NCBI GenBank assembly: GCA_965203475.1
Contig: OZ241890.1
Span: 1,513,423 to 1,577,422, forward strand
Direction of reading: 5' to 3'
From: Gammaproteobacteria bacterium
GTDB taxonomy: Bacteria > Pseudomonadota > Gammaproteobacteria > UBA4575
DNA: 64,000 nucleotides
Shown here piece after piece: positions 1 to 64,000 of this stretch. Under the pieces are notes generated by a model, which was given only the letters and a program-made list of their open reading frames with translations, made no database searches and was not told the DNA's origin. The position numbers and the translations under genes were made by a program. The stretch's first letter is position 1. Each line of letters opens with the position of its first letter.

Positions 1-701
1 TCCGCTTCTGGATTAGTGAAGCTGTGTTTTATATCTGGGTAACCAATAAACTCATAATCAACATCTGCGACATCCATTTCTTGTTTGAATACATCCACTT
101 GTTCCGGAGGTATCAATGGATCCGCATTTCCATGCAACACTAACACTTTTGCACTAACTGCATTCGCTTTCGCAGGAGATTTAGTGCTCAAACTGCCATG
201 AAAACTCACCACGCCATCTAGGTCCGCACCTGTCCGCGCCATGTGCAATACCATTGTCCCACCAAAACAATAACCAATAGCCGCATTTTTTTCTGCATCT
301 GTTTGCGCTTGATCATTTAACACCTTGCGAGCAGCATTAAAGCGTTTTTCAGCCAATGTCATATTACTTGTCACTTCTTGCATAAACTTTCCAGCATCTT
401 TGGGATGCTCAGCGAGCTTTCCATCCCCATACATATCCACTGCCAATGCTACATAACCTAGTCCAGCTAACATTTCTGCTCGTTTTCGAGCATAGGCGTT
501 ATGCCCCCACCATTCATGCACCACCAATACACCAGGGCGTTTAACATCGACAGTTGAATCGTAGGCCAAGTAGCCTGTTAGCGTTACGCCATCTACTTGG
601 TATGTTATTTCCTGCGTATGAATGTTGCTTGCCGCCCAAAGGGCACTAGAAAACATGTATAAAAACAACGTACAGAATATTAATTTTGTGCTTTGAGCCA
701 T
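1..701 (-). CDS. Dienelactone-hydrolase-family secreted hydrolase; N-terminal part only, C-terminus lies beyond the window edge
   Basis: The reverse-strand translation starts at ATG 701-699 with a signal peptide (MAQSTKLIFCTLFLYMF). The HEWWGH motif and overall sequence are typical of the DLH fold. The ORF is not on the supplied track because it is truncated. Confidence 0.55.
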   Translation of the reverse strand, partial: MAQSTKLIFCTLFLYMFSSALWAASNIHTQEITYQVDGVTLTGYLAYDSTVDVKRPGVLVVHEWWGHNAYARKRAEMLAGLGYVALAVDMYGDGKLAEHPKDAGKFMQEVTSNMTLAEKRFNAARKVLNDQAQTDAEKNAAIGYCFGGTMVLHMARTGADLDGVVSFHGSLSTKSPAKANAVSAKVLVLHGNADPLIPPEQVDVFKQEMDVADVDYEFIGYPDIKHSFTNPEA

Positions 702-728
702 ATTTATAAAATCCTTATGCACTATTAA

Positions 729-1088
729 CTAATTGCATGAAAATTCCCGGAATAAACCATTTTTAACAATATCCGGCGCGGAACGATCTAATTTCGCATC
801 TTCTCGTAAAATAAATTTGGAAACTGCTTCAATGATTTGATTCTTTGTAGTTCCTTCTTCAATACAAAGACTTACTGTCCCACTAGATTCTTGGTCAAAA
901 ATTGCACCAATATAGCCAGCATATTCTGCAATTAAGGTTGTATCTGCTCCTTCTGCCTCACTTTGATAATGTTGCCATTCCTTAGCAGCCTGCACTAACT
1001 TCTCACTATTAAAAAAATGATACGTCACTGCATCAGCACTTGTAAGAACAAGGATGAGCAGAACTGAGCTTGTTATTTTTTTAATCAT
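729..1088 (-). CDS. Small secreted hypothetical protein (119 aa, signal peptide)
   Basis: ORF with a hydrophobic N-terminus; no recognisable domain. Confidence 0.4.
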   Translation of the reverse strand: MIKKITSSVLLILVLTSADAVTYHFFNSEKLVQAAKEWQHYQSEAEGADTTLIAEYAGYIGAIFDQESSGTVSLCIEEGTTKNQIIEAVSKFILREDAKLDRSAPDIVKNGLFREFSCN

Positions 1089-1151
1089 AACTCTAATATA
1101 CTGAATATAATGTAATAATATTTGACTATTGTAAATAATTTATAAAACTCA

Positions 1152-1904
1152 ATGGAAGTAAACTTTAAAAATAAATTTGGAAAAACATTATCCGGAATCA
1201 TAGATGAAGTAGACGATCCAATCACTACGGCTGTTTTTTCACATTGTTTTACCTGCTCAAAAGATCACACAGCCAGTTATCGAATTTGCAAAGCATTGGC
1301 AAACAATGGTATTCAGGTACTCCGCTTTGATTTTACTGGTTTGGGCAAAAGCGAAGGCGATTTTTCAGAAACAGACTTTTCCTACAATATTGATGATATA
1401 ACTTCTGCCATCAATTTTTTGCAGGAAAATTTTAGCGCCCCTAAACTGTTAATAGGCCATAGCTTAGGCGGAATAGCTGCTGTGGCCACGGCATGTCAAC
1501 TTAAAAACATCGATGCTGTAGCGACCATTGCTTCCCCCAGCCGCCCTGTACATGTCCTAGATCACTTTGAACACCACATTCCAAAAATACTAAAAGAAGG
1601 CTCAGACAATATTATGATTTTTGATCGTACCTTCACACTAACAAAAACCTATATTGAGGATTTAAAAAGTTACGATGAGCAAAATTTTATTCGTAGATTA
1701 AATAAACCAATTTTAATTTTTCATTCGCCGTTAGATGATATTGTGTCCATCGATGAAGCGGCAAAAATTTTTATAGAAGCAAAGCATCCAAAGAGTTTTA
1801 TTTCACTTGATGAGTCCCACCATTTAATTACTCATAAGAGGGATGCCAATTATATAGCGGAACATATTGCAAGCTGGGCGAAGCGCTATATACAGCCAAA
1901 TTAA
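1152..1904 (+). CDS. Alpha/beta-fold serine hydrolase
   Basis: GHSLGG nucleophile-elbow motif; 250 aa. Confidence 0.7.
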   Translation: MEVNFKNKFGKTLSGIIDEVDDPITTAVFSHCFTCSKDHTASYRICKALANNGIQVLRFDFTGLGKSEGDFSETDFSYNIDDITSAINFLQENFSAPKLLIGHSLGGIAAVATACQLKNIDAVATIASPSRPVHVLDHFEHHIPKILKEGSDNIMIFDRTFTLTKTYIEDLKSYDEQNFIRRLNKPILIFHSPLDDIVSIDEAAKIFIEAKHPKSFISLDESHHLITHKRDANYIAEHIASWAKRYIQPN

Positions 1905-1995
1905 TACAAATAGTTATTTTTCCCTACTATGTATAGGTGATTTAAATGTGTAGAACATGGGATAATGCGTCTCTTTAGAAAAACTGAATAACCAA

Positions 1996-3960
1996 ATGAT
2001 TAATCTACCTCCTGATCAAAATGAAGCATTCCGAATAGATGCCCTGAAACGCTACCGGGATTTGAATTATGCGAACTCTCCTGAATTTAAAAACATTACA
2101 CAACTGGCTGCTGATATCTGCGAAGTTGGAATAGCTTTAGTTAGCTTTGTAGATGTTGAGGACGTAAAAATTCGTTTTACCTGTGGACTTGAAGGGGTCG
2201 ATAGCGTTCCACGAGATATTTCATTTTGCCAGCATACGGTAAGCATTGGCGAAACCTTTATTGTGGAAGATACGTTAAAGGATGAGCGATTTAAAAATTC
2301 ACCCTATGTGGTGGGTGGACCAAAATTTCGCTTTTATACCGGTATGCCAATAACTACAAATGATGGATATGTGATTGGCGCACTTTGTGTTCTAGATACT
2401 AGCCCAAAAAAATTAAACAACTTCCAATTAGACGCTTTAGATAAACTGAGCCTAATTATCAGCAAATCCCTAGAATCAAAACATACTGAATATGAAAAAT
2501 TTAAAGAAGAATCTCGATATCGAACTATATACAACAATGCGCCGATTTGTATTCATGAAATCGACTTGCAAGGCAATTTTTCAAGCATGAACCCAAGCGG
2601 TTTAGCCTTATTAGGATTGGAACAAGAAGAAAAAGTTCGAGGTATAAAATATCTCTCGGTAGTATCCGATGAAGATTTTAATCGAATAAAATCATTACTC
2701 AACGATGCATTGAATGGAAATCAATCTACTTTTGAGTTCAAAGGTGCCTGTGGACAATATTATTCATCTTGTTTTATCCCGATATTTAACGATCAAAATG
2801 AAGTTATTAAACTAATGGGGATTTCTGAGATCATTACTAAAAGGAAAAAAGCTGAACTAGATCTCCGCGAAACTAATCTTGCTCTAACTCATTCATTGCC
2901 CGGCGTTGCGCGACTGAATCCTGATGGAAATTACACTCATGTAAATAATATGTATGCCAGATTATTAGGCTATACACCTGAAGAACTCGTTGGAAAATCT
3001 TGGAAAGTAACAGTAGATCCTGATCATATCGAAACCGGTATTCAAGGTTATCAACGCATGTTAAAAGAAGATAACGTTGAATTTGATATACAAGGAATTC
3101 ATAAAGATGGCTCACCGATTTACAAACACGTTTTAATTTCAAAACGTGTAAATAGCAATGGAGATTTTATTGGTCATCTTTGCTGTATGAAAGATATAAC
3201 AGATAAAGTTGAATCGGAAAGAAAACATAAAGAACTTCAAAACGAGTTAAATCATGTTGCGCGCTTGAGCAACATGAATCAAATGGCTACGGGTTTAGCG
3301 CATGAATTAAATCAGCCATTAAGTGCCATATCCAATTATAGTGATGCAGCTCAAACTCTATTGAATAACACACCAAAAAAAGATGAAAAGTTAGTCGAAT
3401 TTTTGAAAGGCATATCTGCCCAAGCTCTGAGAGCGGGCGAAATTATACGACATTGTCGACAGTTTGCTGACAAAGCCAATAAAAAGGACATAGCCAATAT
3501 TAATGAAATAGCAAGCGAAACTACGCGTTTTCTAAACTCTGATATCGTTGATAACAATGTGACATTAAGAACTTCCTTAGAGAAAGATTTACCATTAATT
3601 GAAGTTGATAAAGTGCAAATTCAACAAGTACTTGTTAATTTAATTCGAAACGGAATTGAAGCAATGTCAAACAATAATGGCACTAATCGTAATTTAACAG
3701 TATGCACAAAATTTAATAAGGAAAATGGAGCTGCTAAAAATATTCAAGTAACCATAAAAGATACTGGATCAGGAGTAGCAAATTGTAATTTTGATAAATT
3801 ATTCGAACCATTTTTTACTACTAAAAAAGATGGAATGGGCATGGGTCTTTCCATTAGTCGCACTATAATTGAAACTCATGGAGGAAAGCTTTGGGCTACA
3901 TGCGAAAATAATTGCAAAGAAATGTTATTACACTTTACGTTACCAGTTAATACAGATTAA
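1996..3960 (+). CDS. Sensor histidine kinase (GAF + PAS + HisKA + HATPase_c)
   Basis: N-terminal GAF-like region and PAS repeats. An H-box (HELNQPLSAI) and G-boxes (DTGSGV, GMGMGLSISRTIIETHGG) are present. Confidence 0.85.
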   Translation: MINLPPDQNEAFRIDALKRYRDLNYANSPEFKNITQLAADICEVGIALVSFVDVEDVKIRFTCGLEGVDSVPRDISFCQHTVSIGETFIVEDTLKDERFKNSPYVVGGPKFRFYTGMPITTNDGYVIGALCVLDTSPKKLNNFQLDALDKLSLIISKSLESKHTEYEKFKEESRYRTIYNNAPICIHEIDLQGNFSSMNPSGLALLGLEQEEKVRGIKYLSVVSDEDFNRIKSLLNDALNGNQSTFEFKGACGQYYSSCFIPIFNDQNEVIKLMGISEIITKRKKAELDLRETNLALTHSLPGVARLNPDGNYTHVNNMYARLLGYTPEELVGKSWKVTVDPDHIETGIQGYQRMLKEDNVEFDIQGIHKDGSPIYKHVLISKRVNSNGDFIGHLCCMKDITDKVESERKHKELQNELNHVARLSNMNQMATGLAHELNQPLSAISNYSDAAQTLLNNTPKKDEKLVEFLKGISAQALRAGEIIRHCRQFADKANKKDIANINEIASETTRFLNSDIVDNNVTLRTSLEKDLPLIEVDKVQIQQVLVNLIRNGIEAMSNNNGTNRNLTVCTKFNKENGAAKNIQVTIKDTGSGVANCNFDKLFEPFFTTKKDGMGMGLSISRTIIETHGGKLWATCENNCKEMLLHFTLPVNTD

Positions 3961-3964
3961 GCCG

Positions 3965-4591
3965 ATGTCCATCGAGGGTACAGTTCACATCGTTGACGAT
4001 GATCCTGCAATACGTAGTTCTCTCACAGCCTCTCTTGAAGTAAGAGGATTAGAAGTTGAAACCTATGCTTCTGCTCAAGATTTCCTTCATAGTTATGAAG
4101 ATAACAATATCGGCTGTCTAGTTTTAGATATACGTATGCCAGGCATCGATGGTTTAGATATGCAAAAGATTCTTATAGAAAAAAACTATTCTATTCCTAT
4201 TATCTTTGTTACTGGACATGGCAATGTTCCGATGTCGGTTCAAGCATTGAAAAATGGTGCAGTAGATTTTCTAGAAAAGCCCTATCGCCAAGAAATTTTA
4301 CTCGAGTGCATCGAACAAGCCCTAACAAAATCTAAGCAAGAAAGACAAAAACTGGCAAAAAATGAGCAAATTTTAGAAAGATTTTCTTTACTTACTCCTC
4401 GCGAAAAAGAAGTAATGGAACAACTCACGAAAAATACAGCAAATGCTTCAAATAAATCAATTGCTGAGAAGCTCGACATTAGTACCCGCACGGTTGAGGA
4501 TCATCGAGCAAAAATTATGCTTAAAATGCAAGCAAAATCATTAATTGAGTTAGTCTCGATGACTGAAACTTGTTTTTCAAATGATTCTTAA
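3965..4591 (+). CDS. Response regulator, FixJ/NarL (LuxR-HTH) family
   Basis: The ATG 4 nt after the kinase stop gives MSIEGTVHIVDDDPAIR, an REC domain, followed by a C-terminal LuxR HTH (TPREKEVM...). The supplied ORF start at 3869 overlaps the kinase and is not used. Confidence 0.85.
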   Translation: MSIEGTVHIVDDDPAIRSSLTASLEVRGLEVETYASAQDFLHSYEDNNIGCLVLDIRMPGIDGLDMQKILIEKNYSIPIIFVTGHGNVPMSVQALKNGAVDFLEKPYRQEILLECIEQALTKSKQERQKLAKNEQILERFSLLTPREKEVMEQLTKNTANASNKSIAEKLDISTRTVEDHRAKIMLKMQAKSLIELVSMTETCFSNDS

Positions 4592-4813
4592 CAACCAGTC
4601 TTACTTTATTTAAACAACAGTTTTCTGTAACGAATTAATATTTATCCGTAGAACTACGGAGGTATAGCTACGGATTTACGCGCTCATCTTAGAAGGTAAA
4701 TAATGTCAAATACTGCAAGTGGGGAATTTTATAATATGTCCTGTCCGTTTTTAAGGCGATAGGTTTGGGGACATCTCTAATTTTCGAATATAATAATTCG
4801 AAAATCTAGTGAA

Positions 4814-5305
4814 TCACCGTGTAGTTTTTAATAAACGAGCAAGTGCTTTTGTAGCATTGGCATCTTCATCTTTGTGCCAATAACGCGCCGAGTTATATCC
4901 AATTTCCACACCCCAATGCATTTTAGGATCTTGAATAATGTATAAAATTGATTCCGCTTCTTCCTTAGCATTTTTTTCATTTATACCCTGGCGCATCAGA
5001 TAGGATTGCCAAACAAACTTGATTTCTTCTTCCGCAATCTCCATCACTTCTACAAAATATGTAAGCGCCCCAAAACTATATAAGGTAATCATTTTTTCCT
5101 GTGAAGTTGAAAAATTACGTATTGGAGATTGTGATTTACTCTCAATCATAAATTTTTGGAGCAGATCTAGGGCTTTGGTGTAACCATCAAAATCAGGTTT
5201 TTGCTTACCAATTATGGTTTCTATAACTGACATAGAATTATATAGATTGATACTTGAATTGCGTTTTATTTTTAACGAAATCAATTGTTTGCAGACAAGA
5301 AGCAA
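4814..5305 (-). CDS. Hypothetical protein
   Basis: ORF only. The true start may be the internal Met near 5233 (MSVIETII...). Confidence 0.35.
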   Translation of the reverse strand: MLLVCKQLISLKIKRNSSINLYNSMSVIETIIGKQKPDFDGYTKALDLLQKFMIESKSQSPIRNFSTSQEKMITLYSFGALTYFVEVMEIAEEEIKFVWQSYLMRQGINEKNAKEEAESILYIIQDPKMHWGVEIGYNSARYWHKDEDANATKALARLLKTTR

Positions 5306-5476
5306 TCGTCAAGCTGGCAGGAATAATGTGTAGAAAAAAACCGACCAAGTACCTGCAGATGGCATGCATTTTTGCCACTTACAAGCAAAATCTTTGAATT
5401 AAACTTGAGAATATATATGAGAGAGAATTATTAGAAATTTGATTTAGGAGTTTATGTTTGTTCATTAAAAATTCAT

Positions 5477-6253
5477 CTACCACGGATACATTGATAACCA
5501 AATCCCTCCCCAAATAATCAAAGCTAATCCAGAAATAAACCTTGTCCACTTTACTGGCAGTGGTGATAACTTTTCAAACAATACAAATAGAGTGATTAAA
5601 ATTACCCACAACATGTTCATCACGCCCACAGAAAAAAGAATCGCCATTAACGCCCAGCAACAACCAACGCAAAATAGTCCATGCTTAAATCCCATGTTAA
5701 ATGCACCCCAGTAACCATCTTTCCATGAAGCCAACACAAATCCTAAAGGCGTTCTGCAATTATTCAGACAGACATCTTTAAGTGGCGTCCACTGATATAA
5801 ACCCGCAATTACAAGTATTCCTCCACTTAGTAAATAACTACGACTGTTCATCATTGGATTAAGTAAGCCTGATTCGTGTAAAGGCCATTGGATAAAACTA
5901 ATCACCACACTAAATACAACCCATGCAAATAAATAACCAAGTAGAAAAATATAGGTGGGGACAAATAATTGTTGGTTTAATTTCTTTTGTTTATTTACCG
6001 TTGCAAACATTGTCACCATAGGGGTAACGGTTGGCGTCATCATGGCAATCATCATCACCATCCACATAATGACCAGCATTATAAAATCGTAAGCGGTCCA
6101 TGCCCTGGCTCCTCCGCGCGGCGGCATCCACATTTCTACTATATGCATATTTTCCATTGCCCAGGCCATATAAAACATATAGGCCCACCCCACCGATGAC
6201 ACCAGAGCTAAGCCGAGAAAAATCAATAGTTTGTCGTTCGATCTTAGTTCCAT
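5477..6253 (-). CDS. DUF2182-like predicted metal-binding integral membrane protein (His/Met-rich)
   Basis: Multiple transmembrane segments; the Met/His-rich stretch MWMVMMIAMMTPTVTPMVTM. It is paired divergently with a DUF1326-like gene. Confidence 0.55.
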   Translation of the reverse strand: MELRSNDKLLIFLGLALVSSVGWAYMFYMAWAMENMHIVEMWMPPRGGARAWTAYDFIMLVIMWMVMMIAMMTPTVTPMVTMFATVNKQKKLNQQLFVPTYIFLLGYLFAWVVFSVVISFIQWPLHESGLLNPMMNSRSYLLSGGILVIAGLYQWTPLKDVCLNNCRTPLGFVLASWKDGYWGAFNMGFKHGLFCVGCCWALMAILFSVGVMNMLWVILITLFVLFEKLSPLPVKWTRFISGLALIIWGGIWLSMYPW

Positions 6254-6325
6254 CTAAAACTTATATTCCAATTTTGTTCCGGTTATAATATTCGTCAAAT
6301 TCAAAAACAACAAACAGGTAGGATT

Positions 6326-6934
6326 ATGGCAATAACCAATTGGAAAGTAGAAGGCAATTATTTTGAATCCTGTAACTGTGAGAATCTTTGCCCATGCATT
6401 TTATTAAAAGACCCTACTGAAGGATTTTGTGAAGCAATGGTTGGGTGGGAAATTGAGAAAGGACACTGTGAAGATGTTTCATTGGATGGAGTAAAGGTTG
6501 GCGTTTGGTTACATGCACCAGGTAATTTAACAGCAGGTGACTGGAAACTTGCACTCTATGTTGATGAATCGGCTAGTGAAGAACAGTTTAATGCTATTGC
6601 ATCACTCTGGAGTGGAGAAGGTGGTGGTCATTTGGCGGTAATCGCAAGTCTTGTTGGTGAAGTCATGGGTGCCGAAAAAGCCAAGATCTCATTTGAATAT
6701 ACGGATACCAAAAAACATTTAATCATCGATGGATTGGGTGAAAATGAAATGGTTCCTGTAGAAGGGCAAGAAGGAAGAAATGTAATTATTTCGGATCCTC
6801 CCTTAGCGGTTGCCCCAGGTAACGACATTACTATGCACGAATCCAAAAATGCGCATTATGAAGGCCATGGATACACCTGGAAACAATCTGGAAAAGCAGG
6901 CTTAGCCTCGCCTTTCCAATACGGACCCGAATAA
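6326..6934 (+). CDS. DUF1326-like Cys-rich protein
   Basis: N-terminal CNCENLCPC cysteine cluster; divergent partner of the DUF2182-like gene. Confidence 0.55.
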   Translation: MAITNWKVEGNYFESCNCENLCPCILLKDPTEGFCEAMVGWEIEKGHCEDVSLDGVKVGVWLHAPGNLTAGDWKLALYVDESASEEQFNAIASLWSGEGGGHLAVIASLVGEVMGAEKAKISFEYTDTKKHLIIDGLGENEMVPVEGQEGRNVIISDPPLAVAPGNDITMHESKNAHYEGHGYTWKQSGKAGLASPFQYGPE

Positions 6935-6958
6935 TACTCTAATTAAATTTACTATTCT

Positions 6959-6992
6959 AAAAGAGCCCTGCTAATTGTAGGGCTCTTTTAAT
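6959..6992 (+). terminator. Rho-independent terminator
   Basis: AAGAGCCCTG-ctaattg-TAGGGCTCTTTT hairpin followed by a T-run. Confidence 0.7.
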
Positions 6993-7001
6993 TTATTTAT
7001 C

Positions 7002-7120
7002 TGAAAAATTTTTAAAATTTAAAAGTACTTAAATTTCACTGAATGACTTCGTCATACTTAATTTACGGGCAGTACCCGCCCGCAAGTGTGGTGGCTATGG
7101 TTGGACTTGAACCAACGACC
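7002..7120. repeat. Direct repeat copy 1 (119 bp) containing the 3' 32 nt of tRNA-Met plus 86 bp of its downstream flank; putative attR-like end
   Basis: Identical, apart from one A in a homopolymer, to 9018..9135. It ends inside the tRNA T-arm/acceptor sequence ggttggacttgaaccaacgacc. Confidence 0.85.
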
Positions 7121-7224
7121 CTAGCATATAGTCAGCTCATCGCGTAGGAGATTTTCCGTATCAAGATTAGAGCCTATATTAATTAATCAGATAAAACCTT
7201 CTATTTTCAGTTGGGGACAAATTC

Positions 7225-8976
7225 TTGAACGATACCAGCCAAGCAATCGAGCATAAAAATATTCATCTGCTTAATGATGATGAAACTCCTTTTGATTTTG
7301 TAATTGAATTACTTAGATCTATATTTTCAAAATCACAAAATGAAGCAGAAAAAATAGCCAAGGCAACAGATAGAACAGGTAAAGGCTTATGCGGCACATA
7401 CCCATCTGAAGTTGCAGATGTGTTGTTAACACGTGCACGACAATATATTACAGATCAAAGCCAACCTCTTAAACTTGCATCTGAAAATGTTGTAAAAAAT
7501 ACTGCTGTTTTGAAATGCGGTTTCTGTGGGAAATTTAAGGATCAAGTTAAACATTTAATAAGTGGAAAGGATACTTATATATGTGATGCATGTGTTCTCA
7601 CAAGCACTGAATTACTCCGAGAAAACCTAGCGGAAAAGAGATTTACATATGCATACGAGATGCTTAACTGGCATTTTGGAAATATCGCTGAAGAACAAAT
7701 AATCACCTCAAGTCGTTTTTTTCCTGCAAGAGTAAGAGTGGATTTACAACTCTCTATTGACTCGTTGCTAAGTGATGGCGTAATTAAATTTATTGGCATT
7801 CATAATGATAGAGAATATGAACAGCTTACTATGGCTACCCTACTTAAGAAAGGCCGACAACCAAAAATGATTGGCCCCATTCAAAGAGAAGATGTAGATA
7901 TTGGTGAGGATACTCCAGTTAAATGTTTAGCTAATGGACTTTGGATACTCAAAGAATCCGATGTTCCTTACGCTGTCTTAGTTACAAAGAACACTGATTA
8001 CACACATCAGAAATCAGGTATCACAATAGAAGCTGCAGCGCCAGCAGGTGAAGAGGCATCTAAAATCACAGAAAAATTTTTCAAAACTTTAGAAAAAGCT
8101 GTTAATACCTCCAAATCATATAGAGGCAAAGTTCTATCTCTAGATATGGCAAGTATGTATTCAGGCATGTCGAACGGTATAACAGTTCACAAGCTCTCTC
8201 CTGTTTCCCAAGATGATGTCATTCTGCCAAAGACCACAAGAGATGCACTAGATCGAAATGTAATAAACTTTGCAAAACAAAGATCTGAATTAGTTTCTCG
8301 TGGACAATCAACAAAAAAAGGATTGCTATTTTATGGACCACCAGGAACAGGTAAAACTCATACAATTAAATATCTAGCTTCAAATTTATCAGATCACACA
8401 ACACTATTAGTAACAGCAGAACAAGTTGGAATACTTGATGAATACTTCTCACTAGCCCGACTACTGCAACCATCTATTTTAGTTATTGAAGATGTAGATC
8501 TAATAGCAAAAGCCAGAGAGACAATAAACAGTCCGTGCGAAGAAGCATTACTAAATAAACTTCTGAATGAGATGGATGGTTTAAAAGAAGATGCAGAAGT
8601 ATTTTTTGTACTAACTACTAATCGTCCTGATACATTAGAAGATGCATTAGCATCTAGGCCTGGAAGGATAGATCAAGCCATTGAATTTCCTTTGCCCGAT
8701 GAAGCCGGCAGAGAAAAGCTTGTTAACCTATATAGTGCAGGCCTTAATCTAGATGAAAAACTGGTGAAAGTAGTCGTGAATAGAACTGAAAATGTAAGTG
8801 GTGCATTTATAAAAGAATTAATGAGGCGATCAACGCAATATAGTCTTGATCGTGGTGATGGTGATTCAGTCATTATTGAAGATATTGAAAGTGCGTTAGA
8901 AGAAATGCTCTTCTCTGGAGGAGTACTTAACACAAAACTTTTAGGTGGAGAAAACAAACAAGATCAAACTCATTGA
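7225..8976 (+). CDS. ClpS-like N-domain + ClpX-type C4 zinc ribbon + classic-clade AAA+ ATPase fusion protein
   Basis: The N-terminus LLNDDETPFDFVIELLRSIF...GKGLCGTY...EVADVLLTRARQY aligns with ClpS. CGFCGKFKDQVKHLISGKDTYICDAC resembles the ClpX zinc-binding domain (C-x2-C-x19-C-x2-C). Walker A GPPGTGKTH, Walker B ILVIEDVDL and SRH ...SRPGRIDQ are present. The start codon is TTG. Confidence 0.85.
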   Translation: MNDTSQAIEHKNIHLLNDDETPFDFVIELLRSIFSKSQNEAEKIAKATDRTGKGLCGTYPSEVADVLLTRARQYITDQSQPLKLASENVVKNTAVLKCGFCGKFKDQVKHLISGKDTYICDACVLTSTELLRENLAEKRFTYAYEMLNWHFGNIAEEQIITSSRFFPARVRVDLQLSIDSLLSDGVIKFIGIHNDREYEQLTMATLLKKGRQPKMIGPIQREDVDIGEDTPVKCLANGLWILKESDVPYAVLVTKNTDYTHQKSGITIEAAAPAGEEASKITEKFFKTLEKAVNTSKSYRGKVLSLDMASMYSGMSNGITVHKLSPVSQDDVILPKTTRDALDRNVINFAKQRSELVSRGQSTKKGLLFYGPPGTGKTHTIKYLASNLSDHTTLLVTAEQVGILDEYFSLARLLQPSILVIEDVDLIAKARETINSPCEEALLNKLLNEMDGLKEDAEVFFVLTTNRPDTLEDALASRPGRIDQAIEFPLPDEAGREKLVNLYSAGLNLDEKLVKVVVNRTENVSGAFIKELMRRSTQYSLDRGDGDSVIIEDIESALEEMLFSGGVLNTKLLGGENKQDQTH

Positions 8977-9017
8977 TGGACTTTTGCCTGACTTGTAGTG
9001 CTCCGTTGTGCTTTGTT

Positions 9018-9135
9018 TGAAAATTTTTAAAATTTAAAAGTACTTAAATTTCACTGAATGACTTCGTCATACTTAATTTACGGGCAGTACCCGCCCGCAA
9101 GTGTGGTGGCTATGGTTGGACTTGAACCAACGACC
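9018..9135. repeat. Direct repeat copy 2, overlapping the 3' part of the intact tRNA-Met and its downstream flank (attL-like)
   Basis: See copy 1. Confidence 0.85.
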
Positions 9136-9180
9136 CCAGCATTATGAATGCTGTGCTCTAACCAACTGAGCTACATAGCC
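9104..9180 (-). tRNA. tRNA-Met (anticodon CAT), elongator-like; a lysidine tRNA-Ile2 cannot be fully excluded
   Basis: Reverse complement GGCTATGTAGCTCAGTTGGTTAGAGCACAGCATTCATAATGCTGGGGTCGTTGGTTCAAGTCCAACCATAGCCACCA. This is a full cloverleaf with an encoded CCA and is close to E. coli metT. Confidence 0.9.
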
Positions 9181-9421
9181 ACTATTTCCTTGGACCGCGG
9201 ACGATACGATACTGGTCTAAACGCTGTCAACAAACCTTAATCTTATATTCTAAAAACGTCAGCGAGGCAGCCAAGACAAGGCAAAAATTTCAGAATAAGC
9301 GGAGTTTACATATAAGTAAATGAGCATTATGAAAGAATTTTTAACGCAGTACTGGCAACACAGCTAGTTTTTAGACATTAAACCTAAAATGTACGACGTA
9401 TATCCTTGTACCTCTAGCCTC

Positions 9422-10513
9422 TTATACATTAAACCTAAAATGCACAACGTCTCCTTCTCGCATTACGTAATCTTTGCCCTCTAAACGCCACTTCCCTTGG
9501 TCTTTGGCCCCGGCTTCACCACTGGCTTCAACATAGTCTTGGTAAGCTACAACTTCAGCACGGATAAAGCCTTTTTCAAAATCGGTATGAATTTTTCCAG
9601 CGGCTTGTGGCGCGGTAGAACCAGAGCGCACTGTCCACGCACGTGCTTCTTTAGGGCCTGCCGTAAAAAATGTTTGTAAACCTAATAATTCATACCCTGC
9701 ACGAATTACTCGATTTAATCCTGGCTCGTTCAAACCTAACTCAGCTAAATATTCTTGTTGTTCTTCCTTATTTAATTGCGCAAGTTCAGCTTCTATCTTT
9801 GCACACACTGGTACCACTTGAATAGATTTAGACTTGGCTAATTCTTCGAGTTGTTGTAAATGAGGATTGTTTTCAAATCCATCTTCAGCAACATTTGCGA
9901 TATAAAACGCTGGCTTGTGTGTAATTAAATGTAATTCTTTAATTAGATACTCTTGTTCTTTATCAATCACAAAACTATGGGCTAACTGTTCTTCTTCTAA
10001 ATGTTTTTTTAATGCCTGAAATATTTCTAATTGTGCTAGAGATTCTTTGTTACCAGATTTTGCGACACGTTCTACACGACTAATCGCTTTCTCAATCGTT
10101 TCTAAATCTGCAAGTATTAATTCAGTGGTGATAGTTTCTAAATCGGAAAGGGGATCAATTTTTCCATCTACATGAATAATATTTTCATCATCAAAACATC
10201 TCACCACATGGGCAATCGCATCTGTTTCACGAATATGGCCTAAAAACTGGTTGCCCAAGCCTTCACCCTTAGAAGCTCCTGCAACTAATCCAGCAATGTC
10301 TACAAATTCAATAGTGGTAGGAATTACTTCTTTGGATTGAGCAATTTTTGCCAAGGAGTCTAATCGTTCATCAGGCACAGGAACAATGCCTACATTAGGA
10401 TCGATGGTACAAAACGGATAATTTTCGGCTGCAATTTCCGTGGCAGTTAATGCATTAAATAATGTTGATTTGCCTACATTAGGCAAACCCACGATGCCAC
10501 ATGTAAACCCCAT
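9422..10513 (-). CDS. ychF: Ribosome-binding ATPase YchF
   Basis: [16 protein letters not shown]-loop and TGS C-terminus; conserved synteny with pth. Confidence 0.92.
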
Positions 10514-10516
10514 AGA

Positions 10517-11101
10517 CTAATTCTTGGTGTGCAAATTTTTCATTGCCGCTTCCATGTCTCCATGCAAACATTCTGGCAATGAAAATAGAGCATCATCCAG
10601 TGCACGTTCAATACTTTTTCGATCCACTGAACTTGTTTTTTTCAAAACATAGTTAACGACTTCATCCTTATGGCCTGGATGACCTACACCAATGCGTAAA
10701 CGCCAGAAGTTTTGACTAAGATGAGAAAAAATACTGCGCAAGCCATTATGCCCCCCATGCCCTCCCGCCCACTTAATTTTTACATCGCCTACAGGCAAAT
10801 CGATTTCATCATGGGCAACTAATATTTGCTCGGAAGGAATTTTGTAAAAATCAGCAAAGGGGCGTAAAGATTCACCACTGTCATTCATATAGGTCTGTGG
10901 TTTTAAAAGCCAAGTCTTTTCGCCCTGAAATGAAAAGTGTGCGACTTCTCCTTTAAATTTTGATTCTAATTTATAGACAGCATTTTCTTTTTTAGCGACT
11001 TCATCTACAAACCAAAACCCGGCATTATGCCGGGTTTGTAAATGTTTTTCGTCCGGGTTTCCAAGCCCTACAATTAGACGAATGCCTTTTTGATTCGACA
11101 C
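10517..11101 (-). CDS. pth: Peptidyl-tRNA hydrolase
   Basis: LIVGLGNPDEKHLQTRHNAGF motif. Confidence 0.92.
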   Translation of the reverse strand: MSNQKGIRLIVGLGNPDEKHLQTRHNAGFWFVDEVAKKENAVYKLESKFKGEVAHFSFQGEKTWLLKPQTYMNDSGESLRPFADFYKIPSEQILVAHDEIDLPVGDVKIKWAGGHGGHNGLRSIFSHLSQNFWRLRIGVGHPGHKDEVVNYVLKKTSSVDRKSIERALDDALFSLPECLHGDMEAAMKNLHTKN

Positions 11102-11122
11102 TTATGAAATTTTAGAAATGAT

Positions 11123-11821
11123 TTAAGAGTCGTCTCCTTCTGACTTCTCTTCACTATCTTCTTGGGATTCTTTATCTTCAGTCGTTTCTTCTTCTGCTGC
11201 TTCGTCTTCTTCACTTACAACAGGTTCTTCCTCTTCAACGGCACGTTTCACATGCACTGAAACTACAACATGGTCATGGCCTTCACCATGTGCAAGTTCT
11301 ACAATAGTCACCCCTTCTGGAACTTTAACTTCACTTAAATGAATAGTTTCGTTTAGTTTGAGATCTGCAACATCGACTTCGATAAACTCAGGAAGGTCTT
11401 TGGGCAAACAGATAATTTCAAGTTCAACAAAGTTGTGACTGATTACACCACCTTCCATTTTTACACCGTGACAAATATCTTCATTAATAAAATGCAAAGG
11501 TACATGTACATTAATGGCAGTATCTTCACGAACACGTAATAAATCTACATGTAGCACAGTAGGCCTGTAAGGATGACGCTGTAAATCACGCAAAATTGTT
11601 TTTTGTTTTTTCTTGCCAACATTTACTGTCAAAATGTGAGAATAAAAAGCTTCTTGCTCAAGGTTGTGCATAAAGGAGTCATGATCTAATGTTACCGAGA
11701 CAGGGTCTTCTCCCCCGCCATAAATCACAGCAGGAATTTTTCCTGATTTACGCAGTCGTCGGCTCGCACCTTTCCCAAGATCACTTCTTGGTTCTGCATC
11801 AAATGTAAAATCGAGACTCAT
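11123..11821 (-). CDS. rplY: 50S ribosomal protein L25 / general stress protein Ctc, with acidic C-terminal tail
   Basis: L25/Ctc fold sequence, acidic tail, position between pth and prs. Confidence 0.85.
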
Positions 11822-11856
11822 TTTCTACTCCAGCTTCAATCTCAAAACGAGATTAA

Positions 11857-12831
11857 TTAATCCATATATAGTGTACTGACAGATTCTTCTTGATTGATCC
11901 GTCGCATCGATTCTGCGATGAGACCTGATACTTCCAACTGGCGTATCCGAGTACATGCCTTGGCATCATCGCGGAGCGGAATTGTATCAGTTACTACCAA
12001 TTCATCCAGCGTAGAGTTATTAAGATTTTCAATGGCCTTACCAGAAAGGACTGGATGGGTGGCATAGGCCCGCACACTGGAGGCTCCATGTTTTTTCAGC
12101 GCCGAGGCTGCCTGACACAGAGTGCCAGCTGTATCGACCAAATCATCAATGATATAGCAAGATTTTCCCTTTACCTCACCAATGATATGCATCACTTCAG
12201 CCTTATTCGCTTCAGGGCGTCTTTTATCAATGATGGCCAAATCAGCATCATCCAGACGTTTTGCTAAAGCTCGAGCCCGCACCACGCCTCCGACATCAGG
12301 AGACACCACAATAAGATTCGGGTCTTTGCGTTTATACACATCTCCTAATAACACGGGCGAGGCATACACATTATCCACCGGTATATCAAAAAACCCCTGA
12401 ATTTGATCTGCATGCAAATCTACCGTTAGCACACGATCAGCACCAACACTGCTAATCAGATTAGCCACTACCTTGGCTGATATTGGAACTCGAATGGAGC
12501 GCACACGGCGGTCTTGTCGTGAATATCCAAAATATGGAATAACAGTGGTAATCCGCTCCGCCGAGGAACGTTTCAGCGCATCGACAATTATTAGTAACTC
12601 CATGATATTTTCGTTGGTCGGCATACACGTAGGTTGCACAACGAATACATCTTTACCCCGGACGTTTTCTTGAATTTCTACCTGCACCTCTCCATCACTA
12701 AATCGACTCATTAGAGCCTTACCCAATGGAATATTCAAATAGTCGACAATATCTTGGGCAAGCTTCGGATGTGCGTTTCCAGAAAACACCATCATGTTGC
12801 TGTCGGGAGGTAATGTCCTTTGACGAATCAT
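11857..12831 (-). CDS. prs: Ribose-phosphate pyrophosphokinase
   Basis: PRPP synthetase motifs. The true start is probably the internal [14 protein letters not shown] (~12795). Confidence 0.9.
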
Positions 12832-12883
12832 AAAAGTTTATAGTGCCTTTAAATTTTAAAAAATCTTAATAAAATATTTAGTT

Positions 12884-12958
12884 TGGCTGGGCCGGCAGGA
12901 TTCGAACCTGCGAATGCCGGGATCAAAACCCGGTGCCTTACCACTTGGCGACGGCCCA
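12884..12958 (-). tRNA. tRNA-Gln (anticodon TTG)
   Basis: Reverse complement TGGGCCGTCGCCAAGTGGTAAGGCACCGGGTTTTGATCCCGGCATTCGCAGGTTCGAATCCTGCCGGCCCAGCCA, close to E. coli glnU/V. Confidence 0.88.
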
Positions 12959-12975
12959 ATTTTAATGCCTGTGAA

Positions 12976-13854
12976 CTATACCTGATTCTCATCATTCAAT
13001 GAAAAAATAGGCGAGCGATTCATGGATTTTGTCACATGAACAGTAAATTCTTTAGGACAATTTGCAGCCACATTTTCCGCTTCCGCTTGCGATGCAAACT
13101 TCCCGAATAGCGCACTCCCCGATCCAGTTAAATGAGGCTTTGTATACTCACTTAACCACTGAAACGCTTGTTCTATTTGTGGATGCTTACGCGCAATAGT
13201 TTCGAACACATTTTGTGTATGTAGATACCAATCGTTCAATTTAGAAAAGTCACGTATTTTCATGGGCGTGCAATTTCGTGTCAAATCAGGATTTGTAAAC
13301 ATGTGTGCAGTACTCATGCGTACGTTCGGAAATACAATTAGGTACCAATGCTCCAAAACATCCAGCGGTGATAGCACATCACCTTTACCTTCTACCCAGC
13401 ATGTTTGACCCCGCACAAATACAGGAACATCTGCCCCTAGCTGAATGGCCAGTTCTATTAATTCTGTGTTGGATAGCCCACAGCCCCATAGGTGGTTAAG
13501 TGCCAATAGAGTAGTTGCTGCATTAGAACTCCCGCCCCCCAAACCGGCTCCCATCGGAATGATTTTAGCAAGTAAAATATGTGCACCTTGATCAGTATTG
13601 GTTGTATCTTGTAGTAATTTTGCAGCAAGTAACACCAAATTTTCTTGTTCATTAATATCAACTGCAGTCTCACATGAAATAGATTTTCCTTCATGCGTTT
13701 TAAAGACAAGCTCATCACAAAGATCTATAAACTGAATTACGGACTGTAGCTCGTGATAACCATCTTCGCGTTTTCCAAGAATATGCAAAAATAAATTAAT
13801 CTTTGCAGGTGCCAGCCATGTGTTTACAGTAGATTCTGGATTGGGTGGATTCAA
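12976..13854 (-). CDS. ispE: 4-diphosphocytidyl-2-C-methyl-D-erythritol kinase
   Basis: GHMP kinase motif PMGAGLGGGSSNAA; synteny between lolB and prs. Confidence 0.9.
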   Translation of the reverse strand: MNPPNPESTVNTWLAPAKINLFLHILGKREDGYHELQSVIQFIDLCDELVFKTHEGKSISCETAVDINEQENLVLLAAKLLQDTTNTDQGAHILLAKIIPMGAGLGGGSSNAATTLLALNHLWGCGLSNTELIELAIQLGADVPVFVRGQTCWVEGKGDVLSPLDVLEHWYLIVFPNVRMSTAHMFTNPDLTRNCTPMKIRDFSKLNDWYLHTQNVFETIARKHPQIEQAFQWLSEYTKPHLTGSGSALFGKFASQAEAENVAANCPKEFTVHVTKSMNRSPIFSLNDENQV

Positions 13855-13875
13855 TATTCTAATGTTACTGATATT

Positions 13876-14484
13876 TTATTCGGGCAATTCCCAGCGATGG
13901 ATAATAATTTTTGCCTGCAATGTTGGATTGGATACTTTAATAAATGCCGGCAATGATGGTGCTCCATTATGATAGCGTTGATAATCAATCAGCCAACCCG
14001 CTTGATCTAGCTGTTTTAAGCGACCTTGCTCGTCCAGCTCTAAAGACGCATATACTAATTCAGGGTTAGGAATTCCTCGTAACCAATACCGCAATCCATT
14101 CACCGGAAGCGAATAACCTAATAAGCCCTGCATTAAACTTTCTGCATCTTGAGCTTCAAGCTGTTCGCCTTTTGAAGTATTGAGCTGAACTTGTTGGGCA
14201 TCGCCATCAATTATCGCGACTTTTCTGCCAAGAGGATCTAATAATTCAATTTCAAAATCTTGTTGTTGTTGTTGCCAATGTACGCCTGCACGAAAACCTT
14301 CTTCATTCGATTTGCCAGCAACACGTCCTTTTAAGCTCCAAGTTATTAAATCTTCTAGTTGCTGGCGATGCACATCCCATGCATCTTCATTTGTAACAGT
14401 TGTACCCACTTCAACAGTAGGCTCTTGCACAGTTGCACAAGCAGACACGAACAAAAACAAAAATATGAATACGAGCTGCCGCAT
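13876..14484 (-). CDS. lolB: Outer-membrane lipoprotein LolB
   Basis: Lipobox (VSAC); LolB family sequence and synteny. Confidence 0.8.
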   Translation of the reverse strand: MRQLVFIFLFLFVSACATVQEPTVEVGTTVTNEDAWDVHRQQLEDLITWSLKGRVAGKSNEEGFRAGVHWQQQQQDFEIELLDPLGRKVAIIDGDAQQVQLNTSKGEQLEAQDAESLMQGLLGYSLPVNGLRYWLRGIPNPELVYASLELDEQGRLKQLDQAGWLIDYQRYHNGAPSLPAFIKVSNPTLQAKIIIHRWELPE

Positions 14485-14519
14485 TAGCAGTTACTATAAC
14501 TGATTTGTACGTAAACGAA

Positions 14520-16274
14520 TTACTGTTGGAATTTTTCTTGAAGTTCTAAAAGATATTTATCGTCAGGATTTCGCTCTAACTCCTGTTTCATTAAGTTGCG
14601 CGCTTCTTCATACTCGCCTTTCGCCCATAATAACTCAACTAAATGGCCTGCAATTTCGGCATCACTTAATAATGTATAGGCTTTGCGCAAATAAGTTTCA
14701 GCCTCTTCATAATTTCCTAACCTAAAGTGCACCCAGCCCATACTATCGATCACAGCCGGATCATCAGGACGAAACTCCAGTGCTTTTTCTATATAACCCA
14801 ACGCTTCTTCTAAACGGTAATTATGATCTGCTAATGTATAACCTAATGCATTTAAGGCGGATGCATTATTTGGATCCTCTGAAAGAATGGCCCGCAAATC
14901 TAATTCCAGTAAATCAATGCGATCGATTTCTTCTGCCATTAACGCGCGCGCATATAACAAATCACTATGCCCAGGAAACTCTTGCAAGCCTTCGCTATAT
15001 AGATCCATTGCAGCTACATATAATTTTTCATCATGTAGCAATTGTCCTTCAATTAAGTACACCTCAATAATTTGTTCCGGCATACTTAGCTGGCCACGTA
15101 ATTCCTTCAAATACCTTTGTGCTTTATCAATTCCTTCCAGATCAACATAGATAGAAGCAATTCGAGCTTGAGCATCTAAATAATACTGCCCTTGCTGTAC
15201 TTGCTCCAATTCAGCAATAGCGCCTGTTAAGTTTCCTTGCTCTTCTTCAACCCTTCCCAAGTAATAACGCCCTTCATCTCTTCGGTGATTACGGTCAACC
15301 AAACGTTTGAATTGTACTTTTGCCTTATCGAATTCTTCTTGTTGCAAATGTAATAGTCCCAATCGATAAATGAGCTCACTATCGTTAGGATTTTCGGCTA
15401 ATAAAATTTCGAATTCCGCAGTGGCTTCTTTATATTGCTCCGCAGTGATTAACATACGCGCATACGCCATACGCATTTCGCGATTTCCTGGCTGTTCTTC
15501 CACAACTACTTTCATTTCTTGCAATGCCTGATCAGTTTCGCCAAGATTCATTAACGCTTGTGCACGCATAGCTCTTGCTTCAACTAAGTCATCTTTGAAT
15601 CCAATCGCAAGCTCTGCTTCATCAATTGTGCGTTGATAGTCTTGCGCCTGAAAAGCAACACTAGCCAAAGTTAAATGGCCATAAGGATTTTCGAAATTTT
15701 TATTGACTAATGTTTCGAGTAACTGAATGGATGCTTCAGAATCCGCCTCACGAACTAACACTGCACCAATGATACTGAATCCTTTTGCAGGAGAATCTTC
15801 GGCCGCCTGCATAATTTTTTCAAAATGCGGTACGGCGCCATCAACATCACCACTACGTAATTCCAGTACCCCTAAAATTTGGCTGATCTCTATATTTTCT
15901 CCTGCCAATTCTGACCATCTGGTGGCCGCTTCAATACCGGCTTCCCAATCTTTACTGAACATGGCAATGCGTGTGGCACGTTCTGCAATAGCAGGGTCAC
16001 CTGAAAGATTCGCCGCATTCACATAATGCTCAAGTGCCTGATTCACATCGCCAAATTGACCCGAAAGTTCGCCGACCAGTACCTCATACATGAGATCGGA
16101 TTGGGCATCATATTTTTCCGTCTTGGTTTGCCTAATTTCTAACGACCGATTGGGATCCCCCAAGCGCTCTGTGCCATCGTCCATTTGCAAAGAAGCGCAG
16201 CTCATCAGGCCAGAAATAGCCAATATAGGCCCTAAAAGGTATGGGATCCGTAGAAATGTGGCGTTAATCTTCAA
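14520..16274 (-). CDS. TPR-repeat lipoprotein
   Basis: Many TPR repeats; lipobox LMSC; conserved position upstream of lolB. Confidence 0.8.
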   Translation of the reverse strand: MKINATFLRIPYLLGPILAISGLMSCASLQMDDGTERLGDPNRSLEIRQTKTEKYDAQSDLMYEVLVGELSGQFGDVNQALEHYVNAANLSGDPAIAERATRIAMFSKDWEAGIEAATRWSELAGENIEISQILGVLELRSGDVDGAVPHFEKIMQAAEDSPAKGFSIIGAVLVREADSEASIQLLETLVNKNFENPYGHLTLASVAFQAQDYQRTIDEAELAIGFKDDLVEARAMRAQALMNLGETDQALQEMKVVVEEQPGNREMRMAYARMLITAEQYKEATAEFEILLAENPNDSELIYRLGLLHLQQEEFDKAKVQFKRLVDRNHRRDEGRYYLGRVEEEQGNLTGAIAELEQVQQGQYYLDAQARIASIYVDLEGIDKAQRYLKELRGQLSMPEQIIEVYLIEGQLLHDEKLYVAAMDLYSEGLQEFPGHSDLLYARALMAEEIDRIDLLELDLRAILSEDPNNASALNALGYTLADHNYRLEEALGYIEKALEFRPDDPAVIDSMGWVHFRLGNYEEAETYLRKAYTLLSDAEIAGHLVELLWAKGEYEEARNLMKQELERNPDDKYLLELQEKFQQ

Positions 16275-16451
16275 TTTACTGAGTTATGAGGGTTACTGAA
16301 TTAAACTATACCTAATATTACTGTAGTTATCTGAGCAATTCACACGCATTTTGACAAAAAATACAGGAACTTAGACCTACAATCGTCAGAGAAATTCTCC
16401 AATTAGTGAAACCTATCTAATCATATTTTTGACAAATTACGTATAGCTCCC

Positions 16452-17717
16452 ATGGCACTACTCACTCTTGGAATTAATCACACAACAGCGCCTGTTGAAG
16501 TCCGCGAGCGTGTGGCGATTAATGAACAAAATCTTGCCCACGCCTTAAAAAAATTAATCACCGTGCCCGAAGTAGATGAGGCCGCTATTATTTCTACCTG
16601 CAATCGTACAGAGCTTTATTGCGAAGTTGGACAGTCTGACAAAGGCAAAGGTGAAATTCTTAATTGGCTCACTTCTTTTCACAATTTAAATTCAAGTGAT
16701 ACAGAACCCTATATTTATGATCATTTAGATGAATCTGTTGTAAGACATATTTTTCGTGTGGCTTGTGGACTCGACTCCATGGTGCTAGGCGAACCACAAA
16801 TTCTTGGACAAATTAAAACAGCCTATCAAGATGCTTCTGATGCTGGCACCTTGGGCAGAAATTTAAATCAACTTTTTCAAACAGCATTTAGTGTTGCAAA
16901 AAAAGTTCGCACCAATACCGCTATTGGTTCTAACCCAGTCTCTGTTGCTTCTGCTGCCGTATCTTTATCTAAAAAAATATTTGGAGACCTTAACAATCAA
17001 TCTGCGTTACTTTTAGGTGCAGGAGAAACCATTGAACTAGCTGCAGAACATTTAAAAAGTTCAGACATAGGCAAAATAATCGTTGCCAATCGAAGTGTTG
17101 AACGTGCACAGAGAATTGCGGATCGTGTAGCAGGACACGGAGTAAGTTTAAACTTTGTCAATGAGGCATTACCTCAATCCGATATGGTAATTACTGCTAC
17201 TGCAAGCACTTTGCCCATTATCGGCAAAGGATTAGTTGAACGTGCTTTAAAACTTCGAAAACATAAACCCATCTTTATGGTGGATCTTGCAGTACCAAGA
17301 GACATTGAGCCTGAAGTGGCCAATCTATCTGATATATATCTTTATACCATTGATGATTTACAAAATGTCATCGAGGGAAATTTACAATCTCGCCAAGAAG
17401 CCGCTGAACAAGCAGAAGAAATCATTAATCATGAAGTTGAACAATTTTCTCTATGGTTGCGAGGCCTAGGGGTCGTAGAAACCGTTCGTGCTTATCGCAG
17501 CAAAGCTGAGATTCAGCGTGATGCAGTATTGGAAAAAGCTCAAAAAATGCTAGAACAAGGCAAACCAATTGAAGATGTATTACAGTATTTAGCATTTACC
17601 TTAACTAATAAATTAACACATGACCCCACCGAAGCTTTAAATATCGCTGGTCAACAAGGTAAAAATGAGTTGATCGAAGCCGCCAGAATACTGTTAAATA
17701 TCACTCCTAATGATTAA
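16452..17717 (+). CDS. hemA: Glutamyl-tRNA reductase
   Basis: ISTCNRTELY motif and NAD-binding GAGETIEL. Confidence 0.92.
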   Translation: MALLTLGINHTTAPVEVRERVAINEQNLAHALKKLITVPEVDEAAIISTCNRTELYCEVGQSDKGKGEILNWLTSFHNLNSSDTEPYIYDHLDESVVRHIFRVACGLDSMVLGEPQILGQIKTAYQDASDAGTLGRNLNQLFQTAFSVAKKVRTNTAIGSNPVSVASAAVSLSKKIFGDLNNQSALLLGAGETIELAAEHLKSSDIGKIIVANRSVERAQRIADRVAGHGVSLNFVNEALPQSDMVITATASTLPIIGKGLVERALKLRKHKPIFMVDLAVPRDIEPEVANLSDIYLYTIDDLQNVIEGNLQSRQEAAEQAEEIINHEVEQFSLWLRGLGVVETVRAYRSKAEIQRDAVLEKAQKMLEQGKPIEDVLQYLAFTLTNKLTHDPTEALNIAGQQGKNELIEAARILLNITPND

Positions 17718-17860
17718 TCAAAGCAGTTATTCAATTAATTTTTCCATGCTAAAGCATTCAAGCATAGTCTATTTATTTTTTCATTAGCTGAAAATAATTT
17801 CTTATTATTTATCGCACTCTTACTTTGAGTGTAATCATTCTATTTTTTACTGTTTTCAAA

Positions 17861-18943
17861 ATGAAAGATTCAATTCTAAATAAATTAGAAAAAATTAAAG
17901 AGCGGCATGAGGAAATTGCAGCAGAACTTGCTGATCCTGGCGTAATCAATAATCAGAATGAATTTACCAAGCTATCCAAAGAGTATGCGCAGCTCGAACC
18001 TGTAGTGAATCGATACAATGCCTATCAACAAGCTATTGAAGATAAAAATGCAGCACAAGAGATGGCCGATGATAACGACGAAGAGCTTAAAACGTTAGCA
18101 CTGGAAGAGTTAAAAGAAATAGAGACAAACTTAGGTACTCTTGAGCAAGAATTGCAAACATTACTGCTGCCTAAAGATCCGCATGACGAAAGCAATGTGT
18201 ATTTAGAAATTCGTGCAGGCACGGGTGGAGATGAGGCTGCAATATTTGCAGGTGATTTATTTAGAATGTATTCACGATATGCTGAAAACAAAGGTTGGAA
18301 AGTAGAAATCATCAATCAGAACGAAGGTGACCATGGTGGTTATAAAGAAATCATTGCTAAAATTAATGGGAATGAAGTGTATTCAAATTTAAAATTTGAA
18401 TCGGGCGCTCATCGTGTACAACGAGTCCCTGAAACAGAATCTCAAGGTCGAGTACATACCTCGGCGGCCACGGTTGCCATCATGCCAGAAGTTGATGAAA
18501 TCGATGAAGTTGAAATTGATGCTTCTGATTTGCGCATCGATACTTTTCGCGCATCGGGTGCTGGCGGTCAGCATGTAAATAAAACAGATTCTGCGATTCG
18601 AATCACCCATATACCTTCGGGCATTGTCGTGGAATGCCAGGATGAACGTTCACAACATAAAAATCGTGCCCGTGCCATGTCACTATTGAGTGCACGCATG
18701 CTTGATCAAGAACGTCAAAAACAATTTGATGAACAAGCCGAAACTCGACGCAATTTAGTGGGTAGTGGTGATCGATCAGAACGCATTCGTACCTATAATT
18801 TTCCACAGGGTCGTGTAACAGACCACCGCATTAATTTAACCTTGTATAAGCTTGATGAAATGATGCAAGGCAATGTTGATCAAGTAGTTCAGCCTCTTCG
18901 CAACGAGCATCAAGCCGATTTATTAGCTTCCGTGAATGAATAA
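17861..18943 (+). CDS. prfA: Peptide chain release factor 1
   Basis: GGQ motif ([19 protein letters not shown]) and a PxT-region. The ATG at 17861 ([10 protein letters not shown]) is preferred over the track start at 17825. Confidence 0.92.
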
Positions 18944-19795
18944 ATGTACTTCAGTGCTATGACGCGACAAGATGCTATTGAACAAGCCAGCAAAAAACTT
19001 GAACAAATTAGTCAAACACCAAAACTAGATGCACAACTTCTGGTTTGCCATGTCAGTGACATTGAATTATCAAAATTATTTTCCCACCCAGAAGTAACAC
19101 TTGGTCTATCTCAAATTTCTAAATTTGATTCTATTTTAGAACGCCGTATTGCAGGCGAACCTATAGCTTACATTACAGGTACAAAAGAATTCTGGTCACG
19201 AGAATTTGAAGTAAACGAACATGTACTAATTCCCAGACCGGAAACTGAGTTACTAGTGGAACAAGTATTAATTGAACTGCATGATGATAAAACTCTAAAT
19301 ATTCTAGAGTTAGGTACAGGTTCTGGCGCAATTGCAATAACCATTGCGAAAGAATGTCATCAGTGCAACGTTACTGCCACTGATACTTCTGATGCTGCAC
19401 TCGAGCTAGCAAAAACTAATGCCAACAATCATGGTGTTGAAATTGAATTCATCAATAGCAACTGGTATGAAAAAATTAGTAATGAAAATTTTGATGTCAT
19501 TGTATCGAACCCGCCATATGTAGCGGAAAACGATGAGCATTTAGATCTTTATGTGAAACAATATGAACCTGTAACCGCATTAATCAGTTCTGACGACGGG
19601 TTAAAAGACATTAAAATTATTATTCAAAATGCTCCTTTGCACTTAAATTCAAATGGATTTCTCTGTATTGAACATGGACATGATCAAGCTGCTGATGTAT
19701 TTAAGTTTTTTAAAGAAAATAATTTTAGAGAAATTTATACGCATAAAGATCTTGCTAATCTAGACAGAGTGACTACAGGTTTTCTAATGAAGTAG
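18944..19795 (+). CDS. prmC: Release-factor glutamine N5-methyltransferase PrmC (HemK)
   Basis: NPPY motif and SAM-binding GTGSGAIA; immediately follows prfA. Confidence 0.9.
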   Translation: MYFSAMTRQDAIEQASKKLEQISQTPKLDAQLLVCHVSDIELSKLFSHPEVTLGLSQISKFDSILERRIAGEPIAYITGTKEFWSREFEVNEHVLIPRPETELLVEQVLIELHDDKTLNILELGTGSGAIAITIAKECHQCNVTATDTSDAALELAKTNANNHGVEIEFINSNWYEKISNENFDVIVSNPPYVAENDEHLDLYVKQYEPVTALISSDDGLKDIKIIIQNAPLHLNSNGFLCIEHGHDQAADVFKFFKENNFREIYTHKDLANLDRVTTGFLMK

Positions 19796-19907
19796 TTATC
19801 AAAAAATAACGTATTGAAAATTAGTCAATCAATTCTTTTTTAGCTAAAAACTGATACCTTCATCAAATCAAAATACAACTCGTTATGTAAAAATTAAATA
19901 ATTGGTT

Positions 19908-19946
19908 GGGCCTCGCAATATTTACGAGGCCTTTTTTGTTTTACCA
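19908..19946 (+). terminator. Rho-independent terminator after prmC
   Basis: GGGCCTCG-caatatttac-CGAGGCC followed by TTTTTTGTTTT. Confidence 0.75.
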
Positions 19947-19954
19947 AAAAAATA

Positions 19955-20224
19955 ATGGAATTTGATCGAACATTACTCACAGACAATCATTTAATTGCTG
20001 TTGTCAATTGCATTGAGAGAAATGGTTATGCTGTTGATGATTTTGAGTTTTCAACACAACGAAACCATGGATATTCGGAAGGAAAATTAGACCCTAAAGC
20101 GATTGTTTATGTGTTTTGCATCAGCACCGGGATCGAAATGAATTATGTGCTGGGCGATGAGCAAGATTTCTCTATTGCATTTTGCGATGACTTAAAACAG
20201 GGTATATATGACACAAGAAAATAA
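19955..20224 (+). CDS. Hypothetical protein (89 aa)
   Basis: ORF only. Confidence 0.3.
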   Translation: MEFDRTLLTDNHLIAVVNCIERNGYAVDDFEFSTQRNHGYSEGKLDPKAIVYVFCISTGIEMNYVLGDEQDFSIAFCDDLKQGIYDTRK

Positions 20225-20225
20225 A

Positions 20226-20612
20226 CTATTCTCGATTTAATTCCTCATAACGTTTTCTGATTTTTTCTTTATCTATGTAACTTCTCACCACAGGCCATGT
20301 ACTTATAAATGAAAAAAACCAAATCCCTAAGCCTAAACTCAAGCCAGCAAACACTGCTGCAACTAAATGTATTGGTGTTAGCTCTATCGGCTGATAGGCA
20401 ATAATAAATAAAGCAACAATACTTAGCGCTGAGAATAATAATAATCCATTTGCGAGTCGATTTCGTTTCTCCATATACTTATTTTCGCCTTCAAATAAAT
20501 TACAAAAATCTTTTAAAATTTTCTTTTCGTTTTTAAGCACACCTGACTTCCGATCAACAAGATCTGCATTAGGGGGTTTGTATAAGTTTTGAGAGTCGCT
20601 CACAGTAATCAC
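20226..20612 (-). CDS. Hypothetical small membrane protein (128 aa, 2 TM)
   Basis: ORF with two hydrophobic helices. Confidence 0.4.
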   Translation of the reverse strand: MITVSDSQNLYKPPNADLVDRKSGVLKNEKKILKDFCNLFEGENKYMEKRNRLANGLLLFSALSIVALFIIAYQPIELTPIHLVAAVFAGLSLGLGIWFFSFISTWPVVRSYIDKEKIRKRYEELNRE

Positions 20613-20700
20613 ACCAATGTTAGATGCTTTAATGTATGCAATTAAATAGGCATCAAGTCAGCTTTCGAGCCAAAACAGCCAATTCAGCTGATCAGCTAGA

Positions 20701-22134
20701 TTACTGAAGCTTATCTTTAAGTAACTGATTTACCTGCTGTGGATTTGCTTTACCTTTGGAAAGTTTCATTACTTGACCAACAAAGAATCCAAATACCTTG
20801 TCTTTACCGGCTTTGTATTGTTCTACCTGGCCCGGGTTATCATTAATCACTTGTTCAACTAAAGACTCTATTGCATCCGTATCTGTAATTTGTTTTAAGC
20901 CTTTGGCTTCAATGATTTCATCTACATTTCCCTCGCCGGTCCACATTGCAGCAAATACTTCTTTGGCAATTTTTCCGGAAATGGTGTTATCTTCAATTCG
21001 ATTCAGTAATTCGGCTAGCATGTTTGCTGATACTGGGCTGGAATCTATCTCCATTTCGTGTTGGTGTAGCGCAGCACTAACTTCACCGAGTATCCAGTTC
21101 GCTACAAGTTTTGCTTTGGCATTCGTCTGTTTAACCGTTTCCTCATAAAACAATGCTGTTTCTTTTTGCATAACTAAGTTTTCGGCATCGTAATCACTTA
21201 AATTATATTCTTGTTTAAAGCGTGAAATTTTATCTGCGGGTAATTCCGGAAGACTTTCTTTAATGGCCTTGAGCTGATCACTTGAAATAATTACAGGAAG
21301 TAAATCTGGATCTGGAAAATAGCGGTAATCATTGGCTTCTTCTTTAGTTCGCATGGATCGAGTTTCATCTTTATTGGCATCATATAAACGCGTTTCCTGA
21401 ACAACCGTTCCGCCATCTTCGAGCACATCAATTTGTCGCTCAATTTCAAAATTGATGGCGCGCTCAACAAAACGAAAAGAATTTAAGTTTTTAGTTTCAG
21501 TTCTCGTACCAAATTCTTCTTCGCCTTTTGGTCGCACAGAAACATTGGCATCACAACGAAACGAACCCTCTTGCATGTTGCCATCGGATATTTCCAAATA
21601 TCGAACAATTGAATGAATTTTTTTCATATAGGCTACCGCTTCTTCAGCAGTATGCATGTCAGGTTCAGAAACGATTTCTATTAAAGGCGTACCAGCACGA
21701 TTTAAATCAATGCCAGTGAAATCTGGAAACTCTTCATGTAAAGACTTTCCGGCATCTTCTTCTAAGTGTGCACGTGTAATACCTATAGTTTTTCGTGCAC
21801 CATCATTCAATACAATTTCTAACTTTCCATGTTCAACAATGGGTAATTCGTATTGACTAATTTGATATCCTTTAGGTAAATCGGGATAGAAATAATTTTT
21901 ACGTGCAAACACAGAACGTTCAGCCACGGTTGCATTGACCGCTAATCCAAACATGGCGGCCATGTGCACGGCTTGTTGATTTAACACTGGCAACACGCCG
22001 GGCAAGCCAAGATCAACTGCACAGGCTTGTGTGTTGGGATCGGCACCAAAGGCTGTGGATGCTCCCGAGAAAATTTTGCTTTGAGTCGCCAACTGCACAT
22101 GGATCTCAAGTCCTATAACGGCTTCCCAAGACAT
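20701..22134 (-). CDS. gatB: Asp/Glu-tRNA(Asn/Gln) amidotransferase subunit B
   Basis: GatB signature [15 protein letters not shown]... and a C-terminal GatB_Yqey domain. Confidence 0.93.
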
Positions 22135-23585
22135 TACTCAAACCCCTTTGGACATTGTTGATGCCAGTCCGTGTCCAGTTGATATTGATGGGCAAAATTC
22201 AAAAGTGTTCCTTCACTAAAATAATTTCCAATCAGTTGCATGCCAACCGGCAATCCATCTTGCAGCCCACAAGGAACTGAAATCGCAGGTAAACCTGCTA
22301 AGTTTATTGAAATCGTATAAATGTCGGATAAATACATGGTGACTGGATCATTGGTTTTTTCGCCAATTTTAAAAGCAGGCTCGGGTGTAGTTGGGCCCAA
22401 AATAACATCGACCTGTTCAAAGGCCTTTTGAAAATCGTCACTAATTAATCGCCGGATCTGTTGCGCCTTTAAATAGTAGGCATCATAGTATCCAGCCGAT
22501 AGTGCATAGGTCCCAATCATTATGCGGCGCTTCACTTCATCACCAAAGGCTTCACTGCGACTGCGGTCGTATAAATCACGTAAGTCTGCGGGCTCTTCAC
22601 ATCGATAGCCATAGCGCACGCCATCAAATCGTGCCAAATTCGAGGAACATTCAGCAGGCGCAATGACATAGTACGCCGGTATTGCTAATTCTGTATTCGG
22701 TAAATTGATTTGTTTAATTTCACATCCTTGTTGTTCAAACCAATCCATTGCACCTTGTACAATTTCTTTTACACCTTGACCTAACCCAGCACTGAAGTAC
22801 TCATCTGGAATCCCAATAACTTTTCCTTTGATAGAATTATTCAAAGACTGTAAATAGTCTGGAATCGGTTCATCTAAACTGGTGGAGTCTTTTTCATCAA
22901 AACCGGCCATGGCTTGCAACATATAGGCACAATCCTCAGCTGATTTACCAAATGGCCCTCCCTGATCCAAACTTGATGCATAGGCAATCATGCCGTAACG
23001 AGAAACGCGTCCATAGGTAGGTTTTATTCCAGTAACACCACAAAGCGCTGCTGGTTGGCGAATGGAGCCGCCTGTATCGGTGCCTGTTGCAATAGGCACA
23101 ATGCGTGCTGCAACGGCAGCGGCCGAACCACCAGACGAACCTCCTGGCACACAATCTTTATGCCATGGGTTTTTGACAGCACCATAAAAACTGGTTTCAT
23201 TAGAAGAGCCCATGGCAAATTCATCCATATTGGTTCTACCAAGCACAACACATCCGGCTTCATTGAGTTTATGCACTACGGTTGAATCATAGGGAGCGTA
23301 AAAACTATCCAGCATTTTGGAACCACAAGTTGTTTTAACGCCATACATACAAAAAATATCTTTATGTGCAATCGGAATTCCCGTTAAAGGTCCGTGCTTA
23401 TTCTCTTTTATTAATTCATCTGCATGATTCGCTTGTAAAATCGCACGTTCGCCAAGTTCTGTAATAAACGCATTCAAATCTTGATGCGCCTGCATGCGAT
23501 CAACTAAGTATTTTGTAATCTCAACACTTGAGAATTCGCCTGATTGCAAACCTTTAGCGATTTGTGAAACAGAAAGTTCGTGCAT
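22134..23585 (-). CDS. gatA: Glutamyl-tRNA(Gln) amidotransferase subunit A
   Basis: Amidase signature [13 protein letters not shown]. Confidence 0.93.
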
Positions 23586-23617
23586 AGAAAATTAAAAAAC
23601 TAAATTGAGAAAATAAT

Positions 23618-23905
23618 TTACTCAATCACTTTAGGCACAAGATACAAACCGTTCTCAGCTTTTGGCGCAATGGTCTGAAACTTATCGCGTTGATTTTCTT
23701 CTTTTACAATGTCTTCGCGTAAACGCTGTGTAACGTCTTGTGGATGCGCCATAGGTTGAATACTTTGTGTGTTCACTTTATTCATTTGTTCAACTAAAGA
23801 AATAATATTGGAAAGATCCAGCGCATACTGATCTAACTCCTCTTCTTTAATTTTTAAGCGTGCTAAATTTGCAATTTTTAACACTTCTTCTTTTGATAGC
23901 GACAT
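23618..23905 (-). CDS. gatC: Glutamyl-tRNA(Gln) amidotransferase subunit C
   Basis: 95 aa; gatCAB operon order. Confidence 0.85.
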   Translation of the reverse strand: MSLSKEEVLKIANLARLKIKEEELDQYALDLSNIISLVEQMNKVNTQSIQPMAHPQDVTQRLREDIVKEENQRDKFQTIAPKAENGLYLVPKVIE

Positions 23906-24066
23906 CGTATTTTTGAGAATGATGGTTGATAACTTGGCGTAGTCGCAAGAAAGCTTACACCCAGGGTTTGTTTATGAACGGCACAAACTACCATACTTAA
24001 TGCCTTGCCCAAAATTTTTGCCGCTGATAGAGTACGCAAACCCGCAAAATAATTACCATAAATTAG

Positions 24067-25119
<1,053 letters not shown>

Positions 25120-25278
25120 AGTCTATATTAAAAAATCTACTCAAACGCTGACGCTCGATGGCGGATTCGTTATCATTAACCAACTAAGTTATGTGATGTT
25201 CACATTGGAGATGTTGCTATAAAACCGCTATTTGCAGTTGGCCCATCCGTAACAACAAAGTTAATAACACTGATCATC

Positions 25279-26073
25279 GTGTCAGTCGTCATGATGACGG
25301 TCGACCATCACTTTAATCATTTGCGTACCCTGCGCTCGACACTCAGCGTAGTCATGTATCCGCTTGAATACTTAGCTGGCCTCCCCTTTAAAATTTACGA
25401 CTGGAGTGCAGAATCTTTTTCCGAACGTAATAAACTATTAAGCAACAATGCAAGCCTGCGCGCAGAACAAATTCGTCTTGAATTACAACTACAAAAACTT
25501 GCCACATTGGAGCAAGAAAACGAACGATTACGAAATTTACTTTCTTCAGCAAAATATTTTAAAGAAGAACGTTTACTCATCGCCGAATTATTATCAGTAG
25601 ATTTAGATCCCTATCGTCAACGCATAGTTATTAACAAAGGTACACGTGATGGTGTTTTTGTCGGGCAACCCTTGTTGGGCGCAAAAGGTATTATTGGGCA
25701 AATTGATAAAGCCGGTCCTTTTAACTCGGTAGCCATTTTAATATCGGACCCGAATCATGCATTACTAGGTGTCGTCGCAAGAAGTGGCCAACGAAGCTTA
25801 ATTGTAGGTACTGGAAATATTCAAAGTTTGGAGCTTCTGCATTTAACCAGTACCGCAGATATTAAAATTGGTGATTTAGTTATTACCTCAGGTTTAGATG
25901 AACGTTACCCATCGGACTATCCTGTGGCTGAAATCACCAGCATTCAACAAGTGTCGGGCGAACCCTTTGTAAAAGTAGAAGCCAAACCGCTGGTTGAACT
26001 CAATACGATTCGTGAAGTGTTATTAATTTGGCCGCATGGATTGGAAACCAATTTTACGGCTGAAAATAATTAA
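25279..26073 (+). CDS. mreC: Rod-shape-determining protein MreC (start uncertain, see findings)
   Basis: Coiled-coil plus beta-domain with MreC-like sequence. The N-terminal transmembrane helix continues in frame upstream of the GTG start. Confidence 0.8.
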   Translation: MSVVMMTVDHHFNHLRTLRSTLSVVMYPLEYLAGLPFKIYDWSAESFSERNKLLSNNASLRAEQIRLELQLQKLATLEQENERLRNLLSSAKYFKEERLLIAELLSVDLDPYRQRIVINKGTRDGVFVGQPLLGAKGIIGQIDKAGPFNSVAILISDPNHALLGVVARSGQRSLIVGTGNIQSLELLHLTSTADIKIGDLVITSGLDERYPSDYPVAEITSIQQVSGEPFVKVEAKPLVELNTIREVLLIWPHGLETNFTAENN

Positions 26074-26085
26074 AAAAACCAAACC

Positions 26086-26568
26086 ATGACATCACCCTCC
26101 AACTTTTTTGTCATCGTCGTCACCTTTATTGTGGCTGCAATTTTGATGTTGATGCCCTTACCAGAATGGGCACGTCCTTATCGACCTGAATGGCTAGCGC
26201 TTGCCATCATTTACTGGAGCATCGCTTTCCCTAAAAAAGTGGGTGTTGGAACAGCTTGGGTGGTGGGATTGTTTGTCGATGTGATTCAAGGTGCATTATT
26301 AGGACAACACGCGTTAGGTTTTGCTATTACAGCCTACATTGCCATTCGCTTTCATCAACGTATTCGCAATTACCCTTTACACCAACAATCTATGTTTGTC
26401 GGCATGATCTTATTACCCTACATGAGTGTTTCGTTATGGATTTTGGGCATACTGGGAGAAGACCCTAAATCCTGGTCGTATTGGGCACCCGTGGTGACCA
26501 GTGTAATCGTTTGGCCGTGGATATTTATCGTTTTACGCGCCGTACGACGATCAAGTGTGATGTATTAA
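26086..26568 (+). CDS. mreD: Rod-shape-determining protein MreD
   Basis: Polytopic membrane protein following mreC. Confidence 0.85.
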   Translation: MTSPSNFFVIVVTFIVAAILMLMPLPEWARPYRPEWLALAIIYWSIAFPKKVGVGTAWVVGLFVDVIQGALLGQHALGFAITAYIAIRFHQRIRNYPLHQQSMFVGMILLPYMSVSLWILGILGEDPKSWSYWAPVVTSVIVWPWIFIVLRAVRRSSVMY

Positions 26569-26598
26569 TTATTAGTAAATTAAAGTTAGAAAATCTTA

Positions 26599-26767
26599 AA
26601 GTCCGCTTACGTGCTTGAGCCTAGGGACAATGTGCATGGATACACAAGTGTCGCGGGAGACAGGAAGTCGGGAGCAACCGTGCGAATAAGAGCTACAACA
26701 GGGATGTTGTATCAGATTAAAATCAGTAATTCTTAAAACGTCCACTTACGGCCAATAGCGGACATTA
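26599..26767 (+). repeat. MITE-like element copy A (~169 bp, terminal inverted repeats GTCCGCTTACG ... CGGCCAATAGCGGACATT)
   Basis: The core gtgcatggatacacaagtgtcgcgggagacaggaagtcgggagcaaccgtgcgaataagag is shared with copies at 46.3, 47.2, 48.0 and 27.2 kb. The terminal inverted repeats (TIRs) are palindromic. Confidence 0.75.
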
Positions 26768-26776
26768 TTATTAATA

Positions 26777-27100
26777 CTAAGTACCTGACCATACTCCCCA
26801 TGTTTCACAAATTCCACCATACGGAGCAGCAATTTTAGATGCTTCATTTTGTATTTTGATTACTAATTCATATGTAATTAAATCGTTTATTTGAAATTGT
26901 ATATAACCATCAAACTCTTTATCAGGTTCTATTACTTTGATTTCTTTGTACCTAGCAGTAAGTTTATTTAGTAACTCTGGATTGGGCGGCCAATGATTCA
27001 GATCAATATTAAAATCGATAATATGTTTGATATTAAAGTCCATTCCTCCTGCTTCTATTCGTCTTAACGCATCGCCAACTGCATCATTTGGGAATTGCAT
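26777..27100 (-). CDS. Orphan hypothetical protein (107 aa) bracketed by inverted MITE copies
   Basis: ORF; no recognisable domain. Confidence 0.45.
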   Translation of the reverse strand: MQFPNDAVGDALRRIEAGGMDFNIKHIIDFNIDLNHWPPNPELLNKLTARYKEIKVIEPDKEFDGYIQFQINDLITYELVIKIQNEASKIAAPYGGICETWGVWSGT

Positions 27101-27142
27101 AAAGTTCCAACATATTTTTAATTGATTACGTGTCGTATATTA

Positions 27143-27262
27143 ATGTCCGATTTGGGTCGTAATCTGCACTTCCTACTTCCGTGTAGGTCGTCCATGATGG
27201 AAATCTTATTCGCGCGGCGCTGCCGACATCCTGTCTTTCGCGACACTTGTGTGTTCTACACA
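27143..27262 (-). repeat. MITE-like element copy B (inverted relative to A)
   Basis: Its reverse complement aligns with copy A (..cacaagtgtcgcgaaagacaggatgtcggcagcgccgcgcgaataagatttccatcatgg..). It begins with aatgtccga and ends overlapping the last codons of the GTPase gene. Confidence 0.7.
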
Positions 27263-28713
27263 TCGCCCTTATGTTGGCCAGACGGATTGGTATATTCATC
27301 ATTTAGTTTTTGGATAAAAACATTTGCACGATTTTTTATATCTAATAATTTTTCTCGTGCTGACCTGTTCCAACCGACGATAAATGGACGTGCTAATGAT
27401 CGCCACCATCGAGTGTTGTGTAAAAACCCAGAACGTACATATTGATCCGTAATTCCTTCTTCTAACGTTGATGCCATCCATCTTGCAATAAATTTTCGCA
27501 CAAAAAAGTGAATAGCAATTAACAAAATAGCCAAAAGCACAAATAGAAAAAGTAACCCATATTGATCACCGGCATTGTATTCCCCTGCAGTTCCATAGTG
27601 CTTCAGTAGATACACTACAAAAGCAATAAAAATTGGAATAAAAATTACCGCATCAACGACTAACACTCGCTTGGCCCAAATTCGCACAGCTTTTTGAATT
27701 TTAGGCACAAATGATTTTTCGATTTGATTCGCCGTATGCTCTAAAGAACCAACAATGCGATAAATTCGCTCTACACTCACTTCAGAAATACGTTGATAGA
27801 TTTCTTGCAAATCTACATCTCGTTTGCGCTGATATCGTTCACGCAATGATGCATCTTCAATGGGAACCGCAGCATTTTCATTGTAAATTGAATAAAAACG
27901 CCCGCTGACAAGTCCTGCTTGTGCAATCGCACGCTGCCAGGCAGCCACCACGTCCTCTGCATTATCTTCCGATGCCGTTGTGTCTATTTGATTAAGAATA
28001 AACAACACTTTATTCGAATCATTGCGTCGCACTGTCCCCGCAACCAAATGATCTAATGTATCTCGCATTGCTCCAGGTTCTGGGTGTCTTGCATCAAATA
28101 TCACTAACACCAAATCTGATAAATTTATAATGTGATCGGTAATACGTAAGATAGAGGTCCGTTGCGCATCGGCATCAAAACCTGGCGAATCGATAAAAAT
28201 TTTGCCTTTAATTAAATCGGTGGGGCAGGTTTTTAATTGCAAGTAGGTGTCAATTCTTGAACCTTCCCCTTGGGCAACTTTTTCAATTTCTTGACTAATC
28301 TTATAAAAAGGAAATCGAGGATCTGCATCAAGCGCTAAACCAGGCAACACGCGCACTTTTTCATCACTGCTGAAACATATTACGGTAAATTTATCGTCAA
28401 CCGCTTGATTGCCAGTTTTTTGCAAATCGGTTTGTACATAATGATTAATAAAAGTAGATTTGCCTGCCGAAAACGTACCCAACACTGAAATTAATGGCCA
28501 CCAGGAAATGTCAGTAGTAAAGGATTGCTTATTAGACAAAATACCTAATTTGTAGGCAATTTTATCCAGTTCACAAAAGTGATCGACCACAGAGACAAGC
28601 AAGGGATTTTCGCTTGAAAGATGATCACGAAGACTTTTTATTCTAGTTTTTAAATTAGCATCAGGTCCAGCCAGCATTTTAAACCCACAAACTATATGAA
28701 CTAAATGATACAA
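27256..28713 (-). CDS. Dynamin-family (BDLP/mitofusin-like) GTPase with C-terminal transmembrane hairpin
   Basis: G1 GTFSAGKST, G3 DSPG, G4 NQID. Two hydrophobic helices lie at ~aa 355-405. Confidence 0.65.
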   Translation of the reverse strand: MYHLVHIVCGFKMLAGPDANLKTRIKSLRDHLSSENPLLVSVVDHFCELDKIAYKLGILSNKQSFTTDISWWPLISVLGTFSAGKSTFINHYVQTDLQKTGNQAVDDKFTVICFSSDEKVRVLPGLALDADPRFPFYKISQEIEKVAQGEGSRIDTYLQLKTCPTDLIKGKIFIDSPGFDADAQRTSILRITDHIINLSDLVLVIFDARHPEPGAMRDTLDHLVAGTVRRNDSNKVLFILNQIDTTASEDNAEDVVAAWQRAIAQAGLVSGRFYSIYNENAAVPIEDASLRERYQRKRDVDLQEIYQRISEVSVERIYRIVGSLEHTANQIEKSFVPKIQKAVRIWAKRVLVVDAVIFIPIFIAFVVYLLKHYGTAGEYNAGDQYGLLFLFVLLAILLIAIHFFVRKFIARWMASTLEEGITDQYVRSGFLHNTRWWRSLARPFIVGWNRSAREKLLDIKNRANVFIQKLNDEYTNPSGQHKGDV

Positions 28714-28777
28714 GCATCATTATAGACGTCTGACAGATAAATTCTGCAAACATTGTAATTTATTTAATAGACGTTGA

Positions 28778-29746
28778 TTATTTTTGACGCATTTTTTGTA
28801 ATTGCTTACTAAATTGCACACAGGGGTCTTGATTAGTATGACTAGGTGTAAAATATAAAACATCAAATGTGCTGCCTGATTCATCCATATAGTCTTGCGG
28901 CTCATTCAAATCGGGTTGCACCGAAATAAATGCAATCGATATATATGAATATTGCTTAAACTTATTCACTAACTGCATGGGAATTGCATAATCATTTCGT
29001 ACATGGCCGCTTCCAGCAATTAACACCACAGGTTTCTTGTTCTCAACTAATGTTGAAGTTATTACAAAATCACGTTGTAACTGCGCGCGCGCCATAAATT
29101 GAACAAAATTCTTATTCGCATAGCCACAGTGCGAATCGACGATATTGGATTTTAATTTTGCAAAGTTAATTTTACTGATCCAATAATTTGTAAGCACTTC
29201 TTCTGGATTAAGTGGCCCTATTTTATTAGACCACTCATGCAGTGCTTTACTATCAATATTTCCAGCCATTAACTCTAAATTATGCTCTACAATTACTTCC
29301 AAAATTGGTGCATACAAATCCCAGGGCCAACGCTCATTTATCGCACTCGATTGCTGTTTTAATTTATCCACATCATTCCATGTTTGTGGCTGTCCTTCCC
29401 ACGTCTGCTTCTCCAACATTTCCATTACCACTACAGGCTGCTTTTTGGATTGTGCAATCGTTTTTAATAAATTAGCTTGTAGTTGATGATGATCAGCATT
29501 GTTATGCACTTCACCTAATAAAATGTAGTCATATTGAATGATTTCTTTTTTTAATCTTTCAACTGATAACCACTGGTTTTTTCCTGTATCCCAAATTTTG
29601 CCGACTAAAGGATGATCTATATAGTAAGGAGACTTCCAATCTTGCGCCCAACCAGCACCGGGTATAAAAAAAATTACAATAAATAAAAATCGTATATGTT
29701 TACACATGCAAGAAAGCCTTAGAATAGAAGTATGGAATACATACAA
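28778..29746 (-). CDS. ChaN/Tiki-superfamily (TraB/GumN-like) lipoprotein
   Basis: Signal peptide; the GEVHNNADHH...E motif region resembles ChaN haem-binding/Tiki proteins. Confidence 0.5.
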   Translation of the reverse strand: MYVFHTSILRLSCMCKHIRFLFIVIFFIPGAGWAQDWKSPYYIDHPLVGKIWDTGKNQWLSVERLKKEIIQYDYILLGEVHNNADHHQLQANLLKTIAQSKKQPVVVMEMLEKQTWEGQPQTWNDVDKLKQQSSAINERWPWDLYAPILEVIVEHNLELMAGNIDSKALHEWSNKIGPLNPEEVLTNYWISKINFAKLKSNIVDSHCGYANKNFVQFMARAQLQRDFVITSTLVENKKPVVLIAGSGHVRNDYAIPMQLVNKFKQYSYISIAFISVQPDLNEPQDYMDESGSTFDVLYFTPSHTNQDPCVQFSKQLQKMRQK

Positions 29747-30832
29747 TCACAGGAAAATTTCGATTCATTTTGTAAAGATATCAGCAATTACACATGGTTG
29801 ACGATTGATACCGAATTTATTCGCGAACGAACTTATTACCCCAAACTCTGTTTAATTCAAATAGCGACAGTAGACCATATTGCATGCATAGACCCTTTCT
29901 CAATAGAAAATTTAGAAGCATTAAAATTAATTCTATATTCATCCAACGTCACTAAAGTATTTCATGCCGCAAGCCAAGATTTAGAAGTATTTTATAATTT
30001 GTATGGCCAAGTTCCCGCACCCATATTTGATACTCAGATAGCAGCCAGTGCACTTGGGTATGGAGATCAAATCAGTTATGCGCAAGCCGTAAAAGAAATT
30101 TGTGATGTTACGCTAGATAAATCCTTATCTCGCACCAATTGGGATCGAAGACCTTTAAGCAGCGATGAAATTCATTATGCATTAGATGATGTGAAATACC
30201 TTGTCGAGGTATATCAGCAATTGAATACTCATTTGGATCAAATGAACCGTAGCTCCTGGGTACACGAAGAATCTATGAGAATCTGTTCTCATAAGCGCTA
30301 CGAGATCATGCCTGACCAACAATGGAAAATTGTCAAAGGCGTTGGAAAATTAAACGCTCAACAACTAAATTTTCTAAGAGAGCTTGCAAAATGGCGCGAA
30401 GAGTACGCCATGCGTGAAAACAAACCCAGACGCTGGATTGTGCGGGATAAAGATTTATATTTGCTAGCGGTTGAACAACCTTCCACAATGGGGGAACTCA
30501 CAAGTATCGAAGGACTAACTGAAGAGTCTTTTACCCATGCAAATCACTTACTCGAGAGCATTGAAAACGCTAATGCGATGCCAGAAGCACACTGGCCAAA
30601 TGAAAATATAACGCAAGCCTTAACTCGTGATCAGCGAAAATTGTTGAAACTTGCTCAAGCAATTGTCCGTGAGCATGCAGAAAATTTAAATATATCTGCA
30701 AGTTTATTAGCTACACGAAGTTCGCTGGAAAAATTAGTGCGCGGGAATCGTAAATTAAATTTTTTACATGATTGGAGAAAAGAGATTATTGGAAATGACT
30801 TACTCAAATTAGTTGATACAGATTTACTTTAG
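29732..30832 (+). CDS. rnd: Ribonuclease D
   Basis: DEDDy 3'-5' exonuclease motifs (LTIDTEF, YALDDV) and a C-terminal HRDC domain. Confidence 0.85.
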   Translation: MEYIQSQENFDSFCKDISNYTWLTIDTEFIRERTYYPKLCLIQIATVDHIACIDPFSIENLEALKLILYSSNVTKVFHAASQDLEVFYNLYGQVPAPIFDTQIAASALGYGDQISYAQAVKEICDVTLDKSLSRTNWDRRPLSSDEIHYALDDVKYLVEVYQQLNTHLDQMNRSSWVHEESMRICSHKRYEIMPDQQWKIVKGVGKLNAQQLNFLRELAKWREEYAMRENKPRRWIVRDKDLYLLAVEQPSTMGELTSIEGLTEESFTHANHLLESIENANAMPEAHWPNENITQALTRDQRKLLKLAQAIVREHAENLNISASLLATRSSLEKLVRGNRKLNFLHDWRKEIIGNDLLKLVDTDLL

Positions 30833-30882
30833 CACCTTTGGATTATATTTTTATTCCGCTTTTCGATACTATTAGATTCATT

Positions 30883-31134
30883 ATGACAACAGACGATATT
30901 CAAAAACTTATTGAAGCCGGCATTCCGGGGTCACAAGCGATGGTGACAGGCGCTGAAGGAAAATATGAAGCGACCGTGATTAGTGATGCATTTGATGGCC
31001 TAACCATGGTTAAAGAACACCAGTTAGTCTATGCCACGATTAAAGATCAAATTGCCAGTGGTGAATTGCATGCACTTAGTATCAAGGCGTTCACTGTTGA
31101 GGAATGGGAAGAAAAGCAAAATTCCTCAAACTAA
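30883..31134 (+). CDS. ibaG: BolA-family protein (IbaG/YrbA-like)
   Basis: MTTDDIQKLIEAG...FDGLTMVKEHQLVYA...HALSIKAFT is similar to E. coli IbaG. The ATG at 30883 is preferred. Confidence 0.65.
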   Translation: MTTDDIQKLIEAGIPGSQAMVTGAEGKYEATVISDAFDGLTMVKEHQLVYATIKDQIASGELHALSIKAFTVEEWEEKQNSSN

Positions 31135-31617
31135 ATGCAATATTTAGAACCACTCTTAAAAACATCCGTTCAAAACATTCTTAGCCATTACGGCCTCAGC
31201 TTACAGCTTGTTAATATAGAGAACGAAATTCCGTATAGTTATTGGGGCACACCAGAGGCCGGACGCAAACAAAACACATTGTTTGCTCAAACAAAAACTC
31301 CTCTTCATTCCGTGCTACATGAGGCCTGTCACTATGTGTGTATGCCTGCACATCATCGAACTTGTAAAGCGATTGATGCAGCAGGTGGAGTAGAAGAAGA
31401 AAACGCTACTTGCTATTTGCAAGTGTTACTCGCCGAACATATCGATGGCTATTCGAGCCAACTAATCATGCAAGATATGGATCGCTGGGGATATAGCTTT
31501 AGACTTGGTAGCTGTAGCGCATGGTTTGACAAAGATGCTGAAGATGTACAAGCATGGCTGATGCAGCATAAAATTATTAATCACAACAACCAAATTACCT
31601 GGAACCTTAGAAATTAA
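31135..31617 (+). CDS. Hypothetical protein (160 aa) with an HExxH-like HEACH motif
   Basis: ORF only. Confidence 0.4.
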   Translation: MQYLEPLLKTSVQNILSHYGLSLQLVNIENEIPYSYWGTPEAGRKQNTLFAQTKTPLHSVLHEACHYVCMPAHHRTCKAIDAAGGVEEENATCYLQVLLAEHIDGYSSQLIMQDMDRWGYSFRLGSCSAWFDKDAEDVQAWLMQHKIINHNNQITWNLRN

Positions 31618-31933
31618 CCAAACATCTCATTTTTGTGCAGTTGTATATTGACATCCTGAACAATTCTTCTTAGCATTTATAGTGCTCATTGTCGCTGATT
31701 TAATTCAACAACTTGCAGAGCGACTCAGAAATACTGCTAAAGCGATGACCGTCCTAATGCTTCAGGGTCGTGTCAGCGTAAATTTAACATGAAGCTGGAG
31801 ACGGTGTGATGATCTATAAATCTGATTTGCAGTTTTCTCTGCTAACCAATCAACAAATTTATTTCTGTGCTAAGCCAATAGTATCAGCTGCCATGGTACA
31901 ACATTGCTCCAACGCAAACAGGGGGTACACATT

Positions 31934-33211
31934 ATGAAAATAGAAACACTTGCCATACACAGTGGATATGAACCTGATCCAACCACAAAAGCGGTAGCCG
32001 TTCCTATATATCAAACAACTTCATACGCCTTTGATGACACTCAACACGGTGCCGATTTATTTGACTTAAAAGTTGAAGGTAATATTTACACGCGCATCAT
32101 GAACCCAACAACGGCTGTTCTAGAACAACGTATTGCAGCTATGGAAGGTGGTGTAGGGTCACTGGCACTGTCTTCGGGTATGGCCGCAATTTCATATGCC
32201 ATTTTTGCCATTGCAGAGCAAGGCGACAACATTGTTTCGGTCGCTACACTTTATGGTGGAACGTATAATTTATTTGCACACACACTACCGAAACTTGGTA
32301 TCGAAGTTCGTTTTATAGATTACCGTGACATGGATGCCATGGCGGCTGCAATAGACGATAAAACAAAGGCAATAGTTTGTGAATCTTTAGGAAACCCCGC
32401 AGGTAATGTGATTGACCTTGAAAAAACAGTAGACGTTGCACACGCAAAAGGGGTTCCTGTAATTGTTGATAACACAGTACCTACCCCCTATTTATGCCGT
32501 CCATTTGAACATGGCGCAGATATTGTTGTGCATTCATTAACAAAGTACATGGGTGGACATGGAACCACTATTGGTGGGGTTGTGGTTGATTCGGGAAAAT
32601 TCCCATGGGAAAAACACAAAAAACGTTTTCCGATGCTAAATGAACCAGATCCATCCTATCATGGTGTGGTTTATACCGAAGCGTTGGGAGCAGCGGCTTA
32701 CATAGGCCGAGTACGAGTAGTACCACTACGCAATATGGGCTCGGCAATATCTCCATTCAATAGCTTTCTTGTATTACAAGGGATCGAGAGTTTACCGGTA
32801 CGTATGGATCGTCATTGTGAAAATACTTTAGCTGTCGCTCAATACTTAGAAAAACATAAAAATATAACTTGGGTAAATTACGCAGGTTTGCCTACACATG
32901 AAGACCATGCCTTGGTACAAAAATATTTTAATGGCAAAGCTTCTGGAATTTTAAGTTTTGGAATAAAAGGCGGCATTGAGGCGGGGACTAAATTTATTGA
33001 CGCACTACAACTTATAGTGAGACTGGTGAATATTGGTGATGCAAAATCGTTAGCATGCCATCCAGCTACCACTACACATCGACAGTTATCAAAAGAAGAG
33101 CAAGCTACAGCAGGTGTGAGTGAAGATTTAGTGCGACTATCCATCGGCATAGAACATATTGATGATATTTTAGAGGACATCGAACAAGCACTTGAAAAGT
33201 CTGCGGCTTAA
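31934..33211 (+). CDS. metY: O-acetylhomoserine sulfhydrylase (PLP-dependent, Cys/Met metabolism family)
   Basis: MKIETLAIHSG...; the PLP lysine region SLTKYMGGHG; a Shine-Dalgarno sequence (SD) AGGGGG precedes the ATG at 31934. Confidence 0.88.
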   Translation: MKIETLAIHSGYEPDPTTKAVAVPIYQTTSYAFDDTQHGADLFDLKVEGNIYTRIMNPTTAVLEQRIAAMEGGVGSLALSSGMAAISYAIFAIAEQGDNIVSVATLYGGTYNLFAHTLPKLGIEVRFIDYRDMDAMAAAIDDKTKAIVCESLGNPAGNVIDLEKTVDVAHAKGVPVIVDNTVPTPYLCRPFEHGADIVVHSLTKYMGGHGTTIGGVVVDSGKFPWEKHKKRFPMLNEPDPSYHGVVYTEALGAAAYIGRVRVVPLRNMGSAISPFNSFLVLQGIESLPVRMDRHCENTLAVAQYLEKHKNITWVNYAGLPTHEDHALVQKYFNGKASGILSFGIKGGIEAGTKFIDALQLIVRLVNIGDAKSLACHPATTTHRQLSKEEQATAGVSEDLVRLSIGIEHIDDILEDIEQALEKSAA

Positions 33212-33231
33212 ACTCTTAAATTCAATTTAGT

Positions 33232-34206
33232 TTGTCGAGCTACCATCCTAGCTGGCCATTGAATAATGGTCATATAAATACCATTGCGGCTGCATCTTAC
33301 GTTCGCAAACGATATGCACTAAGCGTAAGTAAAAACTTACACAGCAACAGTGAATCCATAATTTTAGAGCTTAGCGATAATGTACGCTTGCAAGGATTCC
33401 TATCGACAGGGCAAACTGACGAAAAACCTTTAGTTTTCTTGCTGCATGGTTGGTTGGGTTGCGCAGATTCTCTTTATCTCTTACCTTTAGCATCACTGCT
33501 GTACGCACAGAGCTTTACTGTTTTTCGATTAAATTTTCGGGATCACGGAAACACACAACATTTAAATAAAGAGCTGTTTCATTCTTGCAGACTTAAGGAG
33601 GTCTGCGAAGCTGTGCAATACATTCAGCAAGTCGTAAAGCATTCAGCATTGTATTTAATTGGCTTTTCTTTAGGAGGTAATTTTGCGCTACGAATTGGAG
33701 CAGATGCGGATGATTTTGGATTAAAGATCAAGAAAATTTATTCCATTAGTCCAGTCATGGATCCTGAACAAGCATTAAATGAAACCGAATCCATGCATAA
33801 GATTTATACCCGCTATTATTTACAACGTTGGAAGCAAATGCTCTACAAAAAGCATACACATTTCCCTGGAGCGTTAGATTTAAATAAAATAAATCATCAA
33901 ACCTCACTAACAGGAATGACTGAACATTTACTGCTTCAATATACAGAATTTAATTGTCTAAAAGATTATTTACACGGGTATTCGATCATTGGGGATCGAT
34001 TATCGAGTTTAAAAGTCCAGAGTGATGTTTATATAGCAAAAGATGACCCGGTCATTCCTTACCAAGACTACAAAAAGTTACATGCATCCAAACAGCTAGA
34101 TATTCACATTAATGAAAACGGCGGACACTGCGGATTTTTGAATAGTCTATTCAATATAAATTGGGTTGATGAAAATATCATCCATTCGTTAAATCAATAC
34201 ACTTGA
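33232..34206 (+). CDS. YheT-type alpha/beta hydrolase
   Basis: NGH.NT...R N-terminal pattern and the GFSLGGN nucleophile elbow; TTG start. Confidence 0.65.
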   Translation: MSSYHPSWPLNNGHINTIAAASYVRKRYALSVSKNLHSNSESIILELSDNVRLQGFLSTGQTDEKPLVFLLHGWLGCADSLYLLPLASLLYAQSFTVFRLNFRDHGNTQHLNKELFHSCRLKEVCEAVQYIQQVVKHSALYLIGFSLGGNFALRIGADADDFGLKIKKIYSISPVMDPEQALNETESMHKIYTRYYLQRWKQMLYKKHTHFPGALDLNKINHQTSLTGMTEHLLLQYTEFNCLKDYLHGYSIIGDRLSSLKVQSDVYIAKDDPVIPYQDYKKLHASKQLDIHINENGGHCGFLNSLFNINWVDENIIHSLNQYT

Positions 34207-34359
34207 AAATTAGTTGAATCCTGCTAACAAGTGCCCTTGCTTGAAATAGCAGATAGATTTAGGCAGTGCTGCATCATAATTGTTGGAGTTGGCCAACAAT
34301 CTATTAATTCATCAACTGCGCCACATTAACAACGCAGTTGATAGCAAAGAATCTACAAA

Positions 34360-36579
34360 TTAATCCGTTAAAAAGTTATTCAATATATATTTCGCAACTT
34401 GTCGAGCACAATCTCCTTCACAGGTAGATGCTACTGGAGTAGGCATATAAAGTGTCAAATAATTTTCCAAAGTTGCTTGATCGCCGCATACTTCTTGATT
34501 TGGTGGCACTGGTACTGTGTTATTCGTACACATGTTCGGCCCTATTGGGAAGGCATAAATCAATGAGCCTTCACCTGCCGCACCATGACAGAATGCGCAT
34601 TGCAAATCATATTCAGTTTTACCTAAGGCAAGTTCTGGGTCAGGATTTGCAGTAACCGTTACAGACTGCACCAGATTTGATCCCTCTATACCAATACAAC
34701 TTAGAGTAAAGGTTGTACTTGCCTGAATATTAGCAATAACCTCACTATAACTTGCTTGTGCTACATCTTTCGCACCGGTCCATGCCGCATTAGCGGGCAC
34801 CGAAGATGCTGTACAAGAAGCAAGATCCGTTGGGTTCCATGCCAAGGTAACCGAATCACCTTTAATAATAGTTGCATTTGCTGCATTGTTAACTGTAAAG
34901 GTTAATGATGGATTAGGAACAACTACCGTAACATTTACGCTAACATTTGTTGCTAAATTAATAGAGTTTACACAACTTAAGTTAAAGGTTGTATCGGCCA
35001 ATAAATTATTAATAGTTTCCATACCAGATAATGCTTTCGCACCGGTCCAGCCACCTGAAGCAGTACAAGTTCCTACCGCGCCAGTTGAACTCCAAGTTAA
35101 AACTGTAGAATCGTTATACGGAACATTCATAACTGGATTAGCACTTAAATTTACAACAGGCGCACCTGGCGCTGCATCTACAGTCACATCAACTGAGGCG
35201 ACTTCAGAATTAATACCGCCCTTAGTACATACTAAGCTGAAGGTATTCACACCTGACTGAGTTAAGTTATTTAATGCCATGTTACCTGTAGCCAATCTTT
35301 CCCCACTCCACTGACCATTAGCATTTGCACCACCTGCAGTACAGGTGTCACCATCCGAAGCCCAGGTTAAAGTAACCGTACCATCATAAGCAATTGGGTT
35401 AGCTGCATTGGATGCCGGTGCTGCCGTAAAAGTGGCTATAACAGGTTGAACATCATTGTCATTATTGGTGACTGAAACATCAGATGGATTTACACCACCA
35501 TAGGTTCGATCTGTACTTACTGCAGCTGCTGTTACGATTGAATAAGCTACTGGCCCATCAACCATTGGAGCTGCTGCATCATCCACACCAGTAACCGTTA
35601 CGGTTTGTGCATTCATGAAATTGTTTTGATCAATAACAATTGATGCAGGATTTACTATGCCCTCTGCAGTGTTATTACTGGACAGACCAATGGTAACTGG
35701 CGCAGTAGGTGCAGTTGCAATAGAAATATCAAATGTAGCAGTGTCGCCATCCTCACTGGTAACCAATCCAACAGTTGGATTCACAGTAATCGTTCCTTGA
35801 CCCGCGACCTCATCATCTGTGTTCACCAATGAAACATCAGCTGGATCAATGGCTGCGTAATTTGGATCAGCACTTACTGCAGTTACAACTACATTATATG
35901 GAGTATCTAGTAAGGCATCTACGACAACATCATTTACTCCGGCAACCATAACAGTATAGGCCTGCGTCCAGTTACCTGCATTAAATGTATGTGAATCTGC
36001 TCCAACAATAGTTCCTTCGTTAACGTTATCACTCATTACGTTAATCGTTACATCATCGGTTGGGACAGAATTTAATCCTACAGTAAAGGTTGCCATTGCA
36101 CCTGCTTCTGTGGTTTGCAGCCCTGAAGTCGGGTTAACGATAATGCCAGGAGCATTGTTAGCACCAGGTTTCACCTTACCTTGAACAAATCCTTCAATAA
36201 TATATTGCGATACATCACTAGCACATTGACCAATACAAGTTGTAGGATCGTAGCCACCACCAGCAGATGGCATTAACAACTCGTTGTAATTGGTGAGTTG
36301 TGTATGGTCTACACAACTTAGGCAATCATTGGTGTTATCGACTGGCCCACCTGCGGATGTACCTTCACCAAATCTGCCGTGACAACTATCACAAGCATAT
36401 ACAGGATCAATATAGATTGAGCAACCAGCTGCAGCTTGCGCGGAAAGATTTGTAAAATTTGCGCAACTAAACGCATCGGTCATCTCCCCTGTACTTTCGC
36501 CGGAAGATTCACCGCCACAAGCGCTTAAACCAAATAAGATAACTGCCAATACGACAGCACATTGCAGAATGCCTTTCAT
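34360..36579 (-). CDS. Large surface lipoprotein: N- and C-terminal c-type-cytochrome-like modules (CxxCH) flanking Calx-beta/cadherin-like repeats
   Basis: Lipobox LSAC; CDSCHGRFGEG near the N-terminus and CAFCHGAAGEG near the C-terminus; repeated TVTVTGVDD...VTNNDND modules. Confidence 0.7.
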   Translation of the reverse strand: MKGILQCAVVLAVILFGLSACGGESSGESTGEMTDAFSCANFTNLSAQAAAGCSIYIDPVYACDSCHGRFGEGTSAGGPVDNTNDCLSCVDHTQLTNYNELLMPSAGGGYDPTTCIGQCASDVSQYIIEGFVQGKVKPGANNAPGIIVNPTSGLQTTEAGAMATFTVGLNSVPTDDVTINVMSDNVNEGTIVGADSHTFNAGNWTQAYTVMVAGVNDVVVDALLDTPYNVVVTAVSADPNYAAIDPADVSLVNTDDEVAGQGTITVNPTVGLVTSEDGDTATFDISIATAPTAPVTIGLSSNNTAEGIVNPASIVIDQNNFMNAQTVTVTGVDDAAAPMVDGPVAYSIVTAAAVSTDRTYGGVNPSDVSVTNNDNDVQPVIATFTAAPASNAANPIAYDGTVTLTWASDGDTCTAGGANANGQWSGERLATGNMALNNLTQSGVNTFSLVCTKGGINSEVASVDVTVDAAPGAPVVNLSANPVMNVPYNDSTVLTWSSTGAVGTCTASGGWTGAKALSGMETINNLLADTTFNLSCVNSINLATNVSVNVTVVVPNPSLTFTVNNAANATIIKGDSVTLAWNPTDLASCTASSVPANAAWTGAKDVAQASYSEVIANIQASTTFTLSCIGIEGSNLVQSVTVTANPDPELALGKTEYDLQCAFCHGAAGEGSLIYAFPIGPNMCTNNTVPVPPNQEVCGDQATLENYLTLYMPTPVASTCEGDCARQVAKYILNNFLTD

Positions 36580-36873
36580 TGTTCCAACTCCAATTGAAAA
36601 ATGACTTGTAACTGCGTTTAAGTATTTATTTCCATTTCAATACTTAGCGCAGTAAATAATCTTTAGTCGCTGAATACCCTCTCAGATTCGTTAAAGAATA
36701 AAAGCCTTATAAAATCAAAATACTAGAGTCATATGATAATTAGGTAGGGACTAATTTGATAATGTAACTCGTACCATTGATCCGTTTTAAACGGCCGTTG
36801 GTCATGCTCAGGAAAGTGGAAAAATGTGAACTAGAAAAAATTCACCACGAGACAAAAACTTATCTTTAGAAAT

Positions 36874-38892
36874 TTATCCAGTGGGTTTCGGTGAAACAGG
36901 AGAAAGGTGTTCACTGATACGGGTTGGCGTTTGCGATAGCTTCCATTCGAACAAAGCGGTATACGCCAAAATTGCTCGCACATACTCTCTTGTTTCTGTA
37001 AATGGAATTGTATCAACCCAAATATCGGCAGGTAACTCATTGTCTTCAGGTAACCATGCACGTACACGATGTGGTCCTGCATTATAGGCCGCAGACGCTA
37101 ACGCACGATGACCATCAAATCTTTTTAACATACTACTTATATATGTACTTCCTAAATTAACATTATAGGAAGGTGAATACAGATCATACTTAGAAGGTAC
37201 TTTTAAATTTAATTGTCGTGAAACTTCTTTGGCTGTTGCTGGCATGAGCTGCATAAGCCCTCTTGCTCCAACAGGAGAACGTGCCTGAGGATTAAAGGCA
37301 CTTTCGCGACGAATAATTCCATACACAAATGCAGGTTCTAGTTTCTTTCGTGAGGAATACTTTTGCACAATGCCATCAAATGGCATGGGAAATCTTATGT
37401 CGAGATCATCATAATAATTTGCTTTGGCAATCGTTCGAATGGCGTAGTCATGCCATTGCCACTGATGGGCCAAGTATGCTGCGATTTGAAATTGTTTTTG
37501 TGAAAAGTGTTTTGACGCGTAGTTCCATTCCCTTCTTGCCGCACTTAATTGGTTAACAAACAATAATTCACGTGCACGAAGTATTGCCGGAATACTTTCA
37601 ACTTCTTCAATTTCTTGTTGTGAGAAATAAACAGGTTTGTGATTGATGTTATATGGCAAATCCAGTTTGTCAGCAGCTAGAAAACCATAGTAGCTTCTGT
37701 CTTTAGCTATAGCGCGATAAATTTGTATGGCATCTGAGCTCAATCCTTTTTCAGTCATGGCGCGAGCTTTCCAGTATTGCCATTGCGGTTCTGATTTTTC
37801 TTCATCCTCTAGCATCGCTATGCCACGCAATACCAATTCCCAATCCTGCGTTCTAATTGCTGAACGCGCCCGCCACATTCCAGTAGATGCATCAACTACA
37901 TCTTTAGGCAACTGATACATCCAAGTGGTAGCACGTTCATCATGCCGGTAGGCTGCGCGCAACGCCAAATCACGTTCTATTGCATCATGCAAATCAGAAC
38001 CAAAGGCATAATTCTCTTGTATAGCAAGCCAAGTGTCGTGAGCTGCTGTGAGGTCTCTACGCGCAAGTCTCGATACACCGTGACGGACAATTTGTCGATT
38101 AATACGCACATCTTCAGCGACCGCGCCTGAGAGCAAATTCTTTTGTGGATTTGAATGAGTTGCAAACCATAACTTTGCATGGGCCTGATCTTCAGCTGGC
38201 AATTTTTTGGCTAGATACTTGGCCAAACTAATTTGTTTGGCTTGCATAGCTAATGCCATACGCTCCCAAATTAATTCTCGAGTCAAGTAGCCTTCAGCCT
38301 CAAACCATTTGAACAGAGGATCACATTGTTTTGGTTGCGATTTTCCAGATAGCCAAATTTCTCTAACATCATCTAAATAAGGCTCAATATCTTCCTGTTT
38401 AATTTTAGCGCGCAAAAAATAACACCGATACTGCAACGATTCATCGTCTTGGTAAAACTCGAGAAAACTTTCCCAATCACTTCTTTTTTGAAGTTGGTTT
38501 AACCAATTTAATCGTAGTCGAGTGGCAAGAGGCCCATCATCAAATGTGTTTATAAATGAACGTATTTCTTCATTATTAGATTTGGATATTCTTAGTATGA
38601 GTTTGTCATAAATTAAATATTGATATAGAGGATATGCTTCAAGTTGTGGGAGATATGATTGATATTTTGAGCGCTGACCTTTATGCAACGCCTTTCTCGC
38701 ATTTTTAAAGTCTGTTCTTTGTTGAGACCAAAAATCATCAGCATTAGCGTGCACTGCGCTAATTGATAAATATGAAACTAAAAATACCGTTAGAGAGGCA
38801 AGAAAGAGTTTGCGCAACGCACAGATGCGTTGCGCAACAATAATACTAGTATGAAGAAGCCTCCGGTAATGGCTCAGATACAATATCCGCAC
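36874..38892 (-). CDS. slt: Soluble lytic murein transglycosylase (Slt70 family)
   Basis: Superhelical N-domain plus the lytic transglycosylase motif ESAFNPQARSPVGARGLMQLMP. The annotated start overlaps the upstream bactofilin gene by 47 bp, so the real start is probably internal. Confidence 0.85.
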   Translation of the reverse strand: MRILYLSHYRRLLHTSIIVAQRICALRKLFLASLTVFLVSYLSISAVHANADDFWSQQRTDFKNARKALHKGQRSKYQSYLPQLEAYPLYQYLIYDKLILRISKSNNEEIRSFINTFDDGPLATRLRLNWLNQLQKRSDWESFLEFYQDDESLQYRCYFLRAKIKQEDIEPYLDDVREIWLSGKSQPKQCDPLFKWFEAEGYLTRELIWERMALAMQAKQISLAKYLAKKLPAEDQAHAKLWFATHSNPQKNLLSGAVAEDVRINRQIVRHGVSRLARRDLTAAHDTWLAIQENYAFGSDLHDAIERDLALRAAYRHDERATTWMYQLPKDVVDASTGMWRARSAIRTQDWELVLRGIAMLEDEEKSEPQWQYWKARAMTEKGLSSDAIQIYRAIAKDRSYYGFLAADKLDLPYNINHKPVYFSQQEIEEVESIPAILRARELLFVNQLSAARREWNYASKHFSQKQFQIAAYLAHQWQWHDYAIRTIAKANYYDDLDIRFPMPFDGIVQKYSSRKKLEPAFVYGIIRRESAFNPQARSPVGARGLMQLMPATAKEVSRQLNLKVPSKYDLYSPSYNVNLGSTYISSMLKRFDGHRALASAAYNAGPHRVRAWLPEDNELPADIWVDTIPFTETREYVRAILAYTALFEWKLSQTPTRISEHLSPVSPKPTG

Positions 38893-39286
38893 TGTTTTTG
38901 TTATCAGATTCTTCTAAAACATTTCCTGTTGGGAGCTTTCCATCATGGATTTTCATGGTCCCATCAATCATTGCACCCTGCGCCACTGAAACACTGGTGC
39001 CACTAACATTTCCAAATATTCTAGCACTTCCTGTAATTTCTAGCTTGCCTCTGGCAAAAACATCGCCTTTCACAGTGCCTCCGATAATCACATCATCGGT
39101 GTGAATATTGCCTTCCCATACTGCCGTGGAAGCCAATTCAACCATGCCCTCAATTTCCCCATCACCCTTGACTTGACCACTGATGATAATAGATCCAGAA
39201 CCTTGAATATTTCCAGAAATAGTGAAATCTTTGCCCAGTATAGTTGCCGGCGAAGAAACTTTATCTTTAAATTTACTAATACCCAT
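38846..39286 (-). CDS. Bactofilin (DUF583) cytoskeletal protein
   Basis: Beta-helical repeat pattern ISGNIQGSGSIIISGQVKGDGEIEG...GTVKGDV... Confidence 0.7.
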   Translation of the reverse strand: MGISKFKDKVSSPATILGKDFTISGNIQGSGSIIISGQVKGDGEIEGMVELASTAVWEGNIHTDDVIIGGTVKGDVFARGKLEITGSARIFGNVSGTSVSVAQGAMIDGTMKIHDGKLPTGNVLEESDNKNSADIVSEPLPEASSY

Positions 39287-39443
39287 ATATGCCTCCGAGC
39301 ATTTGCAGATATGTTTTTGAGTATACCGCAGGGATTAGTGAATACCGGAGAAGCGTGGCCGTCACCCGACTGAAGAGTAAAATTTAGCTATGAAGTGACA
39401 TTTTTTAATACACCGAAAATGAAACTTACATAATTAATAGACG

Positions 39444-39698
39444 ATGGAATCGATTAGCGAAATATTCATACAGCTTTCAAAAATGCCTTACTACACATTT
39501 GGCTGGATTGTATTGGCAGGCTTAGCAATAGTGCCAGCCATTGTAAGCGGCAACATGGTGTTACATTATTTAACGAAAATTAGCAGTAGCAAGTCATCAG
39601 AAAATAATATTGTAAAATTGTTCCTTGTGAACCTACTTATATTAATAATTTGCGTTTTAATTTTTGCCTATGCTTTTTATTTATATATCTGGACTTAG
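39444..39698 (+). CDS. Small membrane protein (84 aa)
   Basis: Two hydrophobic helices; ORF only. Confidence 0.3.
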   Translation: MESISEIFIQLSKMPYYTFGWIVLAGLAIVPAIVSGNMVLHYLTKISSSKSSENNIVKLFLVNLLILIICVLIFAYAFYLYIWT

Positions 39699-39700
39699 AT

Positions 39701-40909
39701 TTATTTCCGAATCACTCTAAACACGTTAGTTTTATTTTGTTTTTCCTCGACTAAATTTCTTTCTTGTATGGTTGAATAATGACTAATTTCGATATCGGGT
39801 TGAATTTTCGATGCCACAATGGATGAATAGAAATCCGCTTGACCATACTTAGAGAGGAATTGATCGTATACTTGCATATCTATAGAAGTAGTTTTTTCTA
39901 GATCATCCAATATGACCAATAAACCATTAGGTTTAACCTGACTCCATGCCCAATCGAATAACTTTTCAAATCGTGAATTTGAGATGTTGGAGTCAGTAAT
40001 AGAAACACAATTTTGCAAACACACAACATCCATTTGTTTTGAAGATTCGATCCTTCCACTAGTCTCAAATATGGTTTGATGCTTACCTTCTAGGTACGCA
40101 GAAAAATAGCTTTCGAAATTTTTCGCAATTGAACTCTGCTCATTTGATATATCAATACTAACGCCATACGTTACGTTAATGTAAGGACTGAGCAATAATT
40201 CGGTTAATAACATTCCATGATCAGCGCTGACACTTAATGCTTGAATTTCAGTTTTTGCACCTAATTTATCTTGAATAATTCTTTCAATTACCGCGCTCGC
40301 AAAATAATTATCCCAAACTTTTTGCGCATAACTTGAGTATATGGCTCTTAACTCTTCTTGCGCACCTGTATCTAATAATGTTTGCAAAGAAATGTTCGCT
40401 CTTTGTTGATAAAACCATTCAATACAGCTTGGAATTGGATCTGGCCACTTGCGACCAACACGCAATGACATGACACCGTCATTTTCTGCCGTAACATTAC
40501 TGAATCCAGTCCAACGTTGACGACTTAAAAAAATATTTTCTAAAAAACTGCGTGACCAATAACCTTTTTCTTGTGCCTGTCCTTCTGGATAAACCGGTAA
40601 AATTACAGCCCCTCCAGGTTTTAATACTTTTAACAATTGCAATAAAAAAGAAGCTCCCCAGTTATTTGCAAATAAAGGAATACTGATCCCAATATAAATT
40701 CGATCTAGTAAATTGGGTAACGAAGGATAGAAAAAATTAGTAACTTGTGGATTCTCGTAATCAATTCCAAGATGCGATGAATTTGGTGTCATGCTTAGTA
40801 TATTGTCATCTGGTCGAATTTGATTATTTTTATCTCGCTCGCCCGAAAAGTAATAATCTAAGTCTTCCGCAATAAATTCTTCTGACAAATGAAAAGCAAC
40901 GTCTGCCAT
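39701..40909 (-). CDS. Hypothetical protein with two methyltransferase-like half-domains
   Basis: LKPGGAVIL and VKPNGLLVILDD motifs resemble the post-II region of class I SAM methyltransferases; otherwise unrecognised. Confidence 0.5.
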   Translation of the reverse strand: MADVAFHLSEEFIAEDLDYYFSGERDKNNQIRPDDNILSMTPNSSHLGIDYENPQVTNFFYPSLPNLLDRIYIGISIPLFANNWGASFLLQLLKVLKPGGAVILPVYPEGQAQEKGYWSRSFLENIFLSRQRWTGFSNVTAENDGVMSLRVGRKWPDPIPSCIEWFYQQRANISLQTLLDTGAQEELRAIYSSYAQKVWDNYFASAVIERIIQDKLGAKTEIQALSVSADHGMLLTELLLSPYINVTYGVSIDISNEQSSIAKNFESYFSAYLEGKHQTIFETSGRIESSKQMDVVCLQNCVSITDSNISNSRFEKLFDWAWSQVKPNGLLVILDDLEKTTSIDMQVYDQFLSKYGQADFYSSIVASKIQPDIEISHYSTIQERNLVEEKQNKTNVFRVIRK

Positions 40910-41023
40910 ATATTATTTATATGAATTATTAAGGGGTGCGATTTTGCTTAAAGCAAAGTAGAGTTTCAAGCAGAAGAACTCTTCTACAATTGTATTAAAT
41001 GTATTTAATTTTTTGCCTATAAA

Positions 41024-41488
41024 TCAGCGAGGTTTAAGTGCGGTACCCCCACCTGAAGGTCGTTGTGGTGGTCTAATATGCGGTGGCTTTGGTCGGGGGT
41101 AAGGGAAATAGTATGGGTATGACACTCCATAGCCCACATCTTCTTGCACATAAATTACTTGTGGTGGTGGGGGCTGAGATGCAGCTCGTTGTTTCTCTTG
41201 TTCAAGTTTTAACTTTTCACGCGCTAATCGTTCTTCATTCATGCGCAACCACTGGTTAGTTATAGAATAATAATCTTCATCAAGATTTTGTGGAACAGTA
41301 TATTCATCAAGAGTTTCGATTACTGATACATCCTCAGTTTTAGATTCTGGAGCTGAGTCTGAATAGTGGGTTACCCCTTCTTCATCTATCCACTTATGAA
41401 TCTGTTCAGCATATATAGGGCTAGCGACCAAACTAGCAATGAATAACACCAATAGTGTGTGCTTTATTCCATACATGCGTACATACAT
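41024..41488 (-). CDS. DUF4124-like secreted protein with Pro-rich C-terminus
   Basis: Signal peptide then HKWIDEEGVTHYSDSAPE, which is DUF4124-like. Confidence 0.5.
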   Translation of the reverse strand: MYVRMYGIKHTLLVLFIASLVASPIYAEQIHKWIDEEGVTHYSDSAPESKTEDVSVIETLDEYTVPQNLDEDYYSITNQWLRMNEERLAREKLKLEQEKQRAASQPPPPQVIYVQEDVGYGVSYPYYFPYPRPKPPHIRPPQRPSGGGTALKPR

Positions 41489-41522
41489 TATATAATTAGA
41501 AATCGACTAATAAATATAGTCT

Positions 41523-41801
41523 TCAATCTTCGCATTGCCAACCACTTAAATCAGAAGGTGCGTCATGTGTCTCTAATTCGTCCCACACGATATACCCTGT
41601 ATTTTGGTCATGTACGGCTTGTGCCGCCTCCTCGGCAGTAGGAAAAGTGAGTGTTGGCATACCATCCACCCATAGATCCCACATTCCTAGTGGTTCTTTT
41701 AGAATTTCAAATGTAGAAACATCCGTTTGTAACTTATACTTCATAGGTAAAGTATAACGTATTGATTTATTCCTGTGAGCACAGCGAACTTCTTTTTCCA
41801 T
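41523..41801 (-). CDS. Hypothetical protein (92 aa)
   Basis: ORF only. Confidence 0.3.
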   Translation of the reverse strand: MEKEVRCAHRNKSIRYTLPMKYKLQTDVSTFEILKEPLGMWDLWVDGMPTLTFPTAEEAAQAVHDQNTGYIVWDELETHDAPSDLSGWQCED

Positions 41802-42143
41802 GGATTATTTCCGGATTATATTGAAACAAAACAGGATCAATCGCGACAAATCTGCAAAGTGTTATTTGATGTTGATGTAGATGGTAAGTTTTATTCACAT
41901 TTAATTGCCAACATTTGGCAAGTTGATGAAGTAGATGGTGTGCCTACATTTGAAGTTGAATTTGACATTCCATTTGAATGTGATGAATTTCCAAGAGCCG
42001 TTGTAAAGTATTATCAGCAAGTCATAGGCCCACAATCTAAAACTATCAGTCAAAGCGGTCCTAAAGGACCCATCCCCAATAAAAATGTTTACCGTGTGCA
42101 ATGGCAAATCAGTTTACCCGCTATCAAAAAGCGCACAAATTAA
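41775..42143 (+). CDS. Hypothetical protein (122 aa)
   Basis: ORF only. Confidence 0.3.
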   Translation: MSTANFFFHGLFPDYIETKQDQSRQICKVLFDVDVDGKFYSHLIANIWQVDEVDGVPTFEVEFDIPFECDEFPRAVVKYYQQVIGPQSKTISQSGPKGPIPNKNVYRVQWQISLPAIKKRTN

Positions 42144-42176
42144 TTTTTACAATACATTATAGAAAACGCAGCTTTC

Positions 42177-44264
42177 ATGAAAGCGCCGCATGCAAAAAAG
42201 CAACCTAAAAAAATTATCATGCATGAGCATGAACGAATTGACGATTATGCATGGCTAAAAGATGAGAATTGGCAAAATGTAATTAAAGATCCATCTCTAC
42301 TTTCCGCAGATATTAGAGAATACTTGGAGCTGGAAAATAAGTATTTGGAAAATTCACTCCAAGATACAGAACAATTGCAAAAAGAATTATTCAATGAGCT
42401 ACGCGCAAGAATAAAAGAAGATGATAGTACCGTACCTGAAAAAGATAATGAGTATTTTTATTACGTGCGTTATGAACAAGACCAGCAATATCCAATTTTT
42501 TGCCGATATCACAAAGATACACCCAAGCAGGAAAAAATTTTATTAGATGCCAATACAGTTGCAAAAGATTATGCATACTTTGATATTGGCGATACAGGCC
42601 ACAGCCCTAATCACCGCTACTTTGCTTATAGCGCAGACACTAAAGGTTCGGAATTTTACACACTTTATATATTGGACCTAGCTAACAATGAACTGCTCGA
42701 GGATCAAATTCCGAATATACAAAGTGATTTTGTCTGGGCCCAGGATAATGAAACGATTTTTTACACCATGCTGGATAACAATCACCGCCCTGACCGTGTG
42801 TTGCGACACCGATTACACCAAAACATAAACCAAGATGATCAAGTATACAAAGAACTTGATCCAGGATTTTTTGTTGGACTCGATGTTACAGAATCGAACA
42901 ACTACATATTAATTTCTGCACATGATCACGTGACTTCTGAAATTTATTTTGTAGACGCGCACCAGCCAGACATGCCACCAACTTTATTCTCTAAGCGAGA
43001 AGCCAATCTTGAATATGAAATTACGGATCATGGCGATTATTTTTATATCGTCACGAACAAAGATGGCGTAGAAGACTATAAACTAATGCGAACATCTTTA
43101 CGTAAAACGGATCAGTCAAATTGGAATGATTTTTATGTACCCGAAGAAGGAACTTTATTAAGAGACACCCTCCTTTTTAAACATTTTCTAATTCGTTTCG
43201 AACACACAAATGGCTTACCAAGAATAAATGTCTCTAACTTATATGAACAAGCACTGGGGGACACGCATGCCATTGAATTTGATGAAGAAGCCTATGAATT
43301 ACATGTAATGCCTGGTTATGAGTTTGATACGGAAATTTTACGTTTTTCATACACTTCAATGACTACACCAACACAAATTTTTGACTACAACATGTCGGGG
43401 CGAACTCGTGAACTTAAAAAGCAGCAACTAATACCTAGTGGGCATGATGTTCATCAATATGTAACACGAAGATTATTTGCAACCACAAAAGATAAACAAC
43501 AAATTCCCATCTCTTTACTCTACAAAAAAACAACTGTACTGAATGGAAAAGCACCATTATTACTGTACGCCTATGGTGCATATGGAAACTCTATGCCTGC
43601 CAGCTTTTCAAGCAATCGGTTTTCATTAGTAAATCGAGGGTTTGTGTATGCTATTGCACATGTGCGCGGTGGTATGGAAAAAGGCTACAGCTGGTATCGA
43701 GACGGCAAGCTTCAACACAAAAAAAATACGTTTGAAGATTACATCGCATGTGCAGAACACTTAATTGAGCAAAACTATACTAACGCGGGCAAAATTACAG
43801 TTCATGGCGGTTCCGCTGGAGGTATGCTAGTGGGCGCAGTATTGAATATGAAACCTGAATTATTTCATGCTGCAATCGCAGATGTGCCATTTGTGGATGT
43901 GTTAAACACCATGAGTGATGACACCTTGCCATTAACACCCCCAGAATGGCCTGAATGGGGAAACCCCATTCAAAATAAACAGGATTATGAAAATATTCTT
44001 GGATACTCTCCTTACGAAAATGTACACGCACAAAATTACCCTCATCTGTTGGTTACTGCCGGCCTAACAGACCCACGTGTAACCTACTGGGAACCTGCTA
44101 AATGGGTAGCGAAGCTTCGAAATTTAAAAACAGATCAGAACATTTTACTGTTAAAAATGAATATGAAGGCTGGGCATGCTGGTGCATCAGGTCGATTTGA
44201 TTATCTTAAAGAAATCGCTTTAATGTACGCATTTATAGTTAAAGCATTCAATAGTTATAAGTAA
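42177..44264 (+). CDS. ptrB: Oligopeptidase B (S9A prolyl oligopeptidase family)
   Basis: Beta-propeller N-domain, catalytic GGSAGGMLVG and C-terminal Asp/His; the start may be the internal Met (MHEHERIDDYAWL). Confidence 0.88.
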   Translation: MKAPHAKKQPKKIIMHEHERIDDYAWLKDENWQNVIKDPSLLSADIREYLELENKYLENSLQDTEQLQKELFNELRARIKEDDSTVPEKDNEYFYYVRYEQDQQYPIFCRYHKDTPKQEKILLDANTVAKDYAYFDIGDTGHSPNHRYFAYSADTKGSEFYTLYILDLANNELLEDQIPNIQSDFVWAQDNETIFYTMLDNNHRPDRVLRHRLHQNINQDDQVYKELDPGFFVGLDVTESNNYILISAHDHVTSEIYFVDAHQPDMPPTLFSKREANLEYEITDHGDYFYIVTNKDGVEDYKLMRTSLRKTDQSNWNDFYVPEEGTLLRDTLLFKHFLIRFEHTNGLPRINVSNLYEQALGDTHAIEFDEEAYELHVMPGYEFDTEILRFSYTSMTTPTQIFDYNMSGRTRELKKQQLIPSGHDVHQYVTRRLFATTKDKQQIPISLLYKKTTVLNGKAPLLLYAYGAYGNSMPASFSSNRFSLVNRGFVYAIAHVRGGMEKGYSWYRDGKLQHKKNTFEDYIACAEHLIEQNYTNAGKITVHGGSAGGMLVGAVLNMKPELFHAAIADVPFVDVLNTMSDDTLPLTPPEWPEWGNPIQNKQDYENILGYSPYENVHAQNYPHLLVTAGLTDPRVTYWEPAKWVAKLRNLKTDQNILLLKMNMKAGHAGASGRFDYLKEIALMYAFIVKAFNSYK

Positions 44265-44347
44265 ACCTGTATTGCAAACACATATGGATTTACACCATAA
44301 TTCACACCTCAAATTTTTAGAACTATAAAATTCCCAGGACTGAGAGA

Positions 44348-44566
44348 ATGGTAGAAGAAAATCTTATTCGCCGAGATTCTGATGAAGGCTACATTATTGC
44401 TTGGAAATTAAAATATGATTTTGAAACAGGCAAACTCAAAGATGACGCCATGACATATGGCGAAGCACGAAAAAAATGTGAAGAATTAAACGAACAAGAA
44501 CCTGATAAAACGTATTGGCCCGAAAAAGTTAAATCAGGGCCAGAATGGCATTTGGTTTACGAGTAA
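44348..44566 (+). CDS. Hypothetical protein (72 aa)
   Basis: ORF only. Confidence 0.3.
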   Translation: MVEENLIRRDSDEGYIIAWKLKYDFETGKLKDDAMTYGEARKKCEELNEQEPDKTYWPEKVKSGPEWHLVYE

Positions 44567-44573
44567 ATTTTTC

Positions 44574-45218
44574 TTACGGTGAAACTCTTTCTATTCTCCA
44601 TTTATTAGAATTTGTTGTTACATAGCGCAATCGGTCATGTAGTCGATTGGGTCTTCCTTGCCAAAATTCTATAAGATTTGGAATAACACGATATCCACCC
44701 CAGTGTTTTGGGTAAGGAATTTCTTTTCCCTCATATTTTTGTTCTAAACGGTTGTACTCATTTTCTAATACTTGGTAGTTGTCAATTACAGAACTTTGCT
44801 GTGAAGCAATCGCACCTAACTGACTGCCACGTGGTCGCGTATGAAAATATTCTTCGGATTCTTTAGTCGATATTTTTTCTACCGTGCCTTGAATGCGTAC
44901 CTGTCGATACAATTTGTCCCACCATATATTCAATGCAGCCGTTTTAGTTGCGTCTAAATCTTTAGCTTTATTGCTATGGTAATTAGTAAAAAAAACAAAT
45001 CCGTTTTTATTAAATGCTTTTAGTAACACCATACGTGATGTAATTACGCCATCTTTATTATTAGTAGCAATACTCATAGCATTTGGCTCAATAAATTCAG
45101 CTTCACAAGCTTCATTGAACCAAAGTTCAAACTGCTCAAATGGATTATCTTTCACTTTACTTTTTTCTAACATCGTGGTTTGGTAATTTTTGCGAAGCTT
45201 CGATATATCATCAGACAT
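44574..45218 (-). CDS. pdxH: Pyridoxamine 5'-phosphate oxidase
   Basis: FMN-binding PNPOx sequence (...RMVLLK..FVFFTNY.S.K...). Confidence 0.88.
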   Translation of the reverse strand: MSDDISKLRKNYQTTMLEKSKVKDNPFEQFELWFNEACEAEFIEPNAMSIATNNKDGVITSRMVLLKAFNKNGFVFFTNYHSNKAKDLDATKTAALNIWWDKLYRQVRIQGTVEKISTKESEEYFHTRPRGSQLGAIASQQSSVIDNYQVLENEYNRLEQKYEGKEIPYPKHWGGYRVIPNLIEFWQGRPNRLHDRLRYVTTNSNKWRIERVSP

Positions 45219-45238
45219 GATGAGTACTATTGTAGTGG

Positions 45239-45871
45239 TTATTTATAGCAAATACCGGTTCCGCCTAGACCACAATAACCACTAGGATTTTTTGCTAAAT
45301 ATTGTTGGTGATAATCTTCAGCGTAATAAAATTCAGGCGCATCTAAAATTTCGGTAGTGATTGACCCTACTCCTTTTGCAGTCAATTTAGTTTGATATTG
45401 TTGTTTACTTTGAATGGCTTTGGCTTTTTGTTCTTCATCATATACATAAATTCCTGAACGATATTGCGTGCCCACATCATTCCCTTGCTGCATGCCTTGA
45501 GTCGGATTATGCGACTCCCAAAATTGTATTAATAATTCTTCATATTGAATGACAGCAGAATCAAACACCACACGCACCACCTCGTTATGCCCCGTGAGAC
45601 CAGTACACACCTCTTCATAGGTGGGATTAGGAGTAAAACCCCCTGCATACCCAACAGCCGTGGAATAAACCTCTTTCATTTCCCAAAACTTTCGTTCTGC
45701 CCCCCAAAAACAACCCAAACCAAACATGGCAAAGCTATGGCCATCGGGGAAAGGCGGCACCAAAGAATTTTTGTTCACATAGTGCACTTTTGCCGTAGAA
45801 ATTGGCGTATCACGACCCGGAAGCGCTTGCTCTGGTGTAGGCATCAGTGTTTTTTTAGTCGACAAAAACAT
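45239..45871 (-). CDS. msrA: Peptide methionine sulfoxide reductase MsrA
   Basis: GCFWG active-site motif. Confidence 0.92.
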
Positions 45872-46017
45872 TACATTTACAAGTGGTTCAAATTTTAGTT
45901 TATATTTTCAATAATCTGAAAGTACAGGAAATAAATTGGAATAATAGTTGTATGATTACGCTTTAGGGAATTTAACTAAGTTATTAGGTGTCTATATTAT
46001 AAATCAATTATCCTAAT

Positions 46018-46275
46018 ATGGAGCTCGTTATGAAAATTAGAATATTCCTGATTGTAATGCTTTCGATTCTTCCAATCACCTATGTGGTGGCATTTACTGG
46101 TCCACCCAGTATTTATTACAGCCAATATTTCAATCGTGGCGATCAATTAAAAAAATCATACAAAGATGTGCATGGTGAAAGCTACGAAAACTACAGCAAA
46201 CGCATCCGCGAAGAAGTTGAAAGAAAATCTATTCAAGAATCGGATAAAAAAATCAATATACAAGAAGACAACTAA
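46018..46275 (+). CDS. Small secreted hypothetical protein (85 aa)
   Basis: Signal peptide; ORF only. Confidence 0.3.
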   Translation: MELVMKIRIFLIVMLSILPITYVVAFTGPPSIYYSQYFNRGDQLKKSYKDVHGESYENYSKRIREEVERKSIQESDKKINIQEDN

Positions 46276-46297
46276 ATTCAAAATTTGTGAATACAAG

Positions 46298-46430
46298 GAT
46301 AGTGAGCATAGAGACGATGTGCATGGATGCACAAGTGTCGTGGTAGACAGGAAGTCGGGAGCGACCATGCGAATATGAGTTCCATCAGGGATGATGCAAC
46401 CGAATAAGAATATTAACTGGTTGCATCATC
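46298..46430 (+). repeat. MITE-like element copy C (partial, lacks clear TIRs; internal 12-bp hairpin gatgatgcaacc/ggttgcatcatc)
   Basis: About 80% identity to the copy A core over ~100 bp. Confidence 0.7.
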
Positions 46431-47155
46431 TAACTATTATTTTTAATGTGCATTGTTAGACTTTTGTTTTCTACAACGAATGACTGGCCGTGCCAACCAA
46501 ATTGTAAGAATGAGGAAAATTCCCATTCATTATTATTAGAAAATAACTCAAGCATAGCCATTCTTTCACCAGAAATTTGTGTTGCTGACCAACAAAAGTA
46601 ATCATCAAAGGCAATAATCATTCCATGTTTTAAACGCGGCAAAAGAAACTGAAGCACTTCTTTTGCACTCGAATAAAGATCGCAATCGATGTATGCAAGT
46701 GCAATATTTTTTGGCGCATCTTCATCCGTCAAATTTTGCAAGGTTTCTTCATAAAATCCTGGTATCACTTTATAGGCATCTCTTGGTATGCCTTGCGCAG
46801 CACAAAGTCTATGAAACGTTTCTAGGGGCGTAGATAATTTTTTCTCGACCCATTTTGGGTGTGAATCTTTTGACTCTGCAGGTGCCGGAAGTCCTTCAAA
46901 TGAATCAAATGCCCATAATTTGGCAATGTGCTTATGCCGAGTGGCCTCACGGTAAGCCAGAGAAAATGTTTTTGCGCCATGACAACCAAACTCAGCATAA
47001 TCTCCATCTATCCCATTAAACGAAAGCGCCCTAAAAGCATTGTAAAAAAATTCTTTTCGACCTTCTCGTTCTTTTACATGAATAAGAGGATCACGCCTGC
47101 TAGAATTTTTTAAAATACTTGACTCAATTCTTTTCAATAAATATTTAAGATTCAT
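46430..47155 (-). CDS. Class I SAM-dependent methyltransferase, TylF/MycF (macrocin O-methyltransferase) family
   Basis: AFDSFEGLP and YIDCDLY motifs. Confidence 0.7.
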   Translation of the reverse strand: MNLKYLLKRIESSILKNSSRRDPLIHVKEREGRKEFFYNAFRALSFNGIDGDYAEFGCHGAKTFSLAYREATRHKHIAKLWAFDSFEGLPAPAESKDSHPKWVEKKLSTPLETFHRLCAAQGIPRDAYKVIPGFYEETLQNLTDEDAPKNIALAYIDCDLYSSAKEVLQFLLPRLKHGMIIAFDDYFCWSATQISGERMAMLELFSNNNEWEFSSFLQFGWHGQSFVVENKSLTMHIKNNS

Positions 47156-47196
47156 CCTGTATCAATTTGCTACGTTTTGTATTTATTAAGTATACA

Positions 47197-47300
47197 GTTA
47201 GTGAGCACAGGGATGTGCGAATATGAGTCGAATCATGGAGGATTCGAACCGGTTAAAGTTTTAATTTCCAATGTCCGCTATCGGCCAATAGCGGACATTT
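47197..47300 (+). repeat. MITE-like element copy D (internally deleted; ends in perfect hairpin AATGTCCGCTATCGGCCAATAGCGGACATT)
   Basis: Shares the agtgagcacagggatgtgcgaatatgag core and the terminal palindrome. Confidence 0.7.
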
Positions 47301-47393
47301 GTTAGATCCAAAGTAGCATAAATCTATGTATCAGCATTTAAGCCTGAAGTTGTCATCAATATAAAAAAAACAGTTCACATTGGCCTATACGCA

Positions 47394-47963
47394 TCATGTT
47401 GACTCATTCAATTTCAATGTTATTTTACCTGGCCATTCTTGCTCTAAGCGTTTTATTAGTTCAGGCATGAACTGCTCGTATGAATGCTTCGTGTGAAAAA
47501 CAATACCTGCTTTAGGTCTGTAGTAATTATTGGTTGCTTTTAATGACATCGATCTAAAAAATAATGACCGCCAATGATACCAGTCCATAAATATCATGGG
47601 ACTATCATCAATCAATTCCTGAGTTTCTTTAAAACTCTCATATTGTGCTTCTAGCGAGTCATGTTCGTAGGGATACCGTACGACATCATTTTTAAAAGTC
47701 TCGAACGAGATAGGTGCTTTCAATTTGCGACGCAGTTTCGTATGCCTATCAGAAGAGTCTCTTAATTGAAAATTCGTATCAGACGTAAATTCAGTCATAA
47801 CTTGACGCAGTTGTTTGAATTGATCTGGTTCTATATCAATCCCTAACACACCATATTGCTGATAACTGAGTATATAGGCAAGATTGATGATAAATATCAA
47901 TCCAACTATCGCGATTGGAGTTACTACTATATACCCTACCAGTTTACGTAATTTTTTTCTCAT
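47394..47963 (-). CDS. Hypothetical protein with N-terminal TM anchor (189 aa)
   Basis: ORF with one N-terminal hydrophobic helix. Confidence 0.4.
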   Translation of the reverse strand: MRKKLRKLVGYIVVTPIAIVGLIFIINLAYILSYQQYGVLGIDIEPDQFKQLRQVMTEFTSDTNFQLRDSSDRHTKLRRKLKAPISFETFKNDVVRYPYEHDSLEAQYESFKETQELIDDSPMIFMDWYHWRSLFFRSMSLKATNNYYRPKAGIVFHTKHSYEQFMPELIKRLEQEWPGKITLKLNEST

Positions 47964-47976
47964 ATCATGATGTGTT

Positions 47977-48143
47977 AAATGTCCACTTTAGGTCGTAAGC
48001 AGACATTCAGTAGAAAAAATTATTCTGTTCACATCATCCATGATGGAAATCTTATTCGCACGATCGATCCTGACTTCCTGTCTACCGCGACACTTGTGCA
48101 TCCATGCACATCGTCCTTTTGCTCAGAATCAATATCGGACATT
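47977..48143 (-). repeat. MITE-like element copy E (full length, inverted; TIRs AAATGTCCAC ... ATCGGACATTT)
   Basis: Its reverse complement aligns with copy A across the core (gtgcatggatgcacaagtgtcgcggtagacaggaagtc...cgtgcgaataagatttccatcatgg). Confidence 0.75.
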
Positions 48144-48144
48144 T

Positions 48145-48639
48145 TTAAATTATCAACTGATTGTACAAACTCGATTCCCGCTTAAAAAACCCTTCGGTAT
48201 GGAATGAGTCTTCCAGTTTAAATAATTCATAATCAATATGATGACAAAGCTCATGCAATAAGGTGCGCATATATGTTTTAAATGCCACAACCTGTTTTCT
48301 TTTTGCCGTTAGCATCCACACAGAAATTTCGGGGGTCTTGATTTGTTTTGATACGCCTTCATACAGTCCATGTAATTCGCCGTAATTGTTGTGTGGCCGT
48401 GTTTTTAATACTTTAACTTTCACGGGAGGAATCTCTAATTGTTGGGTTAATTGAATAACTAACGTTTGGGTGGTGTTTTGTACAGCTTTTTTTTCAGCTG
48501 TTAATAAAGCTTCTTTAATATTTCGTACATAGGGTAGTAAAGATTCAGAATCATGAATTTTTACTTGAGCAATTTTATCGCTGGCACGATAGATTTTTTT
48601 AGCTTTAGATGAAAGTTTGGCGTAATAGGAATAAGGCAT
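48145..48639 (-). CDS. HExxH-motif protein (putative Zn-dependent hydrolase, DUF45/SprT-like)
   Basis: LLHELCHHIDYELF motif; 164 aa. Confidence 0.45.
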   Translation of the reverse strand: MPYSYYAKLSSKAKKIYRASDKIAQVKIHDSESLLPYVRNIKEALLTAEKKAVQNTTQTLVIQLTQQLEIPPVKVKVLKTRPHNNYGELHGLYEGVSKQIKTPEISVWMLTAKRKQVVAFKTYMRTLLHELCHHIDYELFKLEDSFHTEGFFKRESSLYNQLII

Positions 48640-48722
48640 TTACTACATCATTAATTCTAATGATGCAAAGTGTACAAGCTCTATTTTGTTGAAACTAGAT
48701 AAATTTGTCTATTCAAGAAATT

Positions 48723-49352
48723 TTATAAATCGTTTTGGCTCACATCAATTGCGGAACGAATATCGTGAGTGGCAATAGAGACAGAATAATTATCGAGGCG
48801 AACGAGTCCTTCATCGGTTACATAGGCGCCATAGCCTCGTAACATTCCAACCAGCACGAATTGACCATCTTCACAAGCGAGCAAACCTCCGCCTGATGAG
48901 CCGGAATCTATGCCTGCACTGGTATGAATGGCTTCGGCCTCTTTAAAGCTAAAGCGGCCTGTGGACGTATGTTGGCCTTCCGCTCGCGGGTACCCTACTG
49001 CCCATACCTCTTGGCTTTCATGCATTTCTTGATTGCTGAGTGGAATGGGATTGCGTCGATCCGTCCACACCGATAACAACGCCAAATCTGTTTCAGTATC
49101 CAACATGATGACTGATGCAACATACATTTTCTCATTTACAACAATTACCGTATCGGAAATATCTTCTAACGCGTGTGCAGCGGTGATAACTAAATTATCG
49201 GAAACAATTACACCACTGGCATGACTATTCTTCCCGCTAATGATGGGAATAATAGAATCTAACGTTTGGCTAGTGGGCCAACTACAACTTTCTTCTGCTG
49301 CACTACTTCCTGTACTACATAAAAGCAGAAGAAAAAAGATAAGGCGCTTCAT
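48723..49352 (-). CDS. Secreted trypsin-like (S1) serine protease
   Basis: Signal peptide; catalytic His context ITAAHAL and Ser context DSGSSGG. Confidence 0.65.
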   Translation of the reverse strand: MKRLIFFLLLLCSTGSSAAEESCSWPTSQTLDSIIPIISGKNSHASGVIVSDNLVITAAHALEDISDTVIVVNEKMYVASVIMLDTETDLALLSVWTDRRNPIPLSNQEMHESQEVWAVGYPRAEGQHTSTGRFSFKEAEAIHTSAGIDSGSSGGGLLACEDGQFVLVGMLRGYGAYVTDEGLVRLDNYSVSIATHDIRSAIDVSQNDL

Positions 49353-49568
49353 CCTACGCTCCTTATATTATTAATTTCTACGTATAATCTTGATTCGATT
49401 ATATTTTATATAGTAGATGAAAAAGATTTATAAAGTAGGCAACTGAGTCACGAGATCAGACTAAATGCATTAAATTATTTTCAAATGTTGATATTTGGTA
49501 GGATTTAATTAATAAGCGGTTGTCGAGATTGTGAATCAATACTCAGAACGAGTGTTAATTTGATCACT

Positions 49569-50483
49569 TTAAAATGTAAATTTCCAAGACTCCGCTTCTA
49601 TGAATACACGCTTAACACGTATAAATTTTTGTTTTATTTCTTGGTCAATTTGTGCAATTACAGATTCCAATTGTTGTGTTTGAATCTCATCATTAAATTC
49701 AACACTTAAATTAACCAAAATATATTCGGGCCCCATATGCATGGTTAACACTTCGTTAACTTTTTCCACACCAGATGTTTTTGATACTAATTCTCGAATA
49801 CCACTGACGACTTCTTCATTGGCACGCTCACCAATTAACAGCCCTTTCGTTTCATAGGCCAACAAGATGGCTATACTTGCTAGAATAATGCCAATACCGA
49901 CAGAGGCAATTCCGTCATAGACATAATTCTCTGTGTATTGGCTTACCGCAATGCCTACCATGGCTACAATGAGGCCTAAAGTTGCTGCTAAATCTTCCAA
50001 TAAGACAACAAATAAACCAGGGTCCTTGCCTGTGTGAATGGCTTTCATATAACTTTTATCGCCTTTGGCTTTGTTGAATTCTTTGATTGCAACATAAAAA
50101 ACAAACCCTTCAATAACAAGCGCAATTCCCAACACAATATAGTTCACAATTGGATCTGTAATCACTGTTGGGTGAGCAATATGCACAACTCCTTTGTACA
50201 TCGACAAACCTGCGCCCACTGCAAATATTAAAATTGCAACGACAAAACTCCAAAAATAAATTTCTTTGCCATGTCCAAACGGATAATTTTTATCCGCCGG
50301 TTTTTTTGCCTGCTTTAGCCCAAATAAAAGTAAAACTTGATTACCGGTATCAACCACGGAGTGAATCCCCTCCGAAAACATGGCCGAACTACCAGTAAAA
50401 AAAGATGCCGCAAATTTCATTACAGCAATAGCCGCATTACCGATCAGTGCTGCATAGATAACTTTTTTAGAAGAGCCTGCCAT
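49569..50483 (-). CDS. Cation diffusion facilitator (CDF) family metal efflux transporter
   Basis: Six transmembrane segments plus a cytoplasmic C-terminal domain; typical CDF sequence. Confidence 0.8.
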   Translation of the reverse strand: MAGSSKKVIYAALIGNAAIAVMKFAASFFTGSSAMFSEGIHSVVDTGNQVLLLFGLKQAKKPADKNYPFGHGKEIYFWSFVVAILIFAVGAGLSMYKGVVHIAHPTVITDPIVNYIVLGIALVIEGFVFYVAIKEFNKAKGDKSYMKAIHTGKDPGLFVVLLEDLAATLGLIVAMVGIAVSQYTENYVYDGIASVGIGIILASIAILLAYETKGLLIGERANEEVVSGIRELVSKTSGVEKVNEVLTMHMGPEYILVNLSVEFNDEIQTQQLESVIAQIDQEIKQKFIRVKRVFIEAESWKFTF

Positions 50484-50503
50484 TAGAACTTATAAAGTTA
50501 CGC

Positions 50504-52405
<1,902 letters not shown>

Positions 52406-52435
52406 CTAATGTTTTATCGAGCCAGGAGTGCATGC

Positions 52436-52555
52436 ACATTAGAATATCTGCAGCTTCCCTACGCCAGCATGACCTGGATCAGGTACTTAGAGTAATTCTC
52501 AGCCCATGCAACAAACTAACTGTTTCTCGTTGGGCTCCCCTAGCCTCAGTGATGC
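52436..52555 (-). promoter_or_regulatory. TPP (THI-box) riboswitch in the thiC leader
   Basis: The minus strand carries ctaggggagccc...gggCTGAGAattactctaagtACCTGATCCAGGTCATGCTGGCGTAGGGAAg, matching the conserved THI-element core. Confidence 0.8.
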
Positions 52556-52686
52556 CAATTTTAAATGATTAAACTTCATTTTGATATGAATGGCTTTATT
52601 TTTAATCACATTTTGTTTCATACAGTTGCTCCAGAACAGCTCTGCGCTTACTCTTTCCATTACAAAAAGTTATTTATCAGAATTTC

Positions 52687-53625
52687 ATGTCTCTCAATGT
52701 TGCCATCATTGGACCCGGTCGAAGTCATCAGGGCACTGGTCCCTACATAGCGCGTACTTTTCATAAGCTTGGCCATAAAATCTGTGGAGTGGTGAGTCAT
52801 TCCAACGAATCTGCTAGTCGTTGTGCAGCCACACTTAAAAATGATCTGAATATCGATACTACGCCCCATGCTAACTTTGAGGAGCTATTAGCAACTTCAA
52901 AAGTAGATATTGCAGTTATAAGTAGCCCGGCATCAACACATTTCCTCTATCTTGAAATTGCAATTGATGCGGGTTGTCATATTTTTTGTGAAAAACCTAT
53001 GTGGTGGGATAGCGAAATTAAATCGATTGCAGAGTGCAGAGCAAAAACGATAGACATCGTTAACCGATGCAAAGCTAAAAATCGTATCTTACAGCTGAAT
53101 ACCCAATGGCCGTATACAGTCCCCACTTTTTATGAATTGTATCCAGACTGCAACGCAGAAATTAAATCTTTTTCTATGTGGCTAGCCCCCCAAAGTAGCC
53201 ACTTAAATATGATAATTGATGCCGCACCACACTTATTGAGTATGCTTTATTCTCTGGTGGGCACCGGTAGAATTGAAGGTATTCAAATACACTCAAAGTC
53301 AGATACGAATTTTTCAATTAATTTTATTTACCAGCATGCATTTGGGGATGTAAGCGTTGAATTCTTTTTACAATCAAGCGATGCCATACCAAAATCAGCC
53401 GCCTATGCCATTAACGATATGCGAGTAGATAGGCATGTAGAACTAGATAAATACCTGATATCATTACGATCACCTGAAAAACAATTACCTGTAGTGGATC
53501 CTTTAGAGTCTTCAGTAAAGAACTTTTTAAGTTCAATACATGCAAACTGTTCATTAGATGAGTCTGCTTTAATCGATGGGATGACCCAGCTCGCACAAAT
53601 TTATTTCTCGGTAAAAAACAACTAA
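52687..53625 (+). CDS. Gfo/Idh/MocA-family NAD(P)-dependent oxidoreductase
   Basis: N-terminal Rossmann fold (VAIIGPG) and the ...EKP motif. Confidence 0.7.
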   Translation: MSLNVAIIGPGRSHQGTGPYIARTFHKLGHKICGVVSHSNESASRCAATLKNDLNIDTTPHANFEELLATSKVDIAVISSPASTHFLYLEIAIDAGCHIFCEKPMWWDSEIKSIAECRAKTIDIVNRCKAKNRILQLNTQWPYTVPTFYELYPDCNAEIKSFSMWLAPQSSHLNMIIDAAPHLLSMLYSLVGTGRIEGIQIHSKSDTNFSINFIYQHAFGDVSVEFFLQSSDAIPKSAAYAINDMRVDRHVELDKYLISLRSPEKQLPVVDPLESSVKNFLSSIHANCSLDESALIDGMTQLAQIYFSVKNN

Positions 53626-53629
53626 AGCT

Positions 53630-55021
53630 ATGGAAAAAATACATTCAGAAAACGGTGAAGTGTTAATTACACTATCGCCCTTAATTGACTTTACAAAACA
53701 TAACTTTGATGATGAAGCTGTATCCACTTCTACACCACTTCATGTGAAGTCAATGGAACGTGAAGTCGTAAAACAAACTGAGCTATCGCCCATACATGAT
53801 TTCATGGGCAAACTTCGCCAGCCTGAGGTACTTGAAAGCTTAAAAGAATATGTGCGTTGGCAAATTGAATGGCGACAAGGCTATGCATCAAATACACTTA
53901 CGCTCGAAGAGGCATTAGAAAATGCACCCACTAAAGCACCCATTTCTATTAATTTAGATGTCACAACTGCTTGCAACTACCGCTGTGATCATTGTGTCGA
54001 TATGGATATTCTGAATAAGAATATCAATTATGAACACGAGGCCTTAAAAGACTCTCTCACCAATCTAGCTAATAATGGTTTACGCTCGGTGATTATTATT
54101 GGTGGCGGTGAACCTACGGCTTATAAAGGATTTGAAGATGTAGTTCGTCATTTGAAAAGCATGGATATTCAAATCGGTGTTGTAACCAATGGCAGCATGA
54201 TGAAAAAAATTGAAGCCGTTGCAGATGTACTTGATGAGAGAGATTGGGTACGACTCTCTTTGGATTCAGGCACCAATGACACTTTTCGCGCCATGCATAA
54301 ACCAGGCAGCAAAAAAGTAACACTGGAATGGATTTGTGCGCACATCCCACCTATCAAAAAAATAAATCCTAAATTTAAAATTGGATTTAGCTTTATCATT
54401 GTTTGGAAAGATTGCGAAACCAATGACACCAAAATCATTGAGAACGTAGACGAAATTATACCTGCCGCAAAGCTTGCAAAAGCACATGAGTTTGATTATA
54501 TCTCCTATAAACCTTTCCTGACGCGTGCTGAAATTAATAATGCTGAAGTAATCGGGATTGATAAAGAACGGAATTATGTTGCATCCATCATGGAAAAAAT
54601 TCGCAACAATATCAATGATGCAAAAGAACTTGAAGATGAAAAGTTTGCAGCCATTGAAAGTACAAATTTAAGAGTTCTAGAAAATAGCACCTACATGAAT
54701 TACAGCGAACAGCCGCATAACTGTCATATGCAATATTTTCGTCAAGTATTGAGTCCTTTAGGGGTTTTTAATTGTCCAGTATACCGACATGTTCCCCAAG
54801 CATTGCTTGGGGAAAAACATGGATATGCCACACTAAGCGACTATTCAACAACACAAAAAAATACGTTACGTTTGATTGAAGCCTTTGATGCATCCGATGA
54901 ATGCAAAGACGTAACATGTTTGTACAATCATGCCAATTGGTTTATTGAAGATTTGATAAACAATCCAGAAAAATTAAACCAGCTAGATTCCAGCTTTGAT
55001 CGTAGAGATTTTTTTCTTTAA
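53630..55021 (+). CDS. Radical SAM enzyme with Cys-rich C-terminal extension
   Basis: CNYRCDHC (CX3CX2C), the GGGEP motif, and C-terminal cysteines (NCHMQ..NCPVY..DECKDVTC). Confidence 0.7.
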   Translation: MEKIHSENGEVLITLSPLIDFTKHNFDDEAVSTSTPLHVKSMEREVVKQTELSPIHDFMGKLRQPEVLESLKEYVRWQIEWRQGYASNTLTLEEALENAPTKAPISINLDVTTACNYRCDHCVDMDILNKNINYEHEALKDSLTNLANNGLRSVIIIGGGEPTAYKGFEDVVRHLKSMDIQIGVVTNGSMMKKIEAVADVLDERDWVRLSLDSGTNDTFRAMHKPGSKKVTLEWICAHIPPIKKINPKFKIGFSFIIVWKDCETNDTKIIENVDEIIPAAKLAKAHEFDYISYKPFLTRAEINNAEVIGIDKERNYVASIMEKIRNNINDAKELEDEKFAAIESTNLRVLENSTYMNYSEQPHNCHMQYFRQVLSPLGVFNCPVYRHVPQALLGEKHGYATLSDYSTTQKNTLRLIEAFDASDECKDVTCLYNHANWFIEDLINNPEKLNQLDSSFDRRDFFL

Positions 55022-56046
55022 TGTATTTCATGTGCAAGCAATTGACTTGCACTATTAAATACTCGGTCCACTTCCAACTTGCGCAGACAATTGTAGTGCC
55101 CATAGGGGCATGTTTTTTTCCAACATGGACTACAATCCAGATGTAAATATTCGATACGTGATTTATTCGTAAGGGGTGGTGTATATTTCGGTGTGATGGC
55201 TCCATAAATGGCCACCACTGGACATTTTACTGCGGCTGCAATATGCATCAATCCTGAATCATTGGTTATTGCTACTCGGATAAGAGAAATAAGATCGACT
55301 ACCTCTTCTAATGTTGTTTTTCCGCATAAGTTTTTTGCAACGTTATTTGAAGCCTTTGCTACTACCTCACCTATTTCAAAATCATTTTTAGATCCAAATA
55401 TATAAACTTCATAACCCTGCTTACTAAACTTTAATGCAAGCTCTCCGAAATATTCTGCAGGCCAACATTTTGAAGGCCCAAACTCTGCGCCCGGCATCAA
55501 TGCAACAGCGGGAGATGATTCACTTACTCCTAATTTAATTGCCGCCACATGTCTTTTTGTTTCGTCAATATTTAGTTCGGGAGTTAAAATTTTTAGAGGC
55601 AAATTTGCATCACGTTTATCTCTTCCTAGATTCACATATTTTTCTACAGCTTTATAGGTAACATCAGTATTCAGATCTCGCATATCATTAACTACCGCAT
55701 ATCGCATCTCTCCTCGGTAGGCTGTGCGTTGAGGAATTTTTGCAAAAACAGGAATCAGCGCAGACTTAAAAGACCGAGGTAATATGATGGCTTGCTCATA
55801 TTTCCCACGCAAACTTTTCCCAACTGCATAACGTTGGCCCATTTGCAATTGTCCGTGCCTTAAATCAACTTCGATAATATTGTTAATTTCTGGCATCCGC
55901 GCCAACACTGGTGCAGACCATTTAGGGGCTAATACATCGATCACATGGTCAGAATTTTCTCGCTTGAGCGACTTGAACAAGCTCTGCACCATGACCATAT
56001 CGCCGACCCAGGCGGGTCCTATTATGAGAATATTTTTAGCGCGCAA
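55018..56046 (-). CDS. waaF: ADP-heptose:LPS heptosyltransferase II
   Basis: Strong similarity to E. coli WaaF across the N-terminus (ILIIGPAWVGDMVM...IDVLAP.W...RMPE...PRSFKSAL...RGEMRY). Confidence 0.85.
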   Translation of the reverse strand: MRAKNILIIGPAWVGDMVMVQSLFKSLKRENSDHVIDVLAPKWSAPVLARMPEINNIIEVDLRHGQLQMGQRYAVGKSLRGKYEQAIILPRSFKSALIPVFAKIPQRTAYRGEMRYAVVNDMRDLNTDVTYKAVEKYVNLGRDKRDANLPLKILTPELNIDETKRHVAAIKLGVSESSPAVALMPGAEFGPSKCWPAEYFGELALKFSKQGYEVYIFGSKNDFEIGEVVAKASNNVAKNLCGKTTLEEVVDLISLIRVAITNDSGLMHIAAAVKCPVVAIYGAITPKYTPPLTNKSRIEYLHLDCSPCWKKTCPYGHYNCLRKLEVDRVFNSASQLLAHEIH

Positions 56047-56200
56047 GTCGATTAAATAGGCAAATTTTAAGGTAGATTATTCAAACTAGCTCAAACATAG
56101 TACCGTATTGCAGGAACAATATGTAAATGACGGTATGCCCTATTGGCATGATATTGATATAGTTTAATCACTGAATGCTCTACAAGAAATAACTACCACA

Positions 56201-56851
56201 ATGGATATTAAGCAAGCAAGATTCAATATGATAGAACAACAGATACGTCCCTGGGATGTGCTGGATATTGATGTTTTAAAAATTATTGAGGAAACACCAC
56301 GTGAGTTTTTTGTCCCTGAACAGTACAAAAAACTTGCATTTTCAGATTTAGAAATCCCTCTTGAGTATGAACAAAATATGATGGCACCGAAAGTGGAAGC
56401 GCGCATGTTGCAGGCTCTACAAGTTACTTCGGATGACAGTGTGTTAGAAATAGGAACCGGTACTGGGTTTGTAACTGCTTGTCTTGCAAAACTTGGGAAA
56501 AACGTTGACAGCATAGAATATTTTGCTGAATTTTCTGAATCGGCTGAAACTAAACTGCAAGAAAAAGGTTATCACAACGTAAATCTCATTCAAGGAGATG
56601 CACTAGATTGTATCGAAAATAAAGTGTACGACGTGATCGCAGTTACAGCTTCAATGCCTGTGAGTGCTAATCAGTTTGAAAATTATTTAACGGAAAATGG
56701 AAGAATGTTTGTTGTTGTGGGCAAAGCTCCTGTAATGCAAGCACAATTAATTACACGAATTTCAGATGATGCGCTGAACTATACTTCGCTATTCGAAACT
56801 AATCTAACACCACTAATAGGAATTAATGAACCACAGGTTTTTCAATTGTAA
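56201..56851 (+). CDS. Protein-L-isoaspartate O-methyltransferase-family protein
   Basis: SAM motif VLEIGTGTGF and PCMT-like architecture. Confidence 0.7.
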   Translation: MDIKQARFNMIEQQIRPWDVLDIDVLKIIEETPREFFVPEQYKKLAFSDLEIPLEYEQNMMAPKVEARMLQALQVTSDDSVLEIGTGTGFVTACLAKLGKNVDSIEYFAEFSESAETKLQEKGYHNVNLIQGDALDCIENKVYDVIAVTASMPVSANQFENYLTENGRMFVVVGKAPVMQAQLITRISDDALNYTSLFETNLTPLIGINEPQVFQL

Positions 56852-57174
56852 TGTTCAAAGAGTTTTATCCTCAAGAACTTAAACAGTATTTAGACCAAGC
56901 CGAAATAAAACCCCTACTGTTAGATGTTAGAGAACCTTGGGAATTTGAACGTTGTCATTTAGTTGATTCTAAGTTGGTGCCGATGAGAGAAATTCCGATG
57001 GCGATGCAACAACTTGATCCTGATCAGGAAATTGTAATAATTTGTCATCATGGAATCCGCAGCCGGGCTGTTGCTAACTATTTAGCGCATAATGATTTTA
57101 CGAATGTGATCAACCTGGCGCTTGGCATTGATGGATGGGCCAAACAAGTGGATCCAAATATGCCAACCTATTGA
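56851..57174 (+). CDS. Rhodanese-domain sulfurtransferase
   Basis: Single rhodanese domain with active-site Cys in IICHHG. Confidence 0.7.
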   Translation: MFKEFYPQELKQYLDQAEIKPLLLDVREPWEFERCHLVDSKLVPMREIPMAMQQLDPDQEIVIICHHGIRSRAVANYLAHNDFTNVINLALGIDGWAKQVDPNMPTY

Positions 57175-57195
57175 TCCGAAAGTATCGAAAATTTA

Positions 57196-58529
57196 TGCAT
57201 TCTAAGAGTACTCAATATTTTCTGATTGTATTTACACTATTTGTGATAATGCAAAAAGTTGTATATGCGGAAGATTATGGGCTGATAGATGTTTATTCAA
57301 TGGCTATGCAATTTGATACGGACATTCAAATTGCAACATCAAGATATAACGCCGAGGCACAGGCTAAACCCATTGCACGTGCAAACATTCTTCCGCATGC
57401 AAGCATCAATGCAAACACAACAGATGTGCGCCAAGAAGTAGAAGGGACGACGTTCGGCATTCCAGGTAGAACTGTAAATTTCAATGACCATGGATATACT
57501 CTAAATATTACCCAGGCTCTATACCACCATGATTTTTATGTGCAGTTACGACAAGCCAAGAATTCTGTTGCACGTGCAAAAGTTGACTTAGACGCAGAAC
57601 ATCAAGAATTAATGCTGCGTACCGCTGATGCTTATTTCAATATGTTGGCGGCTCAAGACGATTTAAATTTTCGCCGTAAAGAAAAAGAGGCCATAGGGCG
57701 ACAACTTGACCAAGCTAAAAAAAGATTTGAAGTGGGCTTGATTGCGATTACCGACGTGAAAGAAGCCCAAGCCTCTTATGATCTGGTTATTGCAAGTGAA
57801 ATTGAAGCAATCAATGCGCTTGAACTCTCTAAAGATGCACTCGAAGTCATTATTGCGCAGCGTCTTGAAGAACTACGTCCTCTATCGGAACGTATGGAAC
57901 TAATCAGCCCTGAACCCAATGATGTGAATGAGTGGATTTACAAAGCACGTGAACAAAATCTTGCATTACTTTCAAGCGAGTACACTACGACTATCGCACA
58001 ACAAGAAATTGAACTTCAAAAATCTCAACATTTACCAACACTAGATATTGTTGCATCGCATAATGACACAGATACAGGCGGCTTAACCGGATCACGAGAA
58101 TCAGAAGATACACGTATTGGTATTGAACTCAGCATTCCACTATTGGAAGGTGGCAGGACATACTATCGTACTAAAGAGGCGCGCTATAACGCTGAGCTTG
58201 CCCAACAGCAGCATGAGAAAGTAGACCGAGAAACCGTACAACTCACACGAGGCGCTTACTTAAATGTAATCGCAGGAATTAGTCGTGTAAAAGCATTGGC
58301 GCAAGCACTTGACTCCACCGAGGCAGCAGCGAAAGCTGCTGCGGCAGGCTTCCAAGTGGGCACACGAACATCTGTAGATGTGTTGATTTCTTTGCAGGAA
58401 ACATTTCGCGCCAGACGCGATTATTCTAGAGCTCGTTATGATTATTTACTCAACATATTGCGCTTGAAACAAGCTGTCGGGACTCTTTCTGTTGATGATT
58501 TACTATTGATTGATGGTTGGCTAAATTAA
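57196..58529 (+). CDS. tolC: Outer-membrane efflux channel TolC
   Basis: Signal peptide, two OEP repeats, TolC-like sequence. The ATG at 57196 is preferred over the track start, which overlaps the rhodanese gene. Confidence 0.85.
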
Positions 58530-58534
58530 CTTGC

Positions 58535-59800
58535 ATGTTAAAGACTGTTAATCGCCCTACATTTCAGTACAAAGTATTACTTTTCCTGGTTAGCCCATTG
58601 GCTTTAGGCTATCTAATTTATCGCGCGCTCAAAGACGGGGGATGGCGATATATCACACAACGGATCGGCATTAATATTCCCAAAATTGCAGACCAAACTA
58701 TACATATTCATTGTGCATCAGTCGGTGAAGTTAATGCAGTAAAACCTATTATTCATGAGTTTAAAAAATTTTACCCCATGAAAAGTATTGTGGTTACTAC
58801 CAATACCCCTACAAGCTCGGAGCTAGTTACTAATTTACCTTATAAAAGTATGCAGCACTGCTATTTACCCGTGGATTTAGCGTATGCTGTACACCAATTT
58901 TACAAATTCACGAATCCTTGTATTTCAATTATTGTTGAAACAGAAATTTGGCCTAACCTGTTTTACATCGCAAAGAAGAAAAACATTCCTCTCGTAATTA
59001 TTAATGCGCGATTATCTAACAAAACACTGGATACGAATCAGCTAATTAAAAATGAATATCAACATGCTTTAAAAAATGTAGACCAAATATTTGCGAGATC
59101 AGAAATTGACCGTGAGCACTATATATCATTAGGCGCTATTGAAAATAATACTTCGATATTAGGAAACCTAAAGTACGCAATACATGCAATGCCAAATTCA
59201 AATTTACCATGCACAACAATTAAACGTCCTTTTTTTTTAGCCGCATCTACTCACGAAGATGAAGAGGTACAGTTATCTGAACATCTACAGTTATTAAAAA
59301 ATAAAAATTTTCTTTTAGTCATTGCGCCACGCTATCCTGATCGCGCCAAAAGACTTGCACAAGTTTTTACAGAAAAAGGAATAGAAGTTGTTTTACGTAG
59401 TGATAATTCAACCATCAACGAGAATACAGATATATATATTGTTGATACCCTGGGTGAATTAGAAATGTACTTCAATGAAGCCGCTTTAGTCTTTATAGGG
59501 GGCTCCTTGATTGAACGGGGTGGCCATAATGTATTAGAACCCGCAAAATATGGTAAATGTATTTTGGTCGGCCCTTATACTGATAATTTTTCACTCGAAG
59601 TAAAAGAATTGTTAGCAGCCAGTGGAATAATCCAAGTTAATAATAATTATGATCTTGGCGTTCAGTTGATTAGCTTATTAGTTAACGATGTAAACAGAGA
59701 ACAATTTGGAAAAAACGCGCGAGAATTTATAGAGGAAAAGAAAATAATATTACAAGACTATATGAATTCATTACGTACAATCATAGATACTAAACACTAA
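58535..59800 (+). CDS. waaA: 3-deoxy-D-manno-octulosonic acid (Kdo) transferase
   Basis: The N-terminal TM region and CASVGE, ETEIWPN motifs are typical of WaaA/KdtA. Confidence 0.88.
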   Translation: MLKTVNRPTFQYKVLLFLVSPLALGYLIYRALKDGGWRYITQRIGINIPKIADQTIHIHCASVGEVNAVKPIIHEFKKFYPMKSIVVTTNTPTSSELVTNLPYKSMQHCYLPVDLAYAVHQFYKFTNPCISIIVETEIWPNLFYIAKKKNIPLVIINARLSNKTLDTNQLIKNEYQHALKNVDQIFARSEIDREHYISLGAIENNTSILGNLKYAIHAMPNSNLPCTTIKRPFFLAASTHEDEEVQLSEHLQLLKNKNFLLVIAPRYPDRAKRLAQVFTEKGIEVVLRSDNSTINENTDIYIVDTLGELEMYFNEAALVFIGGSLIERGGHNVLEPAKYGKCILVGPYTDNFSLEVKELLAASGIIQVNNNYDLGVQLISLLVNDVNREQFGKNAREFIEEKKIILQDYMNSLRTIIDTKH

Positions 59801-60582
59801 ATTTTATATCCTTTTAGTAGTTCAACAAAATTTTGATTTTTATAATTTATTCTAGTTTGCATATTTTCAGGACTATTTTGGCTCAATTTTTCCAGTGATC
59901 GTTTAAGTCTATTTAAATTTCGATCACACCATTTACCGATGGAATTTTCTATCTTGGACTTATCGAAATCGATCAAAAAAATATTTTCAGTGCCATCGAT
60001 CAGAATATTATGTGCATTTAAATCGGCATGGTTACACTTTTTTGTATGAAATCGTTTGATTATGTAGCCAATTTCCTGCCATTTGTCGTTACTTAGAGAG
60101 TGACCTTGTAGTACTCTACTTAATGGTTTTGAATGTGAAATTTTTTCAGTAACAATATCTGCAGTATAGCTAGTCTTGAATTTTTGAACATGTGCGGCAA
60201 TGGGCCTTGGCACCGGCAAATTCATCCTGAACATGTCCGACAACATATTTAATTCTTGAATTGAACGTGTGCAGTATAAGCCTCGCCAAAAATAATGATC
60301 AGATGTAAATTTTGCTGCCCAGCCACCACGATAATAGTGGCGTAATATCAAATATTTGTTTTGAAATTTAAACTGATGAATCCCCTTTCTACCTGTACCT
60401 ATCGATGCATCTCGTTTTATATATTCAAATGCTAGATCGCTACTCAACTCACGTGGATCAAAAAGTTGCAATGGAAATTCATCGACTAGTTCGTCATCGT
60501 AAGCAACGATATGATCACCATAAGATTTAAATTCGAACGAATTCATATACACTAGTTTGACATTATTTTTTACTGCAAGCAT
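59797..60582 (-). CDS. kdkA: Kdo kinase
   Basis: YRGG...DLNAHNIL.D...LIDFD...NL.RL.RS pattern of KdkA. Confidence 0.75.
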   Translation of the reverse strand: MLAVKNNVKLVYMNSFEFKSYGDHIVAYDDELVDEFPLQLFDPRELSSDLAFEYIKRDASIGTGRKGIHQFKFQNKYLILRHYYRGGWAAKFTSDHYFWRGLYCTRSIQELNMLSDMFRMNLPVPRPIAAHVQKFKTSYTADIVTEKISHSKPLSRVLQGHSLSNDKWQEIGYIIKRFHTKKCNHADLNAHNILIDGTENIFLIDFDKSKIENSIGKWCDRNLNRLKRSLEKLSQNSPENMQTRINYKNQNFVELLKGYKI

Positions 60583-60590
60583 TTAATAGC

Positions 60591-61637
60591 ATGACACAAG
60601 CACCAAGGTCTATTTGCATTTTACGCTTATCAGCTTTAGGTGATGTAACACATATGCTACCGGTAGTTAGAACCTTGCAAAAAACATGGCCTGAGACAGC
60701 GCTAACGTGGATTATAGGAAAAAGTGAAGCAAATTTGATACGTGATATTGAGGATATTGAATTTATAGAATTCGATAAAAAAAATTCGTTCAAAAACTAC
60801 ATTGCACTCTATCAAATTTTATCTAATAAAACCTTTGATGTTTTACTTAGTGCTCAGATTTCGCTCCGCGCAAACATAATTAGCTTGCTGATTCCTGCGC
60901 GAGTAAAATTAGGTTATGACAAATTAAGATCAAAGGATTTGCACTCCTTATTTATAAACGATCGGATTCATCAATCTCGGTCACAACATGTTTTAGATAG
61001 TTTCTTTTGTTTCATCGAACATTTAGGTATTCAAGAACGAACTTTAAGTTGGAATTATTCAATTACAGAAGCAGCTGTAGATTTTGCACATAAGCATGTA
61101 AATCCTGAAAAGTTCACTGTAATTATCAGTCCGTGCTCCAGCCACCCATTAAGAAACTGGTCCAGTGATAGGTATGCTCAAGTAGCCGATTTTGCAATCC
61201 AGCAGCTAAATGCGCAGGTATTAATTTGCGGAAGTCCTACACCTATTGAAACAAAAATGGGTGAAGAAATTCAATCTCACATGAGTGAAAGTGCAGTAAA
61301 TTTAATTGGAAAAGATACCATTATTAAATTTCTAGCCTTACTAAATACAAGTGATGTATTAATTTCTCCGGACTCTGGGCCCGCCCATATGGCAGCTGGT
61401 GTAGGTACTCCAGTAATTGGCCTATACGCCGCTAGCAATTCACGGCGTAGTGGCCCATACAATAGTTTAATGTGGTGTGTAGATAAGTATGATGAAGCCG
61501 CAAAAAAATTTAAAAACAAATCTGCAAGTGAATTAAAATGGGGAACCAAGTTAGAATATCCCGGTGTTATGGACTTAATTTCAACCGAAGAAGTTATTCA
61601 AAAATTAAAAGCACTCTACAAAGAATTTAAACTATGA
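60591..61637 (+). CDS. GT9 heptosyltransferase (WaaC-like)
   Basis: ICILRLSALGDVTHMLP N-terminus and a C-terminal GT-B nucleotide-sugar domain (DSGPAHMAAGVGTPVIGLY). Confidence 0.75.
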   Translation: MTQAPRSICILRLSALGDVTHMLPVVRTLQKTWPETALTWIIGKSEANLIRDIEDIEFIEFDKKNSFKNYIALYQILSNKTFDVLLSAQISLRANIISLLIPARVKLGYDKLRSKDLHSLFINDRIHQSRSQHVLDSFFCFIEHLGIQERTLSWNYSITEAAVDFAHKHVNPEKFTVIISPCSSHPLRNWSSDRYAQVADFAIQQLNAQVLICGSPTPIETKMGEEIQSHMSESAVNLIGKDTIIKFLALLNTSDVLISPDSGPAHMAAGVGTPVIGLYAASNSRRSGPYNSLMWCVDKYDEAAKKFKNKSASELKWGTKLEYPGVMDLISTEEVIQKLKALYKEFKL

Positions 61638-62023
61638 ATAATATTAATGTACCAGTATCTCCTGGTGAGCTGTTAGATAAAATTACAATTTTGGAAATTA
61701 AAGCCGAGCAAATTCAAGATTCAGAAAAACTGAGCAATGTGCAAATTGAACTCGAGATTTTAAATAAAACTTGGAAAAATGCTTCTATAAAAAATAAAAC
61801 TGTAGAGAACTTGAAACAAGAACTAAAAGAAAACAACCAAGCCTTATGGAATATTGAAGATAAAATCCGAATTAAAGAAGCAAATAAAGAATTTGATCAA
61901 GCATTTATCGATTTAGCTCGATCTGTGTATATACAAAACGATAAACGAGCTGCAACAAAAAAGAAAATTAACCTAGAACTTGGTTCTAAAATTGTGGAAG
62001 AAAAATCATACGCAGAATATTAA
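61634..62023 (+). CDS. Hypothetical coiled-coil protein (129 aa)
   Basis: ORF translationally coupled to the upstream glycosyltransferase gene. Confidence 0.4.
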   Translation: MNNINVPVSPGELLDKITILEIKAEQIQDSEKLSNVQIELEILNKTWKNASIKNKTVENLKQELKENNQALWNIEDKIRIKEANKEFDQAFIDLARSVYIQNDKRAATKKKINLELGSKIVEEKSYAEY

Positions 62024-62030
62024 TGTGAAA

Positions 62031-62720
62031 CTAATGATTCACATTTCGATTCCGATTCCAAACTGAAAGTGCATACACCATCATAAACATTGCTAGAAAC
62101 ATTTCCTTTGTCTCTCCTGCTCTGATATCCAATACTTGAGGAATGTCGGTTCCGATTAATTCATATAATTTTTCATGCCAGCTAACTAACATCGAAAATA
62201 ATGCTGCCGGCAAACACTCTATGGTGGGCCAAATCCAATCATAGATAGAATCTTTACTTGGAATATGGCCTTTATACTGCCGGTACAAAGGTACAAAAAC
62301 TCCTCCAATTAATGCAGCTAAGGATAATAAGGTACGAGGAATTTGATCAAACAGTGGACTTGTATTATGCAAATTTGTTTCTTGTTGGTCATTAACCGAG
62401 CTCCATTGTTCAGGAGTAGCCCAACCAAAATAATGTTGTCCCCAACTTATTTCTTCTCCCGCATAGTAAATAGCACCAAGCAGAAAAATAACCATCCAAA
62501 TATGAAATAACTTGAAGTTTGGCTTACTTTTATTAAGCAAAAACAGCAGTGCGGCAATAATAGCGGTAAACAAAAAAATAACAGTCACATTTTCTATTAC
62601 ACCAAACTCGCCATACATAATTTGATCAGAACTCAAATTTATTATTCTAGCAACATACGGAAAGCACACAAGCAGTACAGGAGCAATTAACCAAATCAAT
62701 GTTGGTAATTTTTTCGTCAT
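62031..62720 (-). CDS. Polytopic membrane protein (229 aa), possibly an LPS-modifying enzyme
   Basis: Five to six transmembrane segments; ORF only. Confidence 0.45.
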   Translation of the reverse strand: MTKKLPTLIWLIAPVLLVCFPYVARIINLSSDQIMYGEFGVIENVTVIFLFTAIIAALLFLLNKSKPNFKLFHIWMVIFLLGAIYYAGEEISWGQHYFGWATPEQWSSVNDQQETNLHNTSPLFDQIPRTLLSLAALIGGVFVPLYRQYKGHIPSKDSIYDWIWPTIECLPAALFSMLVSWHEKLYELIGTDIPQVLDIRAGETKEMFLAMFMMVYALSVWNRNRNVNH

Positions 62721-62721
62721 T

Positions 62722-63369
62722 TTAATTTCTTCCTTTCCATAGTCTTTGTTCGCCTCTTCGTTTCCAATTTTTTAAACTTCTATAGTCACGATATGATTTT
62801 TTTCTAATTCCTGTTTTTATGGCTAATCCCAATATTAGATTTGGAGGGTATAAATACTGCGGTATTAAGTTAAAATCATATAATTTCGGTTTCCAAATAC
62901 CAGCATGATTGTTAATTTTTAAATTACCTGCACTGATATCTAAGTCATGAATATTGTTTTTTTCTGCATGTTTCACAATATGGTAACCTGCCTCAAGAAT
63001 TTCCTGAGGTAAATTACCTAGCTCTATAATTAAATCTTCCAAAATAGTTCCTGGTACAAATTCTTGAATAATTGAATGTGTGTAAATACTGTCAGCAGTA
63101 TATACACGAAATGGTTTGGCAATATATTCTTGTATTTGAGGAATGTTATATAAGGAAGTATTTCGATCAAACTCGTACTGAGCAATATCGAAATTGTATT
63201 TTTTTAGATATTTTTCAGAAGAATTTTTTTTATAGACTTTTACAATTACATCAGCATCACTCAATTTTGCTTTATACACAAACGCCCTTCTACCTTCTCC
63301 AATATACTCAATGACTTTAATGTCATCCGGCAAGGTCAACGATTTTTGCTTTGAAACTATGTTCTCCAT
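62722..63369 (-). CDS. LPS-core kinase-like protein (protein-kinase-like fold)
   Basis: Gly-rich loop IGEGRRAFVYKA and an HDLDISAGNL catalytic-loop-like motif. Confidence 0.55.
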   Translation of the reverse strand: MENIVSKQKSLTLPDDIKVIEYIGEGRRAFVYKAKLSDADVIVKVYKKNSSEKYLKKYNFDIAQYEFDRNTSLYNIPQIQEYIAKPFRVYTADSIYTHSIIQEFVPGTILEDLIIELGNLPQEILEAGYHIVKHAEKNNIHDLDISAGNLKINNHAGIWKPKLYDFNLIPQYLYPPNLILGLAIKTGIRKKSYRDYRSLKNWKRRGEQRLWKGRN

Positions 63370-63490
63370 AGCATTAAGTGATAATGAATGAAATAAATAG
63401 ATAGAAACTTTATTATAACTTAAAATACATTTTATAAACTTTATTCATCAGTCCCGAGTCTCGCGCATTGAATTCTTTGTCGATATTTGT

Positions 63491-64000
63491 ATGCATGTGA
63501 AATTACATAATCTTGTCTATGCGGATGGGGAACAAGGAAAATTCTCGATTGCTTTCGAAAATGGGCAAGAATTTAAAATTTTAGATTGGATCAAAAATCG
63601 TAATTTCGAGGATTATATGCATGAAAAATACAGGATGAAAAAGCATACGAGAAAACGAAATAAACTTTACACGTTCCAACATCCTGAAACTAATTCCGAA
63701 GTTATCCTCAAAGTATCCAAAGTTAATAAAGACTATAAGTTTCTAAGAAGACTGAATTTATTCTTCTCTACACTTAAGGAAGATTATAATTTACGTGCCT
63801 ATAAGGGTGCAAAATTGCTCAACAGCATCGGAGTTGACTGCCCAACCCCAATTGCCTATTGGAATGAAAAAGGAAAATTTTTCACTAAAGAAAGTTATTA
63901 TTTATATGAGAAAATTCTTTCAGAACATTCATTACATACTTTCACTCAACAACTTTTAGAATCTAACTCGAATAATAAAGATGAAATATTCAGGTATCTT
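63491..64000 (+). CDS. Kdo/WaaP-family lipopolysaccharide kinase-like protein (truncated at window end)
   Basis: Lys-rich N-lobe (ILKVSK...); the ORF runs to the window edge. Confidence 0.5.
   Translation, partial: MHVKLHNLVYADGEQGKFSIAFENGQEFKILDWIKNRNFEDYMHEKYRMKKHTRKRNKLYTFQHPETNSEVILKVSKVNKDYKFLRRLNLFFSTLKEDYNLRAYKGAKLLNSIGVDCPTPIAYWNEKGKFFTKESYYLYEKILSEHSLHTFTQQLLESNSNNKDEIFRYL

Follow-up and report, generated by a model that had tools for sequence, protein, structure and literature searches.

An integrase-less, single-gene islet between long direct repeats at a tRNA-Met insertion hot spot in a gammaproteobacterium

Integrase-less remnants bounded by tRNA fragments, and cis-mobilisable elements, are already known. 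The CIMEs, decay products of streptococcal ICEs and IMEs, are flanked by attL/attR-like direct repeats containing the target's 3' end, carry no integration or transfer genes, are movable only by a cognate integrase in trans, and often lie in tandem accretions; they document decayed and accreted tRNA-bounded units (PMC5704250). Integrase-mediated integration, as in P4-integrase tRNA islands, leaves an intact tDNA and, downstream of it, a 3' fragment that has been displaced but keeps its orientation; this is the layout sought by Islander (PMC4383910). Such islands, for example GI-pheV of E. coli, carry an integrase, measure ~10-110 kb and have repeats of 19-23 bp (PMC11537424). In the tycheposon islands of Prochlorococcus, partial copies of the island tRNA separate cargo modules, integrase-free remnants occur and the tRNA positions are conserved (bioRxiv 10.1101/2020.12.28.424599). 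Integron cassettes consist of one gene and one recombination site, and their recombinase is encoded elsewhere. Lambda transducing derivatives of the gal/bio type capture chromosomal DNA next to att, lose functions of their own, and re-insert via shared homology or att.

The locus described here lies in a 64-kb window, by which we mean the whole stretch of DNA analysed (64 kb of ~2.41 Mb). It contains an islet of 2,015 bp with a single gene between two direct repeat copies at a tRNA-Met gene (Table 1). The sequence resembles that of a CIME in its repeats, which include the target 3' end, in the lack of integration and transfer genes, and in what these features imply for movement in trans and for tandem accretion. 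Unlike a CIME, the islet targets tRNA-Met in a gammaproteobacterium and has one gene; its repeat of 119-125 bp includes a terminator that, like the arm beside the regenerated target, is native, it has no known parental ICE/IME or integrase, and retention of attL/attR is judged from the sequence alone. Of the features that Islander uses, the tDNA and its downstream fragment are present, as in P4-type islands, and an island with a P4-type integrase occupies the same site in locus L170. The islet has no integrase inside it, however, measures 2 kb, and has tRNA-proximal DNA that is native rather than foreign or element-borne. It shares with the tycheposon islands a partial tRNA that separates cargo modules, the integrase-free state and the conserved tRNA position, but it belongs to another lineage, has one partial tRNA, and shows no tycheposon-type recombinase or replication module. 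The combination of one gene and one site, with the recombinase elsewhere, recalls an integron cassette; unlike one, the islet has no attC-type imperfect palindrome, integron platform or IntI, and its site is a tRNA 3' end with a terminator. The pattern of capture and re-insertion is that of the lambda derivatives, although the islet holds no phage or element DNA and its mechanism is one that we infer.

Table 1. Coordinates of the islet, its boundaries and its neighbours in the window.
Feature	Position	Strand	Remarks
PpoB2	5477-6253	-	Pfam
DUF1326	6326-6934	+	Pfam
DUF1326 terminator hairpin	6958-6990	.	Next to the left trailer copy
Left (distal) 86-nt trailer copy, one extra A	7002..7088	-	Followed by the DUF1326 terminator, not by the native 41 bp
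Displaced, non-functional tRNA-Met 3' fragment	7089..7127	-	Raw positions 39-77; 45-77 perfect; mismatch at 44
Cargo upstream region, 97 bp	7128..7224	+	GGGGA 7 nt before TTG; no similarity to relatives
Cargo gene, intact, 583 aa, TTG start	7225..8976	+	Only long ORF in 7128-9017
41-bp spacer, cargo stop codon to right repeat copy	8977..9017	.	~90% identical to L173 9393-9433
Right (tRNA-proximal) 86-nt trailer copy	9018..9103	-	Three hairpins; G+C-rich stem of 10 bp in the first
Intact tRNA-Met(CAT), encoded CCA	9104..9180	-	ARAGORN; Rfam RF00005, 75 bits
Promoter-like site TTGACA-18-TATCGT, upstream of tRNA-Met	9201..9230	-	Consensus match only, 10/12

Direct reading and alignment of the repeats (7002-7127 and 9018-9142) showed that they differ by one homopolymer A and one edge substitution. 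From T7002/T9018 to C7121/C9136 the copies are identical, save for five A residues (7004-7008) against four (9020-9023). Position 7122 is T where 9137 is C, and the next five bases are again identical (7123-7127 = 9138-9142). A repeat finder reported 7005-7127 and 9020-9142 (123 nt, 99% identity, spacing 2015). The 119-bp repeats differing by one A, as described by the sequence-only reading, were thus confirmed, but the block runs on to 7127/9142 with the edge substitution. Each copy is comprised of the last 33-39 nt of tRNA-Met(CAT) and an 86-nt hairpin-rich trailer; the tRNA part had earlier been given as 32 nt, and its perfect portion is 33 nt. ARAGORN, Rfam and the alignment bore out the placement of the intact tRNA at the right copy and a non-functional fragment at the left. 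The fragment begins at the last anticodon-loop base and includes the encoded CCA; it lies ~2 kb downstream of tRNA-Met in the same orientation, both being on the minus strand. In its anticodon-loop bases the fragment differs from tRNA-Met, and the crossover class therefore cannot be assigned. The trailer is predicted to fold into three hairpins (-23.6 kcal/mol, z = -3.5), and Rfam recognised nothing in the repeat unit beyond the tRNA. Probes of 33 and 49 nt from the unit matched two sites only in the 64 kb with up to 3 mismatches (0 expected, 100 shuffles). A search of the window found no degenerate third copy of the unit, and the far end of the adjoining DUF1326-PpoB2 module showed no further att copy, whether intact or degenerate. 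The repeat finder detected no terminal inverted repeats at the islet ends. A candidate extension of the repeat past its distal end (TTGTAG[G/T]GCTC, with the weak match GAGCNCTACAA in both copies) was not significant (p ~0.06).

The intact tRNA-Met keeps its ancestral place just downstream of ychF, and is identical to the L173 tRNA at 77/77 positions. The order tRNA-Gln-prs-rplY-pth-ychF-tRNA-Met was found in dozens of gammaproteobacterial loci among the YchF matches listed, and the linkage of ychF to tRNA-Met is ancient; in the YchF scan of genome contigs, relatives had at most 68% identity among the matches listed. The tRNA-side repeat copy and the adjoining 41 bp align with L173 9267-9433, and partly with the L169 trailer. 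In L173, the counterpart of the 41-bp spacer directly follows the trailer; the homology stops ~4 nt inside the cargo stop codon region, and a 23-mer from the spacer occurs here and in L173 only. Relative to these loci, 5/14 pairs of the trailer stems are changed on both sides with pairing kept. Homology to the L173 and L169 trailers, with such compensatory hairpin substitutions, upholds the earlier view that the 86 bp are the tRNA's own downstream flank. The tRNA-side trailer and the 41 bp are lineage-native DNA and not element-borne. As the tRNA-side arm is native, a foreign element that brought its own attP does not fit; the inserted unit must derive from the tRNA-Met locus of its own lineage.

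In six relatives whose YchF is 83-86% identical, synteny extends up to tRNA-Met and is lost at its 3' end or a short way beyond (exactly at the CCA in four), and the DNA that follows is different in each. One of the occupants, in L170, is a P4-type tyrosine integrase (Arm-DNA-bind_3, Phage_int_M, Phage_integrase) that starts 163 bp after tRNA-Met. The ychF-linked tRNA-Met is a DNA insertion hot spot in this gammaproteobacterial clade. No displaced tRNA-Met fragment was present within 7-10 kb in the six relatives, so integrase scars are not the rule at this locus. Their loci, at ~74% nucleotide identity and with other DNA at the site, carried neither the cargo gene nor the fragment, and tblastn (E < 1) found no cargo in the loci of eight relatives. 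The relatives' sequences are from long-read metagenome assemblies. All four proteins tested were singletons at 90% identity, with nearest relatives at ~74% nucleotide identity, and exact-protein look-ups gave no contig for the cargo, for the database entry identical to it, or for DUF1326. No empty site emerged from the collections searched, which contained no conspecific genome.

The DUF1326-PpoB2 module (5477..6934) separates the left repeat copy from the conserved backbone, where the genes for ORF163, RR/HK, a hydrolase and Rap1a are common to L169 and L174. It, too, is variable DNA at the hot spot. In the contigs of the closest DUF1326 homologues (88% and 79%), the pair is located elsewhere, not near tRNA-Met, and the intergenic DNA is unalignable; no repeat unit flanks the module in L167 or L168. 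Two further tRNA-Met loci contain repeated fragments. In L047, from another gammaproteobacterium, trailer and tRNA 3' end form three tandem units without cargo, and 25-nt fragments enclose 'islands' of 93 nt; in L031 the tRNA fragments are serial. The identity blocks in both are 25-30 nt.

Pfam and tblastn with the L170 integrase agreed with the sequence-only reading that a single gene, and no integrase, excisionase or replication function, lies between the copies. There were no pseudogene remnants in the islet, whose interior non-coding DNA is limited to 97 bp before the cargo and 41 bp after it. In the window, Pfam identified no recombinase in the ~50 ORFs scanned, and tblastn of the L170 P4-type integrase gave no match. 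The plasmid search returned tRNA and ychF matches only, and no copy of the repeat unit, the tRNA fragment or the 41-bp segment occurred in the viral collections. A phage satellite or PICI was rejected on the single non-phage gene and the absence of the cargo homologue, unit and fragment from viral contigs. A transposon or MITE was likewise rejected, there being no inverted repeats at the ends and a duplication of 119-125 bp that is not short. The attL/attR signature of tRNA 3'-end integration that had been proposed fits the layout, but not in the form of a simple incoming element, as the tRNA-side arm is native.

The cargo protein contains a ClpS domain (residues 13-84), a ClpX C4 zinc finger (97-133), a middle alpha/beta domain (~140-340) and an AAA+ domain (367-490) plus lid. 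The N-terminus is ClpS by both adaptor fold and domain profile, and the AAA+ ATPase belongs to the classical clade. The module of middle domain and AAA was found behind other N-terminal domains in many proteins. We infer that the protein probably functions as a stand-alone unfoldase, with the ClpS domain as its reader of protein N-termini. A promoter scan found no consensus promoter in 7128-7224. Composition, which had been singled out for comparison with the surroundings, was below the window values on both measures: GC was 36.1% versus 38.5%, and GC3, lower than in any other long gene, was 0.208 versus 0.302 on average (sd 0.049). The nearest homologue anywhere is 57% identical. Across 80 metagenome loci and the contig of the closest homologue there was no conserved neighbour, and only one homologue adjoins a tRNA (L088, tRNA-Glu, without a repeat); the family is thus not generally a tRNA-islet cargo. 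Identity with the anti-phage ATPase IetA/IteA was rejected, as the NCBIfam IteA score was 74 bits against a cut-off of 510, and the PADLOC IetA match covers the AAA region only, consistent with generic AAA similarity. No IetA/IteA partner protease gene lies beside the cargo, nor did 29 homologue loci share a conserved neighbour. No close homologue of the cargo was found in viral contigs.

The islet is a real and fairly ordinary relic of insertion at a known hot spot, and not a new kind of mobile element. At about even odds (a probability of roughly 0.5), we consider it a defective, integrase-less, cis-mobilisable (CIME-like) unit that arose by Campbell-type insertion of a locus-derived, conspecific circle of ~2 kb, probably with an integrase acting in trans. 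The circle would have carried the ClpS-zinc-finger-AAA+ gene together with the tRNA-Met 3' end, the trailer and the 41-bp flank of the same lineage, and would have come from a conspecific genome in which the cargo lay directly beyond the native flank. In a recipient with DUF1326-PpoB2, a single crossover between the circle and the homologous tRNA 3' end and trailer would then have duplicated the 119-125-bp block. As the duplicated block starts inside the tRNA 3' half, a tRNA-targeting tyrosine integrase acting in trans probably generated the circle or inserted it, perhaps through aberrant excision or recombination of att with a pseudo-att; the P4-type integrase at the tRNA-Met of L170 is circumstantial support. 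The unit could leave today only if such an integrase were supplied in trans or if RecA recombined the identical 119-bp repeats, and the empty site would have the tRNA CCA and trailer joined straight to CAGATAAATAAATTAAAAGAGCCC. Against this account stands the length of the identity block, ~5 times that of the 19-23-bp repeats of P4-type islands (PMC11537424) and also greater than the 25-30 nt in L047 and L031. RecA alone could have done the insertion. Both origins suggested by the sequence-only reading, a trans-mobilised element and a locus-internal event, survive.

The main rival is integrase-free homologous or illegitimate recombination, which we regard as possible though unlikely. Two hot-spot alleles, tRNA-trailer-41bp-AAA and tRNA-trailer-DUF1326-PpoB2, would have been joined in tandem with no site-specific recombinase, either when a fragment that had become circular was inserted by a RecA-dependent single crossover, or when transforming DNA with its anchor in the backbone underwent homology-facilitated illegitimate recombination, and the tRNA-internal boundary would be the mere end of a DNA fragment. 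The native tRNA-side arm and 41 bp suit such a joining, as do the absence of an integrase from the islet and the scanned window ORFs, and the relatives without tRNA-fragment scars. Perfect homology of 119-125 bp is ample for RecA, and the conserved backbone genes that flank the variable segment could serve as the anchor. However, the breakpoint falls inside the 39-nt tRNA 3' half in the correct orientation and configuration, as an integrase would place it, whereas a random end would fall there only a few percent of the time. The sole substitution, 5 nt from the block edge, looks like imperfect att-type homology rather than later mutation (~5%), and linear fragments rarely circularise in the absence of homology.

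It is improbable that the tRNA-Met 3' end and the 86-nt trailer form a portable landing pad for integrase-free cassettes, stacked by homologous recombination or by a recombinase encoded elsewhere. If they did, the locus would be a tRNA-anchored, integron-like cassette array, with modules of one or two genes circulating within a population. The specific version in which each cassette starts with the tRNA 3' end and 86-nt arm and is stacked by a trans recombinase is very doubtful. The unit does separate two small modules (AAA and DUF1326-PpoB2), the DUF1326-PpoB2 pair occurs in varied contexts among relatives, L047 offers three cargo-less tandem units, and the weak match beyond the block recurs in both copies. 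That match is not significant (p ~0.06), however; there are two unit copies only, with none at the far end of DUF1326-PpoB2, the module has no flanking unit in L167/L168, and no recombinase was identified.

It is likewise very unlikely that a classical foreign island arrived with an attP of its own (a tRNA-like 3' end and a trailer that belonged to the island) and decayed by deletion to one gene. The tDNA-plus-fragment signature is what it would leave, extreme decay at tRNA-Met is seen in the 93-nt 'islands' of L047 and the serial fragments of L031, and the cargo is an orphan with low GC3. Yet the trailer and 41 bp are common to L173/L169 at about genome-wide divergence, with compensatory changes, and are therefore native; pseudogene remnants are absent, the integrase tblastn was empty, and the 86-bp identity beyond the tRNA would be left unexplained. 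It is extremely improbable that the arrangement is an assembly artefact made of two strain alleles from a metagenome placed in tandem: the source contig may, like the relatives, be a long-read metagenome assembly, and the homopolymer A could be a read error, but long reads trivially span a 123-bp repeat 2 kb apart, a substitution distinguishes the copies, and a tandem path needs a real junction at 7127/7128 (cargo upstream/mid-tRNA), which an allele bubble would not make.

If insertion of a locus-derived circle is the correct reading, a tRNA hot spot can gain one accessory gene with no recombinase left behind, and the long repeat would be explained by an inserted unit taken from the lineage's own tRNA flank. 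Island finders whose criteria include an integrase or a minimum size would pass over such units. From perfect repeats of 119 bp one would expect the locus to be unstable and to vary between strains. The cargo itself has an uncharacterised architecture, an N-degron reader (ClpS) fused to an AAA+ unfoldase of the Cdc48/FtsH type, and may deserve study as a family.

The islet proved to be real, and its earlier description was correct overall, as judged by a repeat finder, pairwise alignment, ARAGORN and Rfam, and its ORF content. The repeat finder returned a direct repeat of 123 nt with 99% identity at a spacing of 2015. In the pairwise alignment, T7002/T9018 to C7121/C9136 were identical but for A5 versus A4 at 7004-7008/9020-9023. 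The one-A difference proposed by the sequence-only reading thus holds for this stretch, but the block runs on through a single mismatch (7122 T versus 9137 C) and five further matching bases. Probes of 33 and 49 nt from the repeat found two sites only in the 64-kb window at up to three mismatches (zero expected), and a sensitive search of the window identified no degenerate third copy.

The intact tRNA-Met(CAT) was confirmed at the right copy by ARAGORN and Rfam, with a good -35/-10 consensus match just upstream. The left copy holds raw tRNA positions 45-77 perfectly (33 nt, where 32 had been noted) and 39-77 with one mismatch. As it begins at the final anticodon-loop base, it is unable to form a tRNA, and it had rightly been called a non-functional 3' fragment. 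The remaining 86 nt of each copy, described as downstream flank with a hairpin, are the tRNA trailer, which has a predicted fold of three hairpins (z = -3.5) and homologues in relatives.

The single long ORF between the copies opens with TTG, has GGGGA 7 nt before this start, and is flanked by 97 bp (ahead) and 41 bp (behind) of non-coding DNA. Among ~50 window ORFs scanned with Pfam, none was identified as an integrase, transposase or excisionase; the genes recognised had housekeeping or accessory roles and included ychF, pth, rplY, prs, ispE, lolB, hemA, prfA, prmC, gatBA, mreBCD and thiC. As expected, thiC is preceded by a TPP riboswitch. A tblastn search of the window with a relative's P4-type integrase gave no match, and the claim of a single gene without integrase or excisionase therefore stands.

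Positions of the features discussed, by locus
Feature	Locus	Position	Detail
Left (distal) repeat copy	window	7002-7127	repeat finder, 7005-7127
Right (tRNA-side) repeat copy	window	9018-9142	repeat finder, 9020-9142
tRNA-Met(CAT), intact	window	9104-9180 (-)	
Cargo gene	window	7225-8976 (+)	
ClpS domain	cargo	residues 13-84	Pfam, over curated cut-off
ClpX C4 zinc finger	cargo	residues 97-133	Pfam, over curated cut-off
AAA domain	cargo	residues 367-490	Pfam, over curated cut-off
PpoB2-DUF1326 pair	window	5477-6934	GC 40-42%
Rap1a-like and hydrolase genes	window	729-1904	
Rap1a-like and hydrolase genes	L169	17649-19150	
Distal trailer plus 41-bp segment	window	8977-9040	
Distal trailer plus 41-bp segment	L173	9380-9433	
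ychF-end repeat	window	9371-9399, 9422-9450	
Conserved spacer stretch	window	~9240-9365 (-)	
TPP riboswitch	window	52439-52551 (-)	
thiC	window	50504-52396	
P4-type tyrosine integrase	L170	11371-12726	starts 163 bp behind tRNA-Met
Tandem 118-bp units	L047	11207-11591	
Serial tRNA-Met copies and fragments	L031	14251-19303	

The window tRNA-Met is in its ancestral place, because the order tRNA-Gln-prs-rplY-pth-ychF-tRNA-Met is common to many Gammaproteobacteria among the matches listed. The closest relatives (YchF 83-86% identical, ~74% nucleotide identity) were all uncultured and came from ENA long-read metagenome assemblies; no conspecific genome was present in the collections searched. Six of their ychF-tRNA-Met loci were read (L081, L082, L169, L170, L173 and L174). 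All six kept synteny up to the tRNA-Met and had different DNA behind it: DUF5677, Rrf2 and cox genes (L081), RHS and AbiE (L082), NDH2 and a two-component system (L169), porin, P-II and DUF1538 (L174), ~0.6 kb of non-coding DNA (L173) or a P4-type tyrosine integrase (L170). Homology ended exactly at the CCA in four. Neither the cargo gene, a remnant of it, nor a displaced tRNA-Met fragment was present in these loci. Ahead of the L170 integrase lie a strong terminator hairpin and three TGGGGGCAA(C/T) repeats, and behind it rve-type transposase fragments; the island runs on past the DNA examined.

Scars behind the ychF-linked tRNA-Met were seen in other genomes. An unrelated gammaproteobacterial MAG (L047) has three tandem 118-bp units directly behind it, without cargo, each consisting of 93 nt that include a tRNA-Met-like anticodon-arm relic and, at its end, the terminal 25 nt of the tRNA. 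A Woeseiaceae MAG (L031) has two complete tRNA-Met genes in tandem, 142 bp apart, and, scattered through the 5 kb that follow, four serial 30-nt tRNA-Met 3' fragments, a pattern suggestive of successive integrations at one tRNA.

The tRNA-side arm is native. The L173 tRNA-Met is identical to that of the window (77/77) and is followed by a diverged homologue of the trailer and, directly behind it, by a ~90% identical copy of the 41-bp segment between the cargo stop codon and the right repeat copy; homology stops ~4 nt into the stop-codon region. The trailer has a homologue in L169, too (p <= 0.003). Across the window, L173 and L169, 5 of 14 hairpin pairs had changed on both sides yet still paired, as would be expected of a conserved terminator or processing structure. 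The trailer is thus not foreign, and the right copy runs without a break into native DNA as far as the cargo; it is the distal copy that is extra. The distal copy is followed by the DUF1326 terminator, whose match to the 41-bp segment is at best weak and non-significant. Over the distal trailer plus 41-bp segment (TTAAAAATTTTCAAACAAAGCACAAC..AGCACTACA.GTCAGGCAAAAGT), the window and L173 have ~90% identity; for the trailer hairpin part and neighbouring genes the figure is only ~70-75%.

Further out, the window, L169 and L174 share a backbone of ORF163, RR/HK, hydrolase and Rap1a-like genes, which places the variable segment at ~5306-8976, comprising DUF1326-PpoB2, the extra repeat copy and the cargo. 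The Rap1a-like (type VI immunity) gene adjoins the alpha/beta hydrolase gene, and the pair is syntenic in L169. The nearest DUF1326 homologues lie in other genomic contexts. The pair with PpoB2, a copper chaperone, has a GC content above its neighbours and behaves as a movable two-gene module, since the contigs of its closest homologues (L167, L168) give it different contexts.

The last eight ychF codons plus stop (VVHFRFNV*) recur with 90% identity ~51 bp beyond the gene. The ychF-tRNA-Met spacer has one extra copy in L082 and two in L169, with similar ~24-nt spacers between, and none in L081 and L170. These could be a variable-copy tandem unit or relic att sites at the ychF 3' end. For a stretch of ~120 nt in the spacer, conservation is strong with L169 and partial with L170; it had no Rfam match and could represent a leader or a small RNA not yet annotated.

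The attL/attR-type signature proposed earlier was sustained in part: the orientation and configuration at the tRNA 3' end are those that integrases leave (PMC4383910), but the tRNA-side arm is native rather than element DNA. A random breakpoint would start the block in the tRNA 3' half with a chance of a few percent. The most economical history is a Campbell-type insertion: a ~2-kb circle, made up of the cargo together with the tRNA 3' end, trailer and 41-bp flank of this very lineage, would have entered by a single crossover a genome with DUF1326-PpoB2 behind its trailer. The unit would have been made by an integrase in trans, via aberrant excision or att x pseudo-att recombination. An integrase is favoured because the block starts in the tRNA 3' half and because this tRNA serves a P4-type integrase as its site in one of the relatives. 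We give a probability of roughly one half to the islet being such a cis-mobilisable, CIME-like unit (PMC5704250). It resembles the integrase-less remnants set off by partial tRNAs that are described for tycheposon islands (bioRxiv 10.1101/2020.12.28.424599).

The main rival, recombination of two population alleles by RecA-dependent circle insertion or homology-facilitated illegitimate recombination, would need no integrase and fits both the native arm and the relatives without scars; it leaves the tRNA-internal boundary as a coincidence, and we regard it as rather unlikely. Had a foreign island arrived complete with an attP of its own, element DNA would be expected beside the regenerated tRNA; native DNA was found there. 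A classical island decayed in place is improbable, as is, to the same degree, an integron-like cassette array at the tRNA. An assembly artefact is very improbable.

The cargo gene looks functional, because its catalytic and zinc-binding residues occupy invariant columns in an alignment of 27 family members. The sequence-only reading had suggested a comparison of GC and codon usage with the flanks; compared with the window as a whole, the cargo is mildly AT-shifted, at 36.1% GC (window mean 38.7%) and a GC3 of 0.208 (window mean 0.302, sd 0.049). The cargo reached no NCBIfam family cut-off, and its identification as an IetA/IteA anti-phage ATPase was rejected, the similarity being generic to AAA. 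The identical protein is known from one contig only, and the next relative is 57% identical. Full-length homologues came from high-GC soil metagenomes and alpha- and beta-proteobacteria, with no conserved neighbour genes and almost no tRNA association; viral collections yielded no representatives. The N-terminal 340 aa retrieved 59 cluster representatives at E <= 1e-30, and the middle-domain-plus-AAA module is also found with different N-terminal regions ahead of it, in proteins 440-840 aa long. The nearest solved structure spanning this module is B. subtilis YjoB. The ClpS, ClpX-zinc-finger, middle-domain and AAA+ architecture defines a widespread family, chiefly of soil bacteria, for which no described function was found.

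The islet is best filed under a kind already known, that of att-bounded islets which occupy a tRNA hot spot and lack an integrase. Two of its traits are unusual: the 119-125-bp repeat takes in the native terminator, and the DNA on the side of the tRNA is native. As a by-product of the analysis, the cargo protein family is more original than the islet itself.

Follow-up and report, generated by a model that had tools for sequence, protein, structure and literature searches.

A 107-aa gene of the RraB family was found in the gap between mreD and a convergent gene for a dynamin-like GTPase, bracketed by two inverted copies (A and B) of a small repeat, within a stretch of DNA of 64 kb that was analysed as a whole (the window). 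The arrangement is probably explained by an accessory gene residing in a variable gap between convergent genes, each flanking repeat belonging independently to a family of hairpin elements that are dispersed and located at gene 3′ ends. According to this explanation, copies A and B would be inverted only because their host genes converge, and would not be two arms of a single transposable unit. Accessory genes in variable gaps are commonplace, and the value of the result at this locus lies in a correction: the gene can be assigned to a known family, and the model of a composite cassette fails. The repeat family is the more interesting part of the locus and merits a dedicated look, as it provides comparisons between filled and intact sites from which insertion rules can be read directly.

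The RraB-family gene and its surroundings

The following features were located at the junction between mreD and the GTPase gene:

26086..26568, plus strand: mreD, last gene of mreBCD and left conserved flank (Pfam MreD, E 2.2e-24)
26597..26770, plus strand: repeat copy A, long form, in the orientation of mreD (covariance model 116.5 bits, E 1e-34)
26777..27100, minus strand: RraB-family gene, 107 aa, an apparently lineage-specific accessory gene (PF06877, E 2.5e-11)
27137..27283, minus strand: repeat copy B, long form, degenerate, in the orientation of the GTPase gene (covariance model 89.3 bits, E 5e-26)
27256..28713, minus strand: gene for the dynamin-like GTPase, right conserved flank, convergent with mreD (Pfam Dynamin_N, E 7e-14)

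The gap between mreD and the GTPase gene spans 687 nt here and is occupied by copy A, the RraB-family gene and copy B. An earlier reading of the DNA, made from the sequence alone (hereafter the sequence-only reading), had placed the end of mreBCD at 26568, followed by a repeat in plus orientation and a 107-aa ORF on the minus strand; these three elements were borne out by the mreD call with Pfam, by sequence and covariance model (26597-26770) and at 26777-27100, respectively. Its account of copy B stood as regards the inverted placement (27137-27283), and had to be amended in that the repeat does not abut the stop codon of the GTPase gene: it overlaps the gene, encoding its last ~8 codons (QHKGDV being the final residues) and the stop TAG at 27256-27258.

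The repeat finder returned a pair of arms at 26642-26704 and 27191-27252, with further arms at 26746-26771 and 27137-27162, and the covariance model aligned to 26611-26725 (plus strand) in copy A and to 27170-27282 (minus strand) in copy B. Copy A is composed of a half palindrome (26598-26609), a body of three GGA-loop hairpins (26611-26725) and a terminal palindrome (26737-26766) separated by 10 nt from the stop codon of the RraB-family gene, and it contains seven GGA versus two TCC motifs. In copy B, hairpin 3 carries a nested 24-nt module, and the right arm (27142-27153) is all that is left of the terminal palindrome. No intrinsic terminators were predicted in 26000-28000, and the terminal palindrome was therefore rejected as a canonical terminator. 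Copy B lies upstream of the RraB-family gene and ends 37 nt from its start codon. No convincing promoter was seen in the interval between the GTPase gene and the RraB-family gene, and the latter would probably be transcribed by read-through from the GTPase gene across copy B.

The 107-aa ORF is a real coding gene whose product belongs to the RraB family by sequence and by fold. The sequence-only reading had described it as lacking a recognisable domain, which proved wrong, and the profile and structure searches that it had proposed for this protein gave the RraB family (PF06877, 1NXI). Indeed, residues 6-103 matched positions 2-102 of the 102 positions of the PF06877 profile with 44.5 bits, compared with a curated cut-off of 23.3. 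An exhaustive HMMER search gathered 154 representatives of RraB-family relatives, all of similar length, and a profile built from 65 of them retrieved VC0424 (1NXI) from the PDB with an E-value of 0.006. The AlphaFold model of the protein (pLDDT 95.1, pTM 0.86) also had 1NXI as its first-ranked Foldseek match in the PDB (E 6.5e-4, TM 0.65), with an identity of only 15% in the structural alignment. No match for the protein was found in NCBIfam, PADLOC or PHROGs.

The best homologues of the protein are 50-58% identical; there is no close orthologue, and no homologue above 58% identity was found among 1.84 billion representatives. The closest one, P0125 (58% identity), sits in arrays of small ORFs that all point in one direction and have, behind each of them, a ~60-nt attC-like repeat ending in GTTAG (ten copies in 4.5 kb), which we read as an integron-type cassette array. 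The flanks of homologues elsewhere comprise attC-like repeats (L046) and unrelated genes (L022), and the neighbours of homologue P0004 are SMI1/SUKH and TPR genes. No attC site was detected 3′ of the RraB-family gene of the window, where no GTTRRRY/RYYYAAC pair is present and the palindrome of copy A is found instead. Given the cassette contexts and the SUKH neighbours, a role of this subfamily in binding the C-terminal region of RNase E and modulating its activity is not established. Within the 64-kb window the gene is single-copy, and its GC content (33.3%) compares with 44.7% in mreD, 38.7% in the GTPase gene and 38.5% in the window. The richness in AT relative to its neighbours, the lack of a close orthologue and the integron-type cassette of its nearest homologue suggest that the gene would have been acquired by horizontal transfer, its site of entry being a permissive gap at the ends of two transcripts.

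A dispersed family of GGA-loop hairpin repeats

The sequence-only reading had noted two copies of the repeat, at this locus. The family turned out to be wider: a covariance model was built from 12 copies, every position of the 64-kb window was scored, and exactly five copies were found, three of them away from the junction:

46298..46440, plus strand: repeat copy C, long form, directly 3′ of a co-oriented 85-aa ORF (covariance model 122.8 bits, 46298-46412)
47197..47300, plus strand: repeat copy E, short form without the ~50-nt core (covariance model 37.7 bits, E 9e-10, 47197-47260)
47978..48143, minus strand: repeat copy D, long form, directly 3′ of a co-oriented 164-aa ORF (covariance model 116 bits, 48016-48130)

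A pattern covering 30 nt of the core matched four times in the window and not once in 100 shuffles. On inspection, the weak matches of the covariance model at 63405 and 31266 were attributed to chance. Copy C has a differing 3′ end that forms a long hairpin (fold z-score -4.98), copy E has a perfect terminal palindrome at 47270-47299 (fold z-score -3.4), and copy D possesses both a 5′ half palindrome (48132-48143) and a terminal palindrome (47978-48007).

The long form starts at its 5′ end with an arm, (A)GTGAGCACA-NGGA, which is followed by a core of ~50 nt consisting of GTGCA-TGGA-TGCAC and then GTCGC-GGGA-GACA-GGA-TGTC-GGGA-GCGAC, so that the double hairpin in full reads CGATGTGCA-TGGA-TGCAC AAGT GTCGC-GGGA-GACA-GGA-TGTC-GGGA-GCGAC. 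On the 3′ side of the core come GTGCGAATAAGAG, a third hairpin with the loop A(N)GGAT and an AT-rich stretch, and the element often ends in a 30-nt palindrome, AATGTCCGC...GCGGACATT, the arms of which occur within the window only at these repeat loci. The AATGTCCGC arm, which forms part of the 3′ palindrome, also occurs at the 5′ end in copies A and D; most copies lack it. In the short form, represented by copy E and by the copy of L011, a simple hairpin is present, GCACA-GGGA-TGTGC, and the long forms add the core after GGGA.

Covariation across 28 distinct copies was above that of all 500 shuffles and was concentrated in hairpin 3, where five of the six pairs exhibited compensatory changes, the helices of the core being almost invariant. 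Hairpin 3 has many different stems among the 22 full-length elements, 19 of which have kept GGA in its loop. Altogether, 26 GGA versus 8 TCC motifs were counted in the five copies of the window (shuffles, 15.9 +/- 3.3), which represents 35 GGA per kb in the copies compared with a background of ~10 per kb in the window, and neighbouring GGA motifs are spaced about 25 nt apart. Wobble pairs, used to compare RNA with DNA, showed no strand preference (10 G-U versus 9 A-C).

In this clade, most copies are placed immediately 3′ of a gene and in its orientation, often over the stop codon. According to our own tally, the stop of a co-oriented ORF lies at most ~45 nt from the 5′ end of the element in 13 of the ~17 evaluable non-redundant full-length copies, and in several copies the element itself provides the stop codon of the host gene, as TAA or TGA within its 5′ motif GT(A/G)AGC. 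Since mreD and the GTPase gene converge, their own 3′ copies A and B face each other.

The ~50-nt core inserts mostly after GGA, and the single pair of filled and intact sites shows no duplication. This pair was found in L003, where a 5′ fragment of a tRNA-Arg gene reads GTAGCTCAGTTGGA-(50-nt core)-TAGAGTAC and an intact tRNA-Arg gene, 120 nt away from the fragment, reads GTAGCTCAGTTGGATAGAGTAC; the comparison indicates that the core was inserted after GGA in the D-loop without duplication. The possibility that this insert is a tRNA intron was rejected, as its carrier is a 5′ tRNA fragment standing beside an intact tRNA-Arg gene. By our own reading, 13 of 15 distinct junctions follow GGA, with CAG (L034) and CCG (L010, L030, L031) as exceptions. 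Other modules of ~50 nt and of like design, which start with CGAC and have a TGGA loop in hairpin 1 and an AGGA-containing loop in hairpin 2, are nested in the element loops of L015, L029, L007, L018 and L017.

The core was also detected in frame in two intact genes, a 969-aa valS of three Cellvibrio MAGs, where it would add 18 aa, and an obg gene of 363 aa; like the Rickettsia elements, it lands in genes that are essential. Between species, the core within valS is 94-100% identical and the flanking valS sequence 79-86%, which would imply nucleotide-level constraint, homogenisation or repeated insertion; a core more conserved than the surrounding coding sequence points to either of the first two. 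The exact core pattern was present at 21 loci in species-representative genomes and at 14 loci in metagenome contigs. The genomes carrying it are mostly gammaproteobacterial MAGs of several groups, together with one MAG labelled as Pirellulaceae and one labelled as Mycobacterium, two labels that may be binning errors. A full copy gave no BLAST match in plasmid and phage collections, the scan of viral contigs with the core pattern gave 0 matches, and a full-text string search retrieved no paper with the core sequence from the searchable part of the literature. One query with an IS200 TnpA revealed no Y1 transposase in the window or in the fetched loci.

Within the explanation that we favour, the repeats would spread as non-autonomous insertions, that is, as mobile palindromes, with the ~50-nt core entering, in most cases, on the 3′ side of GGA and frequently within a hairpin loop. 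In 3′ UTRs, the elements would be tolerated or kept in the form of structured RNA, perhaps offering binding sites of the CsrA type. Two further proposals, both less firm, concern what these sequences are.

The first is that the repeats act as functional RNA modules in 3′ (or 5′) UTRs, with GGA loops bound by a protein of the CsrA/RsmA type; it is compatible with the main explanation and is a possibility, with the balance tilted against it. The loops read CA(N)GGATG (GTGCA-TGGA-TGCAC, GACA-GGA-TGTC, CAACA-GGGA-TGTTG). The repeat of CsrB is CAGGAUG and the SELEX consensus of CsrA is RUACARGGAUGU, both of which the loops presumably match. Also in line with this proposal are the excess of GGA over TCC in the five copies (26 versus 8), the retention of GGA in the loop of hairpin 3 while its stem covaries, the bias of the copies towards the sense orientation after genes, and the presence of csrA in one core-carrying genome. 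The rule described for CsrA sites, AGGA or ANGGA in stem-loops (bioRxiv 10.1101/679134), is of the same kind. Nevertheless, no relevant Rfam match was obtained, either for the window at the gathering score or for 26540-27320 at E <= 5, so that a CsrB/Rsm match was lacking even at E 5. In addition, the counts of G-U and A-C pairs are equal (10 versus 9), the core also lies inside coding sequences, and GGA precedes the module at most junctions, which offers a DNA-level reason for the GGA loops. If the proposal were true, many genes, here mreBCD, the GTPase gene and the RraB-family gene, would be tied to a regulator of the CsrA/RsmA type, or the regulator would be titrated, and a mobile element would be spreading the binding sites of a global RNA regulator.

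The second proposal, rather doubtful in our view, is that the ~50-nt double hairpin represents an undescribed kind of tiny mobile module. It is compatible with the GGA junctions, the lack of duplication, the nesting in loops, the in-frame tolerance in essential genes and the near-invariance across orders. Each copy of such a module would bring two canonical-looking sites of the CsrA type, thereby spreading sites of post-transcriptional control or a CsrA sponge.

The junction in related genomes and the origin of the insert

Synteny around the junction is kept in the clade, in which gatCA-mreBCD is followed by the convergent GTPase gene, a haem-binding ChaN-like gene and the gene for RNase D. 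The GTPases of the clade are 73-76% identical to that of the window, more than 5000 GTPase homologues being found in total. The alignment of this junction, proposed in the sequence-only reading, revealed adjacency of mreD and the GTPase gene without the insert: the gap is 0 nt in L026 and 2 nt in L027, with nothing between the two genes. In L004 and L032, a 100-nt gap is filled by one long-form repeat in the orientation of the GTPase gene, starting at its stop codon. The gap of L023 and L024 measures 191 nt, and a degenerate short-form copy at its start supplies the last codons of the GTPase gene. An EamA gene occupies the gap in L028, whose GTPase is 64% identical, with no repeat match there, and the junction is rearranged in L025. 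The RraB-family gene is missing at the junction in L004, L023, L024, L026 and L027. The ORF is clearly coding and is not conserved at this position in the relatives, on both of which points the sequence-only reading stood.

Relative to these genomes, the RraB-family gene together with copy A appears to be a lineage-specific insert. Copy B would lie outside it, since relatives carry copy B alone, with neither the gene nor copy A; its solo orthologues at the same position suggest that it either predates the RraB-family gene or is independent of it. The closest relatives are ~75% identical in the GTPase, and the timing of gain versus loss rests on parsimony, GC content and rarity of the gene.

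The second group of repeats in the window was compared in the same manner. Between copies C and D lie a gene for a TylF-like methyltransferase, a 189-aa ORF and the short copy E. An inverted, "head-out" arrangement around accessory genes occurs twice in the 64 kb. The stretch from C to D varies among relatives, as L043 and L044 hold other genes between the gene at the position of the 164-aa ORF and msrA; in L043, the former of these border genes is overlapped at its 3′ end by a short-form copy whose position corresponds to that of copy D, orthology being taken from gene order. Both bracketed loci are variable gaps in which each conserved border gene has its own 3′ element.

The variability of both repeat-rich loci of the window among relatives, with different accessory genes in each, and the occurrence of repeat copies on both borders of each islet would also be expected if the 3′-end hairpins served as hot spots of recombination or integration, next to which foreign genes accumulate without any transposon unit. 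Such repeat-assisted capture is unlikely, as it rests on two loci, no junction homology was found, and the gap also varies in L028, where the EamA gene has no repeat match beside it. Gaps of this kind, flanked by convergent genes, generally tolerate insertion.

It is very unlikely that the RraB-family gene is ancestral here and that the relatives sampled have lost it by deletion. The instability of the junction is clear, and with relatives ~75% identical the direction of change is not strictly fixed; however, at least four relatives are without the gene (L004, L023/L024, L026, L027), and the 0-2-nt junctions of L026 and L027 look pristine. The GC content of the gene, below that of its neighbours, and the lack of any homologue above 58% identity in 1.84 billion representatives also argue against ancestry.

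The sequence-only reading had regarded the two inverted MITE copies around the gene as a composite mobilisable cassette, that is, as transposon arms that moved the RraB-family gene into the gap as a unit. The two inverted copies do bracket the gene, the whole block is missing in L026 and L027, and a second inverted pair brackets accessory-looking genes at 46.3-48.1 kb. The repeats are small, non-coding and multi-copy as MITEs are, with five copies in 64 kb and more in related MAGs; no consistent target duplication was seen at the copies. However, when the relatives are taken as empty sites, L026 and L027 are without everything and L004/L032 and L023/L024 keep arm B, at the same nucleotide position, with neither the gene nor arm A. 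Arms A and B are only 62.6% identical over the 115-nt body, the lowest value of any pair in the window (79% for A-C and for C-D), and each of them is closer to copies 20 kb away than to the other. By reading, no direct repeat is shared by the sequence left of 26597 and that right of 27283, and the repeat finder reported no flanking direct repeat in 26000-28000. Furthermore, the window contains only one copy of the RraB-family gene, whose homologues are devoid of these repeats, the single IS200 TnpA query detected no transposase in the window or in the fetched loci, and the inversion is explained by convergent genes that each have their own co-oriented 3′ copy. With solo copies of B in relatives, arms of 63% identity, no flanking duplication and a 3′ copy for each gene, a composite transposon is a very improbable origin of the insert.

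Comparison with known systems

The protein resembles RraB (YjgD of E. coli) and VC0424 in its full-length HMM match, in the alpha/beta fold of 1NXI and in being small and acidic, and differs in that its subfamily occurs as integron-type cassettes and beside SUKH/SMI1 genes. With integron cassettes, the P0125 homologue shares the array and the attC-like repeats of that system, whereas the window gene lacks an attC-like site, has neither an integrase nor attI evident in its vicinity, and is flanked by GGA-hairpin repeats. The inverted, small, non-coding repeats on either side of the gene recall MITE-flanked composite units, in contrast with which the arms here are 63% identical, no duplication is visible and one arm occurs solo in relatives.

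Among regulatory RNAs, the sponges CsrB, RsmY and RsmZ likewise have several short hairpins, CAGGAUG/ANGGA loops and a GGA spacing of ~25 nt. The repeats described here differ from them in being multi-copy, dispersed and located at the ends of coding genes, instead of standing alone, and did not match their covariance models. Insertion of the core without duplication beside a short fixed sequence resembles the mode of HUH/Y1 single-strand transposition.

With the Rickettsia palindromic elements, which measure 100-150 nt, the repeats share in-frame insertion in intact protein genes (here, valS and obg) and insertion in RNA genes (the tRNA fragment). Those elements are not known outside Rickettsia, whereas the core described here is ~50 nt long and is found in MAGs of several gammaproteobacterial groups, in addition to the Pirellulaceae- and Mycobacterium-labelled ones. 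REP/BIME sequences, including palindromes tagged with GTAG or CGTC, are short and extragenic, form mosaics or dimers, lie often at gene 3′ ends and sometimes in genes, and no dedicated transposase has been found for the CGTC class (PMC3733652). The repeats have in common with them the extragenic palindromes at gene 3′ ends, the mosaics and the occasional copies within genes. However, they lack a conserved GTAG tag, this motif being limited to copies C and D, where its position is due to chance, and their junction reads GGA directly followed by CGA (GACG on this strand) instead of a 5′ CGTC. Loops with GGA in the hairpins and modules of ~50 nt that nest in each other are features of the repeats described here. 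The repeats appear to behave like REP/BIME sequences and Rickettsia palindromic elements, their agreement with the defining tags of those families being wanting or uncertain. New relative to both are the GGA loops, the nesting modules and a core that is nearly invariant across MAGs of several orders.

The repeat core within a tRNA fragment and protein-coding genes

A clean pair of filled and intact sites was found in L003, a locus outside the window, where a tRNA-Arg 5' fragment carrying the ~50-nt core adjoins an intact tRNA-Arg:

L003 5440-5520, tRNA-Arg 5' fragment with the core
L003 5583-5659, intact tRNA-Arg

The core is inserted in the fragment after the GGA of the D-loop, and duplication is absent. 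The same locus carries csrA 5 kb upstream. The core was also present in frame in intact copies of two essential genes, valS of Cellvibrio (L006, L014, and L020) and obg (L034), where it is translated as D(D)VQ.xTSVA.DRKSGAT. Between species, the valS core exhibited 94-100% identity, compared with 79-86% in its flanks.

Repeat-derived coding ends, probably spurious ORFs, and a second islet

Repeat sequence also contributes to the gene that copy B overlaps:

27256-28713, dynamin-like GTPase, convergent to mreBCD and conserved across the clade (relatives in L023-L028)

In three lineages, the last codons of this gene come from the repeat (QHKGDV* in the window, ER* in L004, and ERKDM* in L023). 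Repeat copies contain all or most of five short ORFs (41-107 aa), which are probably spurious and could be mistaken for genes in annotation:

26596-26745 (-)
26611-26736 (+)
27118-27246 (-)
27122-27445 (+)
46166-46378 (+)

Inverted copies of the same family, C (+) and D (-), border a second islet, with the short-form copy E in its middle:

46298-48143, islet with a gene for a 241-aa TylF-like methyltransferase and an ORF of 189 aa that matched no family

In relatives, this position is occupied by different genes.

Other features of the window

7005-7127 and 9020-9142, direct repeats (123 nt each, 99% identical)
9104-9180 (-), tRNA-Met, overlapped by the right-hand repeat
52439-52551 (-), TPP riboswitch (64 bits, over the Rfam gathering score)

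The direct repeats enclose a 583-aa ORF in which ClpS is fused to a zinc finger of the ClpX type and an AAA ATPase domain. The arrangement looks like either a locally duplicated stretch or a small insertion at a tRNA gene.

Likeness to known systems

The GTPase matched PADLOC LeoA weakly (E 4e-5). The closest homologue of the RraB-like protein encoded between copies A and B is one cassette of an array:

L046 1-4546 (also L045 and L047), small ORFs that all run in one direction, with an attC-like repeat of ~60 nt after each

This repeat, CTAACCCATCATTCAAGCGGGAC...CCCCTTAATTCAAACGTTAG, is present in 10 copies in the L046 array.

Follow-up and report, generated by a model that had tools for sequence, protein, structure and literature searches.

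What kind of repeat recurs at gene ends in this gammaproteobacterial DNA, and how did it come to be there? The window, by which we mean the whole 64,000-nt stretch analyzed here, had been described in the initial annotation as carrying five copies of a MITE-like repeat with terminal inverted repeats (TIRs) within 22 kb. All five, here called c1 to c5, were recovered at about the same places, and the picture of a multicopy, structured, noncoding repeat adjoining gene ends was borne out. Four of them contain a 50/51-nt core, CGATGTGCA(N)GGATGCACAAGTGTCGCGNGAGACAGGANGTCGNGAGCGAC, a two-hairpin module that we call X. The core pattern CACAAGTGTCGNGNNAGACAGGANGTC had four matches in the window against 0.00 expected from 100 shuffles, and a covariance model run over the window with filters off recovered exactly four X copies, scoring 80, 74, 74, and 61 bits, with everything else at 12 bits or less; the fifth repeat copy, c4, is without X. 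The copies are mutually 82 to 87% alike, the same level as against copies in other genomes, so nothing points to a recent burst. At least c2 occupies an orthologous position in L005, a relative with only ~70% identity. The repeats are not a local segmental duplication: the core turned up in several orders of gammaproteobacteria, in 26 genome stretches and 18 metagenome stretches. Besides the five noncoding copies in 22 kb here, there are several per genome in Thiotrichales-like MAGs (eight contigs of one MAG). Nor do the repeats derive from a known structured RNA: no Rfam family matches. Our searches also returned no transposase or publication matching the repeat family, in agreement with the earlier statement that the window holds no cognate transposase.

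Alignments of the copies support a nested architecture whose three layers are separable. One is a REP-like palindrome of 30 nt; another is the host unit, H, ~70 nt long and composed of two GGA-looped hairpins; the third, X, occupies the loop of H's first hairpin. The features in the window are as follows.

26598..26611, plus strand: 5' half of a resident palindrome (AAAGTCCGCTTACG) after the mreD stop codon; the c1 unit starts in the palindrome loop
26612..26736, plus strand: c1 host unit H containing X (X scores 74.1 bits)
26612-26627, plus strand: 5' segment of c1 H
26628-26678, plus strand: c1 X, then GCGAATAAGAG
26693-26712, plus strand: c1 hairpin 4, ACAACA-GGGA-TGTTGT, then a spacer
26737..26766, unstranded: 30-nt palindrome (AACGTCCACTTACGGCCAATAGCGGACATT) closing the c1 unit
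27142..27171, minus strand: degenerate palindrome of c2 (AATGTCCGATTTGGGTCGTAATCTGCACTT)
27172..27278, minus strand: c2 H unit with X at 27216-27265 (61.3 bits)
27256-28713, minus strand: dynamin-like GTPase ORF, its TAG stop (27256-27258) within c2 X
46302..46400, plus strand: c3 H unit with X at 46315-46365 (80.1 bits) and, inside it, hairpin 4, CCATCA-GGGA-TGATG
46389..46440, plus strand: c3's own 3' hairpin (GATGATGCAACC...GGTTGCATCATC) and T-rich tail (fold of 46302-46440, z = –4.63)
47201..47269, plus strand: c4 X-free host unit (z = –2.91), comprising hairpin P0 (GCACA-GGGA-TGTGC), GAATATGAG, hairpin 4 (TCGAATC-ATGGAG-GATTCGA), and a spacer
47270..47299, unstranded: perfect 12-bp palindrome of c4 (AATGTCCGCTATCGGCCAATAGCGGACATT)
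47978..48007, unstranded: c5 palindrome (AATGTCCACTTTAGGTCGTAAGCAGACATT), 15 nt upstream of the start codon of the ORF at 47394-47963
48008..48129, minus strand: c5 H unit with X at 48063-48113 (73.7 bits) and, inside it, hairpin 4, CATCA-TGGA-TGATG
48130..48143, minus strand: 5' half-palindrome of c5 (AATGTCCGATATTG), directly after the stop codon of the ORF at 48145-48639

The palindrome, AATGTCCGCT-loop-AGCGGACATT, is present in the window in three full copies and one degenerate copy, and many more copies, in either loop orientation, are found in L008, L009, L011, L015, and L019. It closes most units, at a constant offset on the 3' side of both the unit and X, and also stands solo many times in related genomes. 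Short, imperfect, extragenic, and highly repeated, it has the properties by which REP/REPIN palindromes are recognized; no GTAG-type tetranucleotide was seen beside it, and tblastn gave no RAYT/Y1 match in the available DNA. In c3, the palindrome is missing and its place is taken by a 12-bp hairpin followed by a T-run, which looks like a terminator. The palindromic termini previously taken for the ends of the repeat are instead two arms of this separate palindrome. The 5' half occurs in only two of the five copies, c1 and c5, at an offset of –29 from X in both; c2, c3, and c4 lack it, as do the units found in other genomes. A supposed TIR-only hairpin at 4738-4778 has arms of only 6 bp (ATGTCC/GGACAT) around 28 nt and is an unconvincing member of the family. 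Copy c4, earlier thought to be internally deleted, turned out to be an X-free host unit: such H units occur at seven loci with an identical junction, the other six lying in other genomes (L001 twice, L014/L041, L016, and L023). Two further modules related to X, M3 and M4, are nested inside X or inside hairpin 4. If this reading is correct, the palindrome, H, and X are separate repeat families rather than one "MITE."

The majority of copies directly follow an ORF, c3 starting 27 nt past the stop codon of the ORF at 46018-46275, and c1, c2, c3, and c5 share the orientation of the gene directly upstream. Both orientations occur within one replichore, as indicated by a monotonic cumulative GC skew. 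The copies had all been called intergenic, and they do adjoin gene ends, but c2 overlaps the GTPase ORF and supplies its stop codon from within X. By synteny with L005, c2 is the ortholog of a single unit in L005 and L032. At the c1 site, a 97%-identical strain (L027) has an intact palindrome, AAAGTCCGCTTACGGTCAAAAGCGGACATT, and no unit; this absence is part of a larger segment replacement and not a clean transposition event.

Outside the window, X was found in Thiotrichales-like, Cellvibrionales, Arenicellales, and Acidiferrobacterales genomes. It lies in frame in valS (four species), Obg, and a PlsC-type acyltransferase, in one common reading frame that encodes the 17-codon peptide DVQG(S/R/C)TSVAGDR(M/K/T)S(G/R)AT, and the host domains are intact in all three proteins. 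Derived by hand from its sequence, the six reading frames of X are all open, a property that allows it to persist in frame within essential genes. X is also present in the D-loops of tRNA-Arg and tRNA-Leu (5' copies of the tRNA genes) and in other hairpin loops (L012, L042), and several families have it as tandem arrays that separate tRNA-Cys from tRNA-Leu; it is sense-oriented in three of three protein genes and five of five tRNA operons.

The insertion points are precise. A Cellvibrio-like valS (L046) has an exact empty site, GGGCAGGA^TGGATC, differing from the occupied gene in L002 by exactly 51 nt with no duplication, and X-free valS nests within the X-bearing clade. The tRNA D-loop insertions likewise show no target duplication. 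Of 11 independent contexts, about 7 have GGA as the bases immediately 5' of X, and CAG, CCG, AAA, and GTA are also seen; the exceptions include CAG in obg, CCG in L012, and, for M3, a point 5' of GGA. Hairpin P1 begins 3 to 4 nt from the 5' end of X and P2 finishes at its 3' end, so that X combines end hairpins and an exact empty site with the lack of TIRs and target-site duplications (TSDs), the traits of PATEs. The window and the other loci, only ~350 kb of DNA in all, yielded no transposase, Y1, TnpA, or RAYT gene. Allelic recombination could also give rise to presence and absence of X in valS.

The units are structured and, in part, constrained. X folds at –17.2 kcal/mol (z = –3.3). Hairpin 4 covaries, with a score of 0.419 against 0.172 ± 0.031 and none of 500 shuffles reaching the observed value, and at the orthologous loci L015 and L045 its stem differs by compensatory changes with the loop motif kept. 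The helices of X itself show almost no covariation because the X sequence barely varies, an invariance that for the central 27 nt is fixed by our search pattern and reflects ascertainment bias. Outside the pattern, none of eight third-codon positions in X varies among four valS genes, in comparison with 67% in the flanks (P = 1.4e-4); the conservation of X within valS far exceeds that of synonymous sites.

The hairpin loops share a theme: all read C-A(N)GGA(N)-G, with the motifs placed in the loops of the predicted folds. In 492 nt, GGA occurs 20 times against 5 expected, TCC only 4 times, and CA(N)GGANG 12 times against 0.15 expected, an enrichment of about 80-fold. The CsrB repeat CAGGA(U/A/C)G and the SELEX consensus RUACARGGAUGU are both typically found in hairpin loops (PMC7652899), and the loop motif equals both, making the loops predicted CsrA sites by sequence. 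No Csr/Rsm family reached its Rfam gathering score; the best, RsmY, had 13 bits against 57 (E = 3.2), a noise-level match to c5 in the right orientation. At the units, no consensus for a promoter, GacA box, or canonical terminator rose above background, and the window's response regulator resembles FixJ rather than GacA. Sequence conservation across orders is unusual for CsrA sponges, and what a CsrA site inside valS would regulate is not obvious.

We favor, with a probability of roughly 0.55, a nested composite family in which X is, or recently was, a nonautonomous mobile module and the units are transcribed in sense and expose CsrA-type decoy loops. Under this model, X would enter DNA precisely and without target duplication, usually in or beside a hairpin loop and often right after GGA, moved in trans by an enzyme that acts on single-strand hairpins, probably of the HUH/Y1 type as in IS200/IS605 and REP. 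The units would be transcribed mainly within the 3' UTR of the gene upstream, with the palindrome closing the transcript as a terminator or stabilizer. On that RNA, between three and five C-A(N)GGA(N)-G loops would be exposed and may bind and titrate CsrA/RsmA in the manner of CsrB/RsmZ.

Much of the same evidence could be accommodated without mobility if the units were Csr/Rsm-type regulatory RNA genes or 3' UTR elements spread by ordinary duplication and selection, the copies in valS, obg, and tRNAs being ancient, retained CsrA-binding inserts. The ~80-fold enrichment of CsrA-consensus loops, the covarying hairpin 4, the nucleotide-level constraint in valS, the arrays between tRNA-Cys and tRNA-Leu, and units at orthologous loci of ~70% identical relatives (c2/L005 and L015/L045) all agree with it, as does, at noise level, the RsmY match. 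Ordinary duplication, however, cannot put an identical 51-nt block scarlessly into unrelated genes, D-loops, and hairpin loops across orders. It also sits poorly with the X-free valS allele nested in an X-bearing clade, with the lack of an Rfam Csr/Rsm match at threshold, and with the lack of a GacA-type promoter signal, and we regard it as unlikely.

A selfish system acting purely on DNA, similar to REP or PATE elements, would make the GGA-loop hairpins recognition and cleavage sites of a transposase acting on single-stranded DNA, the likeness to CsrA targets coincidental, and the RNA functionless. Insertion without TSD, the precise empty site, hairpins located at X's two ends or close to them, nesting within loops that bear the same motif, and six open frames agree with such a system, and replication-strand bias could account for the sense orientation seen in highly expressed genes. 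Yet both orientations occur in one replichore with the direction following the upstream gene, c3 has swapped its palindrome for a different, terminator-like hairpin, and compensatory stem changes around a kept loop motif in L015/L045 are unexpected for dead copies; with no Y1 gene found in the window or the other loci, this explanation appears more doubtful still.

Very improbable is the classical MITE, a ~160-bp element with TIRs AATGTCCG...CGGACATT moved in trans by an IS transposase that makes TSDs: AATGTCCG-type sequence does occur at both ends of c1 and c5, and c1 is flanked by an imperfect 14- to 19-nt direct repeat and absent from the 97%-identical strain, but the 3' "TIR" is a complete palindrome by itself that stands solo many times, the 5' arm is absent from c2, c3, c4, and nearly all units elsewhere, the c1 "duplication," the only direct repeat found, is the palindrome's duplicated left arm with everything rightward also differing between the strains, X moves without TIRs or TSD, and neither the window nor the ~350 kb of loci showed an IS with AATGTCCGC-type ends. 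The MITE interpretation is only partly supported: the repeats are small, multicopy, noncoding, structured, and placed at gene ends, and the TIRs and TSDs do not hold.

Going beyond the nested composite family, one may speculate that X, M3, and M4 form an undescribed class of ~50-nt mobile modules that invade hairpin loops in tRNA D-loops, repeats, and coding sequences, each with two high-affinity CsrA-type hairpins, spreading CsrA decoy or regulatory sites horizontally and building Csr-sponge-like RNAs by nesting, with a strict sense orientation in transcribed DNA that leaves room for an RNA-mediated route by retro-insertion; we consider this broader proposal rather unlikely as it stands. If the favored reading is correct, the modules would be among the smallest known mobile units in bacteria, residing inside essential genes (valS, obg) and tRNA operons of several orders and under sequence constraint. 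Binding sites of a post-transcriptional, CsrA-type regulator could then be modular and mobile, and Csr sponge RNAs and 3' UTR decoys could arise in this way. In annotation, such modules would account for short conserved "extra" peptides in housekeeping proteins and for 5' tRNA-like fragments adjoining tRNA genes.

Among known systems, REP/REPIN sequences, REPINs being the subject of PMC3116915, and the IS200/IS605-derived PATEs are gene-end palindromes with end hairpins and no TIRs or TSD, act as single-stranded hairpins, and are mobilized by Y1 HUH transposases or RAYTs. The present modules share the gene-end palindromes, the end hairpins, the lack of TIRs and TSD, and the precise presence and absence. 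They differ in that no GTAG-type 5' tetranucleotide and no RAYT/TnpA were seen in the available DNA, in an insertion site that is not strictly constant, and in nesting in each other's loops and sitting in frame in genes. Small dispersed repeats of cyanobacteria, SDR4-6 of Nostoc, were reportedly described by Elhai et al. in 2008. They are 21 to 27 nt long, form hairpins, are inserted in conserved RNA and protein genes, and nest; we know of no transposase for them. X and H resemble them as hairpin repeats of <100 nt that insert in conserved RNA and protein genes, nest mutually, and lack a known transposase, whereas SDR4-6 belong to a different phylum, are shorter and different in sequence, and have no GGA-loop theme.

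CsrB/CsrC and RsmX-Y-Z share with the present units several CAGGA(U/A/C)G-type loop motifs, repeated units, and a terminal hairpin (PMC7652899). Unlike these sponges, our units have no Rfam match at threshold and no GacA/UvrY-type promoter seen, and they are multicopy, mostly in 3' UTRs, keep their primary sequence across orders, and have an insertional core. Bacterial MITEs such as Correia, ERIC, and QMITE are likewise small, nonautonomous, structured, and found at gene ends; some yield sRNAs, and they can supply stop codons or terminators (PMC10969869). MITEs are defined by TIRs and flanking direct repeats (TSDs), and X and H show neither. Rickettsia palindromic elements (RPEs) insert in frame into housekeeping genes and add a peptide while the gene is kept (review PMC10969869). 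Compared by description, RPEs and X are alike as small, structured, noncoding repeats found in frame in unrelated protein genes, RPEs being ~150 bp and confined to Rickettsia and X 50/51 nt and spread over several orders of free-living gammaproteobacteria. Unlike RPEs, X also enters tRNA D-loops and other repeats and carries CsrA-type loops.

The five repeat copies named in the initial annotation (c1 to c5, at 26599-48143) are present in the window and align with one another. The core pattern CACAAGTGTCGNGNNAGACAGGANGTC matched the window four times against an expectation of 0.00, and a covariance model of the core, run with filters off, recovered those four copies at 61-80 bits, with no other site scoring above 12 bits. 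The repeat is a composite of three nested layers: a separate 30-nt palindrome, AATGTCCGCT-loop-AGCGGACATT; a host unit of ~70 nt (H) with two GGA-loop hairpins, whose consensus GTGAGCACA-(N)GGA-TGTGC GAATAWGAG is followed by the second hairpin (hairpin 4) and a spacer; and a core of 50 or 51 nt (X), CGATGTGCA(N)GGATGCAC AAGT GTCGC GNGA GAC AGGAN GTC GNGA GCGAC, seated in the loop of the first hairpin of H.

26628-26678: X in the loop of H's first hairpin (c1); the copy follows mreD and is co-oriented with it
26737-26766: palindrome
27142-27171: palindrome, degenerate copy
27216-27265, minus strand: X in the loop of H's first hairpin (c2); the copy follows a dynamin-like GTPase gene, overlaps its stop codon and is co-oriented with it
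46315-46365: X in the loop of H's first hairpin (c3); the copy follows ORF 46018-46275 and is co-oriented with it
47201-47269: H without X (c4)
47270-47299: palindrome
47978-48007: palindrome
48063-48113, minus strand: X in the loop of H's first hairpin (c5); the copy follows a WLM-like ORF and is co-oriented with it

The terminal inverted repeats (TIRs) by which the family had been delimited come from the palindrome. It stands 3' of the core at a fixed 54-59 nt in nearly every unit, an additional 5' half-palindrome is found only in c1 and c5, at an identical offset, and c3 is closed by a different hairpin and a T-run instead. Solo palindromes, with the loop in either orientation, are numerous in related genomes, and a truncated palindrome is the starting point of several H units in other genomes. 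As the repeat lacks TIRs of its own and generates no target-site duplication, it is not a classical MITE. Similarly, c4 had been described as internally deleted; six more loci, all from other genomes, have the X-free form with an identical junction, and c4 is thus H without the core rather than a deletion product. No Rfam family covered the repeats when the window and 38 loci were searched at the gathering score, and with E <= 10 the repeat regions gave only a noise-level RsmY match, so that derivation from a known structured RNA gene, named in the initial annotation as a refuting alternative, was not borne out. The same window contains a TPP riboswitch at 52439-52551 (minus strand; 64.1 bits, gathering score 54.3). 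The supposed TIR-only hairpin at 4738-4778 proved to be a weak ATGTCC...GGACAT hairpin. A perfect palindrome, TTTTCGAATATAATAATTCGAAAA, comes after it (4738-4810 together), both lying downstream of a FixJ-like response-regulator gene (3869-4591), and is probably a terminator.

Core-pattern scans recovered X in 26 stretches from 185,579 species genomes and in 18 further stretches from metagenomes, with no match in a scan of viral contigs; the scanned collections lack the window's own genome. Complete units of H, X and palindrome came from 8 contigs of an uncultured 'Thiotrichales' MAG, from two further gammaproteobacterial MAGs and from a 2.65-Mb metagenome contig; matches in bins labelled Pirellulaceae and Mycobacterium, probably mis-binned, have them as well. 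The closest relatives of the window among the matches are locus L027, with 97% identity over 5.5 kb, and the syntenic L005, with about 70-75%. Genomes of other orders carry X alone, outside H. As an in-frame insert it is carried by the valS genes of four Cellvibrionaceae, by a PlsC-type acyltransferase gene and by the gene for Obg, where it interrupts the GTPase domain immediately ahead of the NKxD motif. All six frames of X, translated by hand, are stop-free, and the three genes share one frame, giving the peptide DVQG-x-TSVAGDR-x-S-x-AT; a protein search with a concatenated query returned no match to it at E <= 10. A 5' copy of a tRNA-Arg gene, situated immediately before the real tRNA-Arg, has X in its D-loop. 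In Gilvimarinus, an Arenicellales MAG and an unclassified gammaproteobacterial MAG, X is found in 5' tRNA-Leu copies and in head-to-tail arrays between tRNA-Cys and tRNA-Leu, and a Porticoccaceae locus has copies directly upstream of tRNA-Leu. Tandem or repeated copies (L017 342-495, L020 7094-7289, L013 6075-6180 and L010 88-278) come from four genomes of different families and orders: those of L013, L017 and L020 stand between tRNA-Cys(GCA) and tRNA-Leu(TAA), in L010 only tRNA-Leu falls within the locus, and in L020 and L010 a 5' tRNA-Leu fragment precedes each copy. Finally, an Acidiferrobacterales MAG (L012) and the metagenome contig L042 have X in the loops of further intergenic hairpins.

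Empty sites indicate that X is insertional. A search with a ValRS fragment returned mostly short fragments, together with an allele without the 17-residue insert (protein P0001, DNA locus L046). Its gene reads ...GGGCAGGA^TGGATCAAGT... where the X-bearing L002 reads ...GGGCAAGA-(51 nt X)-CGGCGCGACT..., an exact presence/absence of X with no target duplication. The tRNA-Arg D-loop (TTGGA^X^TAGAG against the intact TTGGATAGAG) and the tRNA-Leu D-loop (GGTAGA^X^CGCAAGG) both show these X boundaries, likewise without duplication. GGA stands directly 5' of X in about 7 of 11 independent contexts, though not in all. In a comparison of 300 flanking valS columns, the X-free L046 was sister to the X-bearing L002, with the X-bearing L025 as outgroup; with an X-free gene nested in this way, the history requires precise loss, allelic replacement or repeated site-specific gain.

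X is best supported as a tiny, non-autonomous module whose insertion is precise. The precise, duplication-free insertion, the hairpins at both ends and the loop preference point to movement by single-strand hairpin chemistry of the IS200/IS605-REP type, by which X would be transferred; tblastn with IS200 and IS608 TnpA queries found nothing in the window or any of the loci. X is sense-oriented in 8 of 8 transcribed contexts outside H, and movement by an RNA-mediated route would be compatible with this strict orientation. Integron attC and Xer/dif-type sites, TnpB/IscB guide-RNA scaffolds, ribozymes and type III antitoxin repeats were dropped for lack of defining motifs or of an Rfam match.

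The X sequence folds as two hairpins at -17.2 kcal/mol (z = -3.3), with 0 of 200 shuffles as good. Its own helices are 95% paired and almost invariant, and because they hardly vary, covariation is uninformative about them. Across the four valS genes, pairwise identity is 58% at the third-codon positions of the flanks, and within X it is 100% at codon positions 1 and 3. As the central 27 nt are fixed by the search pattern, we repeated the test on the 24 outer positions: one of these 24 columns is variable, compared with 30.6% of flanking columns (P = 0.0018), and of the 8 third-codon positions among them none is, compared with 67% in the flanks (P = 1.4e-4). This pattern reflects either nucleotide-level selection within a coding gene or renewal by homing or gene conversion. 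In hairpin 4, the covariation score over 21 units was 0.419 against 0.172 +/- 0.031, with 24 doubly changed cells against 8.6 expected; 0 of 500 shuffles matched either value and slid controls were far lower. The loop C-A-N-G-G-A-N-G is kept, and between the orthologous L015 and L045 loci the stem differs by compensatory changes. The first-hairpin stem of X-free H units, read by eye, also changes compensatorily (GCACA/TGTGC, GTACA/TGTAC, ACAC/GTGT) around a loop ACA(R)GGA(U)GU. The corresponding stem around X showed no covariation in X-bearing units, and was evidently broken up by the insertion and no longer maintained.

The placement against gene ends held for c1, c2, c3 and c5, each of which follows an ORF, but the description of all copies as intergenic fails at c2 with its stop-codon overlap; c4 is the exception to co-orientation with the upstream gene. 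At other loci, most H units begin ~0-50 nt after a same-strand ORF. As c2 is orthologous to the single unit of L005 and L032, units persist over long evolutionary times, and since the window copies (82-87% alike) are no closer to one another than to copies in other genomes, there was no recent burst. The units of H, X and palindrome are best interpreted as long-lived structured elements, mostly in 3' UTR position. In L027, c1 is absent and an intact palindrome alone follows mreD. Synteny ends in the loop of that palindrome (window 26611, L027 5540) and everything rightward differs, with RNase_T-like and other small genes in L027 and c1, an RraB-like ORF and c2 in the window. What separates the two strains here is a replaced segment whose breakpoint falls in the palindrome loop rather than a clean transposition, and the gap between mreD and the GTPase gene is a strain-variable spot. 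Between the copies lie genes of accessory appearance (RraB-like, TylF-type methyltransferase, an unknown ORF and the WLM-like ORF), each with palindromes or hairpins on either side; exact-protein look-ups for the proteins flanking c3 to c5 gave no record.

Two direct repeats lie elsewhere in the window. One of 123 nt, 99% identical (7005-7127 and 9020-9142), consists of the 3' ~39 nt of tRNA-Met (9104-9180, minus strand) and downstream flank, and brackets a single 583-aa ORF (7225-8976) with ClpS, ClpX zinc-finger and AAA ATPase domains and a weak match to anti-phage IteA; the region looks like a ~2-kb insertion at a tRNA without an integrase. The other, of 43 nt and 72% identical (34696-34738 and 34972-35014, 276 nt apart), lies within a long ORF (34360-36579, minus strand) and is possibly an internal protein repeat.

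X is related to two other modules of ~50 nt, M3 (CGACTGCATGGATGCAGGAGGTAGAGTAAAGCAGGAGCAGTTACCGAG) and M4 (CGACCGTCATGGATGACGGAAGTGCTAGAAACGCAGGACGCAGTTTCTAGTG), each with a CGAY start and two GGA-loop hairpins, which in other genomes occupy the first loop of X or hairpin 4. Such ~50-nt two-hairpin modules (M3, M4 and others), all with GGA loops, occur in or beside X: at L019 ~6770-6820 and L024 1-48, downstream of X in L028, L022 and L038, upstream of it in L003 and L037, and in hairpin 4 of L008 and L023. Some genomes carry deeply nested arrays.

Every hairpin of X, H, M3 and M4 has the loop C-A(N)GGA(U/A/C)-G. Across the five units of the window there are 20 GGA triplets where 5 are expected, compared with just 4 of the complementary TCC, and 12 matches to CA(N)GGANG where 0.15 would be expected; the copies are interrelated, but each unit has 2-3 separate instances. 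At the sequence level, the motif is that of the CsrB repeat, CAGGA(U/A/C)G, and of the CsrA SELEX consensus, RUACARGGAUGU, targets typically found in short hairpin loops (PMC7652899). We infer that RNA from the units would act as a CsrA/RsmA decoy, a role that the loop motif, strand asymmetry, covarying stems, terminal hairpins and tandem arrays in tRNA operons all fit. X would offer two candidate CsrA-type sites ~24 nt apart, a spacing that suits the CsrA dimer. Simple promoter and terminator scans around the copies gave nothing above shuffles. The response regulator at 3869-4591 was considered as GacA and rejected, being FixJ-like. By tblastn, csrA was found only in L002 (935-1108; Cellvibrionaceae), 1.4 kb from the valS X, and in L004 (416-583), 5 kb from the tRNA-Arg X; this proximity is probably a coincidence, maybe of the csrA-tRNA-Ser-tRNA-Arg neighbourhood.

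A full-text search for the core sequence gave nothing relevant, only chance primer matches, and by the tests applied no sequence relative emerged among the known systems closest to it. The likenesses are of behaviour. Small dispersed repeats of cyanobacteria form tiny nested insertions, as X does. REP/REPIN elements and the PATEs of IS200/IS605 share with X the hairpin ends and the lack of a target-site duplication, and CsrB/RsmZ share with X and H the GGA-loop hairpins. The RPEs of Rickettsia, like X, insert in frame (PMC10969869). Among small bacterial repeats, the one described here stands out for its unusual combination of properties.
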